From Eledone cirrhosa (taxonomy: Eukaryota), in NCBI GenBank assembly GCA_964016885.1, contig OZ024741.1, positions 276,706,001 to 276,770,000 on the forward strand: a DNA stretch of 64,000 bases, read 5' to 3'. The notes below the pieces were generated by a model. The model saw only the letters and a list, made by a program, of their open reading frames with translations. It searched no databases and was not told where the DNA came from. Positions 1 through 64,000 of this stretch are shown here, piece by piece. How positions within the stretch are numbered: the stretch's first letter is position 1; each line of letters begins with the position of its first letter. The position numbers and the translations under genes were made by a program.

Positions 1-6
1 CATTTT

Positions 7-1550
7 TTAAATCAAAGAGAAAGTAATCAATTAACACTAGAAAAAAGAATGTAACCATAGGTACGCACGTACACACACATATATATATATATATATAAAT
101 ATTTATACACACAAATACGTAGAGACAAAAGCGCATGCATGCGTACATACACACGAGGCACGTATATATATATATATCGCCACATGTATATCTAATCACA
201 CGCACGTACGCGACCATACATATATATACATATATACATACACACCCATACATACGTATACATATACACACATATACATACACATACATTCACCCGCATA
301 CATACACACGTATAAATAAGTATGTAAAAAACAAAGATATAAAAAAACATAGATATAAAAACACACATACACACACATATATATACGTACGCACGCACAC
401 ATACGGAGGCGTTCATATACATATACAGAACGTATACACACATAAGCACACTCACACACATAGATACAGATTATAAATCAGCCGTATGAATAAATGAGTA
501 CAAATATAAAATCGGCTGCGAAACAACAGAATATATCTGGAGTGGAAAAGGCAAGTGACATGTGGTATCAGGTAGTGAAAGAAAATGGAGAAGTAAAATG
601 TGGAATGTGAAGATATTAGGTAAGTGAATCGAAAAGTAGGGGGAGGGGGTAACTGGTGGATGTGAAGTAAAAATAAAAATAAAATTAAAAATAAAGTTAA
701 AAATGAAAGTAAATCAGAAAGAGAAGTCTGTAAAGAGGATAATTTAAGGAAAGTGAAGAATAAGAGTTTATGGAGGATAAGTATCTGAAAGTGAATTAAG
801 TTTATATGAGCTGGAAAGCAAGTGTGATTTCATGTGTGGGCAACTGGTGAAAATTTCTGTTTTTGTATTTAGGCAGGTTTTTGGTGATTTAAGGTTTACT
901 TTCATTTTTAACTTTATTTTTACTTCACATCCACCAGTTACCCCCTCCCCCTACTTTTCGATTCACTTACCTAATATCTTCACATTCCACATTTTACTTC
1001 TCCATTTTCTTTCACTACCTGATATTACTGGTCACTTGCGTTTTCCACTCCAGATATATTCTGTTGTTTCGCAGCCGATTTTATATTTGTACTCATTTAT
1101 TCATACGGCTGGTTTATAATCTGTATCTATGCGTGTGAGTGTGCATATGTGTGTATACGTTCTGTATATGTATACGAACGCCTCCGTATGTGTGTGTGTA
1201 TGTGTGTTTTTATATCTATGTCTTTTTATATCTTTGCTTTTTACATACTTATTTATACGTGTGTGTGTATGCGGGTGAATGTATGTGTATGTGTGTGTAT
1301 ATGTATACGTATGTATGGGTGTGTATGTATATATGTATATATATGTATGGTCGCGTACGTGCGTGTGATTAGATATACATGTGGCGATATATATATATAC
1401 GTGCCTCGTGTGTATGTACGCATCCATGCGCTTTTGTCTCTACGTATTTGTGTGTATAAATATTTTTTAGATATATATGTGTGTGTACTTGCGTACCTAT
1501 GTTTGTTTTCATTTTCTAGTGTTAATTGATTACTTTCTCTTTGATTTAAA
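7..1550. repeat. Long imperfect inverted repeat (arms ~7-714 and ~895-1550), probably the inverted 5' part of a Penelope-like insertion ending near 2210
   Basis: ttaaatcaaagagaaagtaatcaattaacactagaaaa (7-44) is the reverse complement of ~1512-1550. The ORF track gives near-identical peptides at 135..476(+) and 1253..1588(-). Confidence 0.85.
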
Positions 1551-2041
1551 CATTTTTCATTCTCATATATTGTTTCATTTTTATACATATATCGAGAATG
1601 ACACTTCTTTTTACTATTACACTCCCTTCCCTCTTTATCTTCCGCATATAAGTGACCGCGCGTGTGTGTGTGTTTATACGCGTGCTTTCATACTCGTATG
1701 TGTATTTAATACCTGTATCTGGATGCGTGTTAACTATATTATCTTACAATTTCTTTTTCAACTCATATTATATACGTATTTGTGGTCACATATACATAAA
1801 TATACTTGCCCTCATGTATGTACTTACGCACACATTTTCACCATACACATGCATTTGTACATACACACATATGTACATTTGTGAGTGTATATACATACAT
1901 ATACACATACCCTAACTATATTTCCTTATTTTTTTTATATATCTCTTGCATTACTTTTATTTATATATTTTTTGCCCGTTAAACTCTTGCCTTTCTTGAG
2001 GAGACTTTTCAAATATTTCACTCTGTTTTAAATTGCCTTGT

Positions 2042-2105
2042 CCGATGAACGAATGAGGACATTTTTCGTATTCGTCTTATTCGGGAAACCTCTGGTAATG
2101 AGGTA
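2042..2105 (+). ncRNA. Degenerate type-I hammerhead ribozyme (Penelope pLTR type)
   Basis: CCGATGA (core variant), stem II cgaatgagg/tcttattcg, GAAA, stem III cctc/gagg, GUA triplet. Stem I is poor. Confidence 0.55.
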
Positions 2106-2689
2106 ATTATATTGTATTGTTTATTATACATTAAATTTTGCTCTGGTACTTACATAGAGCACTCTTCACTCCTATGACTTTTTCAATTTTCAACGGAAAC
2201 TTCAATACTTATATATATATATATATATATATAAAGATTTACATATACACAAACTAGACAATGTCATATATATATATATATATATATATGTTTTTGGCAA
2301 CCATTCACGATGTGGCTCAATGATGAATTAATTAATTAAATAATCAGAGCAATATTATGTTTATAAACATTTTTTCTTCTAACTTTAATTTTATACCTAA
2401 TTGTGTATGGTTGACGATATATTTAATCGATGTCCACGTGCTATTGAAATGCTCGGTAAATGTTCTATAGCTGTTGATCGCGAATAGATGGGTGTAGTTT
2501 ATTTATCTATTATTTCTTCATAGGTGCCTTTTAATCTTATAGCCTGGTTTAATTGTTTTTTTTTGTGTGGTTGATTATGCTGATTGGGAGAGGAAATGGT
2601 GTATATATCTTATCAAATGATTCTATGGACATAATTTATAGTATATATATATATAGAAACAGAGTTCTGGACAAATTTTGTGACCACAT

Positions 2690-4673
2690 AGCTACCTTCC
2701 CATACCATGAACTACCGCAACCTAAACCCAAACCCAACACAAGTCGAAGGGAATGGGAGATTATCCATGAACTAAAAAACAATCCGGACATTGTAATTAA
2801 GGAAGCGGACAAGGGAAGTACTGTTGTCATTATGGAGGCTGAAAAATATAAAAATTCTATGTTCTCTCTCTTACAAAATGCTAATTATTATGAAAGAGTA
2901 AAAAACTACCAGCAATCAAAAATAATGACCAAATTAAACACACTGATTTATCGATACCAGGTAGACCTAACTAAAAAGGAACGCGATTATTTAACAAATT
3001 TTGAATACAAAACCAGCAACCTTTACGGACTTCCGAAGATCCACAAATGTAAAATAATCAACGATGCCTGTAAACAATCCACCTCAGCCTGCGTGAACAC
3101 ACAATACCCCACATACCTTAAATTAAGACCAATTGTAGCGGGCCCACAATGTGAAACACACAGATTGAGCAACTTTATAGACATACTACTGAAACCAATA
3201 CTGAAACACATACCAAGCCTTATAAGAGACGATCTGGACCTCTTAAACCACCTCCCCAAACATGTCAACAACGACACTATTATTGTGTCTTTCGATGTAG
3301 TGAATCTCTACACAACGATCCCACACCAATACGGACTAGAAGCAATAGGATTCTGGCTAGAGAAATATCCCAATGAGATACCTGACAGAATAGAAAAAAG
3401 CTTCATCACCGAGGGATTAAAATTCATCCTACAGAACAACTTTTTTGATTTCGATGGCAATACTTACAAGCAAACATCGGGGACTGCGATGGGCACAAAA
3501 GCCGCTCCAACTTATGCCAACTTAGTCATGGCATACTTAGAAATCCAGATATATGAACAGTCCAAATCAAAATACGGATTGAACTTCCACAAATATTTAT
3601 CAGAGAATTGGAAACGCTACTTGGATGATTGCCTCATTCTTTGGTCCCACACACTCGACCAACTGAAGGATTTCAAAAACTTAATAAACGGCATCAATAA
3701 CCACATACAATTCACAATGGAATACAGCCAAGATCAACTCCCATTTCTGGACATCTTAATCACAAAAAAAGACACAAATATCGAAACTGACATACACTAC
3801 AAACCAACAGATTCCAAACAATATCTGCTATTCACCTCCAACCATCCAAAGCACACGAAGACGAACATTCCTTTTAACCTAGCAAGAAGAATTTGCACAA
3901 TTGTCTCCATTATGAAACGCGAAATAAAAGACTTCAAGAATTAAAGGAAATTCTACTTGAGAGAGAGTACCCACTATTACTAATAAATAATGGAATAGAA
4001 AGGGCTAAAGCAATAGGCATTGATGAATTACGGAAACAGAAACAAATTCAAGGTACGTCCAATATTCTATCATATATCTCAACACACAACCCAAGAAATG
4101 CGGAAGCTTACAACACTATTCACAATAACATCCCACTACTAAAACAAAACCCAAGAATGAAAAAAGCCCTTGAAACACACAAAATAATCAAAAGCAAAAG
4201 ACAACCAAAATCACTGAAAACATTACTCACCAATGCCAAATTACCTACCACAAACCCACAACCAAGTATCAAAAAATGTGGTCGCTCTAATTGTGGAACC
4301 TGCACTCACCTCATTGAAGGCAACACATATACATTTAAATCAGGACAAAATTTTACTGTAAAAAATCACTTCACTTGCTCATCAAAAAATCTAATTTATG
4401 CCATTAAATGTAAAGGATGCAATGAAGATTATATAGGACAAACTAAACTCACACTCAGAAACAGAATGACAGTTCATCGCCAACAATTACGAGATCCAAC
4501 CACGAGACAGATACCACTAAGTGCACATCTAGACATTTGCGCAAGTAATAAGACACCCAAAATTCCAAGTCTTCCCATTTTACCTTTGCGCTAACAATAC
4601 AACAGAACAAATGCGAATAAATAAGGAAAATATGTTTATTCAAAAATATAGACCAACATTAAATAAGGTTTAA
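2690..4673 (+). pseudogene. PLE1 reverse transcriptase/GIY-YIG endonuclease ORF with two frameshifts (~3910, ~4560)
   Basis: RT motifs ADKG, YGLPKIHK, LRPIV, SFDVVNLYTTIP, QTSGTAMG, RYLDD, LPFLD, HYKPT. Linker CGRSNCGTC (Neptune-like Cys motif). Endonuclease NLIYAIKC..C...YIGQT...RNRMTVH. A third frame ends ...ENMFIQKYRPTLNKV* at 4673. The called start at 2553 lies in non-element DNA. Confidence 0.9.
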
Positions 4674-5167
4674 TATACATTATGTCAACACCACAATATG
4701 ACATACACACACACACATAACACCTTCTACTTTAGAAAATAAAAACCCGAACTAAATAAACCTTAAACATACGTTTGCACTGGCAATACAACAGCAAACA
4801 CGAAAAAGTCAGGAAAATATGTTCATTCAAAAATATTCCTACTAAAGGAATCATTTTCCTACACACACACATACACACACACAATATATATATATATATA
4901 TATATATTCTCTTCATCTTAACATGCTAACCATACTCCCACACACATAACACCCATACACACACATAACAACCCCCACACCTACAACACCCTCCCCATTT
5001 CTACTAATAGAACCACTTTCCTACACACATATATATATACACACACACACAAAATATATATTCTCTCTATCTAACATACTCGCACACACACACATAACAC
5101 CCATATACACACACACACAACTCCCTCCCCCATCTCTACTAATAGAATCATCTTCCAATACACACAT

Positions 5168-5200
<33 letters not shown>

Positions 5201-5719
5201 AGCACACAAATAAACACATATCTTCAGTCTCAATAGAAAATCTGAACTCTGACACCTGAACTCTGACAGCTGGCCATATTCACTGAACCAGAACATTTCT
5301 CCCAATCCCTTTTCCCTTGACCACTATCTCTCCATTGTCATAACATTCACTATAAAGACTACAGAATAGTTTTCCAAATAAGGGCGCAAAAATGTAATGA
5401 AAACTTGTTCACGTGACAGCCAAATTTCATTTATAACCAACCAAAAAAAAGCCTTCGTGAGCCTCATTTTTTCAAGTAAAAAGAAATTCAAACACTCATA
5501 TATGAAAAAACAACCTGTGACAAACACCCCCCCCCCCCCTCTCTTATTTGAAGAACTATTGTAACGCGAACTGGCGCGAAATTTATTATAATTATTGACA
5601 AACCAATCAAATTACTTCTCGAAAAACTTGGTTTTCGAGCCACTTTTTCCATATAAAACAAGTAACATTTAGAGACCAACCAGATGTGAGAAAAACCACA
5701 GACCCTCCATCTCAACTCA

Positions 5720-5757
5720 CCTTTTGAAAAGCAGAAGAACTGCGAAACCGGTAAAGG
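5720..5757 (+). ncRNA. Minimal type-I hammerhead ribozyme with U3-A8 core (TTGAAAA)
   Basis: cctt | TTGAAAA | gcag-aagaa-ctgc | GAAA | ccgg (palindrome ACCGGT) | TA | aagg. All three stems pair. Confidence 0.75.
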
Positions 5758-5889
5758 AACCAAATAAATATATATATTTTTTTAAAAAATAAGACTTCAG
5801 TTGCATTTTCGATTTCATCCCTTTTTCTTTATACTTCCACTCGTGTAGGACACCTCGGTTATTTTTCATTTTGTAAAAAAAAACCTCAC

Positions 5890-5932
<43 letters not shown>

Positions 5933-5933
5933 G

Positions 5934-6000
5934 TGGCTGAGTGGTTAGAGAATTGGATTCGCAATCGTGAGCAAGACTCTTTATTTCACGTTGCTCCTTC
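5934..6000 (+). mobile_element. tRNA-derived SINE head fragment
   Basis: A-box-like TGGCTGAGTGG; same sequence as 8724-8757; B-box region absent. Confidence 0.55.
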
Positions 6001-6094
6001 TACCTGGAGTTGCGACCGATAGATAGTAATTGGAAAGATCAATGGAAACATTGTTTACTCGGTCCGATTTGACGAAAGTCGATCGACTATCGAT

Positions 6095-6179
<85 letters not shown>

Positions 6180-6219
6180 CGTGCGTGTGTGTGTGTGTGC
6201 GTGTGCGTGTGTGTGTATA

Positions 6220-6340
6220 GCGGTAAAACACTGGGAGGTTATATTCGTCGTAAGTAGAGCACTCAGTCCATAGGACGAATTCGGTAGAAAATTAGTTCCA
6301 CTTAGCAAGCCATACTCGAGGACGCGAGTTTCACCCAACG

Positions 6341-6345
<5 letters not shown>
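6220..6345 (-). mobile_element. Penelope pLTR/tail remnant with 3' half of a hammerhead
   Basis: Minus strand reads GAAACTCGCGTC, then a tail containing attc...GAGTGCTC as in other PLE tails here. Confidence 0.4.
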
Positions 6346-6382
<37 letters not shown>

Positions 6383-6385
<3 letters not shown>

Positions 6386-6772
6386 AACACCTGTCCCCAC
6401 ATCACCAACACTACCACCTTCCAGGGTCCCAACGGCCACTCTCTCTCTGACCGGCACGCCTTCCGCTGCACCTCCTCCAATCTAGTCTACGGACTTCGCT
6501 GCACGGAGTGTAGCGCAACCTACGTCGGACAGACTGGACGTCGCCTGGCGGATCGTTTCACTGAACACCTCCGGGATATTCGTCTCGGCGGGAGTTCCCC
6601 CATCGCCCGCCACTTTGGCTCCCCTGGACATTCCGCCCACCACCTCACAGTCTGTGGCCTACTCCAATGCCACGGAACACCAGCCACCCTCCTCAGGGTC
6701 GAACAACGCGCCATCTTCACCCTACAGACCCACACTCCCCCCAGCCTGAACTCCCCACCCCTATTCCTTTAG
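6383..6772 (+). pseudogene. GIY-YIG endonuclease domain of PLE2 (no start codon, so missed by the ORF track)
   Basis: Manual translation: YNTCPHI...FRCTSSNLVYGLRCTECSATYVGQTGRRLADRFTEHLRDIR...PIARHF...RVEQRAIFTLQTHTPPSLN...*. Confidence 0.9.
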
Positions 6773-8243
6773 CCTTCAACTGCCCTGTTGCCACCCCCAG
6801 CATATATCCCCCACTAACACCACTAACATACTCCTCCTTTTCACCGCCCACCACGCAACTAACAATACTAACACCCCCACCTCACTCCCGACCACCCTCC
6901 CCCAACTAACAATACTAATATCTTTCCCCCTTCCCCCTATCACGCACACACCCACCGGTACATATATACACGCACTCATACTATCCACACACCCTACTAC
7001 CCCCACTAACCCTCACCCACACATCCACTCCCACCACCCCACAACTAATACCATTAACATCCCCCCGACCACACGCACACGAACACACACACCCACCCAC
7101 TTACACCACCCACTCTACACACCCTACCACCACTGACCCCTACTAACACACCCGCATTCAACCCTTTCCCCACCACCAGTATACTAACACCCACTAACAC
7201 CCCCTTCACCAAACACACACTCATCCAAACACGCACACACACACCAGTACACTATACTCCTCCACTGTCCCCCACACCTTTCTCTCCCTCTCCCCGCTCC
7301 ACCCACACCCCTTCACACACACATCCCACTAACACCTCTACTAATTCACACACCCTCCCCCCGCACGATCCCCTCCCACTCCACCTTTCACACCTACCCA
7401 TCCTCTGCCCTGTCCACCGCACCTCCGCACACACTGACAGACCGACTTTCTCCACCTGCCAATCTCTACTACTGCTGCTATGCCTTGACCCTCTGACCAC
7501 TTCTCCGCACACACAGACACACAGCCCTCTCCACCTGTCATTCTCCTCTACCCTCCTCCTGCCTTGACCCTCTGACCACTTTCTATTGCGCGCGCACCCC
7601 ACATCTCCCCTCTTCCGACCAACACAACCACGGATTACACACATCGGCCATCGTTCCCACCATCAACTCCATCACAAGGAAAATATCCGGCAGCTTACCA
7701 CATCCTCTACGGAACTACCTTAGGAACTTACCTACGGACATACACAAAAATAATTTGTTCCCACCACGCACCTACATCCACAATACGTATAAACACCACA
7801 CACACGTGCGTACCCCCACATATATACACACTCAGCCTCCGGAATCCCCCCCCCATCCCCACCCCTCTGATCCCTCCCCATCCACACGCGCACACACACA
7901 CCGACCTACACCCCCCACACACCTTTTCCTGAACATGGAACCTCGTTCTTCCCCCAACTCTCACATTCACATACACACACACACACACACGTACACCTAC
8001 ACACATACACCACCTTCAGCCCTCCCTGATTGGACACCTCGCCTGCGTTCCCCACTCCACCCGCCACCACCCCTACACGCCCCACAACCTTCCGCCACTT
8101 GTTTATCTTCATGTTTTTTTTTTTTATTTTTTAATTTTTTATTTGTACCCCTTCTACCGTTTTTCCTCCCTATCCTCCCCCTTTTTTTCTAAATGTCTCT
8201 CCCCACTCCCTTACACACCCTCGGAACTCTCTTCCCACACACT

Positions 8244-8304
8244 TTTCGCCTGAAGAAGGGCTTATGCCCGAAACGCCCCCCCCCCCACTCTCAAGAGCGT
8301 GAAA
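8244..8304 (+). ncRNA. Hammerhead ribozyme motif, stem III disrupted by a poly-C tract
   Basis: tttcgc CTGAAGA a gggc-ttat-gccc GAAAC; possible stem I partner gtgaaa at 8299-8304. Confidence 0.6.
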
Positions 8305-8388
8305 CTAATAAACCTTTGTTCGTACTGCCTCTCTGTTTTGTTCCCGTTCCATTTTTCACTATATATATATATAGATAGATATATATGA

Positions 8389-8600
8389 TAGTAAAAGAAT
8401 GAAGAATAACATGGTCGGCTGTACAAAAAGTGTTTATTTATCACGCTTTTAGACTCACCCGATTAATGAAACAATTGTTAATACTGTAAATAAACCCTAT
8501 TGTACAGCCGATCATGTTATTCTTCATTCTTTTACTACTATTACTCCAAGAACCGCCTGCATGGGAATTCTCTTAAACTGGCGACCTAAGAAAACTTCTT
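8389..8600 (+). mobile_element. Fold-back Penelope-derived mini-insertion (arms ~8389-8452 / 8487-8538 plus tail)
   Basis: tagtaaaagaatgaagaataacatggtcggctgtacaa is inverted at 8499-8538. The loop holds GAAACAATTGTTA, a palindromic hammerhead stem III. Confidence 0.6.
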
Positions 8601-8692
8601 GTTGAGTCAAACAACGCCTTACGTTGAAACTATCGTCAACACAGGGTACTCACAACCTTTAGCTGTGATACCTTAAACGACACCTTGTTATC

Positions 8693-8723
<31 letters not shown>

Positions 8724-8800
8724 GCTGAGTGGTTAGAGAATTGGATTCGCAATCGTAAGGTTGTGAGTTCGATTCCTGGACCAGGCGATGCGTTATGTCC
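8724..8800 (+). mobile_element. tRNA-derived SINE head
   Basis: GCTGAGTGG (A box), anticodon-like arm gattcgcaatc, GAGTTCGATTC (B box); no intact acceptor stem. Confidence 0.6.
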
Positions 8801-9257
8801 TAAATACGAGAGTTGAAATGTTGAACTTAGCTCACGGCAAGCCTGTCGTCAAGCTTTGGTGCTTGAGGATTAGGGGCTGGCTTCAGAACACTAATTCCCT
8901 AGGAAATCTTTTTACCAGCTTCTATGGTTAAGTAAGCTTTTTGTTTGTGTGTTTGTTTTTATTTAATTTTTGTTATTTGTTCCTTGTTTGAGAAGAATAT
9001 TTAGTTAAGTCTTACGTCACAGATATGTCAGTAGTAGTCAAGAAAACGAGACAATGCTGTTTCAAGATTCGTTAATCTCGCATCAGTGGTATTCACTCAA
9101 TCGGTAACTATCATGGAAATAGACTAGAGTCGAAATAGATTTTGCTGGAGGACTTCAAAGAACTAATTTCAGGACATTCTTTATATACTCTAAATCTGAG
9201 GGTGCACCATTGAAAAGTAAGGGGAGGTGACAGTGCCATCTACGGACCTTCATTATT

Positions 9258-9377
9258 GTCTGAGTTCAAATCCCGCCGAGGTTAACTTTGCCTTTCATCC
9301 TTACGGGGTCGATAAAATAACGTACCAGTAATGTACTGGGTAATTACTGGCCTTGTGCCAAAAGTAGAAACAATTAT
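9258..9377 (+). mobile_element. SINE body fragment (resembles octopus tRNA-derived SINE families)
   Basis: B box GAGTTCAAATC, then gccgaggttaactttgcctttcatcc...ggggtcgataaa...gtaccag...ggccttgtgccaaaa. Family assignment is from memory, not a search. Confidence 0.5.
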
Positions 9378-9505
9378 TGTCTTTGAGGACACCATGTACC
9401 CCAAGGGTGAGCAGGGGAACCACTGATCTATCCACCCATTTCTTCGTCAATCAATTCAACACGTTGTTGCGATGGAATCCAGAACTGGTGTCGCTTCCGA
9501 ACCAA

Positions 9506-10975
<1,470 letters not shown>

Positions 10976-11040
10976 CTACCTACGTCTTTGTCTACATGTA
11001 TGTCACGCTCAATAATGAATCTTACTTTTTTTGTGTTTTG

Positions 11041-11331
11041 TTTGTCTGACTGTCTGTCTGCCTATCTGTCTGCCTATCTGTCCGTCTGACTGTCTGTCTG
11101 CCTATCTGTCCGTCTGACTGTCTGTCTGCCTATCTGTCCGTCTGACTGTCTGTCTGCCTATCTGTCTGCCTATCTGTCTGCCTATCTGTCCGTCTGACTG
11201 TCTGTCTGCCTATCTGTCTGACTGTCTGTCTGCCTATCTGTCCGTCTGACTGTTTGTCTGACTGTTTGTCTGCCTATCTGTCTGCCTATCTGTCCGTCTG
11301 ACTGTTTGTCTGTCTGTCTGTCTGTGTGTCT
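11041..11331 (+). repeat. Compound (TCTG)/(CCTA)/(TCCG) tetranucleotide leader directly upstream of Tx1-like copy A1
   Basis: Units tgtctgcctatctgtccgtctgac; its 3' parts recur at 16952-17008 and 22637-22805. Confidence 0.95.
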
Positions 11332-11506
11332 GAGGATAGTAGACGTGTGTCATATCGCTCTGTGATTTGGATTTTTACCTGCTAATTTTGTGAGTGGATT
11401 TTTTTGAATTATTTTGTATAATTAACTGTAACCCCTAGTCTGGGACTCTAGACGTCGGGTAAATATATTTTCACCCCTTTTGGGGTGAAAAATAAATATT
11501 TGAGAA

Positions 11507-13267
11507 ATGTTCATCGATATCGTTGATAACGATATCGTCGAAAACGATATCGCCATATTGGAAGCGAACGCCACGCCGACCAAAAAAACAAGCGGGAAAG
11601 AGGGAACAACAGTTCAAACTGTTGAACAACCCCTCCTCTCCAATGAAAAAAAGAATTTCAATTCAAATGAAAAAATTAATTTTCAAGAAAAAAATAACAC
11701 CACAAATAAGGAAACCAACAACATTACAACAACAAACAAAGACAAAATTTCTTTTGCCCAAACACTCAAGAGAGCCACGGAGTACAAAGCCATTGACATC
11801 ACGAACGCCAAGGAAAATTTGCTAGAGGCTAGAAAATACGTATCTTTTGGGGAGGATGGTTCTTTTACGATCAACTCCCCAGAAGAAGTGCGTGAACAGA
11901 TTTACAAGAATACCGTAAGCTTCAGAACCATAACCAACGAAACGAGAAAGCCAGCGCAATTGACCGAAAGTCAAATCGAGCTGGTTCTGAAAGAAATTAA
12001 AAATGACATACTCTTTATTCAAAGAGGAAAGCTGTATGCCAGCATTATGGTCCGAATGAAGGACGAAATGCTGGCTCAGAAATATTCGGTGGCACCTATA
12101 GTGTCACCACAATACACCTTCTTCCCCACATATAAAGGAAGAAGAACACAAAGGATAAGAATGTGGAGCCCTACGCCAGAAATTAACATCTGGTCCGTCC
12201 TAACAGGATTTACCGACCTAGATAAGGACATACTAATTTCAGCAGGGGAGTCCACCAGTGGACTGTTCGGGGGGAAAAGTCTGGAGGTTCTCTTACAGAT
12301 GACACCTGAGAGAATCTCCGGAATACCCGACCGAGTGCTACTGGATGGGCGAACCTACATAAATATCACAGTGGAAGGCAGGAGACCCTCATGTTACCAC
12401 TGCGCTGGCAGAGGTCACCTGAGGACGGCCTGCCCTCTACTAACAACTAAAAAACCACTGCTACAAACACCACAACAACAACAAAAACAACCAGCACCAC
12501 CATCACAAAAACAACAAAATACACTACCATCTCCACCAGAACAACAAAAACCAACAACACCACCACCACCACCACAACAACAACAACAACAACATCAACA
12601 ACAGCTCAAGAAAACAACCCAAAACACGGTCCCACCCAGCCCCACCCCACAGAACACAAATACAAAAACAGTTCATACACAACCCGGAGATATACCCCTC
12701 CCCTCCAATACGGAAGAGGAGCTCATATCGTCGGAAGACGAGGGGGCTCCCTTCCAAAAAGTGAAAAGAAAAAAACGTACACACACCACAACAACAAAAA
12801 TAACCCCACCTGACAACACAACACAGACAATAAAACGCAAACTCACTCAACAACAACAAGCAAAAACAAACACAACAACACAAAAACTCTACACATACAT
12901 AAACAAAAACAATGAAAACCTAACTTTAAAAATAGAAACCAACCCTTCGATACAAACCGAAGGGCCGAATTTCGTAACGGCATTGGGGCTCCCTAACCTG
13001 AAAATGGTGAAAATCCCACTTGACATTTTTAAAACTTTAAAAGACATGTACCCTGAGGACGTGGGCCCACCCTGCACCAGGCCACTCAACCGCGTCCTCC
13101 TGAAAGGTTTTCCCCTCCCCTCCTCAAACACCCACACAACTCCAAAGATCCCAACCCCTCCACACACCAATACCCCCACACCACCACAAACCACCACCCC
13201 ACCCATCAACCCCGCCACCAGCCCCATGGAAACTGAGCGACCCGAACCCCGGGACGCAGAGAGGTAA
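11507..13267 (+). CDS. ORF1p of A1 (586 aa), gag-like nucleic-acid-binding protein
   Basis: CCHC zinc knuckle CYHCAGRGHLRTAC, Q/P/T-rich linker, conserved C-terminal block; lies upstream of ORF2. Confidence 0.9.
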   Translation: MFIDIVDNDIVENDIAILEANATPTKKTSGKEGTTVQTVEQPLLSNEKKNFNSNEKINFQEKNNTTNKETNNITTTNKDKISFAQTLKRATEYKAIDITNAKENLLEARKYVSFGEDGSFTINSPEEVREQIYKNTVSFRTITNETRKPAQLTESQIELVLKEIKNDILFIQRGKLYASIMVRMKDEMLAQKYSVAPIVSPQYTFFPTYKGRRTQRIRMWSPTPEINIWSVLTGFTDLDKDILISAGESTSGLFGGKSLEVLLQMTPERISGIPDRVLLDGRTYINITVEGRRPSCYHCAGRGHLRTACPLLTTKKPLLQTPQQQQKQPAPPSQKQQNTLPSPPEQQKPTTPPPPPQQQQQQHQQQLKKTTQNTVPPSPTPQNTNTKTVHTQPGDIPLPSNTEEELISSEDEGAPFQKVKRKKRTHTTTTKITPPDNTTQTIKRKLTQQQQAKTNTTTQKLYTYINKNNENLTLKIETNPSIQTEGPNFVTALGLPNLKMVKIPLDIFKTLKDMYPEDVGPPCTRPLNRVLLKGFPLPSSNTHTTPKIPTPPHTNTPTPPQTTTPPINPATSPMETERPEPRDAER

Positions 13268-13269
13268 GT
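13264..13269 (+). promoter_or_regulatory. Consensus 5' splice donor AG|GTAAGT overlapping the ORF1 stop codon
   Basis: GTAAGT also at 18949, 24746, 29755, 38802 and 46208; ATAAGT in decayed copy C (33669). Confidence 0.6.
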
Positions 13270-13290
13270 GCCTCTTTCTTTGCCACCAAC

Positions 13291-16200
13291 ATGGCTGTCT
13301 TAAGAGTGGGTTGTCTAAATGCGCGTGGCCTGGGCTCACCTTGGAAGCAAGCTAAACTTCTAAGTGACCTCAGGTCACAATGTGTAAATGTGATGGTTAT
13401 TTGCGAGGCCCGGATCAGCAGCATGCGACAGCTAACCCCCACCTTTGATGACTTTGAGATGCACGCATCTCTCTGTCAGCCCGGAGGTGGGGGTGGGGTT
13501 GTCGTTCTGCTGCAAAAACATCTGGGTCTCGCTACACAGACGGTACACTTGGACCCGGAGGGTCGACTCGTGGTTCTGGACCTTGGCAATGGCGAAGGCG
13601 AAGCTTTTAGGCTTGTCGCCGTATACGCCCCTTTTGGGGCAATGCGGTCGGACTTCTTCCATCGTCTGGAGACTTTTCTAGGGACGTCCCGCTCCTTGCT
13701 TTTAGTGGGGGACTGGAATGGTATCCTAGATGCACGTTGGGACTATGTAGGGGCATGTCCCGATAGAGGGGGGTGTAACAGCCTTAAGGGGTTAATCGGC
13801 CGATTCGACCTGGCCGATAGATACCGACTAGATTTTCCGACTGTACCAACCTGGACCTGGTCAAATAACAGTGGTCAATCTAGATCGTACCTAGATAGGT
13901 TCTTAGTTAGAATTAAGGATAGGGACTTTTTAAGTTGTCCAGAAATGCTCATGGTGGGCTATTCAGACCACAAGTTAGTGACCTGCGTAGTCCACCTTGA
14001 TAGAACGCATAGGCAGGGGCCCGGTTACTGGAAGCTCAACTTGTCCTTACCGGCAAGTAGAGCTTACAGGGACCGGATTAGAACCTTAGTTAAGGAGCAG
14101 TTGACGGGCGCCATCGTCAACAACAGGTGGTGGGGCTCTCTAAAAAGAGAGATTAGAGTAGTTTCAATAGGAGTTAGTAAGGAGTTAGCCTCAGATAGAA
14201 ATAGGAAGGAAAGGGAGTTGGTAGTTAATGTTGAAGAGGCAATGAGAAGCGGCAACGTGGCCAGAGTGCAAGCGTCGAGAACGGTCTTGAACCAGTTCTT
14301 CGACGCGAAACACGAAGGCTGCGTTGTCCGAAGCAAAATACGTGCTCTGGGAAACGAGGGGACCAAAGCTGTTAGCTGGGCTAGCGTGACAGAAGCGAAA
14401 AGTGGGATTAAATCCACTATCCGGTCTTTGCGAGACCAGGATGGACGGCTGATCCTTGAACCTAAGCAAATGTGCGAGGCCTTTCAAAGGCACTTTGCCG
14501 AATTGTTCGGGAGGGGCGGGGAGCCGGTTGGAGATGTGGATTTCGGTCCATACCTCGACGGCCTGCCGCGTCTTTCGGACAGGGAGGCGAGGTCCTGCGA
14601 CGGGCCGATCTCAGCGGCTGAAATAGGGGACGTGCTGAGCCTATGCGGCAAACGCAAATCTCCAGGACTCGATGGTCTGCCCTACGAACTATATATTAAT
14701 ATGCCGGACTTGTTCCCCGATCTCCTCGAGGCGGTCTACTGCAACTGGCAACAGAACGGGAGAATTCCCTGTTCTGTGACCAAGGGCGTAGTCTCGCTAG
14801 TGAGGAAGGACGAGAACAAGGGGGATGACATTAGTAATTTTAGGCCCATAACTCTGCTAAATGCAGAGTTAAAGATTTTGGCGAAGGTGTTAGCGAAGAG
14901 GTTGGCGCTTGTCGTGGGGGGCCTGGTGGGAGATGCGCAGACATGCGCTATCCCGTCCAGGTCCATCCACGACAACCTCCACCTCATGCGATACATCATA
15001 GGGAGGGTTGGGAACGAACCCGGCTTTGGTGGGGCCCTGATAAATTTAGATCAGTCTAAAGCGTTCGATAGGGTGGACCATGGTTACCTGGATGCGGTGC
15101 TAGCGGCGGCTGGGTTCGGACCCGTTTTCAGGGGCTGGATCACTGCCATGCACAGCAGCCGCATCTGCTCTAGAGTCAAGGTGAACGGCTACCTTTCGGA
15201 GCCGTTCGAAATCACCCGCTCCATCCGACAGGGGTGCCCTCTCTCCTCCCTTCTGTATGTGTTGACTCTCGAGCCATTACTGCGGAAGTTGGAGTTGTTG
15301 CAGGGCATCCCTTTGGAACCGGGATTGCGCAAAGCGGTGTCGGCCTACGCCGATGACGTAACAGTAATGGTGTCGACCGCCTCGGAAATCGAGGCAATCG
15401 GCACCTTACTAGAGGAGTACGAAAGGTTGACAGGGGCTAAGCTGAACCGGGACAAGTCAGTCGCTTTGCAACTCGGCGAGTGGAGGGGCAAAGCGATGTC
15501 GTGCGACGGTATCGTCGGACGGTGGACGGAGGGCCCGGTGAAGTTGCTTGGGGTCTGGTTCGGACCGGACCTCCAGGTGGAGAAAAACTGGGGTGAGGTG
15601 ACGAATAGGGTGTTTGCACTGACCCAGAAGTGGGCCGAGTGCAAACTATCCCTAAAAGGTCGGGCGGAGGTGGCGAACGCTTACATAGCGTCCGTCATCT
15701 ATTACCGCTTGACTGTCGTGCCTTGCCCGGGTGAGATCCTCGCCAAAATGGAGCGCGCCCTCTTTTATTTCCTTTGGAAGAAGAGGTCTCCTCTAGTGAG
15801 GAGATCCATCTGCTGTCAACACCCTTTGAAAGGAGGGCTGGGGATGCCGTGGCTAAAAATGCGTAAACACGCATTGAGGCTAAGGCACCTCCACGTATTC
15901 CTCACCGGTCAACCGGTGTGGGCCCCGTTTGTGAGGCGAGCCTTCCCGAGGCTCGTCTCGCTCACCGAGCTGCAGTCCTGGGTGAAGCAAAGACCGAGAA
16001 AACTGGGCGACTGGCACACCGAGTGTGCCCAGGCGCTCACGGCTCTCTGGCAGGCGGACCCGGCTATCGACGGAGACTCCACCTCGTCATTCTATAGAGG
16101 GCTGGTGGTTAGCGGGTGCGACGACGCCCTCGGAGAAGCCCTAGGCATGGAGGAGGACGAACTGGCCAGTCTATTCGGTAGGACTTTCGGCCCGGGACCT

Positions 16201-16728
16201 ATGGACAACTTCCAGAAGTCCTTGGCCTGGCAGTGCTACCGAGGGGCTCTGCCCGTTCGGGATAAGCTCTACAGACACGGGCGCCCGGGTAGGGACCCCT
16301 CGAAAAAGATCTGTCCCAGATGCGTGCGCGACGAGGAAACCGTCGCGCACGCATTGGTGCACTGCCCGGGCATTGCCGATCTGTGGGGCTATGTCGAACG
16401 ACTGCTGTCACGGGTGGGACCAATTAGGTTGACCACCGAGTCCATTGTAACGATCAAGCCGCCTCCCCCCTTCAAAAATGAAGGAGAGGCGGTCTTCCTC
16501 TGTGTAATAGTCATGGTAAAAGAGGCTATATGGTGGACGCGTCTGAAAGGGCTGAGGTCGGACACCTTTCTCTCCGGCCAACAACTGGTCCTTTTCTTCC
16601 GATACCATTTCGGAAGAAGGATCAGGATGGAGAGAGAGGTGCTCCACTCCAGCCAGTTTTATGAAAGGTGGGTGAAAGTTGCGAGAATGGCCCGTGTGAA
16701 TGGGCCTTCTCTCTACCTCAGCCTGTAG
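13291..16728 (+). CDS. ORF2p of A1 (1145 aa): APE endonuclease + reverse transcriptase + C-terminal CCHC-type motif
   Basis: APE motifs LNARGL, VYAP, GDWN, TW, YLDRF, SDH. RT motifs KSPGLDG, FRPITLLN, LDQSKAFDRV, RQGCPLS, YADD. C-terminal CPRC..ETVAHALVHC. GYWKLN and GGLG motifs are typical of L1/Tx1. Confidence 0.95.
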   Translation: MAVLRVGCLNARGLGSPWKQAKLLSDLRSQCVNVMVICEARISSMRQLTPTFDDFEMHASLCQPGGGGGVVVLLQKHLGLATQTVHLDPEGRLVVLDLGNGEGEAFRLVAVYAPFGAMRSDFFHRLETFLGTSRSLLLVGDWNGILDARWDYVGACPDRGGCNSLKGLIGRFDLADRYRLDFPTVPTWTWSNNSGQSRSYLDRFLVRIKDRDFLSCPEMLMVGYSDHKLVTCVVHLDRTHRQGPGYWKLNLSLPASRAYRDRIRTLVKEQLTGAIVNNRWWGSLKREIRVVSIGVSKELASDRNRKERELVVNVEEAMRSGNVARVQASRTVLNQFFDAKHEGCVVRSKIRALGNEGTKAVSWASVTEAKSGIKSTIRSLRDQDGRLILEPKQMCEAFQRHFAELFGRGGEPVGDVDFGPYLDGLPRLSDREARSCDGPISAAEIGDVLSLCGKRKSPGLDGLPYELYINMPDLFPDLLEAVYCNWQQNGRIPCSVTKGVVSLVRKDENKGDDISNFRPITLLNAELKILAKVLAKRLALVVGGLVGDAQTCAIPSRSIHDNLHLMRYIIGRVGNEPGFGGALINLDQSKAFDRVDHGYLDAVLAAAGFGPVFRGWITAMHSSRICSRVKVNGYLSEPFEITRSIRQGCPLSSLLYVLTLEPLLRKLELLQGIPLEPGLRKAVSAYADDVTVMVSTASEIEAIGTLLEEYERLTGAKLNRDKSVALQLGEWRGKAMSCDGIVGRWTEGPVKLLGVWFGPDLQVEKNWGEVTNRVFALTQKWAECKLSLKGRAEVANAYIASVIYYRLTVVPCPGEILAKMERALFYFLWKKRSPLVRRSICCQHPLKGGLGMPWLKMRKHALRLRHLHVFLTGQPVWAPFVRRAFPRLVSLTELQSWVKQRPRKLGDWHTECAQALTALWQADPAIDGDSTSSFYRGLVVSGCDDALGEALGMEEDELASLFGRTFGPGPMDNFQKSLAWQCYRGALPVRDKLYRHGRPGRDPSKKICPRCVRDEETVAHALVHCPGIADLWGYVERLLSRVGPIRLTTESIVTIKPPPPFKNEGEAVFLCVIVMVKEAIWWTRLKGLRSDTFLSGQQLVLFFRYHFGRRIRMEREVLHSSQFYERWVKVARMARVNGPSLYLSL

Positions 16729-16729
16729 G
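16705..16729 (+). promoter_or_regulatory. Candidate 3' splice acceptor at the end of ORF2 (ccttctctctacctcAG|cctgtAG|g)
   Basis: Pyrimidine tract plus two AGs; equivalent sequence at the ORF2 end of all copies except D, where it is deleted. Confidence 0.5.
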
Positions 16730-16978
16730 TGGAACAGAAAGGAGGGAGCACCCTCTCTTTGTGCTCCCGTGGAGAAGGGTCGCACACTTTTTTCGGGGGT
16801 GTGTGTGACCCCAAAACGATCCCTCCCTATTGAGGACCTTCTTGTTATTATTTTGTTTGTTATATTTTTCTTACTCGATTTTTATGTAAACTCCCCCCAC
16901 CCATGTACATGTCCCTTTCTTTTGTGCCCTAGTGGCAAATAAACAGAAATTTATCTGTCTGCCTATCTGTCCGTCTGA

Positions 16979-17008
<30 letters not shown>

Positions 17009-17009
<1 letters not shown>

Positions 17010-20000
17010 AGTATAGTAGACGTGTGTCATATCGCTCTGTGATTTGGATTTTTACCTGCTATTTTTGTGAGTGGATTTTTTTGAATTCTTTTGTATAATT
17101 AACTGTAACCCCTAGTCTGGGACTCTAGACGTCGGGTAAATATATTTTCACCCCTTTTGGGGTGAAAAATAAATATTTCAGAAATGTTTATCGATATCGT
17201 TGATAACGATATCGTCGAAAACGATATCGCCATATTGGAAGCGAACGCCACGCCGACCAAAAAAACAAGCGGGAAAGAGGGAACAACAGTTCAAACTGTT
17301 GAACAACCCCTCCTCTCCAATGAAAAAAAGAATTTCAATTCAAATGAAAAAATTAATTTTCAAGAAAAAAATAACACCACAAATAAGGAAACCAACAACA
17401 TTACAACAACAAACAAAGACAAAATTTCTTTTGCCCAAACACTCAGGAGAGCCACGGAATACAAAGCCATTGACATCACGAACGCCAAGGAAAATTTGCT
17501 AGAGGCTAGAAAATACGTATCTTTTGGGGAGGATGGTTCTTTTACGATCAACTCCCCAGAAGAAGTACGTCAACAGATTTACAAGAATACCGTAAGCTAC
17601 AGAACCATAACCAACGAAACGAGAAAGCCAGCGCAATTGACCGAAAGTCAAATCGAGCTGGTTCTTAAAGAAATTAAAAATGACATACTCTTTATTCAAA
17701 GAGGAAAGCTGTATGCCAGCATTATGGTCCGAATGAAGGACGAAATGCTGGCTCAGAAATATTCGGTGGCACCTATAGTGTCACCACAATACACCTTCTT
17801 CCCCACATATAAAGGAAGAAGAACACAAAGGATAAGAATGTGGAGCCCTACGCCAGAAATTAACATCTGGTCCGTCCTAACAGGATTTACCGATCTAGAT
17901 AAGGACATACTAATTTCAGCAGGGGAGTCCACCAGTGGACTGTTCGGCGGGAAAAGTCTGGAGGTTCTCTTACAGATGACACCTGAGAGAATCTCCGGAA
18001 TACCCGACCGAGTGCTACTGGATGGGCGAACCTACATAAATATCACAGTGGAAGGCAGGAGACCCTCATGTTACCACTGCGCTGGCAGAGGTCACCTGAG
18101 GACGGCCTGCCCTCTACTAACAACTAAAAAACCACTGCTACAAACACCACAACAACAACAAAAACAACCAGCACCACCATCACAAAAACAACAAAATACA
18201 CTACCATCTCCACCAGAACAACAAAAACCAACAACACCACCACCACCACCACCACCACAACAACAACAACAACAACAACATCAACAACAGCTCAAGAAAA
18301 CAACCCAAAACACGGTCCCACCCAGCCCCACCCACAGAACACAAATACAAAAACAGTTCATACACAACCCGGAGATATACCCCTCCCCTCCAATACGGAA
18401 GAGGAGCTCATATCGTCGGAAGACGAGGGGGCTCCCTTCCAAAAAGTGAAAAGAAAAAAACGTACACACACCACAACAACAAAAATAACCCCACCTGACA
18501 ACATAACACAGACAATAAAACGCAAACTCACTCAACAACAGCAAGCAAAAACAAACACAACAACACAAAAACTCTACACATACATAAACAAAAACAATGA
18601 AAACCTAACTTTAAAAATAGAAACCAACCCTTCGATACAAACCGAAGGGCCGAATTTCGTAACGGCAATGGGGCTCCCTAACCTGAAAATGGTGAAAATC
18701 CCACTTGACATTTTCAAAACTTTAAAAGACATGTACCCTGAGGACGTGGGCCCACCCTGCACCAGGCCACTCAACCGCGTCCTCCTGAAATGTTTTCCCC
18801 TCCCCTCCTCAAACACCCACACAACTCCAAAGATCCCAACCCCTCCACACACTAATACCCCCACACCACCACAAACCACCACCCCACCCATCAACCCCGC
18901 CACCAGCCCCATGGAAACTGAGCGACCCGAACCCCGGGACGCAGAGAGGTAAGTGCCTCTTTCTTTGCCACCAACATGGCTGTCTTAAGAGTAGGTTGTC
19001 TAAATGCGCGTGGCCTGGGCTCACCTTGGAAGCAAGCTAAACTTCTAAGTGACCTCAGGTCACAATGTGTAAATGTGATGGTTATTTGCGAGGCCCGGAT
19101 CAGCAGCATGCGACAGCTAACCCCCACCTTTGATGACTTTGAGATGCACGCATCTCTCTGTCAGCCTGGAGGTGGGGGTGGGGTTGTCGTTCTGCTGCAA
19201 AAACATCTGGGTCTCGCTACACAGACGGTACACTTGGACCCGGAGGGTCGACTCGTGGTTCTGGACCTTGGCAATGGCGAAGGCGAAGCTTTTAGGCTTG
19301 TCGCCGTATACGCCCCTTTTGGGGCAATGCGGTCGGACTTCTTCCATCGTCTGGAGACTTTTCTAGGGACGTCCCGCTCCTTGCTTTTAGTGGGGGACTG
19401 GAATGGTATCCTAGATGCACGTTGGGACTATGTAGGGGCATGTCCCGATAGAGGGGGGTGTAACAGCCTTAAGGGGTTAATCGGCCGATTCGACCTGGCC
19501 GATAGATACCGACTAGATTTTCCGACTGTACCAACCTGGACCTGGTCAAATAACAGTGGTCAATCTAGATCGTACCTAGATAGGTTCTTAGTTAGAATTA
19601 AGGATAGGGACATTTTAAGTTGTCCAGAAATGCTCATGGTGGGCTATTCAGACCACAAGTTAGTGACCTGCGTAGTCCACCTTGATAGAACGCATAGGCA
19701 GGGGCCCGGTTACTGGAAGCTCAACTTGTCCTTACCGGCAAGTAGAGCTTACAGGGACCGGATTAGAACCTTAGTTAAGGAGCAGTTGACGGGCGCCATC
19801 GTCAACAACAGGTGGTGGGGCTCTCTAAAAAGAGAGATTAGAGTAGTTTCAATAGGAGTTAGTAAGGAGTTAGCCTCAGATAGAAATAGGAAGGAAAGGG
19901 AGTTGGTAGTTAATGTTGAAGAGGCAATGAGAAGCGACAACGTGGCCAGAGTGCAAGCGTCGAGAACGGTCTTGAACCAGTTCTTCGACGCGAAACACGA

Positions 20001-22637
20001 AGGCTGCGTTGTCCGAAGCAAAATACGTGCTCTGGGAAACGAGGGGACCAAAGCTGTTAGCTGGGCCCGCGTGACAGAAGCGAAAAGTGGAATTAAATCC
20101 ACTATCCGGTCTTTGCGAGACCAGGATGGACGGCTGATCCTTGAACCTAAGCAAATGTGCGAGGCCTTTCAAAGGCACTTTGCCCAATTGTTCGGGAGGG
20201 GCGGGGAGCCGGTTGGAGATGTGGATTTCGGTCCATACCTCGACGGCCTGCCGCGTCTTTCGGACAGGGAGGCGAGGTCCTGCGACGGGCCGATCTCAGC
20301 TGCTGAAATAGGGGACGTGCTGAGCCTATGCGGCAAACGCAAATCTCCAGGACTCGATGGTCTGCCCTACGAACTATATATTAATATGCCGGACTTGTTC
20401 CCCGATCTCCTCGAGGCGGTCTACTGCAACTGGCAACAGAACGGGAGAATTCCCTGTTCTGTGACCAAGGGCGTAGTCTCGCTAGTGAGGAAGGACGAGA
20501 ACAAGGGGGATGACATTAGTAATTTTAGGCCCATAACTCTGCTAAATGCAGAGTTAAAGATTTTGGCGAAGGTGTTAGCGAAGAGGTTGGCGCTTGTCGT
20601 GGGGGGCCTGGTGGGAGATGCGCAGACATGCGCTATCCCGTCCAGGTCCATCCACGACAACCTCCACCTCATGCGATACATCATAGAGAGGGTTGGGAAG
20701 GAACCCGGCTTTGGTGGGGCCCTGATAAATTTAGATCAGTCTAAAGCGTTCGATAGAGTGGACCATGGTTACCTGGATGCGGTGCTAGCGGCGGCTGAGT
20801 TCGGACCCGTTTTCAGGGGCTGGATCACTGCCATGCACAGCAGCCGCATCTGCTCTAGAGTCAAGGTGAACGGCTACCTTTCGGAGCCGTTCGAAATCAC
20901 CCGCTCCATCCGACAGGGGTGCCCTCTCTCCTCCCTTCTGTATGTGTTGACTCTCGAGCCATTACTGCGGAAGTTGGAGTTGTTGCAGGGCATCCCTTTG
21001 GAACCGGGATTGCGCAAAGCGGTGTCGGCCTACGCCGATGACGTAACAGTAATGGTGTCGACCGCCTTGTAAATCGAGGCAATCGGCACCTTACTAGAGG
21101 AGTACGAAAGGTTGACAGGGGCTAAGCTGAACCGGGACAAGTCAGTCGCTTTGCAACTCGGCGAGTGGAGGGGCAAAGCGATGTCGTGCGACGGTATCGT
21201 CGGACGGTGGACGGAGGGCCCGGTGAAGTTGCTTGGGGTCTGGTTCGGACCGGACCTCCAGGTGGAGAAAAACTGGGGTGAGGTGACGAATAGGGTGTTT
21301 GCACTGACCCAGAAGTGGGCCGAGTGCAAACTATCCCTAAAAGGTCGGGCGGAGGTGGCGAACGCTTACATAGCGTCCGTCATCTATTACCGCTTGACTG
21401 TCGTGCCTTGCCCGGGTGAGATCCTCGCCAAAATGGAGCGCGCCCTCTTTTATTTCCTTTGGAAGAAGAGGTCTCCTCTAGTGAGGAGATCCATCTGCTG
21501 TCAACACCCTTTGAAAGGAGGGCTGGGGATGCCGTGGCTAAAAATGCGTAAACACGCATTGAGGCTAAGGCACCTCCACGTATTCCTCACCGGTCAACCG
21601 GTGTGGGCCCCGTTTGTGAGGCGAGCCTTCCCGAGGCTCGTCTCGCTCACCGAGCTGCAGTCCTGGGTGAAGCAAAGACCGAGAAAACTGGGCGACTGGC
21701 ACACCGGGTGTGCCCAGGCGCTCACGGCTCTCTGGCAGGCGGACCCGGCTATCGACGGAGACTCCACCTCGTCATTCTATAGAGGGCTGGTGGTTAGCGG
21801 GTGCGACGACGCCCTCGGAGAAGCCCTAGGCATGGAGGAGGACGAACTGGCCAGTCTATTCGGTAGGACTTTCGGCCCGGGACCTATGGACAACTTCCAG
21901 AAGTCCTTGGCCTGGCAGTGCTACCGAGGGGCTCTGCCCGTTCGGGATAAGCTCTACAGACACGGGCGCCCGGGTAGGGACCCCTCGAAAAAGATCTGTC
22001 CCAGATGCGTGCGCGACGAGGAAACCGTCGCGCACGCATTGGTGCACTGCCCGGGCGTTGCCGATCTGTGGGGCTATGTCGAACAACTGCTGTCACGGGT
22101 GGGACCAATTAGGTTGACCACCGAGTCCATTGTAACGATCAAGCCGCCTCCCCCCTTCAAAAATGAAGGAGAGGCGGTCTTCCTCTGTGTAATAGCCATG
22201 GTAAAAGAGGCTATATGGTGGACGCGTCTGAAAGGGCTGAGGTCGGACACCTTTCTCTCCGGCCAACAACTGGTCCTTTTCTTCCGATACCATTTCGGAA
22301 GAAGGATCAGGATGGAGAGAGAGGTGCTCCACCCCAGCCAGTTTTATGAAAGGTGGGTGAAAGTTGCGAGAATGGCCCGTGTGAATGGGCCTTCTCTCTA
22401 CCTCAGCCTGTAGGTGGAACAGAAAGGAGGGAGCACCCTCTCTTTGTGCCCCCGTGGAGAAGGGTCGCAGACTTTTTTCGGGGGTGTGTGTGACCCCAAA
22501 ACGATCCCTCCCTATTGAGGACCTTCTTGTTATTATTTTGTTTGTTATATTTTTCTTACTCGATTTTTATGTAAACTCCCCCCACCCATGTACATGTCCC
22601 TTTCTTTTGTGCCCTAGTGGCAAATAAACAGAAATTT
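17009..22637 (+). mobile_element. Full-length Tx1-like copy A2 (near-identical to A1), defective
   Basis: ORF1 17184-18952 with a 1-nt deletion near 18330; ORF2 18976-22413 with an in-frame TAA at 21070-21072. Confidence 0.95.
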
Positions 22638-22775
22638 GTCTGCCTATCTGTCTGCCTATCTGTCCGTCTGACTGTCTGTCTGCCTATCTGTCTGACTGTC
22701 TGTCTGCCTATCTGTCCGTCTGACTGTTTGTCTGACTGTTTGTCTGCCTATCTGTCTGCCTATCTGTCCGTCTGA

Positions 22776-22805
<30 letters not shown>

Positions 22806-22806
<1 letters not shown>

Positions 22807-25800
22807 AGGATAGTAGACGTGTGTCATATCGCTCTGTGATTTGGATTTTTACCTGCTATTTTTGTGAGTGGATTTTTTTGAATTCTTTTGTATAATTAAC
22901 TGTAACCCCTAGTCTGGGACTCTAGACGTCGGGTAAATATATTTTCACCCCTTTTGGGGTGAAAAATAAATATTTCAGAAATGTTTATCGATATCGTTGA
23001 TAACGATATCGTCGAAAACGATATCGCCATATTGGAAGCGAACGCCACGCCGACCAAAAAAACAAGCGGGAAAGAGGGAACAACAGTTCAAACTGTTGAA
23101 CAACCCCTCCTCTCCAATGAAAAAAAGAATTTCAATTCAAATGAAAAAATTAATTTTCAAGAAAAAAATAACACCACAAATAAGGAAACCAACAACATTA
23201 CAACAACAAACAAAGACAAAATTTCTTTTGCCCAAACACTCAGGAGAGCCACGGAATACAAAGCCATTGACATCACGAACGCCAAGGAAAATTTGCTAGA
23301 GGCTAGAAAATACGTATCTTTTGGGGAGGATGGTTCTTTTACGATCAACTCCCCAGAAGAAGTACGTCAACAGATTTACAAGAATACCGTAAGCTACAGA
23401 ACCATAACCAACGAAACGAGAAAGCCAGCGCAATTGACCGAAAGTCAAATCGAGCTGGTTCTTAAAGAAATTAAAAATGACATACTCTTTATTCAAAGAG
23501 GAAAGCTGTATGCCAGCATTATGGTCCGAATGAAGGACGAAATGCTGGCTCAGAAATATTCGGTGGCACCTATAGTGTCACCACAATACACCTTCTTCCC
23601 CACATATAAAGGAAGAAGAACACAAAGGATAAGAATGTGGAGCCCTACGCCAGAAATTAACATCTGGTCCGTCCTAACAGGATTTACCGACCTAGATAAG
23701 GACATACTAATTTCAGCAGGGGAGTCCACCAGTGGACTGTTCGGCGGGAAAAGTCTGGAGGTTCTCTTACAGATGACACCTGAGAGAATCTCCGGAATAC
23801 CCGACCGAGTGCTACTGGATGGGCGAACCTACATAAATATCACAGTGGAAGGCAGGAGACCCTCATGTTACCACTGCGCTGGCAGAGGTCACCTGAGGAC
23901 GGCCTGCCCTCTACTAACAACTAAAAAACCACTGCTACAAACACCACAACAACAACAAAAACAACCAGCACCACCATCACAAAAACAACAAAATACACTA
24001 CCATCTCCACCAGAACAACAAAAACCAACAACACCACCACCACCACCGCCACAACAACAACAACAACAACAACAACATCAACAACAGCTCAAGAAAACAA
24101 CCCAAAACACGGTCCCACCCAGCCCCACCCACAGAACACAAATACAAAAACAGTTCATACACAACCCGGAGATATACCCCTCCCCTCCAATACGGAAGAG
24201 GAGCTCATATCGTCGGAAGACGAGGGGGCTCCCTTCCAAAAAGTGAAAAGAAAAAAACGTACACACACCACAACAACAAAAATAACCCCACCTGACAACA
24301 TAACACAGACAATAAAACGCAAACTCACTCAACAACAGCAAGCAAAAACAAACACAACAACACAAAAACTCTACACATACATAAACAAAAACAATGAAAA
24401 CCTAACTTTAAAAATAGAAACCAACCCTTCGATACAAACCGAAGGGCCGAATTTCGTAACGGCAATGGGGCTCCCTAACCTGAAAATGGTGAAAATCCCA
24501 CTTGACATTTTCAAAACTTTAAAAGACATGTACCCTGTGGACGTGGGCCCACCCTGCACCAGGCCACTCAACCGCGTCCTCCTGAAATGTTTTCCCCTCC
24601 CCTCCTCAAACACCCACACAACTCCAAAGATCCCAACCCCTCCACACACTAATACCCCCACACCACCACAAACCACCACCCCACCCATCAACCCCGCCAC
24701 CAGCCCCATGGAAACTGAGCGACCCGAACCCCGGGACGCAGAGAGGTAAGTGCCTCTTTCTTTGCCACCAACATGGCTGTCTTAAGAGTAGGTTGTCTAA
24801 ATGCGCGTGGCCTGGGCTCACCTTGGAAGCAAGCTAAACTTCTAAGTGACCTCAGGTCACAATGTGTAAATGTGATGGTTATTTGCGAGGCCCGGATCAG
24901 CAGCATGCGACAGCTAACCCCCACCTTTGATGACTTTGAGATGCACGCATCTCTCTGTCAGCCTGGAGGTGGGGGTGGGGTTGTCGTTCTGCTGCAAAAA
25001 CATCTGGGTCTCGCTACACAGACGGTACACTTGGACCCGGAGGGTCGACTCGTGGTTCTGGACCTTGGCAATGGCGAAGGCGAAGCTTTTAGGCTTGTCG
25101 CCGTATACGCCCCTTTTGGGGCAATGCGGTCGGACTTCTTCCATCGTCTGGAGACTTTTCTAGGGACGTCCCGCTCCTTGCTTTTAGTGGGGGACTGGAA
25201 TGGTATCCTAGATGCACGTTGGGACTATGTAGGGGCATGTCCCGATAGAGGGGGGTGTAACAGCCTTAAGGGGTTAATCGGCCGATTCGACCTGGCCGAT
25301 AGATACCGACTAGATTTTCCGACTGTACCAACCTGGACCTGGTCAAATAACAGTGGTCAATCTAGATCGTACCTAGATAGGTTCTTAGTTAGAATTAAGG
25401 ATAGGGACTTTTTAAGTTGTCCAGAAATGCTCATGGTGGGCTATTCAGACCACAAGTTAGTGACCTGCGTAGTCCACCTTGATAGAACGCATAGGCAGGG
25501 GCCCGGTTACTGGAAGCTCAACTTGTCCTTACCGGCAAGTAGAGCTTACAGGGACCGGATTAGAACCTTAGTTAAGGAGCAGTTGACGGGCGCCATCGTC
25601 AACAACAGGTGGTGGGGCTCTCTAAAAAGAGAGATTAGAGTAGTTTCAATAGGAGTTAGTAAGGAGTTAGCCTCAGATAGAAATAGGAAGGAAAGGGAGT
25701 TGGTAGTTAATGTTGAAGAGGCAATGAGAAGCGACAACGTGGCCAGAGTGCAAGCGTCGAGAACGGTCTTGAACCAGTTCTTCGACGCGAAACACGAAGG

Positions 25801-28433
25801 CTGCGTTGTCCGAAGCAAAATACGTGCTCTGGGAAACGAGGGGACCAAAGCTGTTAGCTGGGCCCGCGTGACAGAAGCGAAAAGTGGGATTAAATCCACT
25901 ATCCGGTCTTTGCGAGACCAGGATGGACGGCTGATCCTTGAACCTAAGCAAATGTGCGAGGCCTTTCAAAGGCACTTTGCCCAATTGTTCGGGAGGGGCG
26001 GGGAGCCGGTTGGAGATGTGGATTTCGGTCCATACCTCGACGGCCTGCCGCATCTTTCGGACAGGGAGGCGAGGTCCTGCGACGGGCCGATCTCAGCTGC
26101 TGAAATAGGGGACGTGCTGAGCCTATGCGGCAAACGCAAATCTCCAGGACTCGATGGTCTGCCCTACGAACTATATATTAATATGCCGGACTTGTTCCCC
26201 GATCTCCTCGAGGCGGTCTACTGCAACTGGCAACAGAACGGGAGAATTCCCTGTTCTGTGACCAAGGGCGTAGTCTCGCTAGTGAGGAAGGACGAGAACA
26301 AGGGGGATGACATTAGTAATTTTAGGCCCATAACTCTGCTAAATGCAGAGTTAAAGATTTTGGCGAAGGTGTTAGCGAAGAGGTTGGCGCTTGTCGTGGG
26401 GGGCCTGGTGGGAGATGCGCAGACATGCGCTATCCCGTCCAGGTCCATCCACGACAACCTCCACCTCATGCGATACATCATAGAGAGGGTTGGGAACGAA
26501 CCCGGCTTTGGTGGGGCCCTGATAAATTTAGATCAGTCTAAAGCGTTCGATAGGGTGGACCATGGTTACCTGGATGCGGTGCTAGCGGCGGCTGGGTTCG
26601 GACCCGTTTTCAGGGGCTGGATCACTGCCATGCACAGCAGCCGCATCTGCTCTAGAATCAAGGTGAACGGCTACCTTTCGGAGCCGTTCGAAATCACCCG
26701 CTCCATCCGACAGGGGTGCCCTCTCTCCTCCCTTCTGTATGTATTGACTCTCGAGCCATTACTGCGGAAGTTGGAGTTGTTGCAGGGCATCCCTTTGGAA
26801 CCGGGATTGCGCAAAGCGGTGTCGGCCTACGCCGATGACGTAACAGTAATGGTGTCGACCGCCTCGGAAATCGAGGCAATCGGCACCTTACTAGAGGAGT
26901 ACGAAAGGTTGACAGGGGCTAAGCTGAACCGGGACAAGTCAGTCGCTTTGCAACTCGGCGAGTGGAGGGGCAAAGCGATGTCGTGCGACGGTATCGTCGG
27001 ACGGTGGACGGAGGGCCCGGTGAAGTTGCTTGGGGTCTGGTTCGGACCGGACCTCCAGGTGGAGAAAAACTGGGGTGAGGTGACGAATAGGGTGTTTGCA
27101 CTGACCCAGAAGTGGGCCGAGTGCAAACTATCCCTAAAAGGTCGGGCGGAGGTGGCGAACGCTTACATAGCGTCCGTCATCTATTACCGCTTGACTGTCG
27201 TGCCTTGCCCGGGTGAGATCCTCGCCAAAATGGAGCGCGCCCTCTTTTATTTCCTTTGGAAGAAGAGGTCTCCTCTAGTGAGGAGATCCATCTGCTGTCA
27301 ACACCCTTTGAAAGGAGGGCTGGGGATGCCGTGGCTAAAAATGCGTAAACACGCATTGAGGCTAAGGCACCTCCACGTATTCCTCACCGGTCAACCGGTG
27401 TGGGCCCCGTTTGTGAGGCGAGCCTTCCCGAGGCTCGTCTCGCTCACCGAGCTGCAGTCCTGGGTGAAGCAAAGACCGAGAAAACTGGGCGACTGGCACA
27501 CCGAGTGTGCCCAGGCGCTCACGGCTCTCTGGCAGGCGGACCCGGCTATCGACGGAGACTCCACCTCGTCATTCTATAGAGGGCTGGTGGTTAGCGGATG
27601 CGACGACGCCCTCGGAGAAGCCCTAGGCATGGAGGAGGACGAACTGGCCAGTCTATTCGGTAGGACTTTCGGCCCGGGACCTATGGACAACTTCCAGAAG
27701 TCCTTGGCCTGGCAGTGCTACCGAGGGTTCTGCCCGTTCGGGATAAGCTCTACAGACACGGGCGCCCGGGTAGGGACCCCTCGAAAAAGATCTGTCCCAG
27801 ATGCGTGCGCGACGAGGAAACCGTCGCGCACGCATTGGTGCACTGCCCAGGCGTTGCCGATCTGTGGGGCTATGTTGAACAACTGCTGTCACGGGTGGGA
27901 CCAATTAGGTTGACCACCGAGTCCATTGTAACGATCAAGCCGCCTCCCCCCTTCAAAAATGAAGGAGAGGCGGTCTTCCTCTGTGTAATAGCCATGGTAA
28001 AAGAGGCTATATGGTGGACGCGTCTGAAAGGGCTGAGGTCGGACACCTTTCTCTCCGGCCAGCAACTGGTCCTTTTCTTCCGATACCATTTCGGAAGAAG
28101 GATCAGGATGGAGAGAGAGGTGCTCCACTCCAGCCAGTTTTATGAAAGGTGGGTGAAAGTTGCGAGAATGGCCCGTGTGAATGGGCCTTGTCTCTACCTC
28201 AGCCTGTAGGTGGAACAGAAAGGAGGGAGCACCCTCTCTTTGTGCTCCCGTGGAGAAGGGTCGCACACTTTTTTCGGGGGTGTGTGTGACCCCAAAACGA
28301 TCCCTCCCTATTGAGGATCTTCTTGTTATTATTTTGTTTGTTATATTTTTCTTACTCGATTTTTATGTAAACTCCCCCCACCCATGTACATGTCCCTTTC
28401 TTTTGTGCCCTAGTGGCAAATAAACAGAAATTT
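22806..28433 (+). mobile_element. Full-length Tx1-like copy A3, defective
   Basis: ORF1 22981-24749 with the same frameshift as A2 (~24128); ORF2 24773-28209 with a frameshift near 27726. Confidence 0.95.
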
Positions 28434-28442
28434 GTCTATCTA

Positions 28443-31400
28443 ATTGAGCTGGTTCTAAGAAACTCCATGAAGGACATTACCTCCATACAGAAGGGAAAAC
28501 TCTTCGGGAGTTTATCAATAATAATGAAAGACCAATTGACGGCACAGAAATATTCTGTGTCGCCAATTGTGCCCCCCCCCTCTACACCTTTTCCCCCACA
28601 TATATTTGAAAAAGGACCCAAAAAATAAGAGTAACAAACATCACACCAAATGTAAACATCTGGTGGATAATAGCTGGTTTCATCAATTTTGATGAAGATA
28701 CACTAATTTCTGTAGGAAAGTCCTCCAGGGGCATAGTCAACGGTACAAGCTTAGAAGTTCTGGTCCAAATGAGACCAGAACGGATAGCTAGAATACCACA
28801 ACGTGTGCCTCTGGGTGGAAATTCCCACATAAACATTTCTGTTGAGGGTAGGCGGCCTTCATGTTACCACTGTTTAAGCAGTAGTCGCCTGAGGGCTTCC
28901 TGTCTTCAATTAACTGCATTAAAAAAAGGCACTACTGCCGACACCCAATACAACAACACAACCACCACCACCACAACAACAACAACACACAAAAATAACA
29001 AAAACAAACCAAACTGCAAACACAGTCCCACCCAACCCCTTCCCACGCAAAACAACTCCAAAAACACCCACAAGCACAACAGCTCCCCAAAACGTAACCC
29101 TCCCCAATCAAACAGACACGACAACGGACGAAGCCCCCTCGTCATCACTCAGTGATGATGAGGAAGAACCCCTCCGCTCAAAAAAAAAAAAGAATAAAGA
29201 CATAACACGAACAAAAAGGCAACAAACACACAACCACCAACACAAACAACACAAACATTACAAACAAAAATCCCCCCTCCCGAAAACAAAACAATGACAA
29301 CACTCCAAACACAAATACCCACAACAAAACGAAAACACACACAAGAACAACAGACAAAAACTAACACAACACAACAAAAATATTATACATACATAAACAC
29401 TGACAATAAAACCTTGATGGAGGTTATCTCCAAAAACCCTTCCGTGGAAACCGAAGGAAAATATTTTACCAAATGTAAAGACAAACCTAATTTAAGGATG
29501 ATTAGGGTCCCTACGGACACCTATAAGTCCTTAAAGGAAAACTTTGCTGAGGACGTGGGGAATATGTGTGTTAAACCAACGAACCGCGTCCTCTTGAAAC
29601 GTTTCCACACCCCACCCCAGTCTTCCCCACTCTACCAGAATCCCTCCCCACCAAACATCTCCGTCCCCACCCCGCCAAGAACCACCACCCTACCAAACAA
29701 CCCCTCCAACACCCCCATGGACATTGTGCAGCCTGGTCTCCAGGAAGTGAGGAGGTAAGTGAATTCTTTCCTCTTCTTTTCTAACTCTTCCTCACCAACA
29801 TGGCCGATATAAAAGTCGGATGTGTGAATGTGCGCGGCCTGGGGATGTCCTGGAAACAGGGCAAATTCTTAAACGGCCTCAGGTCGCACAGTATGGCTGT
29901 AATTGCTATCTGTGAGTCCAGGATCCACAGCGAGCGACAGCTGACTCCCATCTTCGATGATTATGAGATCTACGCATCTCTATGTCAGCCGGGAGGTGGG
30001 GGCGGGGTTGCCGTTTTGCTGAGGAAACACCTGGGCCTCGTAACACAGACGGTACATCTGGACCCGGAGGGTCGACTGGTGGTCCTAGACGTTGACGGTA
30101 GTGAAGGTGGAGCCTTCAGGCTGGTGGCCGCATATGCCCCATCCGGGACTCCGCGGCCAGACTTCTTCAAACGTCTAGAGACTTTTCTGGGGACGTCCCG
30201 CTCCTTGCTTTTAGTGGAGGACTGGAATGGATGCACGTTGGGACTATGTGGGAGCATTTCCCGATAAAGGGGGGTGTAACAGCCTCAAACAGTTAATCGA
30301 CCGATTTGACCTGGCCGATAGATATCGACTAGATTTTCCGACTGTGCCACTGTGGACGTGGACTAATCGCAGCGGAACATCTAGACCGTACCTAGATAGG
30401 GTTCTAGTTAGAAATAAGGATAGGGACATGTTAAGCTATCCACAAATGTTCATGGTTGCTTATTCAGATCACAAACTAGTTTCCTGCATGGTCAACCTTG
30501 ATAGACCCCATAGAAAAGGACCCGGCTACTGGAAGCTGAATTTGTCGTTGCCGACATGCAAAGCCTACAGAAGACGGATTAACACTTTAGTTAAACAGTA
30601 CTTGACAGGGGCCATTGTCAACAACAGATGGTGGTACTCTCTCAAGAGGGCAGTTAGATTAGACTCGTTAGTTTTTAGTAAAGAATTAGCGTTAGATAGA
30701 AATAGGACCGAGAAGGAACTGGTAGATAAAGTAGAAGAGGCAGTTAGAAGTGGGAAGGTAGCCAGCGTGCTAGCAACGAGAACGGCCTTGGACCAGTTCT
30801 TCAACGCAAAGCATGAGGGCTGCGTTGTCAGAAGCAAAATACGTGTTTTGGGTAACGAGGGAGCCAAAGCTGTTAACTAGGCCCGAGTGACGGAGGCGAA
30901 AAGTGGCAACAAGTCCACGATTCGGTCTTTGAAGGAGCAAGACGGACACGTGATACGTGAGCCGAAGCAGATGCGCGTGGCCTTTCAGCGGCACTTTGCT
31001 CAGCTGTTCGGGCAGGGCGGCGCGCCGGGAGGGGCTATGGATTTCGGTCCATACCTCGACGGCCTACCGTGACTATCGGACAGCGAGGCGGAGTTCTGCG
31101 AAAAGCCGATTTCAACCGCTGAGATAGGAGACACCCTGAGCCAATGCGGCAAACGCAAATCTCCAGGTCTCGACGGTCTACCCTACGAATTTTACGTAGC
31201 AATGCCGGACTTGTTCTGCGGTCTCCTTGAAGCGGTCTACTGCAACTGGCAGCAGAACGGGAGAATTCCCAGTTCTGTGACCAAGGGCGTAGTCACACTA
31301 GTCAGGAAGGACGAGAATAAGGGGGATGACATAGGCAACTTCCAGCCCATAACTCTGCTAAACACAGAGTTACAGATTTTGGCCAAGGTGTTGGCAAAGA

Positions 31401-33434
31401 GGCTGGTGGTTGTCGTCGAAAACCTGGTGAGAGAAGCGCAGACATGCACAATCACGACCAGGTCCATACACGACAACCTTCACCTCATGCGATACATCAT
31501 AGAGAGCGTAGGGTGTAAACCCGGCTTCGGTGGGGCCTGATCAACATGGATCAGTCTAAGGCATTCGATAGAGTTGACCATCGTTACCTGGATGCGGTGC
31601 TCGAAGCGGCAGGCTTCGGACCCGTGTTCAGGGGCTGGATTGCTGCAATTCACAACAGCAACACCTGCTCAAGGGTTTAGGTGAACGGCTACCTCTAGGA
31701 GCCGTTCCATATCACGCGATCCATCCGACAGGGATGCCCTCTTTCCTCCCTTCTGCACGTATTGACTCTCGAGTCACTACTGTGGAAGTTGGAGCTATTG
31801 CAGGGCATCCCTCTAGAACCGGGACTGCAGAAAGCGGCGTCGGCCTACGCCGATGACGTTGCAATAATGGTGTCGAGCACCTCGCAAATCGGGGAAGTCG
31901 GCACCTTACTGAAGGAATACGAAAGGTTCACAGGAGCGAAGCTGAACCGGGACAAGTCCGTCGGTTTGCAACTCGGATCGTGGAGAGGCACACCGATTCC
32001 TTCCGATGGCGTCGTCGGACGCTGGACGGAAGGACCGGTAAAGCTGCTCGGGGTCTGGTTTGGTCCGGACCTCCATGTGGAGAAAAACTGGAACGAGGTG
32101 ACGGCCAAGGTGTTTGCACTCACCCAGAAGTGGGCTGAGTGCAAACTATCCTTGAAAGGTCGAGCGGAGGTGGCGAACACTTTTATAGCGTCCGTCATCT
32201 ACTACCGCTTGACTGTCGTGCCTTGTCCAGCCAAAACGCTCACCAAAATAGAGCGCGCGCTCTTCCAATTCCTTTGGAAGCAGCGGGATCCTTTGGTGAG
32301 AAGATCCATCTACTGCCAACACCCTTCCAACGGAGGGCTGGGGATGCCGTGACTGACGATGCGCAAACACGCGCCCAGGCTGCGGCATCTCTACGTATTC
32401 CTCACCGGACAACCGGTGTGAGCCCCGTTCGTCTCGCTGACCGAGCTGCAGTCCTGGGTCAAGCAAAGACCGATGAAAATGGGCGACTGGCACATCGAAT
32501 GTGCTCAGGCGCTCACAGCCCTATGGCAGGCTGACGCGGCGATCAGTGGAGACTCCACTTCGTCATTCTATAGAGGGTTGATCCGTAGCAAGTGCGACGA
32601 CGCGCTCGGAGAAACTCTAGGCGTAGAGGAAGATGAACTGGCCAGTCTGTTCGGTAGGACCTTCCGCCCGGGACCGATGGACAACTTCCATAAGTCCCTG
32701 GCCTGGCAGTGCTACTGAGGAGCTCTACCAGTTCGATACAAGCTCTACAGACATGGACGTCCGGGCAGGGACCCTTCGTAAAAGATCTGTCTGAGATGCG
32801 TGCGAGACGAAGAAACCGTCGCACACGCATTCATACACTTCCCGGGCGTTACCGACCTGTGGGGTTATGTAGAACGACTATTGTCGCGGGTGGGACCAGT
32901 CCAGTTGACCACCGAGTCCATTGTCATGATCAAACCGCCACCCTCCTTCAAAAACGAAGGAGAGACGGTTTTCCTTTGTGTGATAGCTATGGCGAAAGAG
33001 CTTTATGGTGGACGAGGTTAAAAGGGCTGAGGTCAGACACCTTTCTCTCGGGCCAACAACTGATTCTTTTTTTCAAATACCACTTTGGAAGAAGAATCAG
33101 GATAGAGAGAGAGGTGCTGTACCCCAGCAAGTTTTATGAAAGGTGAGTTAAAGTGGCGTGAATGGGCCGAGTGAATGGGCCTTCTCTCTATATCAGCCTG
33201 TAGGTTGATGAAAAAGAGGAATGGGGTACAAACTCTTCGTACTCCTGGAGATGAGGGTTGCACATTTTTTTCGTGGGTATGTGTTACCCATATGTAATGT
33301 CTCCCCCTATTGGGGAAAATCGATTAATTTTTAAATTACATTTGTGATAGCATTTTACACGTTTTTATTGTATGTAAACTTCCCCTTTGTATTTGTCCCC
33401 TTCTTTTGTGCCCCTGTGGCTAATAAAGAAACAC
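28443..33434 (+). mobile_element. Tx1-like copy B, 5'-truncated in ORF1, decayed
   Basis: Starts at IELVLR (A1: IELVLK). ORF1 remnant to 29758; ORF2 remnant 29800-33203 with many stops and frameshifts. 3' UTR ends GGCTAATAAAGAAAC, then (TATC)n. Confidence 0.9.
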
Positions 33435-33468
<34 letters not shown>

Positions 33469-33473
33469 GTATG

Positions 33474-33535
<62 letters not shown>

Positions 33536-33573
33536 ACTACTGTCTAGCTATCTAGCTATATATCTATCTATCT
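33435..33573 (+). repeat. (TATC)n spacer between copies B and C
   Basis: Directly visible. Confidence 0.95.
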
Positions 33574-36500
33574 AACCGTGTCCTGTTGAAATGTTTCCCC
33601 GCCCCACTCAACACCCCCACCAGAATTTAAATGGAGATTGAACAACCCGATCTCCAGGAAACGAAAAGATAAGTGCACCTTTTCGTTCTTTTTACCAACT
33701 CTTCTCAACCAACATGGCTGACTTACGAGTTGGAAGCGTGAATGTGCGTGGCCTAGGGATGCCCTGGAAACAGGGCCAACTTTTAAACGACCTTAGGTCA
33801 CATGGTATAGATGTAATAGCCATCACCGAGTCCAGGATCCACAACAGGCAGCAACTAACACCCATCTTCAATGACTTTGAGATCGACGCATCTCTCTGTC
33901 AGCCGGGAGGTGGAGGGGAAGTGACTGTCATGGTTCGGAAAAACATGGATCTCGGAGTACAGCAAGTACACTTGGACCCGGAGGGTAGACTGGTAGTCCT
34001 AGACGTGAACAGTATTGGAGGTGGAGCCTTCAGACTGGTAGCCGTTTATGCCCCGACCGGGCAATCACAATCGCGGCCAGACTTCTTTAAGCGTCTGGAA
34101 TCTCTTCTGGGAACGTCTCGCTCCTTGCTTTTAGTAGGGGACTGGAATGGTATCCTAGATGAACGATGGGACTATGTGGGAGCATGTCCCAGTAGAGCGG
34201 GGTGCAACAGCCTTAAAACCTTAATCGGCCAATTCCAACTGGCTGATAGGTATCGACTGGATTTCCCGATTGCACCAGTGGACGTGGGTAAACCGCAGCG
34301 GGACATCTGGATCGTATTTAGATAGGTTCTTCATTAGAGAAAGGGACAAGATGTTAAGCTGTCCACGAATGCACATGGTTGCCTATTCAGATCACAAATT
34401 AGTCGTCTGCTTAGTCAACCGTGATAGAACACATAGACAGGGACCCGGATACTGGAAGCTGAACGTATCGTTGCCGGCAAGTAAAGCTTACTGTTGCTTG
34501 ACTAGTCAAGCAACAGTTAACGGGAGCTATCGTCAACAATAGATGGTGGTACTCTCAAGAAAGCAATTAGAGTAGAATCGATAGGGTTTAGCAGAGAGTT
34601 AGTCTTAGAGAAAAACAAAATAGAAAGAGAACTAGTGTCCAAGGTAAAGGAGGCACTTAGAAGTGGCAACGCGGCTAGAGTGTTAACGTCGAGAACGGCA
34701 CTGGACCAGTTCTTCGATGCGAAACACGAAGGCTGCGTAGTCAGAAGCAAAACACGTGCTCTAGGAAACGAAGGAGCGAAAGCTGTCAGCTGGGCCTGAG
34801 TGGCAGAGGCAAAAAGTGGCAACAAGTCCACGATTCGGTCTTTGAAAGTCCAAAACGGACGCGTGCTACTTGACCCCAAGCAAATGCGCGCGGCCTTTCA
34901 GCAGCACTTTGTGCGACAGTTTGAGCAGAACGACGGTGAGCCGAACGGGGCAATGGACTTTAGTTCATACCTCCACGGCCTGCTGCGTCTCTCGAACACG
35001 GACGCCGAGTTCTGCGAAAGACCGGTCACGGACACTGAGATACGGGACGCTCTGGGCCGCTGCGGGAAACGCAATTTACCCGGTCTAGATGGTCTACCCT
35101 ATGACTTTTACATAGCCATGCCGGACTTGTTCTCTGGCGTCCTCGAAGCCGTCTACTGCAATTGGCAGCAGAACGGGAGAATTCCCAGTTCTGCAGGCAA
35201 GAGCGTAGTAACGCTGATCAGGAAAGACGAGAACAAGGGGGACGAAATTAACAACTTCAGGCCCATAACTCTGCGCAACACAGAGTTAAATATTTTGGCC
35301 AAGGTGCTAGCGACGAGGTTGACGCTTGTCGTCGAGAACCTGGTAGAGAAAGCGCAAACGTGTGCAATCCCGACCAGGTCCATACACGACAACCTCCACC
35401 TCATGCGATACATCATAGAGAGGGTGGGTAGTAAACCCGGGTTCGGTGGAGCGCTTATCAATTTGGATCAGTCTAAGGCATTCGATAGGGTCAACCATCG
35501 ATACTTGGAAGCGGTTCTCAAGGCGGCCGGTTTCGGTCCCGTGAGGCGATGCACACCAGCATCTGCTCGAGGGTCAAGGTGAACGGCTACCTATCGGAGC
35601 CGTTCGCAATCACGCGTTCCATTCGACAGGGATGCCCTCTCTCCTCCATTCTGTATTTATTGACTCTAGAGCCACTACTGCGGAAATTGGAGCTGTTGCA
35701 AGGCATCCCTCTAGATCCGGGACTGCGCAAAGTGGCGTCGGCTTATGCCGACGACGTGACGGTAATGGTGTCGAGCACTTCGGAAATCGGGGTGATCAGC
35801 AACATACTGAAAGAATACGAAACGCTGACGGGAGCAAAACTAAACCCGGACAAGTCTGTCGGTTTGCAAATCGGTACGTGGAGAAGCAAACCGATGACGA
35901 CCGACAGCGTCGTTGGACGCAGGATGGACGGAACGGTGAAATTGCTCGGGGTCTGGTTCGGTCCAGACCTCCAGGTGGAGAAAAACTGGAACGAGGTGAT
36001 GGCCAAGGTGTTTGCGCTCACCCAGAAGTGGGCAGAGTGCAAACTGTCCTTGAAAGGTCGAGCGGAGGTGGCGAACACTTTCATAGCGTCCGTCATCTAC
36101 TACCGCTTGACTGTCGTACCTTGTCCCCGTGAACACCTCGCCAAGATGGAAAGCATGCTCTTCCAGTTTCTGTGGAAGAAGCAGGTTCCGCTGATGAGGA
36201 GATCCGTCTGCTGTCAGCACCCTTCCAACGGAGGGCTGGGAATGCCGTGGCTGATAATGCGCAAACATGCGCTGAGGGGGCGGCATATCCAGGTATTCCT
36301 CACCGACCCCCAACGGTGTGGGCACCGTTTGTGATACAGGCTTTCTCGAAGCTCGTCTCGCTGACGGAGCTGCAATCCTGGGTCAAGAAAAGACCGAAAA
36401 AGATGGGCACATGGCACATTGAATGCGCTCAGGCGCTCACAGTCCTCTGGCAAGCGGGCACAGAAATCAGTGGAGACTCCACTTCGACATTCTATAGAGT

Positions 36501-37383
36501 ACGTTACAAGGGCGACGACGTGCTCGGAGAGACTCTGGGCATCGAAGACGATGAGCTCACCAGTCTGTTTGGTAGGACTTTCCGCCTGGGACCTATGGAC
36601 AACTTCCAGAGGTCCCTGGCCTGGCAGTGCTACCGAGGAGTGCTACCGAGGAGTGCTACCGAGGAGCTCTACCGGTTCGTGACAAGATCTACAGGCACCG
36701 ACGCCCGGCAGGGATTCTTCCAAGAGGACGTGTCTAAGATGCGCGCAGGACATTGAAACCGTCCTGCACGCAATTGTACACTGCCCGGGCGTAACCGACC
36801 TGTGGAATTATGCAGAACAACTGCTGTCGCGTATGGGACAAATCCAGTTGACTGCTGAGTCCATAGTAAACATCAAACCGCCAGCCTCTTTCAAAAACGA
36901 AAGAGAGGCGATTTTCCTCTGTACAGTGGCTATGGTGAAAGAAGTTATATGGTGGACGAGATTGAGAGGACTGAGGACAGATGCCTTTCTCTCCGGACAA
37001 CAATTGATTCCCTTCTTTAAGTATCACTTTAGAAGGAGAATCAGAGTGGAGAGAGAGGCACTGCACTCCAGTAAATTTACTGAAAGGTGGGTGAATGTGG
37101 CAAAAATGGCTCGAGTGATTGGGCCTTCTCTGTTTATAAGCCTGTAGGTTAAAGAAGAGAGCAAAAAGAAGAAAGGAGTACTTGCACAGCACGCTCCTGG
37201 AGTTGAGGGTTGTTCTATCGACGGGGTATTAAACAACCCAGTTGTGGCGCTTCCCCCCTATTGGGGATTTCGATTGTTCTAATTGTTGGTTTTTATATTT
37301 TTTTTACACGACTGTATGTAAAATCCCCGGCATGTCTTTGTATTGTCCCCTTTTCTTGTGCGCCCTTGTGGCAAATAAAGAAA
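33574..37383 (+). mobile_element. Tx1-like copy C, truncated near the ORF1 end, decayed
   Basis: Begins NRVLLKCFP. ORF2 remnant 33714-37147; 13-bp unit gtgctaccgagga triplicated at ~36627-36666. Ends GGCAAATAAAGAAA, then TATC. Confidence 0.9.
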
Positions 37384-37467
37384 TCTATCTATCTATCTAT
37401 CTGTAAGTTAATAAAGAAACATATCTGTAAGTTATCTGTATCTATCTATCTATCTATCTATCTATAT

Positions 37468-40400
37468 AGAACAGTTGACATCATTTCCAAAAAACCCACA
37501 ACGCTCCCAACAAGCACTATTGAAGCTGCACTAAAATATATCAAGCCAGACGTGGCATACATCCAAAGAGGTAAACAGTATGGAAGTGTGTCAGGGCTCT
37601 TTAAGAGCGAAACTCTGGCACAAAAACACTCGGTTCACCCAATAAAAACGGATCAACACATCTTCTTCCCCACATACATGGGAAGATCCTACAACATAAA
37701 AATAACCAGGATCCCAGCAAAGGTCAACATATGGTGGATCCTACGCTGCATCCTGAAGAAGCATGAGGACACCCTCCTATCTGTAGACAGGACAGACCGG
37801 TATAACTGGTTTGGAACCTGCATCGAGGTTCTGGTACAAATGAGGCCAGAGAGAGTTGAGAAAATACCGGACAGGATCGTCCTTGAGGAAGATGTCATCT
37901 CAATTTTAGTGGAGGGGAAACGACCTCAGTGCCATAAGTGTGGGAAAACCACACACTTAAAGGCCTTTTGCCCTCTCTTAAACAAACCGAGGACAAACAA
38001 GGTGTTATTACCAACACCAAAACGCCAACATCAAGACCCCAAACCAAACACAACACAAAAACCTGCAACATCCACTCCGACACCACCACAGACCAGATAC
38101 AACCAAACACACAAAATCCCACTGAAAAACCCTCCTTTGCCTCTTCTCTCCCTGTCAAATGCTTCCACAAACACCCGCACAAACACTCCACCACACAACA
38201 TACACCCATCTATCCCTGATTCAGAAGTCTCAGACACGGGAACCTCTACATCTCCAAGTGAGAATGAAGAGGAATCCCAAAAATCCAAAAAACAAAAAAG
38301 ACACAAAAAAGCCAGAAAAATATCTACAGAAAGCACGCAACCCCACCATAAACACACCACCACAAACGACAAACACACCAACAACACAATCACCACCAAC
38401 ACAATCAAACACTTCACCAACAAAACAAACACCCGCACCACCACAATCACAAGCCCCAACCACAAAAAGAAAACTACAAACAGAAACAGTACCCATAAAA
38501 AACAAAACACATTACACATACATAAAAACAAGAAACAAAGAACTGGTGGAAAATGTCCGAAATGACCCCACAATATAAACGGAAGGGAAAACCTTCCCCA
38601 CAAACGACCCAACCCAAACCTCAAACCTATCAGGGTAACAACACTACAATATGAAACTTTAAAAGAGAACTTCCCACATGATGTGGGCCTCCCTTGCCAA
38701 AAGCCCCTTAACCGTGTCCTGCTAAAAGGATTCCCTACCTCCCCAAACACCACCAATCTGGACATGAAGATCGAACAACCCGACCTCCAGGAAACGAAAA
38801 AGTAAGTGTTCCTGCCTTTTCTCTCCTTAACTCTTCTTCACCAACATGGCGACTATACAAGCTGGCTGTTTGAATGTACGTGGCCTGGAAACAGGGCCAG
38901 CTTTTAAATGATCTCAGGTTACATTGTTTAGATGTGATAGCCATCACCGAGTCCAGGATTCACAACAAGCAGCAGCTAACCCCCATGTTCGATGATTTTG
39001 CGATCTACGCATCTCTCTGTCAGCCAGGAGGTGGAGGGGGAGTTGCTGTTCTGTTTCGAAAAAACTTGGATCTCAAAATACAGACGATTCACTTGGACCC
39101 GGAGGGCAGCCTGGTGGTCCTGGACGTGAATGGTAGTGAAGGTGGAGCTTTCAGACTGGTGGCCGTATATGCCCCGACTAGGACATCGCGACCAGAGTTC
39201 TTGAAGCGTCTTAGTGTTAGCGGGGGACTGGAATAGCATTTTAGACGCACGTTGGGATTATGTAGGAGCTTGTGATAATAGAGAGGGGTGTAATAGCCTC
39301 AAAAATCTAATCAGCCATTTCCAACTGGCTGATAGATATCGACTAGACTTCCCAAGTGCACCACTGTGGACGTGGAGCAACCGCAGTGGGTCTTCTAGAT
39401 CGTATTTAGATTTTTAATTAGATAGAATGATAAGGAAACATTACGCTGTCCACGAATGCACATGGCTGCCTATTCAGACCACAAATTAGTCACCTGCGTA
39501 ATCAACCTTGATAGAACACATAGACAGGGACCCGGATACTGGAAGCTAAACATGTCGCTCCCGGCGCGTAAGGCCTACAGTAAACGGATTAGCACCTTAG
39601 TTAAGTGCCAGTTGACGGGGGCGATCATCAACAACAGGTGGTGGAGCTCTCTCAAGAGAGCAATTAGAATAGAATCGATAGCATTTAACAAGGAAGTAGC
39701 TTTAGAAAAAACAAAACTGAAAAGGAACTGGTAGCTAAAATAGAAGAGGCATTTAGGAATGGCAGTGCAGCTGACGTGCTAGCGGCGAGAACGGCACTAG
39801 ACCAGTTCTTCAACGTGAAACACGAAGGTTGTATTGTCAGAAACGTGCTCTAAGAAACAAAGGAGCCAAAGCTGTTAACTGGGCCCGAGTGGCAGAGGCA
39901 AAACGTGGCAACAAATCCACAATTCGGTCTTTGCAAGACAAAGATGGACGCATTATACTTGAATCCAAGCAGATGTGCACGGCCTTCCAGCAGCATTTTG
40001 CACAACTGTTCGGGAAAAGCGGTACATCAAGCGAGGTGATGGATTTCAGCTCCTACCTCGACGGCGTACCGCGACTCTCGAGCACGGATGCAGAGAGCAG
40101 CGAAAGGCCGATCACAGCGGGCGAAATAGAAGATGCTCTAGGCCGCTGCGGGAAACGCAAATCACCCGGTTTAGATGGTCTACCCTATGAGTTTTACATA
40201 GGCATGCCAGACTTGTTCTCTGGCGTCCTCGAAGCGGTCTACTGTAACTGGCAGCAGAACGGGAGGATTCCCAGTTCTGTAGGCAGAGGCATAGTAACGC
40301 TGATCAGGAAAGATGAGAACAAGGGGGATGAGTTAAGCAATTTCAGGCCCATAACTCTGCTCAACACAGAGTTAAGGATTTTGGCCAAGGTGTTAGCAGC

Positions 40401-42390
40401 AAGGCTGGCGCTTGTCGTCGTGAACCTGGTAGGCGAAGCCCAAACGTGTGCAATCCCGACCAGGTCCATACACGACAACCTCCACCTCATGCGATACATC
40501 ATAGAGAGGGTAGGGTGTAAACCTGGCTTCGGTGGGGCTCTGATCAATTTAGATCAGTCTAAGGCATTTGATAGGGTCGACCATCAATACTTGGAAGCAG
40601 TTCTCAAGGCGGCCGGCTTCGGTCCAGTCTTCAGAGGCTGGATAGCTGCCATGCACACCAGCATCTGCTCGGCACTCAAGGTGAATAGCTACCTATCAGA
40701 GCCATTCCAAATCATGCGTTCCATCCGTCAGGGATGCCCTCTCTCCTTCATTCTGTATGTACTGACTCTCGAGCCGTTACTGCAGAAGTTGGAGCTGTTG
40801 CAGGGTATCCCGATCGAACAAGGACTGCGGAAAGCAGCGTCGGCCTATGCCGACGACATAACCGTAATGGTGTCGAAAACCTCGGAAATCAGGATAATTG
40901 GCAACCTAATACAGGAATACGAAACGTTGACTGGAGCAAAACTAAACCCAAACAAGTCTGTCGGTTTGCAACTCGGCACATGGAGAGGCAAACCCATGCC
41001 TTCCGACAGTGTCGTTGGACGCTGGACGGAAGGACCGGTGAAATTGCTCTGGGTCTGGTTCTGTCCAGACTTCCAGGTGGACAAGAACTGGAACGAGGTC
41101 ACGGTGAAAGTATTTGCACTCACCCAGAAGTGGGCTGAGTGCAAACTCTCCTTGAAAGGTCGAGCGGAGGTGGCGAACACTTTTATAGCGTACGTCATCT
41201 ACTACCGCTTGACAGTCGTGCCTTGCCCCCGCGAATACCTTACCAAAATGGAACGCCTACTCTCCAAGTTCCTCTGGAAGAAACAGGCTCCATTGGTGAG
41301 GAGATACATCTGCTGTCAACACCCTTATAACGGAGGGCTGGGCATGCCGTGACTGATGATACGCAAACATGCGCTGAGGCTACACCATCTCCAGGTATTC
41401 CTGATCGGTGAACCGGTGTGGCTGTCGTTTGTGAGACAAGCTCTTCCACAACTCGTCTCACTAACAGAGCTGCAGTCCTGGGTCAAGCGAAGACCGAAAA
41501 TGGGTGCCTGGCACCTCGAGTGCCAACAGGCGCTCACACCCCTCTACCAATAGGTGATTAGTGGAAGATAAGTGCGACGACGTTCTCGGGGAAACTCTAG
41601 GCATCGAGGAGGACGAACTGACCAGTCTGTTCGGGAGGACTTTCCGTCCAGGGCCTATGGATAACTTCCAGAGGTCTCTGGCCTGGCAGTGCTGCCGAGG
41701 AGCTCTACCAGTTCGAGACAAAATCTACAGGCACGGATGCCCTAGCAGAGATCCTGCCAAAAGGATCTGTCCAAGATGCGAGCAGGACATCGAAACCGTT
41801 CTGCACACAATTGTTCAGTGCCCAGGGGTGACCGTCCTGTCGAATTGTGTCGAACAGCTGCTGTCACGTGTGGGACGCATCCAGTTGTCAGCCGAGTCCA
41901 TCGTGAGGATCACCCCGCCACCTTCATTTAAGAACGGCTTTCCTGTCTGGTGGCTATGGCGAAAGAGGTAATATGGTGGACGAGATTAAAAGGACTGAGG
42001 AAAACACCTTTCTCTCCGGACAACAACTTATCCCCTTCTTTAAGTACCACTTCAGAAGGAAGGTGAGAGTGGAGAAAGAGGTGCTACACCCCAGTAAATT
42101 CGCTGAAAGGTGGGTGAATGTGGCGAAAATGTAGGTTGAGGAAGATAAACAGAGGGAAGACAGGAACACCTACAAAACGTGTTCCTGGTGTTGAGGGTTG
42201 TTCTATCCACGGGGTGTAAAACAACCCTGCAGTAACGTTCCCTCCTACTGGCGATTTCAATTGTTATTTTATTATATATAGTTTATTGTTATTTATTAAT
42301 GTTAAAGTTATTTTTATGTAAAACCCCCACCGTTATGTCTTGTAATGTCCCATTTTTGTACGCCCCTGTGGCAAATAAAGAAAGATAACT
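37468..42390 (+). mobile_element. Tx1-like copy D, 5'-truncated in ORF1, decayed
   Basis: ORF1 remnant with CHKCGKTTHLKAFC to 38805; ORF2 remnant 38846-42134; ends GGCAAATAAAGAAAG, then TATC. Confidence 0.9.
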
Positions 42391-42407
42391 ATCTATCTAT
42401 CTATCTG

Positions 42408-42474
42408 CCTCACGTTTTTATTGTATGTAAACTTCCTCCTTTGTATTTGCCCCTTCTTTTGTGCCCCTGTGGCT
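42408..42474 (+). mobile_element. 3'-UTR-only stub (B/F subfamily), duplicated at 44003-44068
   Basis: cacgtttttattgtatgtaaacttcc...gtgcccctgtggcta matches the B/F 3' UTR and lacks AATAAA. Confidence 0.85.
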
Positions 42475-42494
42475 ATCTGCCTATCTGTATGTCT

Positions 42495-43852
42495 CCAGTT
42501 GCAAACTATCCCTGAAAGGTCGGGCGGAGGTGGCGAACACCTACATAGCGTCCGTCATCTACTACCGCCTGACCGTAGTGCCCTGCCCAAGGGAAACCCT
42601 CACCAAGATGGAGCGCGCGCTCTTCCAATTCCTTTGGAAGAGGCGGGCTCCTATGGTGAGGAGATCCATCTGCTGTCAACACCCTTCGAAAGGAGGGCTG
42701 GGGATGCCGTGGCTAATGATGCGTAAACACGCATTAAGGCTACGGCACCTCTACGTATTCCTCACCGGACAACCGGTGTGGGCCTCGTTTGTGAGACGAA
42801 CCTTTCCCAGACTCGTCTCACTCACCGAGCTGCAATCCTGGGTCAAGCAAAGACCGAGAAAACTGGGCGCCTGGCACACTGAGTGTGCCCAGGCGCTCAC
42901 CGCCCTCTGGCAGGCGGATCCGGTTATCAGTGGAGACTCCACCGCAACATTCTATAGAGGGCTGGTACGCAGCAGGTGCGACGACGCCCTCGGAGAAGCC
43001 CTAGACATGGAGGAGGACGAACTGGCCGGCCTGTTCGGTAGGACATTCATCCCGGGACCTATGGATAACTTCCAGAAGTCCCTGGCCTGGCAGTGCTACC
43101 GAGGAGCTTTACCCGTTCGAGAAAGGCTCTACAGACACGGGCGCCCGGGTAGGGACCCCGCCAAAAAGATCTGTCCCAGATGCGTGTGCGACGAGGAGAC
43201 CGTTGCACACGCATTGGTACACTGCTCGGGCGTAGCCGATCTGTGGGGCTATGTCGAACAACTGCTGTCAAGGGTGGGACCGATCCGGTTGACCACCGAG
43301 TCTATTGTAATGATCAAGCCGCCTCCCCCCTTCAAAGATGAAGCAGAGGCGGTGTTTCTGTGCGTAATAGCCATGGCGAAAGAGGTTGTATGGTGGACGC
43401 GTCTGAAAGGACTGAGGTCAGGCACCTTTCTCTCTGGCCAACAACTGGTCCGTTTCTTCCGATATCATTTCGGAAGAAGGATCAGGATGGAGAGAGAGGT
43501 GCTGCACCCCAGTCGTTTTTATGAAAGATGGGTGAAAGTGGCGAGAATGGCCCGTGTGAATGGGCCTTCACTCTACATCAGACTATAGGTGAGGAAGATG
43601 AAAGACCAAGGGAGCACCCCTTCTCTGTGCTCCTGAGGAGAAGGGTTGCACACTTTTTTCGGGGGTGTGTGCGACCCCCCAAGGCGCCTCCTCTCTATTG
43701 AGGACTTTGTTATAAATTTTATTTTTTGTTATATTTTATTTTATTTTTATAGATTGTTATTGCCTCCTCCTTGTTGAGGACGCCTTGTTTTGTAAACTCC
43801 CCCCATTGTACTTGTCCCACTTTTGATGCCCTAGTGGCAAATAAAAGAAACA
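42495..43852 (+). mobile_element. Tx1-like copy E, 5'-truncated, same subfamily as G; ORF2 C-terminus open to 43588
   Basis: Protein SCKLSLKGRAEV...SLYIRL* is almost identical to G. Confidence 0.9.
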
Positions 43853-43859
43853 TATCTAT

Positions 43860-43988
43860 CTATTGGGGAAAATCGACTAATTTTTTAAATTGCATTTGTG
43901 ATAACATTTTACACGTTTTTATTGTATGTAAACTTCTACCTTTGTATTTGTCCCCTTCTTCTGTGGCCCTGTGGCTAATAAAGAAACA
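43860..43988 (+). mobile_element. 3'-UTR-only stub (B/F subfamily)
   Basis: ctattggggaaaatcgact...gtggctaataaagaaaca between TATC units. Confidence 0.85.
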
Positions 43989-44066
43989 TATCTATCTATC
44001 TGCCTCACGTTTTTATTGTATGTAAACTTCCCCTTTGTATTTGCCCCTTCTTTTGTGCCCCTGTGG

Positions 44067-44143
<77 letters not shown>

Positions 44144-45851
44144 GTACTGACTCTCGAGCCACTACTGCGGAAGCTGGAGCTATTGCAGGGCATCCCTCTG
44201 GAATCGGGACTGCGGAAAGCGGCGTCGGCCTACGCCGACGACGTGACAGTAATGGTGTCGAGCGCCTCGCAAATCGAGAAAGTCGGCACCTTACTAAAGG
44301 AATACGAAAGTCTCACAGGAGCGAAGCTGAACCGGGACAAGTCCATCGGTTTGCAACTCGGATCGTGGAGAGGCAGACCGATGCCTTCCGATGGCGTCGT
44401 CGGACGCTGGACGGAAGGACCGGTAAAGCTGCTCGGGGTCTGGTTTGGTCCGGACCTCCAGGTGGAGAAGAACTGGAACGAAGTGACGGCCAAGGTGTTT
44501 GCACTCACCCAGAAGTGGGCCGAGTGCAAACTATCCTTGAAAGGTCGAGCGGAGGTGGCGAACACTTTTATAGCGTCCGCCATCTACTACCGCTTGACCG
44601 TCGTGCCTTGTCCAGCCAAAACGCTCGCCAAAATGGAGCGCGCCCTCTTCCGATTCCTTTGGAAGAGGCGGGCTCCTTTGGTAAGAAGATCCATCTGCTG
44701 CCAACACCCTTCTAACGGAGGGCTGGGGATGCCGTGGTTGACGATGCGCAAACACGCGCTCAGGCTGCGGCATCTCTACGTATTCCTCACCGGACAACCG
44801 GTGTGGGCCCCGTTCGTGAGGCGAGCCTTCCCACGACTCGTCTCACTGACCGAGCTGCAGTCCTGGGTCAAGCAGAGACCGAGGAAAATGGGCGACTGGA
44901 ACATCGAATGTGCTCAGGCGCTCACAGCCCTCTGGCAGGCGGACCCGGCGATCAGTGGAGACTCCACTTCGTCATTCTATAGAGGGTTGGTCCGCAGCAA
45001 GTGCGACGACGCGCTCGGTGAAACTCTAGGCGTGGAGGAAGATGAACTGGCCAGTCTGTTCGGTAGGACCTTCCGCCCGGGACCGATGGACAACTTCCAA
45101 AAGTCCCTGGCCTGGCAGTGCTACCGAGGAGCTCTACCAGTTCGAGACAAGCTCTACAGACATGGGCGCCCGGGCAGGGACCCTGCAAAAAAGATCTGTC
45201 CGAGGTGCGTGCGAGACGAAGAAACCGTCGCGCACGCATTCATACACTGCCCGGGCGTCACTGACCTGTGGGGATATGTAGAACGACTATTGTCGCGGGT
45301 GGGACCAATCCAGTTGACCACCGAGTCCATTGTCATGATCAAACCGCCACCCTCCTTCAAAAACGAAGGAGAGGCGGTTTTCCTTTGTGTGATAGCTATG
45401 GCGAAAGAGGTTGTATGGTGGACAAGGTTGAAAGGGCTGAGGTCAGACACCTTTCTCTCCGGCCAACAACTGATTCTTTTTTTCAAATACCACTTTGGAA
45501 GAAGAATCAGGATGGAGAGAGAGGTGCTGTACCCCAGCAAGTTTTATGAAAGGTGGGTGCAAGTGGCGAGAATGGCCCGAGTGAATGGGCCTTCTCTCTA
45601 TATCAGCCTGTAGATTGAGGAAAAGGAGGAGGAGAGGAAAGGAGTACAAGCTCTTCGTACTCCTAGAGATGAGGGTTGCACATTTTTTCGGGGGTATGTG
45701 TTACCCATATAAACTGTCTCTCTCTATTGGGGAAAATCGACTAACTTTTAAATTCCATCTGTGATAACATTTTACACGTTTTTATTGTATGTAAACTTCC
45801 CCCTTTGTATTTGTCCCCTTCTTTTGTGCCCCTGTGGCTAATAAAGAAATA
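44144..45851 (+). mobile_element. Tx1-like copy F, 5'-truncated in RT, ORF open to 45613; B subfamily
   Basis: Begins VLTLEPLL directly after (TATC)n at 44068-44143; 3' UTR like B; followed by (TATC)n. Confidence 0.9.
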
Positions 45852-45893
<42 letters not shown>

Positions 45894-48800
45894 ATAAAAA
45901 CACAAGGGCCTAACTTCACCCAGGCAGGGGATTTCCCCCACCTCAAAATGATTAAGGCCCCACAGGACACCTATAAAACTTTAAAAAACAATTTTAAAGA
46001 GGACGTGGGTCCCCCCTGCGTCGGGCCCATTAACCGCGTCCTCCTAAAAAACTATCCCACCCCCTCCCCAAACACCCTCACAACTCCAAGCTCCCCAACC
46101 ACACAACACACTGATGCCCCCACACTTCCACAAACCACCACCCCACCCAACAACCCATCCCCCACCCTAATGGAAATTGTGCAGCCCGATACCCGGGACG
46201 CAGAGAGGTAAGTGCCTTTTCTCTTCACCACCAACATGGCTATGCTAAGAGTAGGCTGTTTAAATGCGCGTGGCCTGGGCTCAACTTGGAAGCAAGCAAT
46301 GCTTCTAAATGACCTCAGGTCACAACGTATAGATGTGATGGTTATTTGCGAGGCCCGGATCAGCAACGTGCGACAGCTGGCCCCCACCTTTGATGACTTT
46401 GAGATGCACGCATCTCTCTGTCAGCCCGGAGGTGGGGGTGGAGTTGTCGTTCTGCTGCAAAAACATCTGGGTCTCGCAACACAGATGGTACATTTGGACC
46501 CGGAGGGTCGACTAGTGGTTCTGGACCTTGGCAGTGGTAAAGGCGGAGCGTTTAGGTTGGTAGCCGCCTACGGCCCTTTCGGGTCAATGCGGCCGGACTT
46601 CTTCCATCGTCTGGAGACTTTTCTAGGGACGTCCCGCTCCTTGCTATTAGTGGGGGACTGGAATGGTATCCTAGATGCACGCTGGGACTACGTAGGGGCC
46701 TGCCCCGATAGAGAGGGGTGTAATAGCCTCAAAGGGTTAATCGGTCGATTTGACCTGGCCGATAGATATCGACTAGATTTTCCGACTGCGCCAACCTGGA
46801 CTTGGGCAAATCGTAGCGGATCATCTAGGTCGTACCTAGATAGGTTCTTAGTTAGAATTAAGGATAAGGACTTTTTAAGTTGTCCAAAAATGCGCATTGT
46901 TGGCTATTCAGACCACAAATTAGTGACCTGCATGGTCAACCTTGACAGAACTCATAGACAGGGCCCCGGTTACTGGAAGCTCAACTTGTCCTTGCCGGCA
47001 AGTAGAGCCTACAGGAATCGGATTAGTACGTTAGTTAAGGAACGGTTGACTGGAGCGATCGTCAACAGCAGGTGGTGGGTATCTCTAAAGAGAGAGATTA
47101 GAGTAGTCTCGATAGAATTTAGTAAGGTTCTAGCTGCGGATAGGAATAGGAAGGAAAGGGAGCTAATAGATAGAGTAGAAGAGGCAATTAGAAGCGGCGA
47201 CGTGGCCAGAGTGCTAGCGTCGAGAACGGCTTTGAGCCAGTTTTTCGACGCGAAGCACGAAGGCTGCGTTGTCCGAAGTAAAATACGTGCTCTAGGGAAC
47301 GAGGGGACCAAAGCTGTTAGCTGGGCCCGCGTGACAGAGGCCAACAGTGGAACTAAATCCACCATCCGGTCTTTGCGAGACCTGGATGGACGGGCGATTC
47401 TTGAGCCTAAGCAGATGTGTGAGGCCTTTCAAAGGCACTTTGCCCGACTGTTCGGGAGGGGCGGGGAGCCGGTTGGGAACGTGGACTTCGGTCCATACCT
47501 CGACGGCCTGCCGCGCCTCTCGGACAGGGAGGCGAAGTCCTGCGAAGAGCCGATTTCGGCCGCTGAGATAGAGGACGTGCTGAGCCAATGCGGCAAACGC
47601 AAATCCCCGGGTCTCGATGGTCTTCCTTACGAATTATATCTAGCTATGCCGGACTTGTTCCCCGATCTCCTCGAGGCGGTCTACTGCAACTGGCAACAGA
47701 ACGGGAGAATTCCCTGTACTGTGACCAAGGGCGTAGTCACGCTAGTGAGGAAGGACGAGAACAAGGGGGACGAAATAAGTAACTTCAGGCCCATAACACT
47801 GCTAAATACAGAGTTACAGATTTTGGCCAAGGTGCTAGCAAAGAGGTTGGCGCTTGTCGTGGGCAACCTGGTGGGAGATGCGCAGACATGCGCTATCCCG
47901 TCCAGGTCCATCCATGACAACCTCCACCTCATGCGATACATCATAGAGAGGGTTGGGAACGAACCCGGCTTTGGTGGGGCTCTGATCAACTTGGATCAAT
48001 CTAAGGCGTTCGATAGGGTCGACCATGGTTACCTGGATGCGGTGCTAGCGGCGGCAGGCTTCGGACCCGTTTTCAGGGGCTGGATCACTGCTATGCACAG
48101 CAGCCGCATCTGCTCTAGGGTCAAGGTGAACGGCTACCTCTCGGAGCCGTTCAAAATCGCGCGGTCCATCCGACAAGGGTGCCCTCTCTCCTCCCTTCTG
48201 TATGTGTTGACTCTCGAGCCACTACTGCGGAAGTTGGAGTTGTTGCAGGGCATCCCTTTGGAACCGGGATTGCGGAAAGCGGTGTCGGCCTACGCCGATG
48301 ACGTGACAGTAATGGTGTCGACGGCCTCCGAAATCGAGGCGGTCGGCACCTTACTGGAGGAGTACGAAAAGTTCACAGGGGCTAAGCTGAACCGGGACAA
48401 GTCGATCGGTTTGCAACTCGGCACGTGGAGGGGCAGACCGATGCCCTCCGATAGCGTCGTCGGACGCTGGACGGAGGGCCCGGTGAAGTTGCTCGGGGTC
48501 TGGTTCGGACCGGACCTCCAGGTGGAGAAAAACTGGGCGGAGGTTACGAACAGGGTGTTTGCACTGACCCAGAAGTGGGCCAGTTGCAAACTATCCCTGA
48601 AAGGCCGGGCGGAGGTGGCGAACACCTACATAGCGTCCGTCATCTACTACCGCCTGACCGTAGTGCCCTGCCCAAGGGAAACCCTCACCAAGATGGAGCG
48701 CGCGCTCTTCCAATTCCTTTGGAAGAGGCGGGCTCCTATGGTGAGGAGATCCATCTGCTGTCAACACCCTTCGAAAGGAGGGCTGGGGATGCCGTGGCTA

Positions 48801-49937
48801 ATGATGCGTAAACACGCATTAAGGCTACGGCACCTCTACGTATTCCTCACCGGACAACCGGTGTGGGCCTCGTTTGTGAGACGAACCTTTCCCAGACTCG
48901 TCTCACTCACCGAGCTGCAATCCTGGGTCAAGCAAAGACCGAGAAAACTGGGCGCCTGGCACACTGAGTGTGCCCAGGCGCTCACCGCCCTCTGGCAGGC
49001 GGATCCGGTTATCAGTGGAGACTCCACCGCAACATTCTATAGAGGGCTGGTACGCAGCAGGTGCGACGACGCCCTCGGAGAAGCCCTAGACATGGAGGAG
49101 GACGAACTGGCCAGCCTGTTCGGTAGGACATTCAGCCCGGGACCTATGGACAACTTCCAGAAGTCCCTGGCCTGGCAGTGCTACCGAGGGGCTTTACCCG
49201 TTCGAGAAAGGCTCTACAGACACGGGCGCCCGGGTAGGGACCCCGCCAAAAAGATCTGTCCCAGATGCGTGTGCGACGAGGAAACCGTTGCACACGCATT
49301 AGTACACTGCTCGGGCGTAGCCGATCTGTGGGGCTATGTCGAACAACTGCTGTCAAGGGTGGGACCGATCCGGTTGACCACCGAGTCTATTGTAATGATC
49401 AAGCCGCCTCCCCCCTTCAAAGATGAAGCAGAGGCGGTGTTTCTGTGCGTAATAGCCATGGCGAAAGAGGTTGTATGGTGGACGCGTCTGAAAGGACTGA
49501 GGTCGGGCACCTTTCTCTCTGGCCAACAACTGGTCCGTTTCTTCCGATATCATTTCGGAAGAAGGATCAGGATGGAGAGAGAGGTGCTGCACCCCAGCCG
49601 TTTCTATGAAAGATGGGTGAAAGTGGCGAGAATGGCCCGTGTGAATGGGCCTTCACTCTACATCAGACTATAGGTGAGGAAGATGAAAGACCAAGGGAGC
49701 ACCCCTTCTCTGTGCTCCTGAGGAGAAGGGTTGCACACTTTTTTCGGGGGTGTGTGCGACCCCCCAAGGCGCCTCCTCTCTATTGAGGATTTTGTTAAAA
49801 ATTTTATTTTTTGTTATATCTTATTTTATTTTTATATTTTGTTATTGCCTCCTCCTTATTGAGGACGCCTTTTTGTGTAAACTCCCCCCTTTGTACTTGT
49901 CCCACTTTTGATGCCCTAGTGGCAAATAAAAGAAATA
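45894..49937 (+). mobile_element. Tx1-like copy G, truncated in the ORF1 C-terminus, ORF2 intact
   Basis: ORF1 tail IKTQGPNF...RDAER* (46211); flanked by (TATC)n on both sides. Confidence 0.92.
46236..49673 (+). CDS. ORF2p of copy G (1145 aa from the ATG at 46236): APE + RT + CCHC-type motif
   Basis: Uninterrupted, collinear with and the same length as A1 ORF2; ccaacATGG start context. Confidence 0.92.
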   Translation: MAMLRVGCLNARGLGSTWKQAMLLNDLRSQRIDVMVICEARISNVRQLAPTFDDFEMHASLCQPGGGGGVVVLLQKHLGLATQMVHLDPEGRLVVLDLGSGKGGAFRLVAAYGPFGSMRPDFFHRLETFLGTSRSLLLVGDWNGILDARWDYVGACPDREGCNSLKGLIGRFDLADRYRLDFPTAPTWTWANRSGSSRSYLDRFLVRIKDKDFLSCPKMRIVGYSDHKLVTCMVNLDRTHRQGPGYWKLNLSLPASRAYRNRISTLVKERLTGAIVNSRWWVSLKREIRVVSIEFSKVLAADRNRKERELIDRVEEAIRSGDVARVLASRTALSQFFDAKHEGCVVRSKIRALGNEGTKAVSWARVTEANSGTKSTIRSLRDLDGRAILEPKQMCEAFQRHFARLFGRGGEPVGNVDFGPYLDGLPRLSDREAKSCEEPISAAEIEDVLSQCGKRKSPGLDGLPYELYLAMPDLFPDLLEAVYCNWQQNGRIPCTVTKGVVTLVRKDENKGDEISNFRPITLLNTELQILAKVLAKRLALVVGNLVGDAQTCAIPSRSIHDNLHLMRYIIERVGNEPGFGGALINLDQSKAFDRVDHGYLDAVLAAAGFGPVFRGWITAMHSSRICSRVKVNGYLSEPFKIARSIRQGCPLSSLLYVLTLEPLLRKLELLQGIPLEPGLRKAVSAYADDVTVMVSTASEIEAVGTLLEEYEKFTGAKLNRDKSIGLQLGTWRGRPMPSDSVVGRWTEGPVKLLGVWFGPDLQVEKNWAEVTNRVFALTQKWASCKLSLKGRAEVANTYIASVIYYRLTVVPCPRETLTKMERALFQFLWKRRAPMVRRSICCQHPSKGGLGMPWLMMRKHALRLRHLYVFLTGQPVWASFVRRTFPRLVSLTELQSWVKQRPRKLGAWHTECAQALTALWQADPVISGDSTATFYRGLVRSRCDDALGEALDMEEDELASLFGRTFSPGPMDNFQKSLAWQCYRGALPVRERLYRHGRPGRDPAKKICPRCVCDEETVAHALVHCSGVADLWGYVEQLLSRVGPIRLTTESIVMIKPPPPFKDEAEAVFLCVIAMAKEVVWWTRLKGLRSGTFLSGQQLVRFFRYHFGRRIRMEREVLHPSRFYERWVKVARMARVNGPSLYIRL

Positions 49938-49967
49938 TATCTATCTATCTATCTATCCATCTATCTG

Positions 49968-50315
49968 TGGAAGAAGAATCAGGATGGAGAGAGAGGTGCT
50001 GTACCCCAGCAAATTTTATAAAAGGTGTGGGAATGTGTCAAAGATGGCCCGAGTGGTTGGGCCTTCTCTCTATATAAGCCTGTAGGTTGAGGAAAAAGAG
50101 GAAGAGAGGAGGGGAATACTCACTCTTGGTGCTTCTGGAGCTGATGGTTGTACATTTTTCCGGGGTGTGTACAACCCCTGTGTAACGCCTCCCCCCTATT
50201 GGGGATTTCAGTTATTTGTTATTTTTATTAATAGTTTTATTTTCATATACCTGTATGTAAACTCCCCATTTGTATTTGTCCCCTTCTTTTGTGCCCTTGT
50301 GGCTAATAAAGAAAT
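49968..50315 (+). mobile_element. Tx1-like copy H: last ~115 bp of ORF2 (stop 50085) plus 3' UTR
   Basis: GRRIRMEREVLYPSKFY homology; ends GGCTAATAAAGAAAT, then (TATC)n. Confidence 0.88.
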
Positions 50316-50316
50316 G

Positions 50317-50373
<57 letters not shown>

Positions 50374-50375
50374 GT

Positions 50376-50429
<54 letters not shown>

Positions 50430-50656
50430 GTTTATCTATCTATCTATCTACCTATCTGTGTGTCTGTCTATCTGTGTGTGTGTGTCTGTCTATCTGTGTG
50501 TCTGTCTGTCTACCTATCTGTGTGTCTGTCTATCTGTGTGTGTGTGTGTCTGTCTGTCTACCTATCTGTGTGTCTGTCTATCTGTGTGTGTGTCTGTCTG
50601 TCTACCTATCTGTGTGTCTGTCTATCTGTGTGTCTACCTATCTGTCTGTCTGTCTC
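50316..50656 (+). repeat. (TATC)n grading into compound TCTG/TGTG repeat; right boundary of the array
   Basis: Directly visible. Confidence 0.95.
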
Positions 50657-51269
50657 AATGCTTGTCTGTCCGTATATCTGTGTCGCCGCCTCCCCCCTCC
50701 CTTCATCTTACAACTATCGATCGACAGAAGAAATTCAATTCTCTCAGAGATTCAGGTCGTTGAACTCTCCATCTACACCCCCTCCCTCCCCCACACCCAT
50801 TATCCGATCCCTTCCACCACTCCCCTTCCCTCATTCCCCCTCTCTCTCCCAATCCCATTCTGTCTATACCTGCTCCAAAAATCCCTCCCCCTATACCACC
50901 ACCTAAATAGCTATACACTTACTCACTTTCACTTTCACGTACACATGGTGGCTGCAAACTCGTTTTCGAGTACGGCCACTACTTTATATCCATGTAGGAG
51001 AACCCCTACCGATGCGCTGAATGAGTGTGACTTTTTAGTCCAGCCAGCGACTTGAAAACTCTGATACAAACACTACACTTGTGACAATTATTGACACATA
51101 GTGCTGGGCCCATGGTACCACGTGAGGACAAGTGCAGAGAGATCTCCAGATATAAAGCAATGCCTGTGCCGTGAAGCTTTTATAGTGAGCAAAGACACTG
51201 CACAAAGCCAGTCCCACTCTCTTAACCAAGATGATATTTACCAAAAAGAAGAACAAGTCAACATCATTG

Positions 51270-51555
51270 GATACCATCAGGGCTGCAGGTGTTATATCAG
51301 AGTTTTCCTTCTCCTAGAATTCTGCCTTGACAAAGGCTAAGGGGTCATCTCTCCCGGTGATTTTGAATGGCCATTGACTCTTAAGAGCTCCTTTGCCCTT
51401 TGACAGGTTTTGTTTTTAGTCCTGCAGGATGTCCAAAGTCACCCTCCTCACCAAGAAACCTTGGTGGGGTTGCCAGTTTAGTCGCCAACGACCCGACCAT
51501 GAGACAGGTTGTACTGGAATACATGTTACCAGTAGCACCAACTGGTGACCTGACA
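51270..51555 (+). mobile_element. Interspersed repeat fragment, possibly RTE-LINE/SINE related; similar fragment near 58200-58300
   Basis: atcagagttttccttctc...ggggtc.tc.ctcc is shared by ~51297 and ~58230. Family assignment is tentative. Confidence 0.3.
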
Positions 51556-51920
51556 CATACATACATACACACATACATACACACATACATACACACATAC
51601 ATACATTCATACACACATACATACATACACACATACATACATACATACATACATACACACATACATACATACACACATACATACATTCATACACACATAC
51701 ATACATACAAACACACATACATACATACATACACATATACATACACACATACATACATACACACATACATACATTCATACATTCATGCATACATACATAC
51801 ATACATACATACATACATACATACATACATACATACATACATACATACATACACATAGATACATACATACATACCTAATATATACATACATACACGTACA
51901 AATCTGCATACATATATATG
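51553..51920. repeat. (CATA)n/(CACA) microsatellite
   Basis: Directly visible. Confidence 0.95.
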
Positions 51921-51929
51921 ATTATTTCT

Positions 51930-52121
51930 TATGAATGGAACAGTTCTAGTCCTGAAGATATTATTTCTATAATAAAATAAAGATGTCTATACTCTACTTA
52001 CGTATTGAGTACCTTTTTTAAAACTGTAGTCACCTCCCAATATACTAAATACGTCAGTAGAGTATAGACATCTTTATTTTATTATAGAAATAATTTCTAC
52101 AGGACTAGAACTGTTCCATTC
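51930..52121. mobile_element. Inverted pair of Penelope pLTR fragments (family of 59040-59510), hammerhead truncated
   Basis: gaatggaacagttctagtcctg...gatgtctatactctact.acgtatt and its reverse complement at 52048-52121. Confidence 0.65.
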
Positions 52122-52428
52122 AACTAAAGTGTATTACTTTTCATCTTAAAACCATATGAAAAAACAATTTGATAGGTTAGTTCTTCAACTACCTCCAAAT
52201 AAGGACATGATAGTAACAAACAACTAATTCTGAATAAAATTATTATTGCTTTTGAAAACAGCTAGTGATATGCATGTAAGTAAATATTCTCTTTATCTGA
52301 TATTTTGTAACTAACCTTACATAGATCAATAACGGAGTATAGCTACAATGTATTATCATCACCTAGAAACGATCGTAAAGCAGTGAAGTATATCTCTAAT
52401 GACTTGATTTTTTATTTCATTGTTTTAA

Positions 52429-52484
<56 letters not shown>

Positions 52485-52489
<5 letters not shown>

Positions 52490-52634
52490 AAACTCAGCAC
52501 CCCGACGGCTGAACTCCGGCCGTTTCCACAGTTAGATATATCAGATAAGGTGTGGTAAAAAACCAGGTGGACCGACCATAAACCACCAGAATACTCGATT
52601 ACTTGCGGTAGTAGAGTTGGTAATATGAAAAAGA

Positions 52635-52697
<63 letters not shown>

Positions 52698-52928
52698 AAA
52701 ATGTTTGACCCCGACGGCAGAGCTCAAGCCGTTTCGACGGCTATTTCTGGAATAAATTAGAATTTTTAGCGTGGTAAAAAAATTCTAATTTAGTCCAGAA
52801 ATAGCCGTCGAAACGGCTTGAGTTCTGCCGTCGGGGTCAAACATTTTCCTATTACCCACTCTACTACCCTAAGTATTGAGTACTCTGGTGCGTTATGGTC
52901 CACCTGGTTCCTTACCACACCTCCTTCG

Positions 52929-52930
<2 letters not shown>
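52485..52930. mobile_element. Two related Penelope-derived mini-insertions; near-perfect palindrome 52694-52852 plus tail
   Basis: GAAACGGC-ttgagttct-GCCGTC is hammerhead stem III + GUC. The tail 52853-52925 has a diverged inverted copy at 52551-52625. Flanked by (TA)n. Confidence 0.7.
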
Positions 52931-52990
<60 letters not shown>

Positions 52991-52996
<6 letters not shown>

Positions 52997-54933
52997 GATA
53001 TTAATAAATGGAAACTATATTTATAAAACCATATTTATTTCATTATACATATTTCAGGGATACCGCATTAAATTATGGTATGCCTTCATCAGACAAAATA
53101 CAATATATAACAGTTTTACAAATAGCTTTGACGTACCCTTTTGAAATGCAACCATTACTTTTGGAGGCTGTCTGGATAGTGATTTGTTTATATTATTTTA
53201 ATAAGTCATAGTGTTAAGCACAATTAGAAAAAGACGGAGAGAAAGAAAAAAAGAAAAAAGACGGAGAGAGAGAAAGAAAACCTGGAGAAATATCGGAGAG
53301 AGAGAGAAATGTATGGAGAAAAGAAAGAGATAAATAAAGATAAATTTCTATACTAAATATAAGGTTATCTGTAGAATCATTGGGTTTTTTAAATCTTTTA
53401 AATTATTTTTATTTATTTGTTTTGATTCTGATAGCTTCTCATAACTTTCATAAGTCTACCCTTTCAATATCTTGATTGAGATATACGTAGGATAAATTTC
53501 TATACTAAATATATAAAACATATTATTTTAACTTAAGATACTCTATAGTGTTTTAAAGATATTTAATGCTTTGATATTTCTAGATTTCTTTTGACTATAC
53601 TGATATAGTTGTATTTCCAAAATATATTCCTTTGGTATTTTAAATTTATATTGTTATAGTTATATTTACAAGTTATAATCCTTTAGTAATATATTGATAT
53701 TTGATTATCTCTATACAAATGCATATATGTGTATTAACATGCATATAAAGTGTTATAGGTTTTTTGTGTTTGTATATATGTCTGTATATATACATGAGCG
53801 ATGCGGGAGGACGCACGCAGATATTTATTTATACATATGTATGTGTATATATGTATGTATGTATATCTATGTGGGTGAGAGGTATGTTGCAGATATGCAT
53901 AATATTAAATACATGAATGGTAATCGTATATATGAGGACATGAATATTAATCGTATACATTTATGTATATATACTGTGAACTTTTTATAACACAAGGAAT
54001 GTATAGCAGTGATTAAGAGAAATCATTTACGTTTTGTATGGCTATATTGTTGGCTTGAGTAAACATAATTTCTATTTTCAGGACGTGCGTATGTGTATGT
54101 ATATATATATATATATATACATATATATTTGTATGTCTTTGCATAAGATACTGATCTCTATAGCAAGGGTACATTTTGAACGATTTAACTCAGATTTTGG
54201 TATATTGATCTCAAGTTTTTAAACTAAACATATAGTCATTATTGAACAATGTTTAATTTCTCATATTATATATCTATGTCCCATTCATGAATATTGATAC
54301 TTATATTTTTATTATTCATTTCATATAAATTGTTAACTCAACTTAATATGACAAGACGTAAAGTTTTCATTGTCTCCCCCTCTCTCTATATAGTATTTCT
54401 CTCTCTTGAGTTTTTCTATCTGTATGATGACTTGATATCTCTCTGTTGCTTTCCTTTGTTTTTCTTATTTCTTCCTTTTTTCTTTCTTTTTTATTTCCTC
54501 CTATCTTTATTTATCTCTTTCTTTTCTCCATACATTTCTCTCTCTCTCCGATATTTCTCCAGGTTTTCTTTCTCTCTCTCCGTCTTTTTTCTTTTTTTCT
54601 TTCTCTCCGTCTTTTTCTAATTGTGCTTAACACTATGACTTATTAAAATAATATAAACAAATCACTATCCAGACAGCCTCCAAAAGTAATGGTTGCATTT
54701 TAAAAGGGTACGTCAAAGCTATTTGTAATACTGTTATATATTGTATTTTGTCTGATGAAGGCATACCATAATTTAATGCGGTATCCCTGAAATATGTATA
54801 ATGAAATAAATATGGTTTTATAAATATAGTTTCCATTTATTAATATCGTATATCTACTCCAAAAACTTGTCGAGTGCTTTATATCAGTTATAAAAATATT
54901 TACTTGTATCCCAACAACTTTAAATAGAACTTT

Positions 54934-54935
<2 letters not shown>
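52991..54935. mobile_element. Penelope-derived element with ~350-bp inverted pLTR arms (52991-53345 / 54500-54853) and a 3' tail
   Basis: Near-identical spurious peptides at 53008..53211(+) and 54633..54836(-); a hammerhead in each arm; (TA)n flanks. Confidence 0.8.
54752..54798 (+). ncRNA. Hammerhead ribozyme motif (mirror copy on - strand at 53046-53092)
   Basis: CTGATGA, stem II agg.atacc/ggtat.cct, GAAA tatg TA. Stem I is weak. Confidence 0.6.
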
Positions 54936-54980
<45 letters not shown>

Positions 54981-55094
54981 TTCATATTACCCACATATAT
55001 ATATGTGTGTGAATGCAGGGTGCCCCCCCCCCCAAAAAATGTATACACACTTCAACACCGTTCTAATCAAAGAGTGTATACTTTTGGGGGGAAC

Positions 55095-55447
55095 ATCCTG
55101 TATAATATATGTGTATCTGTGTGTGTGTGTATGTATGTATGTATGATGTATGATGTATGTATGTATGATGTATGTATGATCTATGTATGTATGATGTATG
55201 TATGTATGTATGTAAGTATAGAAAGTTCCGAAAATGAGTACTCAATACCATATTGGAGATAAATTGTTTTATTAATTTAAGCTAGTGTCCTGTTACACAG
55301 GGGTTTCTCCAATGCATATATGAATTCATTGCTATGTATGTATGTATGTATATATGTGTGTATGTATGCATGTATGTATGTATGTACATATGTGTGTATG
55401 TATGTGTGTGTATGTATGTGTATGTATGCGTGTATATATATATATGT

Positions 55448-55495
<48 letters not shown>

Positions 55496-56041
55496 GTGTG
55501 TGTGTGTGTGTGCGTGTGTGTGTGTGTGTGTGTGAGTGTGTGTGTGTGTAGACAGGTCAACATACACAAATGTGGAAGTTTCCACGTTTCATTCACACTG
55601 AGCACGGCCGCACGTCGGTGTATGTGTGTGTGTGTCTTTGTGTGTATGCGTGTGTCTGTCTGTTTCTCTGTGTGTATGTGTAGGTATGTGTTTGTGCGTT
55701 AGTTTGCCTGTTTTTGTATCTGTGTATCTGAGTATATGTTTGTGTATGTATGTCCGAGTGTGTGTATATGTATGTGTATGTGTGTGCGTTTGTGTGTGTA
55801 TATTTGTATGTGTGTTTGTGTGTGTATGTGCGTGTGTGTGTATGTGTTTGTGTTTGTATGTATGTGTATGTGTGTGTGTGGCTGTGAATATGTGTATATG
55901 TGTGTATATATATATATATGTGTATGTGCATGTGTGCGTGAGTATGTGGGTGTATATGTGTGCATATGTATGTATGTGTATGTATGTATGTATGTTTGTG
56001 TGTGTATGTGTGTATATATGTGTGTGTGTGTGTGTATGTGT
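55095..56041. repeat. (TG)n/(TATG)n microsatellite-rich region
   Basis: Directly visible. Confidence 0.9.
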
Positions 56042-56110
56042 AGAAATAGTTGGAAGGTTTCCTTGGAAGCGACATCAGCTCTGGATTCCATCACATCACA
56101 ACGTGTTGAA

Positions 56111-56956
56111 GAATGGTGAAAGAAAGGAATGGTGGAATAGTGGAATGGTGGTACGGTGGAATGGTAGAATGGTGGAATAGCAGAATGGTGTAATGGTGGA
56201 ATGGTGGCATGGTGGAATAGCAGAATGGTGGTACGGTGGAATGGTAGAATGGTGGAATAGCAGAATGGTGGTACGTTGGAATGGTAGAATGGTGGTACGG
56301 TGGAATGGTAGAATGGTGGAATAGCAGAATGGTGGTACGGTGGAATGGTAGAATGGTGGTACGGTGGAATGGTAGAATGGTGGAATAGCAGAATGGTGGT
56401 ACGGTGGAATGGTAGAATGGTGGAATGGAGAATGGTGGAATGGTGGTATGGTAGAATGGTAGAATGATGGAATGGAGAATGGTGGAATGGTGGTATGGTA
56501 GAATGGTAGGATGGTGGAATGGGGAAATGGTAAAATGGTTGAATGGCGGGATGGTGGAATGATGGAGTGGTGGAATGTTGGAATGGTGGAATGGTTGATG
56601 GTGGAATGGTGGAATGGTGGCATGGTGGAATGACAGAATGATGGAATGGCGGGATGGTGGAGTGGCAGAATGATGGTATAGCGGGATGGTGGAATGGCAG
56701 AATGATGGTATGGCAGAATGATGGTATGGTGGAATGGTGGAATGGTGGAATGGTGAAATGGCTGGTTGAATGGCGGGATGGTGGAATGGTGGAATGGTGG
56801 AATGGTGGAATGGTGGAATGGTGAAATGGCTGGTTGAATGGCGGGATGGTGGAATGGTGGAATGGTGGAATGGTGGAATGGTGGAATGGTGGTGGTTGTG
56901 GTGGTAGTAGTAGTGGTGGTTGTGGTGGTGGTAGTAGTGGTGGTAGTATTGGTGGT
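56111..56956. repeat. Degenerate 8-bp minisatellite (GGAATGGT)n ending in (GGT/AGT)n
   Basis: Directly visible; explains the HHSTIPPF ORFs. Confidence 0.95.
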
Positions 56957-57118
56957 AAGGAAGGTGTCAATATAAATGACAGAATTTAAACATCCTCCCC
57001 CGTCATATCCACCACCCCCGCTCCTCAAAATTCACTATTATTCCTTATACCCTGTTGTGTCGTCATGGCATCGAATCTGGAAAGTAATGAGAAAGGCATT
57101 TTATAAGAGACTAGCTAG

Positions 57119-57194
<76 letters not shown>

Positions 57195-57221
57195 TATATA
57201 TAAATGTATATGTATATATAT

Positions 57222-57252
<31 letters not shown>

Positions 57253-57258
57253 AATATG

Positions 57259-57291
<33 letters not shown>

Positions 57292-57293
57292 TG

Positions 57294-57347
<54 letters not shown>

Positions 57348-57503
57348 CAAAGCAGAGTGTAAATATGTAATATAGAAAGGCTTCATATATATATATACGT
57401 ATATATTTCAACATAAATGGACCTGTTATTTTTATCTAAAGACATTTTTTTCCAATTCCAACCCGCCCGTCACCTCAATCTATTTTATTTCTCATTCTTT
57501 CTT

Positions 57504-57562
57504 CTGATGAAGGACTAGCGGTCCGAAACGTTAACACCCTCTTCCTGCTATATCAAACGTTA
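57504..57562 (+). ncRNA. Hammerhead ribozyme motif in a Penelope pLTR fragment (~57400-57620)
   Basis: CTGATGA a ggac-tagcg-gtcc GAAACGTT (palindrome AACGTT, repeated at ~57556). Confidence 0.65.
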
Positions 57563-57617
57563 ACCTAATATATTCCTTCCATATACTGTACCGATTGTAT
57601 TGTTATTTCTGTTTACC

Positions 57618-57713
<96 letters not shown>

Positions 57714-57773
57714 TTATTAAAATAACAGATTATCGAGCCCTCTTTGGATTTTAGTCTTCAAATTTATTATTAT

Positions 57774-57885
<112 letters not shown>

Positions 57886-58405
57886 TGTTTGTGTATATGT
57901 AGGTATATATATCTGTGTATGCATATATATGTGTGTGTACAATAACAGTTGCATCTCGGATTTGAGAAATTCTATCCCAAGGGTGGCACGAACATAACTT
58001 TTTAGCCCAGCCAATCCCCTTCTGCATATGCTGCAGCGAAAGAATAAAAAGAAGACGCCATGCTCATACAATACACATGAAAGTCGTTTAGATCAAGTGA
58101 TGTCTGCGCATTTTTTACGTGAAGAAAGGTCTTTCAATGGACCAAACCGACTCTCTGAACAATGGTGGAAGTTATCTAAAAAGAAAACCAGATCAACATG
58201 ATTGGCTGCCATCGAGTCACGGGTTTTACATCAGAGTTTTCCTTCTCATAAAATGATACCCTATGAAAAACCAGGGGTCTCTCACTCCAGGTGGGATAAC
58301 CGAGCGCTCGGGCATTAAACCGAATATTTCCCCATCTCCGTGTATATATGTGTGTATATATACACACACAGACATTCATATATATATACACACACACATA
58401 CACAC

Positions 58406-59039
<634 letters not shown>

Positions 59040-59041
<2 letters not shown>

Positions 59042-59504
59042 TACGTTATTCCGGGTTGAATCGGAGGTAACCACAGTAAGTAAGGTACTCAATACATTGC
59101 AGAGTATAACAGTTTTAATATAGATGAGATTCTACAGAACTAGAACTGTTTCATTCTTTAGAAATCATCAGGAATCTGGGTATCAAAAAATAAATATGGT
59201 ATTTATAGGTCTCTTCAGGTGGTAGGAGAGGGTAGGGAGTGGGATGGGTAGGGGTCATTGGTTGATAGAAAAGGGAATTCATTAAAAGGTATAATTTATA
59301 TTTAGAGTAACAAAGGCAGAAAGAATTCTATAAACAAGTTCAGAATGGGGTGCCACTCCTTATTTTTAAGTTTCTCTTAAGCTAACAATGCCTAGATTTC
59401 AGGTGTCTATAAGATCGTTGGGGGTCAGTCATATTTATTTTTTGATACCCAGATTCCTGATGATTTCTAAAGAATGAAATAGTTCTAGTCCTGTAGAATC
59501 TCAG

Positions 59505-59510
<6 letters not shown>
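59040..59510 (-). mobile_element. Penelope-derived mini-element with inverted hammerhead-bearing arms (59117-59198 / 59430-59510)
   Basis: Arms are reverse complements; tail at 59040-59115; (TA)n flanks. Confidence 0.8.
59127..59177 (-). ncRNA. Complete type-I hammerhead (mirror copy on + strand at 59451-59501)
   Basis: agattc CTGATGA t ttc-taaa-gaa t GAAA cag-ttctagtt-ctg TA gaatct; GUA triplet. Confidence 0.85.
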
Positions 59511-59581
<71 letters not shown>

Positions 59582-60159
59582 CATATAATTTTGGGTATGA
59601 ATCGAAGTTGTAGCCGCCATATAGCAGGTACTAATCGAGTTGTTTGAGACAATATCACAAAACACTCAATGGATCGTGAAGCTAAACATTATCGTCCGGA
59701 GTAAAACACAACAGTTATAATGTGCGACACCAAGAAAAACGACCGAATGCAGTGGCCATACTTATAACACAACAATGATAAATAAAAAAAGGTTGAAGAA
59801 TATATATATAAAAGGACGATCCCATCTTCTCAGCCACCATCTGGAAATCACTTTAGGTTCGGTTAATTAAGATTGATACTATTCATTCCAGTGCACATTG
59901 GGTCATAACAAAACAGATAGAGACAAAAGACAGGACAAGTTATGCTTTGTGTGAATTACACACATAATGAGGAAATTATCCAAAGTGTACCGACTGAAAA
60001 AGAAGGGAGGTAATGATGTGCTATAGGTTAGCCAAAGGAGAATAAAATATAGAAAGGAGAGAAATAGAAAAACAGAAAAGAATGATATGATCTGCAGTCC
60101 AACGTATAGACAAAGAAAAATGACCCTGAGATGTAAGAAAGGAGAACAGACTGGTGGAT

Positions 60160-60597
60160 AGACAGACATACATACAGGCGGACAGACCTCTCAGGGGGGC
60201 AGGTGGACTGACAGACAGACATACAGGCGGACATACCTCTTAGGGGGGCAGATGGACTGACAGACAGACATACAGGCGGACAGACCTCTCAGGGGGGCAG
60301 GTGGACTGACAGACAGACATACAGGCGGACGTACCTCTTAGGGGGGGCAGATGGACTGACAGACAGACATACAGGCGGACATACCTCTTAGGGGGGCAGA
60401 TGGACTGACAGACAGACATACAGGCGGACATACCTCTTAGGGGGGCAGATGGACTGACAGACAGACATACAGGCGGACATACCTCTCAGGGGGGCAGGTG
60501 GACTGACAGACAGACATACAGGCGGACATACCTCTTAGGGGGGGGGGGGGGGGGGGGCAGGTGGAAACTGACAGACAAACAGACAGACATACAGGCG
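60160..60597. repeat. 49-bp minisatellite, ~9 copies, followed by GACA-rich repeat to ~60910
   Basis: Unit cagacagacatacaggcggacatacctcttaggggggcagatggactga. Confidence 0.92.
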
Positions 60598-60964
60598 CAC
60601 AGATATGCGTGAGAGTGGGCAGGCCGACAGGGACAGATGGACAGATGGACAGATGGACTGTCATGAAGACAGACAGATGGTTGGCCAAAGAGACTGACAG
60701 GTAGACGGTCAAAGCATATATATGCAGACAGATAGATAGAGGGACAGACAGACAGACAGACAGGCAGAGAAATAGACTATAGAAACAAAGACAGCCAATC
60801 AGACGGACAGACATTTCAACAGACACACAGACCGACAGACTGACAAACAGATGCAAAAATATGCGAACAGAGAAATGAATAAAGACACAGGCGAGCAGAC
60901 AGACAGACATTCGGAAAATTCTAGAATTCTAGACATTTTTTATTCAAGTTGCTTTCGTGCATCG

Positions 60965-61036
<72 letters not shown>

Positions 61037-61184
61037 TTATATGTCTGTGTGCATATGTGTGCATAAATATGTGTGCATGTGTCAGCGTGCGTCTGTGTGT
61101 GTATCTGTGTGTGTATCTGTGTACGAGTCTTTATGTATCTCTATGTGTATATCTCTATCTGTGTGTGCATGTGTAATATGTGCG

Positions 61185-61242
<58 letters not shown>

Positions 61243-62032
61243 TATGTATCTGGGTGTTGGTGTATATTTTTGTGTGCATCAGTGTGCGTGCGTCTGTGTG
61301 CGTGCGTCTGTGTGAGTGTGTGTATGTGTGTGTGTAAAGAAATGAGGGGTAAAAAAGAATGGGAAGCGACATCAGTTCTGTATTCCATAGCACTTGTTGA
61401 AGTAGTAGTGTAGTGATTGACTATGGCTGACTGGACGGAAAGAGAGAGGGGGTGAGCGAAAGAGAGAGGGGAGAGAGAGTGGTGTAAGTAGTGTTTTTTC
61501 TGGTGTTGGTGAGGTGTGGTGTTGGAGAGACAGAGAGAGGGGTGAGCGTAAATAGTATGGTGGTGGCGTTGATGTTAACGAGAGAGAGAGAGAGAGGGGG
61601 CGAGGGGGAGAGGTCGAGAGAGAGGAGTGGAGAATAAGTATGGTGTGGTGTTGGACAGAGAGAGAGAGAGAGAGGAATAGAGAATACGTATGGTGTCGTG
61701 TTGGACAGAGAGAGGGTGAAAGGAGAGTAAGTAGAACGGAAAGATGTAAGAAATACGATGGTAATAAAAGAAATGGAATGTTTTTCCGCGTTCGTATAAC
61801 GCCCCCCTCCTCTCCCGCCGACGTAGAAGGACTCTCGTCTCTTACTCCACGAGACAGCGTTTGGCTTGTCTCAAACGCTGTGACCCCAGGTGGACTAGCA
61901 GTAACGTTGGTAGGGGTCGAAAGTTCCACCTCAAGGGCCGATGACCCTGGAGTTCTGTGTCCTTCGTTATTTAAGGTTTCCCCTTAAATTGTTTTTCGTT
62001 CGTTGTCTTGTCCTCTCTTGTTATTTTTCTTA

Positions 62033-62074
<42 letters not shown>

Positions 62075-62077
<3 letters not shown>

Positions 62078-62250
62078 AGAAAAGATGAAATCGAAAATGC
62101 AACTGGAGTCTTTTTTTTAAATATATATTTATTTGGTTCCTTTACCGGTTTCGCAGTTCTTGTGCATTTCAAAAGTAGAATTGAGATGGAGAGTTTGTTA
62201 TTTTTGCGAGAAAAACCACAAACCCTCCATCTCAATTCTACTTTTGAAAT
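62075..62250 (-). mobile_element. Fold-back fragment of the PLE1 pLTR (homologous to 5688-5830) with degenerate hammerhead at 62139-62176
   Basis: Reverse complement reads ctt TTGAAAT gca..tgc GAAA ccgg TA aagg. The + strand arm (62208-62250) is cut by the next element. Confidence 0.8.
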
Positions 62251-62965
62251 GATATTAAATAAATGGAAACTATATTTATAAAACCATATTTATTCTATTA
62301 TATATATTTCAAGGGTACCAAAACTTTGGTACGCTCTCATCAGAGAAAATACAAAGTTTGTTTTATAAATTTTGACATAACCAAGAAAAAATACCTTAAC
62401 GGTTCAAGTTTTTCCTGGATAGTGAAGGAAAAGAGAAGAAAAGTCAGGTATTTCAAATTATTAAGATGAGTATGCAAATGAGGTTGAAGTATAGGGCTGA
62501 AAAAATGTTATTTTAGACGCTATGCAGAATTTAAATAATTAGTATATATGTATGTATAAGTAGGAAGAAGAAAAAAAAAGAAAGAAGAGCTTGTATTTAC
62601 GTTAATTTAAAAGGAATTAAAAATTTGCGGGAATGGTGGAATATGATTCCAGAATTTAAAGTTTATTTAGCTATATTATGAGTTATAATATTGTATATAT
62701 AATCAATTAGATTATATGAAGAATTATGGTTGTAAGTAGATTTTATCTTATTACATTACAACAGGTTGTAAGTATATAAATATCTATATAGATTAACAAT
62801 TGTGCATGTATAAGTATTATAGAAATAGAAATAAGTTATAATTATTAGTTGTTTACATTTCTCATTTTCCATTTATTTAATATCATTGAATATTATACTC
62901 CAGGAAACTTGTCGAGTGCTCTGAATCAGTTATAAACATTTATATTTGTTGAATTACCAACAAAT
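62249..62965. mobile_element. Penelope-derived element related to 52991-54935; hammerhead on - strand at 62301-62343, tail at 62888-62965
   Basis: Shares atggaaactatatttataaaaccatatttatt. Minus strand reads CTGATGA gag.gtaccaaa/tttggtac.ctt GAAA tata TA. Confidence 0.7.
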
Positions 62966-63222
62966 TGAATATCCCTTTTGCTTATATATATGTATTTATA
63001 TATATATATATATATCGTTTGTGAATTTGTTTAGCAAGATTCTTTATCTGAAAACGTGTGTTGAAACCGATATTGTTATACTTTGGGAGGGTCATATTGC
63101 CAATAAGAAACACACGCACCAGATGTTTCACTTCAATTTATTATAATAAATTTATAAATTTAGGAATTTATAAATTTCCGGTTGGTTGGTTGGTTCCACA
63201 ACCAGATGGTTGTTTATATATT

Positions 63223-63265
63223 GTCAAAGTTCTTTCGTCACACATTCTGCGACCTCTTCAGTGAC
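63223..63265 (-). ncRNA. Hammerhead ribozyme motif in a pLTR fragment (~63015-63560)
   Basis: gtca CTGAAGA g gtcgca-gaatg-tgtgac GAAA gaac TT tgac; stem III palindrome is imperfect. Confidence 0.65.
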
Positions 63266-63562
63266 TGGGGGTTATTTTCTTTGTTTTTTGTGCCTCTCCT
63301 TTGTTCTGTCCTACGCCATCTTGTTTTTGTGTGTGTGTTGTGTGCTTAGTTTGTGCATGTGTTACATCCGGGTGTCTGTGTGTGTTTATATTCGTTTATT
63401 TATTTGTTTATTTACATGTTACTGGTTGGTTGTTTGTTCTATGTGCGTGTGTGTTTTCATTTTGTCCTTAATTGTAAGTTGTGATGTTGCTGTTCCACTC
63501 ATGTTTTCTATTTAATTTTGGTTGTAATTCTTTTATGTTTATTGCCTCTGTGATTTATCTAA

Positions 63563-63612
<50 letters not shown>

Positions 63613-63619
63613 GGAATAT

Positions 63620-63662
63620 ACGATGCTGACGATAGCTAATAAGCTTGAAACTAGTACATCGT
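63620..63662 (+). ncRNA. Complete minimal type-I hammerhead
   Basis: acgatg CTGACGA t agct-aata-agct t GAAA ctag TA catcgt; palindrome ACTAGT; GUA triplet. Confidence 0.85.
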
Positions 63663-63825
63663 TCCTGTGTCAGTGTTGAACAAAAAGGTGACGTGGTTGC
63701 CTAAACACTGTACGGCATAATTCGGGCTGTTTGTTTGTTTACAAACAAACCGAGCATCATAATAAATGTTCGGTAAACCGATACGTGCATATATATGTGT
63801 GTGCATGTATATATGTGTGCATGTA

Positions 63826-64000
63826 AAGGAGGTCTTGGAGCGACTACACCATCTGGCGCCCAACACCAGAAAGGACAACGGATATGCCTTCAGTCTTGAT
63901 GTGGTCGCCCTTTATACCTCCGTACCAGCATCCCCAGCCGTCGACCTGTTGACCGAACGAGTCCGAGCATCTAACTTACACTGCTTCGGACTCACACACA
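63826..64000 (+). pseudogene. Penelope-like RT fragment running off the window
   Basis: Manual translation KEVLERL...GYAFSLDVVALYTSVP matches PLE RT motif A (PLE1: SFDVVNLYTTIP). Confidence 0.75.

What the first reader, a model, noticed from the sequence alone, without database searches (positions are those of the whole stretch)
11163..22805. Spacers between A copies are exact nested suffixes of the upstream compound leader
Seen: spacer A1/A2 (16952-17008, ~56 bp) matches 11276-11331 and spacer A2/A3 (22637-22805, ~168 bp) matches 11163-11331, variant units included. All three elements start after exactly six 4-nt GTCT units (one is GTGT in A1). So the 3' junction varies while the 5' junction is fixed. 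Inference: (a) the element carries its own target repeat as a 5' leader, so each insertion regenerates a landing pad; (b) very long target-site duplications with homology-guided 5' joining to the resident copy; or (c) recombination. A single unequal crossover does not explain two different spacer lengths.
Basis: partly seen in the sequence, partly recalled or inferred. Interest (0 to 1): 0.7.

Follow-up and report, generated by a model that had tools for sequence, protein, structure and literature searches.

The report
Retrotransposon stack with long target duplications
Three copies of a jumping gene that inserts into GTCT repeats are stacked head to tail, and the DNA between them is a copy of the local repeat just upstream, likely an unusually long and variable insertion scar made when each new copy pairs with the start of a copy already there.

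Summary
Observation confirmed, with one mismatch per spacer. A1-A3 are 5.6-kb L1-like non-LTR retrotransposons of a family with 210 3' ends in the genome. The compound leader is not carried by the element: a 33-nt signature occurs three times in 3 Gb, all here, and other loci have their own leaders. The pattern recurs elsewhere with local sequence: spacers of 17, 73, 111, 122 and 1149 nt copy their own leader, and solo copies are flanked by duplications of 106 nt (with unique DNA) and 532 nt. So the spacers are most likely long, variable target-site duplications. The junction register equals the resident's in 7 of 9 informative array-leading copies against 0 of 7 copies without a resident downstream, which suggests that cDNA ending in a few repeat units anneals at the resident's start. 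A1 is an independent, younger insertion. A2 and A3 share a locus-only 5' 3 kb, so local copying also acted. Tandem insertion, RNA-borne target annealing and a 126-bp duplication are known (R1, R2, R9); this length range with a fixed join I did not find. Earlier scan notes describe related stacks in this genome.

The parts
11039..11331 (+). Locus-specific compound (GTCT)n-type microsatellite, the target tract ('leader'); ends in six 4-nt units, one of them GTGT
11332..16951 (+). A1, full-length non-LTR retrotransposon with both ORFs open; of another lineage than A2/A3 and likely the youngest of the three
11507..13267 (+). A1 ORF1, 586 aa, one CCHC knuckle (C-x2-C-x4-H-x4-C)
13291..16728 (+). 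A1 ORF2, 1145 aa: APE-type endonuclease, reverse transcriptase, zf-RVT
16952..17008 (+). Spacer 1, 57 nt, copy of 11275-11331 (1 mismatch); inferred target-site duplication of A1
17009..22636 (+). A2, full-length, ORF1 frameshifted (421 aa) and ORF2 interrupted; 16 locus-private variants, likely the oldest
22637..22805 (+). Spacer 2, 169 nt, copy of 11163-11331 (1 mismatch); inferred target-site duplication or leader copied by the cDNA
22806..28432 (+). A3, full-length mosaic: 5' ~2.9 kb shares six substitutions and the ORF1 frameshift with A2 only; 3' part is of a common, younger-looking type; ORF2 frameshifted
25734..26052 (+). Approximate interval in A3 where ancestry shared with A2 ends (after element position 2921; next differences at 3075 and 3239)
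28433..28441 (+). 9-nt repeat remnant between A3 and a 5'-truncated, ~78% identical relative

Best explanation
The spacers are copies of the local target repeat, likely long and variable target-site duplications made when an L1/Tx1-type retrotransposon inserts by target-primed reverse transcription, with the 5' join likely set by pairing of the new cDNA with the start of a resident copy. Steps: (1) the family's 3' ends are always joined to a GTCT-type word (shown); the first nick is inferred to fall at any such word, of which the leader offers about 29, so the 3' junction wanders. (2) The RNA likely begins a few repeat units upstream of the element, so the cDNA would end in (AGAC)n (inferred from extra upstream units). 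(3) That end would anneal to a top-strand GTCT run downstream of the nick; where a resident lies downstream, run plus element start is the best match, so the join lands in register at the resident's junction and everything between nick and join is duplicated (inferred). A1 fits this directly (57 nt). For A2/A3 the 169 nt is either A2's own duplication or leader copied by a cDNA that switched onto A2; A3's 5' half was copied locally from A2 (shared ancestry shown, route inferred).
For: Leader is locus-only. Same pattern with other local sequences: whole-spacer suffix matches of 17, 73, 111 and 122 nt and 1149 nt with 0 mismatches. Copies with no full-length A start downstream carry duplications of 532, 106 (unique DNA included), 101, 59, 53, 49 and 18 nt. 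86 of 86 copies counted are followed by TGTCT, TATCT, AGTCT, TGTAT or AGTAT, and the implied nick contexts of the 12 short-printed duplications all read C then [TA][GA]TCT. Register at the junction matches the resident past the pure run in 7 of 9 informative array-leading copies against 0 of 7 resolved copies without a resident downstream (my reading; Fisher p=0.003 on a table typed by hand). L051 copies a CTCT unit next to the start that is found only at its locus. A1 is closer to 54 of 63 copies elsewhere than to A2/A3, shares no exclusive variant with them and has 5 private variants against 16 in A2. Where new and resident copies differ early, the new copy has its own sequence from position 17, 18 or 54, so the pairing is short. 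Precedents: tandem R1 insertion into the duplication 5' of a resident, and transcripts carrying 6-27 nt of upstream target that give precise 5' joins (PMC2718515); same for R2 (PMC3774820).
Against: No RNA 5' end, nick site or empty allele was observed. 69 of 77 copies sorted as solo gave no resolvable duplication, mostly short or pure repeats, so the length distribution is not measured. 2 of 9 array-leading copies are one or two units out of register, and 2 of the 7 in register match only 85 of 133 and 80 of 211 nt without gaps. There is no genome-wide rule that the upstream copy is the younger one: 9 against 6 pairs, 1 tie, p=0.61. 9 of 25 adjacent pairs share locus-private variants, so conversion or unequal exchange could also have equalised junctions. 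A2/A3 does not fit the simple version: the downstream copy, not the upstream one, looks like the mosaic. A 5'-truncated copy (L101) sits directly upstream of a full-length resident without joining it internally. The GTGT unit must be a later mutation or RNA-borne; not resolved.
Confidence: 0.68

Rival explanations
1. DNA-level tandem duplication. A unit of leader suffix plus element was duplicated by microhomology (TGTCT after the element pairing with a TGTCT in the leader) or unequal exchange, and element bodies were later diversified by conversion from other loci.
For: A2 and A3 share six substitutions and an ORF1 frameshift found at no other locus. In the C2:103.4 array a 33-nt spacer can be derived from a 57-nt one by repeat slippage between copies with shared private 3' variants. 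Identical or near-identical neighbours with identical spacers exist (L046/L047, L117/L118).
Against: A1 differs from A2/A3 along its whole length, lacks A2's private 3' variants and starts its spacer with TATCT, leaving 1 nt of microhomology. Solo copies have long flanking duplications with no second element. Many arrays mix lineages.
Confidence: 0.17
2. Ordinary long duplications, with the fixed junction due only to the repeat run: cDNA anneals at the end of the best GTCT run, which happens to abut the resident; homology to the resident's own sequence plays no part.
For: The join lies within the run or the first 17-53 nt of the element, and the run before the resident is the longest pure run in this leader.
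Against: Without a resident the unit number differs between the two flanks in 7 of 7 resolved cases, while arrays keep it in 7 of 9; L051 keeps a locus-only variant in the last unit.
Confidence: 0.1
3. The element carries the whole compound leader on its RNA, family-wide or by local read-through transcripts reinserting in cis.
For: Short RNA-borne repeat units are likely; A2 and A3 are local relatives.
Against: Leader absent from all other loci. A1 comes from another lineage yet has the local spacer. A spacer that travelled with the downstream copy's RNA should appear with its relatives elsewhere, and does not.
Confidence: 0.03
4. Assembly artefact.
For: Read-level support could not be obtained.
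Against: 26-43 differences between copies, different ORF breaks, different spacers, and the same pattern at other loci with other sequences.
Confidence: 0.02

Closest known systems
R1 tandem arrays in Drosophila rDNA (PMC2718515 and PMC5932611, passages read)
   Same: Head-to-tail arrays formed by repeated insertion at one target, copies separated by the target-site duplication, later expanded by unequal exchange; some R1 transcripts carry upstream target that anneals and gives precise 5' joins.
   Different: R1 spacers are 14 nt (33 nt in one array, some variants) with a rigid first nick and a flexible 5' end. Here the 3' junction moves along a microsatellite and the 5' junction is the fixed one, giving 5 to 1149 nt.
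Kibi (TC)n and Koshi (TTC)n, Tx1-clade microsatellite-targeting LINEs (PMC4494074, passages read)
   Same: Two-ORF APE-type LINE restricted to a microsatellite; that paper also notes tandem SINEU-3 insertions sandwiching a duplication.
   Different: Target here is (GTCT)n-type; the passages read give no long or variable duplications; clade membership not tested by phylogeny.
R9 of Adineta vaga, 126-bp duplication (figure from PMC6895275 passage; original paper not held)
   Same: Non-LTR element with a duplication over 100 nt.
   Different: R9 is rDNA-specific with one stated length; here length varies over two orders of magnitude in an APE-type element, for which 10-20 nt is given as typical (PMC6895275).
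R2 5' joining by cDNA-target heteroduplex, and the 'jump first, cleave second strand after' model (PMC3774820, PMC6895275, passages read)
   Same: Target sequence on the RNA 5' end lets cDNA anneal and sets a uniform junction.
   Different: R2 anneals next to its nick; here the inferred annealing site lies up to hundreds of bases downstream and includes a resident element.
Chimeric L1 insertions in cultured cells, cDNA recombining with an endogenous L1 (recalled, Gilbert et al. 2005; paper not held, nothing read)
   Same: Would resemble the A2/A3 mosaic.
   Different: Recalled as rare events in cell assays, not a recurring germline array pattern.

Membership tests
APE-type non-LTR retrotransposon, L1 group | ORF2 with APE endonuclease, RT and C-terminal zinc motif | tested here: met
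   Pfam Exo_endo_phos, RVT_1, zf-RVT (the last below its curated cut-off); best solved-structure match human L1 ORF2p E 8e-50 against R2 3e-18
APE-type non-LTR retrotransposon, L1 group | ORF1 with nucleic-acid-binding motif, no LTRs | tested here: met
   586-aa ORF1 with one CCHC knuckle; no Pfam hit; self-comparison shows no long terminal repeat within a copy
Tx1 clade | RT phylogeny grouping with Tx1L, Kibi, Koshi, Keno | not testable with these tools
   No named Tx1 reference was returned; the label Tx1 rests on architecture, my recall and earlier scan notes
Tx1 clade | Target-sequence preference (over 20% of flanks in one kind of sequence, criterion in PMC4494074) | tested here: met
   86 of 86 copies counted are followed by a GTCT-type word; 83 of 86 have at least one GTCT/CTCT unit before the start
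Tandem arrays by multiple insertion (R1 type) | Copies separated by a duplication of the local target | tested here: met
Tandem arrays by multiple insertion (R1 type) | Neighbouring copies are independent insertions | tested here: inconclusive
   Met for A1 against A2; not for A2 against A3; 16 of 25 adjacent pairs share no locus-private variant
Tandem arrays by multiple insertion (R1 type) | Constant short duplication set by fixed cleavage stagger | tested here: not met
   Spacers of 5 to 1341 nt; solo duplications 18 to 532 nt
R1/R2-type RNA-guided 5' joining | Transcript carries upstream target sequence | not testable with these tools
   No RNA run listed; only indirect junction evidence

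The most novel reading that the evidence does not exclude
This LINE finishes insertion by a homology search: its cDNA end pairs with the start of a resident copy up to more than 1 kb from the nick, duplicating all DNA in between, and can switch template onto the neighbouring copy, which would build the arrays, keep most copies full-length and produce the family's block mosaicism. Second-strand position would then be set by annealing and not by endonuclease stagger in an APE-type LINE.
Probability: 0.35. Interest if true: 0.7.

Novelty: new variant of a known kind. Interest (0 to 1): 0.45.

Why it matters
How APE-type LINEs choose the second-strand break and prime the second strand is still open (PMC6895275 says it remains to be determined whether they use the branched intermediate). 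Compound microsatellites act here as built-in rulers, so each insertion records nick and join positions. A young family with intact copies, duplications from 5 to over 500 nt and a join pinned to a resident's start is a direct test case for 'anneal first, cut after'. It also shows a route by which insertions lengthen compound microsatellites and seed retrotransposon arrays. The principle of stacked insertions separated by the target duplication is known.

Tried and rejected
Family-wide leader: rejected. Strict rule that new copies go 5' of old: not supported genome-wide. Rescue of 5'-truncated cDNA by internal joining to the downstream resident: little power, since 37 of the 57 extra copies fetched were full-length, and L101 is a counter-example; L052 looked like such a case but its 5' block is also carried by other copies. 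A2 as 'resident 5' plus new 3'': disfavoured, likelihood 4e-6 against 0.012 for the reverse, assuming a donor with no private variants; A2's 3' variants were found nowhere else. Read support: tool skipped the repeat, no verdict; no RNA holder listed. Naming the clade: no named relatives. Two papers sought were not held. Dropped rows: of the 30 junction rows, L062 is a false motif hit, L076 and L152 precede other subfamilies, three array-leading spacers are pure GTCT and uninformative, and inner copies were not counted in the 7 of 9. In one search, A1 was mis-sorted as solo and removed, leaving 7; two of these (L073, L091) have an A copy upstream. Five extra stretches (L094-L098) were not analysed.
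Full report
What the elements are. The window holds three head-to-tail 5.62-kb copies at 11332, 17009 and 22806, followed by at least seven older relatives, 72-88% identical, each ending in a (TATC)n run. ORF2 of A1 (1145 aa) has endonuclease, RT and zf-RVT matches and its best solved relative is human L1 ORF2p; ORF1 has a CCHC knuckle. These are L1-group non-LTR retrotransposons; 'Tx1' is a label from architecture, recall and earlier notes, not from a tree. The genome is 3.0 Gb; I did not determine the organism.

The observation. Both spacers match the end of the leader with one mismatch each, at the GTGT unit. No other position in the leader fits as well (1 mismatch against 4 and 15). All three copies start after six units.

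The family. An exact 23-nt 5' pattern gives 66 places and a 3' pattern 210 (first 100 listed). I fetched all 63 non-window 5' places and the 57 listed 3' places that by my manual matching had no 5' hit; 37 of those 57 were full-length copies of related subfamilies. Every locus has its own repeat context. The window's leader 33-mer occurs three times in the genome, all here. So the element does not carry the compound leader.

The pattern is general. Of 9 array-leading copies with a non-pure spacer, 5 have a spacer that matches their own leader over its whole length without gaps (A1 57, L051 17, L074 73, L133 111, L117 122 nt), 2 match in register for 85 of 133 and 80 of 211 nt, and 2 are one or two units off. 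In the C3:358.7 array a 1149-nt spacer equals the leader suffix with no mismatch. Copies without a resident downstream also have long flanking duplications: 532 nt (1 mismatch), 106 nt including non-repeat DNA, 101, 59, 53, 49 and 18 nt; 69 of 77 copies sorted as solo could not be resolved. Long, variable duplications are therefore a property of insertion and do not need a neighbour.

Why the 5' junction is fixed. In the 7 resolved cases without a downstream resident, the repeat units before the element never equal those in the target copy; 6 have 2-16 extra nt upstream and one ends in mid-run. A CTCTGTCT variant just before the start occurs in 12 of 66 copies on 7 contigs, including near-identical copies on three contigs, and in L081 it is absent from the target copy. 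I infer that the RNA begins a few units upstream. With a resident downstream the register is kept in 7 of 9 (p=0.003 on a hand-entered table; small numbers, and local exchange could inflate it). L051 keeps a last-unit variant seen only at its locus. New copies show their own sequence from positions 17, 18 and 54, so any pairing with the resident is confined to the run and the first few dozen bases.

History of this locus. A1 is closer to 54 of 63 copies elsewhere than to A2 or A3, shares no exclusive variant with them, has both ORFs open and 5 private variants against 16 and 10. It is best read as a late, independent insertion with a 57-nt duplication; it must postdate the 169-nt copy, which needs the longer leader in place. 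A2 and A3 share six substitutions up to position 2921 and a one-base ORF1 deletion seen in 2 of the 105 aligned copies; a shared 47-mer occurs only in these two. Only 6 of their 26 differences lie in the first 3000 columns (p=0.002). A2's 3' part has 8 private variants and A3's has 3, so A2 looks old throughout and A3 looks like A2's 5' half joined to a younger 3' half. One-step routes exist (a truncated cDNA primed just downstream of A2 that switches onto A2 and copies into the leader, or A2's own 169-nt duplication followed by such an insertion at its end), but duplication plus later conversion fits as well. I cannot separate them.

Results against a simple model. Upstream copies are not reliably younger (9 against 6). 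Nine of 25 adjacent pairs share locus-private variants, and one nested pair (33 and 57 nt, C2:103.4) is explained by slippage. A truncated copy sits before a resident without internal joining. Recombination clearly reworks these arrays.

Literature. All papers were seen as passages returned by term search, none in full and no supplements: PMC2718515 (R1 tandems insert into the 14-bp duplication 5' of a resident; transcripts with 6-27 nt of target give precise joins), PMC5932611 (double insertion, 33-nt R1 spacers and some other lengths), PMC3774820 (R2 heteroduplex), PMC6895275 (126 bp in R9, 10-20 bp typical of APE LINEs, open question), PMC4494074 (Kibi, Koshi, tandem SINEU-3), PMC11702581 (12-18 bp typical, small tandem duplications at L1 sites), PMC13282606 (13 recently active L1-Tx1 families in an octopus genome, no junction analysis in the passages), PMC2861651 and PMC3287187 (little bearing). 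Eight searches, read as listings, showed no paper describing variable 50-1000 nt duplications pinned to a resident's start; Repbase reports and most subscription papers are outside the library. Earlier scan notes report GATA-targeting stacks and an RNA-borne landing-site copy in this genome; nothing was listed near this locus.

Verdict. Real, recurrent, and best explained as long variable target-site duplications with homology-set 5' joins (0.68). A new variant of a known kind; interest 0.45.

Noticed in passing
window 28442-50655: At least seven older relatives (72-88% identical to A1), mostly 5'-truncated, continue the stack, each followed by a (TATC)n run; one (46236-49673) has an open 1145-aa ORF2. 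GTCT- and TATC-preferring subfamilies share one array.
   Followed up: partly
window 42388-42494 and 43853-44143: Short 3'-end fragments (about 70-130 nt) of the relatives are stacked between larger copies, separated by a few TATC units.
   Followed up: no
L031-L093 (66 copies): The family is a block mosaic: the same variant blocks recur in many combinations across loci. Copies on different contigs differ by 0-2 bases (L091/L093; L046/L068/L086), so activity is very recent.
   Followed up: partly
L099-L155: About 80 of the first 100 listed 3' ends belong to full-length copies (43 matched by hand plus 37), high for a LINE; older subfamilies have slightly different first bases after the repeat run.
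   Followed up: partly
L051-L059 (G000:C3:358.73-358.78 Mb): Nine-copy array with a 1149-nt spacer and alternating copies carrying the same 78-nt deletion (L056, L058), a sign of two-unit duplication.
   Followed up: partly
window 52988-53342 and 54502-54856: 355-nt inverted repeat, 99% identical, about 1.2 kb apart; looks like a young non-autonomous DNA transposon.
   Followed up: no
window 2577-3944: 455-aa ORF with a weak RVT_1 match, unrelated to the array in the self-comparison.
   Followed up: no
window 60161-60543: 49-nt tandem repeat (7.8 copies) built partly from GACA units.
   Followed up: no
L105, L143: Very short 3' fragments (56 and 99 nt) inserted outside microsatellites; L143 has a short flanking duplication in unique DNA.
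   Followed up: no

Follow-up and report, generated by a model that had tools for sequence, protein, structure and literature searches.

The locus analysed here raises the question of how 14 pieces of one LINE lineage came to lie head to tail inside a single TATC/TGTC (TRTC) tract, and of whether this repeat is the target of the element or only its tail. The pieces occupy positions 11331-50316 of the window (the whole 64-kb stretch of DNA that was analysed), all on the plus strand. The explanation that we find probable is that a microsatellite-targeting L1-group/Tx1-like lineage of octopod-like cephalopods keeps reusing one TRTC tract.

Organization of the array

The sequence-only reading had counted 10 ORF-bearing copies and about four stubs on one strand. 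This count is confirmed by tblastn and blastn over the window, which place ORF2-derived sequence in A1, A2, A3, B, C, D, E, F, G, and H, all on the plus strand, and by four additional stubs that start at 37411, 42411, 43864, and 44006. The features are as follows.

11039..11330, no strand: S1, left host satellite, a TGTC/TATC-based tetramer mosaic in which a higher period of 52 bp is seen; free of element 3' ends on its upstream side
11331..16951, plus: A1, full-length, both frames open
11507..13267, plus: A1 ORF1, 586 aa, with a CCHC knuckle (residues 296-309) and language-model features that resemble RRM/CCHC
13291..16728, plus: A1 ORF2, 1145 aa; APE endonuclease, RT, C-terminal CCHC; private R365S and E571G
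16952..17007, no strand: S2, a 56-bp spacer that copies the final 14 units of S1
17008..22636, plus: A2, full-length; 1-bp ORF1 deletion in common with A3; ORF2 interrupted by a stop at codon 699
22637..22804, no strand: S3, a 168-bp spacer that copies the final 42 units of S1
22805..28432, plus: A3, full-length; ORF1 deletion in common with A2; 1-bp deletion near ORF2 codon 985
Between A3 and B: 9-bp spacer, TGTCTATCT
28442..33433, plus: B, 5'-truncated within ORF1; decayed (4 HSPs, 10 stops)
33574..37385, plus: C, truncated at the ORF1 end; decayed (6 HSPs, 5 stops)
37398..37434, plus: 11-nt element tip at 37411-37421 (ATAAAGAAACA) flanked by two TATCTGTAAGTTA, a 13-bp target-site duplication
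37466..42385, plus: D, truncated within ORF1; most fragmented copy (9 HSPs, 4 stops)
42402..42482, plus: stub st1 at 42411-42473, a B/F-type 3' UTR that stops at GTGGC without AATAAA, flanked by two TATCTGCCT, a 9-bp target-site duplication
42495..43852, plus: E, 5'-truncated within ORF2; frame open; 98.6% identical to G
43864..43988, plus: st2, B/F-type 3' end; 5' junction with TCTAT microhomology
44006..44067, plus: st3, second copy of st1, both junctions as in st1
44144..45851, plus: F, 5'-truncated within RT; frame open; preceded by (TATC)19
45893..49937, plus: G, truncated within ORF1; entire ORF2 open (46236-49673)
49968..50316, plus: H, 3' fragment of 349 bp
50317..50655, no strand: right host tract, (TATC)14, (TATC)13, then a TATC/TGTC/TG mosaic

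The copies differ in mutual identity from about 73 to 99.5%, and the roughly six subfamilies proposed earlier hold as six by pairwise comparison. Over the last 1350 bp, A1-A3 are 99.2-99.5% identical, E and G 98.6%, B and F 94.5%, and other pairs 73-88%; H is 80-86% identical to every other copy. At least 11 separate insertion events lie behind the array. Element sequence makes up 38.3 kb and spacers, which range from 9 to about 170 bp, about 0.67 kb (1.7%), confirming that no copy lies inside another in spite of the small share of repeats. With insertion taken as uniform over the array plus the satellite on either flank, and with the reader-picked window taken as given, the complete lack of nesting for 11 events has a median log10 P of -9.8 and a best case of -5.9.

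Junctions and target-site duplications

All 3' ends had been said to pass from AATAAA..GAAA into TRTC without poly(A), and all 5' ends to start from the repeat. At the 3' side, 12 of the 14 pieces end in AATAAA..GAAA followed by two nucleotides and TRTC, with a best phase of +2 in 12/12, and poly(A) follows the element end in none of the 14; the claim fails at 42411 and 44006, which stop at GTGGC without this signal and represent a single event in two near-identical copies. At the 5' side, 13 pieces adjoin TRTC-like repeat, and the fourteenth (37411) adjoins its own target duplication instead. Taking 10 of the 12 complete ends as independent, the chance of a common phase is 4^-9 by simple arithmetic. 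The 5' junctions fall mostly (10/14) at TRTC or TRTCT-like positions.

Clean target-site duplications are seen at two insertions, TATCTGTAAGTTA (13 bp) and TATCTGCCT (9 bp), with lengths that fit 4n+1 as written. Both include local imperfections of the repeat, which a purely element-encoded tail cannot supply, indicating that the repeat is target and not only tail. The TRTC repeat at the flanks is, therefore, at least partly target-derived.

These observations bear on the proposal that the RNA alone chooses the site, a loosely specific endonuclease nicking widely and only those primers that pair with the tail of a TATC-tailed transcript being extended. Tail pairing predicts the constant phase and is compatible with the lack of poly(A) at 14/14 ends and with the internal start of st1 and st3 at GTGGC, where the next two bases, TA, overlap with the repeat. 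Nonetheless, the duplications hold imperfections of the host repeat that begin at the second unit, the A ends enter TGTC as well as TATC, and the 10/14 5' junctions at TRTC or TRTCT-like positions are unexplained by tail pairing, which makes this proposal quite unlikely.

The octamer TRTCTRTC is absent from A1, which explains the lack of nesting. Other tracts in the window are empty, namely the same-strand (TATC)n at 10602 (8 units) and 58408 (19 units) and the opposite-strand GACA tract at 60743, and therefore a preference for TRTC alone leaves the pile-up unexplained. No element copy lies in the (TC)33, (TC)19, or (TTC)34 tract of the window either, the unit used here being TATC/TGTC and not TC, TTC, TTCC, or TTTC.

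The junctions all come from this single locus, with one exception. In RAD reads of organism A, 105 reads join, head to tail, a 3' end, a TATC/TGTC spacer, and a copy truncated at 15685, a combination absent from the window; it was found among 12 listed of 234 matches, the reads may be copies of one molecule, and the junction may be another allele of the array locus. TRTC is, thus, found at 14/14 pieces of one locus and at one outside read junction, to be set against a published criterion of more than 20% of flanks genome-wide (PMC4494074). Reads matching the family amount to 22,014, 152,812, 78,892, and 3,000 records in four runs, counts that do not represent copy number, with a depth far greater over RT than at the element 5' end, and they indicate a large, diverse family. 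Among the matches listed in reads, no loose ends were found at the element termini.

A GCC-5nt-GGC hairpin is predicted at 11/11 3' ends, and no covariation for it was found among nine window copies; it is taken as a hint only. The 3'-end pattern had a single match among metagenome contigs, which has no relation to an element, and none among viral contigs, in which protein scans found no relative.

Local copying and the order of ages

A1, A2, and A3 are all preceded by one common six-unit junction, S2 and S3 are copies of the end of S1, and a 1-bp ORF1 deletion is common to A2 and A3. An assembly artefact is rejected, given that A2 and A3 carry 12-13 private differences each; the differences among A1-A3 comprise 33 transitions and 19 transversions. 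Given the common copied 5' junction, A1-A3 may be one insertion followed by local copying. Although the three copies fit unequal exchange, their 3' breakpoints coincide exactly with the element end and keep the repeat phase, which is what insertion would give.

It is here that tandem duplication at the DNA level, combined with the passive persistence of harmless insertions in a region where repeats abound and recombination is low, finds its evidence: A1-A3 are 99.1-99.5% alike with the same junction and, for A2 and A3, the same deletion, and st1 and st3 are duplicates of one event. As the main origin of the array it is, however, very unlikely, since the six subfamilies, as little as 73% identical, are truncated at various points, the pieces share one strand and one phase, and nesting is absent (log10 P about -6 to -10). 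For B-H this explanation is largely refuted.

The order of ages along the array is young-old-young, with young A, E, F, and G on both sides of decayed B, C, and D, and does not show the gradient expected of consecutive addition to a chromosome end. The likeness to HeT-A/TART proposed earlier is, therefore, not supported beyond appearance, while the interstitial site is supported within the window by host DNA on both flanks (11 and 13 kb). A telomere-like array built by end addition and made internal later would account for the unidirectional head-to-tail layout, which the HeT-A/TART/TAHRE arrays share in the excerpts of PMC5932611, and for full-length young copies on the 5' side. It is nevertheless extremely improbable given that young E, F, and G lie 3' of the decayed copies, that target-site duplications and repeat spacers are present and poly(A) is not, and that ordinary host DNA lies on each side, with only 7 TTAGGG and 9 CCCTAA scattered through 64 kb. 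The unordered ages instead argue for re-insertion of the R1 type.

Encoded proteins and classification

ORF2 of A1 has the L1-group architecture of an N-terminal APE endonuclease, RT, and a C-terminal zinc motif (Pfam Exo_endo_phos, RVT_1, and zf-RVT), with intact APE (N10, E39, D141/N143, D202, and D226/H227) and RT (YADD at 686) motifs and a model pLDDT of 84.9. It is nearer to L1 than to proteins of R2 or the R1 clade: the profile search gives E 4e-195 for human L1 ORF2p versus 9e-64 for R2, Foldseek ranks 1-7 are L1 ORF2p, and the TMt is 0.83 for the L1 endonuclease versus 0.78 for that of TRAS1. An L1-group APE element, as first proposed, is thus supported by Pfam, profile search, and Foldseek. 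ORF1 contains C-x2-C-x4-H-x4-C, with Pfam zf-CCHC at E 0.023-0.067, below the cut-off, and Atlas matches to CCHC/RRM clusters (0.90-0.92). A separate ORF1 with a CCHC knuckle is typical of Tx1, unlike mammalian L1. The nearest named protein, from Argonauta hians, is 64% identical over 495 aa. The searches returned no named Tx1 reference. In a tree of unnamed rows, the window copies form one clade with support of 99/100; copy C fills only 30% of the columns, and P0272 was dropped for short overlap. The lineage very probably belongs to the Tx1 clade of the L1 group.

The competence ascribed to A1 would, on sequence grounds, extend only to its open frames and catalytic motifs, given that R365S and E571G stand where 9/9 other aligned proteins keep R and E.

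A sister lineage that stacks at other sites

In the sister lineage, G001, 57 of 85 ORF2 matches are near-full and lie on 16 contigs, and 56 of these 57 are without stops. They form arrays on one strand per contig with a period of about 6.4-6.8 kb, belong to a separate clade with about 40% identity to the window copies, and encode an endonuclease hairpin loop two residues longer than that of the TRTC branch. Their junction spacers are of nine types over the 16 contigs, none of them microsatellite. Stacking is, therefore, lineage-wide and not by itself proof of TATC specificity, which weakens the earlier use of the lack of nesting as a mark of that specificity. Searches with Rfam and ARAGORN detected no RNA genes in the window, in six G001 loci, or in L042, and so lend no support to an snRNA or tRNA as target.

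From these arrays it could be argued that the elements re-insert at or next to their own copies whatever the site, TATC being only the target duplication of this locus, regrown by slippage. The G001 spacers match the host 3' flank in 3/3 arrays with the 3' border fetched, truncated copies and other subfamilies occur within the arrays, and the other TATC tracts of the window are empty. We consider this unlikely, nonetheless. The A block is younger than B, with A3 lying upstream of this far more decayed copy and only host satellite, without an element end, to the left; therefore, the founder and the A block, at a minimum, selected TRTC with no earlier 3' end present. For the tip and st1, the nicks are separated by 12-16 bases from the closest 3' end upstream and keep the repeat phase, and the outside read junction also has TATC/TGTC. 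Moreover, most G001 units are near-identical, so much of the stacking in this separate clade may be plain unequal exchange.

Proposed mechanism

Repeated use of one TRTC tract, as the sequence-only reading had it, is supported by the precise 3' ends without poly(A), in-phase junctions, short target-site duplications, varied 5' truncation, and six subfamilies that differ in decay. Insertion would proceed by target-primed reverse transcription into (T-R-T-C)n with fixed orientation and phase. The APE domain may nick the GATA/GACA strand once per unit, at GAYA/GAYA or, shifted by one base, at the pyrimidine-purine step GAY/A, two positions made indistinguishable by a one-base overlap, and the top strand would be nicked at T/R a few units off. 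Read-through UAUC/UGUC at the RNA end, pairing with the nicked primer, probably helps to set the phase. Each insertion would leave repeat on both sides and slippage would regrow it, so that later copies land between earlier ones and never inside. The A triplet and the st1/st3 pair would have multiplied locally afterwards, by unequal exchange or by re-insertion of read-through RNA with its upstream flank.

A broader and rather doubtful proposal, taken as a whole, is that cephalopod Tx1-like elements return to their own locus. Read-through RNA of array members, with upstream flank and downstream repeat tail, would re-insert in cis, leaving flank duplications of 56-168 bp and 3' breakpoints exactly at the element end. 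One branch would couple this to a GATA/GACA-specific endonuclease and the sister branch to unique sites, and interstitial arrays of intact LINEs, 40 to >70 kb long, would represent a lineage-wide survival strategy and a retrotransposon-built class of satellite.

Comparison with known systems and significance

In the excerpts of PMC4494074 and PMC3812793, Kibi targets (TC)n, Koshi (TTC)n, and crocodilian Tx1-1/5/6_Crp and relatives (TTCC)n/(TTTC)n. These are likewise two-ORF APE-type L1-group LINEs with a simple-repeat target and a T/C-rich sense strand; they differ from the present case in its purine-containing TATC/TGTC unit, cephalopod-like host, and presence of 14 pieces from six subfamilies within a single tract. 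Repeat-seeking elements are already known from fish and crocodilians, and the present data point to TATC/TGTC as a new repeat target. Fixed-phase insertion into short repeats is also described in the excerpts of PMC3812793 for Waldo ((ACAY)n, a tetranucleotide with one degenerate base) and Mino ((AC)n) of the R1 clade and for Dong ((TAA)n), and in those of PMC7265360 for SART1 ((TTAGG)n). All belong to other clades, and SART1 requires a poly(A) tail, whereas none is seen here.

Drosophila R1 tandems, built by double insertion and unequal exchange (excerpts of PMC5932611), and tandem SINEU-3 insertions around a target-site duplication (excerpts of PMC4494074) resemble the array in having head-to-tail copies split by duplicated target, in re-insertion followed by unequal exchange, and in tail-to-internal junctions through 5' truncation. 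Duplicated target as spacer is found here in the 13-bp and 9-bp duplications and in S2 and S3. The array differs from both in its regrowing microsatellite target, its spacers of 9 to about 170 bp, and its many diverged subfamilies. The surprise is limited because microsatellite targeting and tandem stacking are each already known.

Octopus vulgaris has 13 recently active L1-Tx1 families with 421 insertions, of the same class and likely host group; the excerpts of PMC13282606 contain no target or array analysis. The endonuclease determines the site in TRAS1/SART1/R1 (PMC1919474), and how APE specificity changes toward microsatellite targets is not well understood according to the excerpts of PMC3812793. 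If the present explanation is true, the TRTC branch and its 40%-identical sister branch would be a natural pair for testing such a change; as a tool, the integrase would be a many-site and not a single-site one. The finding would also counsel caution with GATA-type markers in octopus genomes, which may sit at element ends, and would help to explain transposable element hotspots in these genomes. If it holds genome-wide, GATA/GACA tetranucleotides and a cephalopod host would join the target list of Tx1-type LINEs.

The array and its copies

Searches with copy A1 as the query confirmed the array described by the sequence-only reading: they recovered ten ORF-bearing copies from 11331 to 50316, all on the + strand; reading of the junctions adds four stubs. 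The proposed sorting into subfamilies also holds over the last 1350 bp, where identity is 99.2-99.5% within A, 98.6% between E and G, and 94.5% between B and F. Copies C and D are 73-80% identical, and H is 80-86% identical, to other copies. The array is genuine and well formed, with 38.3 kb of elements versus about 0.67 kb of spacers. None of 11 events is nested in another, which under a null model of uniform insertion within the array and its flanking satellites gives a median log10 P of -9.8, and at best -5.9, for a window picked by the reader. Nesting is absent because A1 lacks the octamer TRTCTRTC (TRTC being TATC or TGTC).

The ORF2 product combines an APE endonuclease with RT and zinc domains, and its catalytic motifs are intact in A1 and G. 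Human L1 ORF2p ranked first and R2 far lower (39-sequence profile; predicted structure, pLDDT 84.9). ORF1 carries a CCHC knuckle, which Pfam supports weakly. The nearest named proteins belong to Argonauta hians (64% across 495 aa) and Acanthosepion pharaonis (51% in the RT), which points to an octopod-like host. In the tree, the window copies and three further proteins form one clade (99/100), the sister of which unites the cuttlefish protein with elements of G001, a metagenome-assembled genome (95/94). Judged by their architecture, the elements are probably Tx1. The ORF1 stop, immediately 5' of ORF2, is overlapped by a GTAAGT that resembles a splice donor (13266-13271 in A1). Six of seven window copies have it (A1, A2, A3, B, D and G, with ATAAGT in C), as do loci L008, L023 and L036 of the 40%-identical G001 lineage.

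Junctions and target

All 12 complete 3' ends, or 10 events when A1-A3 are counted once, read AATAAA..GAAA, two bases and T(A/G)TC in a single phase; the phase score is 7-8 of 8 at offset +2 and never exceeds 5 at other offsets. Two clean target-site duplications (TSDs) were found, one in which an 11-nt element tip is flanked by two TATCTGTAAGTTA and one in which stub st1 is flanked by two TATCTGCCT. Both contain local repeat imperfections; therefore, from the second unit at the latest, the DNA 3' of the element is host target. On the host side, the 14 5' junctions terminate in TRTCT or TGCCT (6), TRTC (4), TCTAT (2), TCTG (1) and the TSD of the tip (1). The first nick would fall on the GATA/GACA strand and the second on the top strand at T/R, 2-3 units off; a one-base overlap makes the exact bond ambiguous. 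Pairing of the RNA tail alone is an unlikely explanation of the array, and it can act jointly with targeting and self-stacking.

A small predicted hairpin, GCC-CYWGT-GGC, stands 5' of AATAAA (16925-16937 and other 3' ends), and st1 and st3 terminate at its 3' base. The G001 3' ends have GGC-CWHGT-GCC, with one pair flipped, as found by a pattern that requires the hairpin. No covariation of the hairpin was found among the window copies.

Order of events and local multiplication

Copies B, C and D carry 4-10 stops and several frame breaks, and E, F, G and A1 carry none, so that age along the array runs young-old-young. This order indicates that copies were added within the tract and not at its end, contrary to the HeT-A/TART-like growth proposed earlier, and makes telomere-type addition extremely improbable. 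The spacer before E (42474-42494) resembles the start of the right satellite (50445-50465; 2 differences in 17 bases) and may be what is left of a long duplication that F, G and H have displaced.

A2 is the sister of A3 (13 and 12 private differences, respectively), and the two have a 1-bp ORF1 deletion in common; A1 differs from both in 38 columns. Each of the three is preceded by the same six-unit junction, and the spacers after A1 and A2 (56 and 168 bp) are copies of the end of the left satellite; therefore, the junction of the triplet was copied. The route was unequal exchange or re-insertion of a read-through RNA that included the upstream flank, unless the satellite is itself the head of the family. 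The 3' breakpoints coincide exactly with the element end and are in phase, and the first spacer falls 8 bases short of the length expected from simple slippage of the second, which keeps the RNA route viable. Stubs st1 and st3 are a local duplicate similar to the triplet. Passive duplication as the source of the array is very unlikely.

The suggestion that A1 is competent stands as regards its open frames, but A1 has two changes, R365S and E571G, at residues that are R and E in all nine other aligned proteins, and at three A1 sites contigs of one read run (X1) have the A2/A3 base. The activity of A1 is therefore uncertain.

Arrays in a sister lineage

In a scan of prokaryote genomes, 41 of the 48 loci matched lie on animal-type contigs of G001, labelled a bacterium in GTDB; these 16 contigs are contamination, made up largely of head-to-tail intact Tx1-like LINEs.

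Related arrays in G001
Contigs C3-C15 and C17-C19, loci L002-L040, L044 and L049-L066: LINE arrays

The 85 matches, mostly at 41-44% identity, include 57 near full length, 56 of these free of stops; the near-full ones occupy 16 contigs, on a single strand per contig, with a period of about 6.4-6.8 kb. Their 3' ends likewise terminate just past AATAAA, and the arrays contain truncated copies, other subfamilies and exact duplicates of one truncated copy. It follows that stacking is a trait of the wider lineage. The spacers, of about 11-18 bp, are of nine locus-specific types, none a microsatellite, and equal the host 3' flank in all three arrays with a retrieved border. In the most divergent array (L065, contig C13) the spacer starts with TATC right after AATAAA, which, for one of nine, may be chance.

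These arrays at non-microsatellite spacers favor self-stacking, in which TATC is incidental and could be one more locus-specific spacer, as do the three further TRTC-type tracts of the window, all empty of copies. However, A3 lies upstream of B and only host satellite, with no element end, lies left of the A block, which means that TRTC was chosen by both the A insertion and the founder in the absence of any copy upstream. Self-stacking is rather unlikely. Insertion targeted to TRTC, in which the target would renew itself, together with local multiplication, is the probable explanation, and a local bias in addition to sequence preference is probably required for the pile-up in a single tract.

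Evidence for TRTC targeting from outside the window comes from RAD reads of organism A, in which an element 3' end is followed by a TATC/TGTC spacer and then by a copy truncated at 15685 (105 reads; one among the 12 of 234 rows listed). The spacer sequence was not found in the window, and the joint may be one molecule or another allele of the window locus.

Other features of the window
2553-4594: Penelope-like element with RT and GIY-YIG domains, in two frames
6-695 and 895-1550: long inverted pair, 91% alike, possibly a foldback or TIR element
52988-53342 and 54502-54856: long inverted pair, 99% alike, possibly a foldback or TIR element
56126-56892: (GGAATGGT)95 tract
60161-60544: 49-bp minisatellite, GACA-rich

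Relation to known elements

Earlier work describes Kibi at (TC)n, Koshi at (TTC)n, crocodilian elements at (TTCC)n/(TTTC)n and tandem SINEU-3 (PMC4494074), and double insertion plus unequal exchange with R1 (PMC5932611). Waldo, Mino, Kibi, Koshi and Dong are listed in PMC3812793, which nowhere mentions TATC, and 13 recently active L1-Tx1 families are reported in O. vulgaris, with no target analysis in the text consulted (PMC13282606); PMC1919474, PMC4640811, PMC8869645 and PMC7265360 give general background. Our search of published papers found no GATA/GACA-targeting LINE or cephalopod Tx1 array described, and it is quite possible that Repbase already includes such a family. Most likely, the array represents an already known type of element in a new host and at a new repeat target.

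Follow-up and report, generated by a model that had tools for sequence, protein, structure and literature searches.

We report a 5' splice-site consensus over the ORF1 stop codon of an L1/Tx1-type LINE in Eledone cirrhosa. It recurs across 18 families of the lineage, and their comparison gives good support for a U1-type site selected at the nucleotide level. One strand, made up of the end of ORF1, the donor, the inter-ORF spacer and the start of ORF2, is matched by a complementary strand 3.4 kb away, in the ORF2 stop region and the early 3' UTR. Exchanging strands between families shows that, at the sequence level, this complementarity is family-specific and co-varying; it spans the donor as well as the start and stop codons of ORF2. 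The helix that the two strands would form in RNA (the "zipper") is predicted. Our leading but tentative explanation, to which we assign a probability of about 0.45, is that the predicted zipper may switch between a spliced ORF1-only mRNA and a protected full-length RNA. In its broader form, which we hold more tentatively still, the whole RT gene would lie in a regulated intron and the co-evolving 3.4-kb zipper, with its anti-donor strand, would be the spliced/unspliced switch, giving a retrovirus-like balance in a non-LTR element.

The LINE lineage and its copies in the window

The window is the whole stretch of DNA analysed, 64,000 nt of Eledone cirrhosa (assembly GCA_964016885.1, contig OZ024741.1, positions 276,706,001-276,770,000, forward strand). 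The elements and parts of elements used below are as follows.

11332..16952 (+): element A1, a full-length L1/Tx1-type LINE with both ORFs open; ends placed by eye from repeat borders
11507..13267 (+): ORF1 of A1, 586 aa, with one CCHC knuckle (read directly) and the terminus Arg-stop (TAA)
13268..13290 (+): inter-ORF spacer of A1, 23 nt, pyrimidine-rich and AG-free, with a conserved CCAAC before the ORF2 ATG
13291..16728 (+): ORF2 of A1, 1145 aa, with APE endonuclease, reverse transcriptase and zf-RVT
16938..16943 (+): AATAAA poly(A) signal of A1, right before the microsatellite
18946..22413 (+): copy A2, donor and ORF2 end as in A1; ORF1 frameshifted, ORF2 with one stop
24743..28209 (+): copy A3, donor and ORF2 end as in A1; ORF1 and late ORF2 frameshifted
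46205..49673 (+): copy G, donor as in A1, ORF2 open, terminus Arg-Leu-stop; zipper in the predicted global fold (35 pairs)

Element A1, the first of three tandem A copies, is flanked by (TCTG)-type microsatellites. Its ORF2 carries the APE, RT and C-terminal zinc finger of L1/Tx1-type elements (PF03372 and PF00078 exceed the Pfam cut-off; PF13966 is slightly under it, at 25.8 vs 27.5 bits), and the separate ORF1 with a nucleic-acid-binding motif, the short spacer and the 3' poly(A) signal of this type are all present; ORF1 has no Pfam match. In the window, as in the majority of family representatives, simple repeats lie 3' of the elements, which fits the target preference of Tx1, the putative clade of these elements by their prior label. 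The accessible parts of the reports on Kibi and Koshi (microsatellite-targeting Tx1; PMC4494074) and on Octopus vulgaris L1-Tx1 (PMC13282606) describe the same two ORFs, APE-RT-zinc finger ORF2, simple-repeat insertion and tandem arrays, and mention neither splicing nor long-range pairing; the targets here differ in being (TATC)/(TCTG) and (TTA) repeats.

The lineage is abundant, with more than 11,000 ORF2 starts in this genome. Of 60 loci, 16 without a continuous ORF2 were left out, as was the chimera L076, and family labels were assigned by eye. Family B was retained though it may be chimeric, pairing better with the 3' end of another family, and T13 (L091) stands outside the 18 families owing to an internal deletion. 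Of the 9,005 clade-II ends, the first 100 listed are about half T2 (counted by eye). The best matches to P0007 within this genome reach 41%, a candidate relative family at ~40%.

A conserved splice donor over the ORF1 stop codon

13261..13269 (+): 5' splice-site consensus GAG/GTAAGT over the ORF1 stop of A1, phase 2

The original prediction had read the two stop codons of these elements as the borders of a spliceosomal intron around ORF2, and the motifs on which it was built are present (ORF1 at 11507-13267, ORF2 at 13291-16728, AGs ending at 16721 and 16728). The last exon-side nucleotide of A1 would be 13263, with GTAAGT from 13264. The same hexamer stands at the equivalent place in A2 (18949), A3 (24746), B (29755), D (38802) and G (46208), and C (33669) has ATAAGT, just as had been read; the spacers of 23-41 nt are likewise free of a downstream AG (0 of 7 hold one after the stop).

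Across the 18 families, whose ORF2 DNA identity falls to 69%, donor positions -1G, +1G, +2T, +5G and +6T are invariant and -2A is kept in 16, so that the consensus of a U2-type spliceosomal intron is both present and conserved. The neighbouring positions -15..-3 and +7..+12 are conserved in only 6-14 of 18 families (+13 is T in all), and the excess conservation of the donor over its neighbours, one of the checks set for the prediction, is borne out. The stop codon inside or just 3' of the donor varies between TAA, TGA and TAG, and the donor lies in phase 2 in 12 families and in phase 1 in six, which represent only about three lineages. Where the donor is in phase 1, +2T and +5G each fall on the third base of a codon; in the phase-2 families +5 and +6 are non-coding. 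Since the donor is conserved while the stop codon, the ORF1 phase and the flanks change, the pattern argues for selection on the nucleotides themselves. By comparison, 61,393 nt of ORF2 contain G/GTRRGT 21 times, against invariant positions at the ORF1 end of every family. Single departures are a T at +4 in T22 (a single copy) and a weaker donor, with +5 = T, in T13.

Beyond this genome, P0001, an ORF1 relative with 27-32% identity that is encoded by a 2,209-bp contig from another source, ends in Gln-Gly-Lys as the phase-1 families do (protein only). A metagenome scan with alignment A1 gave 71 distant loci, of which 31 were examined and 28 have a readable ORF1 end; a scan with P0003 gave no match. 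At 27 of these 28 L1-type ORF1 ends the donor is missing, and the sole instance (L175) is compatible with chance, which points to a trait of the lineage rather than a by-product of stop codons.

Candidate acceptors at the end of ORF2

16705..16721 (+): pyrimidine tract and candidate acceptor 1 of A1 (CAG, phase 2); among 104 YAG sites its pyrimidine count comes first or second
16726..16728 (+): candidate acceptor 2 of A1, the ORF2 stop TAG; sole fitting YAG in the phase-1 families

The ORF2 stop is TAG in 17 of 18 families and TAA in T2. The first acceptor, predicted for each subfamily, holds for the window's clade (12/12; hence candidate acceptor 1 in 12 of 18 families) and fails in the sister clade (0/6). 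The expectation that donor and first acceptor share phase 2 is right for A and not general, given the six phase-1 donors. What fits more widely is the pairing of phase with position: in 17 of 18 families there is a YAG/AAG, either on the ORF2 stop or 7 nt ahead of it, past which ORF1, read on in that family's own phase, would meet a stop after two codons at most. An AG 7 nt ahead of the stop's end, where a splice would reuse the ORF2 stop, exists in 11 of the 12 families with a phase-2 donor. In all six phase-1 families a stop follows the TAG by no more than two codons, against 2/12 in the other phases and 4.6% of random 3' UTR places. The exception, T2, has no YAG there and only a GAG 13 nt upstream; T13 too lacks a fitting YAG, and no near stop lies past its TAG. 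The constancy of the penultimate AGN codon was found in 12/12 families of the window's clade and 0/6 of the sister clade (CGC, CGT, CGG, TAT); the Ser-to-Arg switch under a kept AGN does occur, but it is weak evidence because it takes a single third-position change.

By pyrimidine content, the CAG of nine clade-I families ranks 1-5 of about 110 sites (three families have AAG), and acceptor 2 in clade II ranks only 6-45 among about 100-130 YAG sites, T2 having none. The branch-point motif yTnAy, 15-45 nt upstream, occurs in 2/18 families against a background of 0.19-0.30, showing no enrichment; given how degenerate branch points are in animals, the test is a weak one. An acceptor next to the poly(A) signal was rejected, its AG being missing in B, C, T9 and T10. 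Taken together, the predicted spliced ORF1-only mRNA is partly supported.

Predicted long-range pairing

13251..13312 (+): 5' strand of the A1 zipper (ORF1 end, donor, spacer, ORF2 start); predicted duplex of -59.7 kcal/mol
16703..16764 (+): 3' strand of the A1 zipper (ORF2 end, stop, early 3' UTR), predicted
16744..16768 (+): local 3' UTR hairpin of A1 and alternative to the zipper; the sequence complementary to the donor and ORF1 end makes up its loop and arms

The original prediction had overlooked this pairing over donor, AUG and acceptor. When each family's own partner strand was compared with those of other families, no permutation in 100,000 matched the whole zipper (seven-lineage exact p at worst 0.002) or the donor segment (median 0.003, worst 0.015), and 12 in 100,000 did so for the non-coding parts only. 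The strand facing the donor tracks it, as in ACTCAC-GTGAGT (T10), ACCTAC-GTAGGT (T1) and CACTTGC-GTAAGTG (T2, C), with only 3-9 of 9 donor positions paired. The register around AUG and stop is fixed, with 184/252 cells paired vs 56-101 when slid. Part of the pairing reflects pyrimidine-versus-purine composition (shuffle Z -0.3 to -4.0).

In predicted global folds the zipper appears in 13 of 17 families and is missing from the minimum-energy fold of A, T12, T18 and T24; these folds had no shuffled control and used sequences ending near both strands, which favours such pairing. The energy gain is smallest in A (-16.4 kcal/mol vs -24 to -37). The 3' UTR hairpin is the local minimum in A and about 7/18 families, the remaining ones folding otherwise. 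Much of the acceptor's appearance is also explained by pairing with the ORF2 start. T2 as well keeps a stop-like triplet 3' of the ORF2 stop, and there it changes in step with the spacer; the in-phase stop may thus have arisen as a by-product of the zipper.

Search for spliced copies and junctions

Seven donor-side searches with exact patterns, covering families other than T6, T14 and T21, gave 87 matches (A/G/T8/T18, 14 and 7; T1, 1; T2, 32, of which 30 viewed; P, 0; T9/T10, 2; C/D, 7; T12/T17, 24). None of the 85 odd junctions viewed was a spliced genomic copy; all were point-decayed or small deletions, including L231, a short deletion within the spacer. At L135 the ORF1 end is fused to ORF2 near residue 133; the fusion lies in a short sequence shared by the two sides, lacks an AG and was rejected as a splice. 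The acceptor-side search gave 0 spliced matches vs 132 intact A ends; intact junctions of the A/G type number 1,427 (intact counts are for the A/G type and A ends only). The HAL1-like (half-L1) elements that the original prediction derived from ORF1-only RNA were accordingly not recovered: no family searched has an ORF2-less copy, with ORF1 joined to the 3' UTR, at these sites. Such copies are the genomic outcome expected if ORF1-only RNA were retroposed, yet cis-preference would make them rare anyway.

A search for annotated spliced ORF1 proteins found only P0001, and the alignment found none. No joint fell at the predicted splice sites among 15 of 111 joints (contigs X1, X2, X4 and X5 on 12850-16950); contigs drop rare forms, so this has no bearing on splicing. 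The depth profile of X4 is unlike that of X1 and X2; contig depth cannot show expression.

Discussion

Under our preferred explanation, U1 would occupy the donor during transcription of ORF2, which is 3.4 kb long, and once the 3' strand emerges zipper closure would compete with acceptor recognition. In the open state ORF2 would be spliced out, leaving an ORF1-only mRNA (about 2,168 nt for A1) that supplies the excess of ORF1p. The zipped state would hide the splice sites and preserve the full-length RNA as the retrotransposition template, with its poly(A) tail folded near the ORF1 stop; only ribosomes that complete ORF1 would open its ORF2 AUG.

Somewhat less probable, though close to this explanation, is that the donor binds U1 and ORF2 is not excised. 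U1 would then protect or speed transcription through ORF2. After synthesis of the 3' end the zipper would displace U1, as a checkpoint for full-length export; it would also limit initiation at ORF2 and, by placing the poly(A) tail close to the ORF1 stop, spare the bicistronic RNA from nonsense-mediated decay. T2, with a strong donor and zipper yet no acceptor, speaks for it, as do the missing branch-point signal and spliced copies; in the accessible parts of published work, U1 at the donor of EVD also prevents premature termination (PMC5580714), a poly(A) tail folded near a stop suppresses NMD (PMC2689704) and ORF2 translation in SART1 needs structure downstream of its stop-start site (PMC5972666). 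However, ORF2 holds just 0-2 AATAAA/ATTAAA hexamers per family, so there is little needing U1 protection, and two facts go unexplained: whichever its phase, the donor lies no more than two codons from the end of ORF1, and its phase matches the acceptor position in 17/18 families.

We consider it improbable that only the zipper functions, in translation coupling or RNA stability, the look of a donor being inherited and fixed by stop, last codon and pairing. The fixed AUG/stop register would account for the invariant Leu-stop end, and all 18 families share one common ancestor; but five donor positions stay fixed while facing strand, stop codon and phase all change, and the donor is only partly paired where paired positions elsewhere co-vary freely. 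Use of the donor with another acceptor (a short ORF1-ORF2 fusion intron, an internal ORF2 site or a downstream host exon) seems very unlikely. A phase-2 AG lies 14 nt into ORF2 in A and G, most clade-I families have a strong YAG some 3,020 nt upstream of the stop, and T13 has a YAG inside its spacer; that last one is out of frame with ORF2, and no candidate is conserved in both clades. The fusion intron was rejected, as it would measure 41-42 nt in A/G and the matching AG is phase 1 in B, C and D.

The nearest precedent for the preferred reading is EVD, an Arabidopsis Ty1/Copia element whose spliced shGAG subgenomic RNA encodes the structural protein alone (PMC5580714, accessible part). There too a conserved U1-type donor follows the structural ORF, the donor is better conserved than the acceptor, and U1 has a second, non-splicing role. 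EVD is an LTR element with a short intron coupled to premature termination, and its splicing is demonstrated, whereas LINE splicing here is a proposal whose intron would comprise all of ORF2, keep the 3' UTR and have its sites masked by a predicted long-range helix. Human L1 SpORF2 and SpIREs, as far as the available text describes them (PMC2896524, PMC5860796), share splice sites in LINE RNA, functional in human L1, and their spliced forms are retroposable; what is removed there is the 5' UTR or ORF1, and the text calls these events dead ends, while the signals here flank ORF2, are conserved across families and left no retroposed spliced copy that we found. In SART1/L1 termination-reinitiation, a short spacer likewise has to be crossed to reach ORF2 of a bicistronic RNA, and RNA structure has been implicated; in the portion consulted (PMC5972666) the SART1 structure is local, after an overlapping stop-start, in contrast to a partner strand 3.4 kb away. 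In the openly readable literature, as far as it was searched, we found neither an ORF2-spanning intron nor end-to-end pairing of ORF2 reported for a LINE, and within that scope both leading models are new for LINEs.

Conclusions

LINEs need far more ORF1p than ORF2p, a ratio thought to come from inefficient reinitiation on the bicistronic RNA. The donor conserved in this lineage, and the co-evolving predicted helix that covers it together with the AUG and the stop, suggest that it may have another solution, either splicing or structure-gated translation with escape from surveillance. If true, this would give the host a handle on the mobility of these elements through splicing factors, helicases and RNA editing.

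The elements and their genomic families

Re-reading the window bore out all of the motifs and coordinates in the original prediction. L1/Tx1-type LINEs are nested within microsatellites, and the first tandem A copy (A1) is full length:

about 11332-16952, A1 LINE, both ORFs open
11507-13267, A1 ORF1
23 nt, A1 inter-ORF spacer
13291-16728, A1 ORF2, with matches to endonuclease, RT and zinc-finger

Near-identical A copies lie head-to-tail at window positions 11332-28400 and at C3:358.73-358.78 Mb, spaced by about 5.6-5.8 kb; the C3 array holds nine in a row, with short microsatellites between copies. Across the 3.0 Gb genome, 11,246 places match a degenerate pattern for the ORF2 start. Exact 3' ends of the A subfamily number 132, and many of them recur in tandem about every 5.7 kb. 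Starting from 60 diverse stretches, we retained 44 with a continuous ORF2, removed one chimera and added four window copies, giving 18 families whose ORF2 DNA identity is as low as 0.687 and whose tree splits into clade I (12 families) and clade II (six).

Clade I 3' ends are followed by (TATC)/(TCTG) repeats and those of clade II (families T2, T6, T12 and P) by (TTA) repeats; microsatellite target preference, of the same kind as described for Tx1 (PMC4494074), appears to have split together with the two clades. Several copies (L076, L277, L280, L281, L284, L288 and, possibly, window copy B at 29755-33203) combine the 5' junction of one family with the 3' end of another, which suggests inter-family recombination or template switching. 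Most window families also have a recognisable second 3' UTR hairpin (about 16775-16812) with GGGT...ACCC arms, which could be a recognition signal for ORF2p.

A conserved donor at the ORF1 stop

The splice-donor motif at the ORF1 stop (numbered from the exon/intron border) is invariant at -1G, +1G, +2T, +5G and +6T in 18/18 families, with -2A in 16. Positions +3 and +4 vary, mostly purine for purine, to give GTAAGT, GTGAGT or GTAGGT. Flanking positions, one spacer T excepted, are conserved in 6-14 of 18 families, so that the donor is kept better than its neighbours. ORF1 crosses the donor in phase 2 in 12 families, ending Arg-stop, and in phase 1 in six, mostly ending Gly-Lys-stop; because the motif is read in two phases, no single coding constraint accounts for its conservation. 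The A/G-type donor is retained in 1,427 genome copies. The feature is real and under selection.

Beyond these families, the end of ORF1 could be read at 28 distant L1-type loci, and a comparable motif occurs at one of them (L175, G|GTGAGT two codons upstream of the stop), a sole case compatible with chance. An older, 19th family, T13 (L091, L277-L288), has the donor CAG|GTAATT, weaker at +5. In its spacer, a run of pyrimidines leads up to a TAG that lies five bases 5' of the ORF2 ATG, so that the spacer resembles a 47-nt mini-intron, though one not in frame with ORF2. T2-type 3' ends are present on several T13 copies.

Candidate acceptors at the ORF2 end

The penultimate ORF2 codon contains AG in 12/12 clade I families (CAG in nine, AAG in three) against 0/6 in clade II, and the CAG ranks 1-5 by pyrimidine count among about 110 YAG sites. 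For the six phase-1 families the candidate acceptor is the ORF2 stop TAG itself; another stop follows it within two codons in 6/6, against 2/12 when the same families are read in the other two phases and 4.6% for random 3' UTR positions. Through one or other of these arrangements, predicted splicing could end ORF1 cleanly in 17/18 families. Other observations count against such splicing. T2, the source of about half of the clade II ends inspected (the first 100 from a total of 9,005), stops on TAA; T2 and T13 have only a GAG 13 nt upstream as candidate acceptor. T2 retains a stop-like triplet after the ORF2 stop, co-varying with its spacer. An ATTAAA hexamer immediately follows its TAA, within the predicted long-range helix described below. 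A branch-point motif is found in only 2/18 families, which also speaks against splicing. The proposed ORF2 intron is a plausible prediction, and its acceptor is not universal.

Genomic copies of a spliced product were sought from both sides. At 87 genome places an ORF1 end precedes other sequence, and none of the 85 viewed joined it to the ORF2 end; the acceptor-side search also returned 0. These results rule out, for recent copies, the HAL1-like ORF1-only elements that had been envisaged. They say little on splicing itself, because an ORF2-less RNA would need mobilisation in trans, which cis-preference makes rare (PMC5860796).

The only ORF1 relative found, P0001 (603 aa, 27-32% identical, from another source), has an ORF1 end resembling the phase-1 families. 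The contig that encodes it measures 2,209 bp, about the length that an ORF1-only transcript of A1 would have (2,168 nt, 586-aa ORF1), and could be a fragment. Sequencing run X4 (88 Mb of contigs), unlike X1 and X2, has depth at the ORF1 end near that of ORF2, a depth that is not usable as evidence of expression.

Complementarity between the two ends of ORF2

The A1 junction region finds its best partner within its own RNA at the ORF2 stop region (-54.3 vs -45.6 elsewhere), predicting a long-range helix, or zipper, between the ORF1 end, donor, spacer and ORF2 start and the ORF2 stop region and early 3' UTR. Considering non-coding parts only, own-family pairs exceed swapped ones (12 of 100,000 permutations). 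The donor segment (-12..+8), complementary to 3' UTR +19..+58, likewise pairs better within its own family than when swapped (0 of 100,000 permutations). With one family per each of seven lineages, p is <=0.015 for the donor segment and <=0.002 for the whole zipper. The strand facing the donor follows its variant in T10, T1, T2 and C, and that facing the ORF1 end follows it in P, T6 and T21. In one register anchored on the AUG and the stop, 184/252 cells pair, vs 56-101 when slid; this register explains why the Leu-stop ending is invariant, and in part how the acceptor looks.

Shuffle Z ranges from -0.3 to -4.0, and A is weak (-1.0). Global folds, predicted without a shuffled control, contain the zipper in 13/17 families (not A, T12, T18 or T24), and the predicted fold of whole A1 lacks it too. 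In A and several other families an alternative predicted fold places the anti-donor strand in a local hairpin. The zipper is weakest in A, whose acceptor is among the best. Sequence comparison supports the predicted zipper better than the ORF2 intron.

Discussion

In the literature covered, mostly outside subscription journals, we found no report of an ORF2-spanning intron or a zipper in any LINE. Known L1 splicing excises the 5' UTR or ORF1 (PMC2896524), whereas the predicted intron here is ORF2. Active L1-Tx1 families have been listed for O. vulgaris in a paper whose main text is silent on splicing (PMC13282606). The nearest likeness is to shGAG, the spliced gag RNA of the Ty1/Copia element EVD (PMC5580714), which is similar in working; the LINE feature is not a member of that system.

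The predicted helix would bury the donor, the AUG and both AGs, and so should oppose splicing rather than guide it. That an element evolves a strand over its own donor makes it likely that the donor is functional. U1 might instead bind the donor without excision of ORF2, the zipper doing the remaining work. This close alternative, which we consider somewhat less likely than the model below, suits T2 better, but leaves the match between donor phase and acceptor unexplained.

We tentatively favour, at a probability of roughly 45%, two states of one RNA. Open RNA would be spliced to a 2.2-kb ORF1 mRNA, and zipped RNA would remain full length. We infer that the zipped form would also act on translation and decay: it would conceal the ORF2 AUG until unwound by ribosomes arriving from ORF1, and ORF2 reinitiation in SART1 depends on RNA structure (PMC5972666). 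It would also place the poly(A) tail close to the ORF1 stop, and fold-back has been described as an escape from NMD (PMC2689704).
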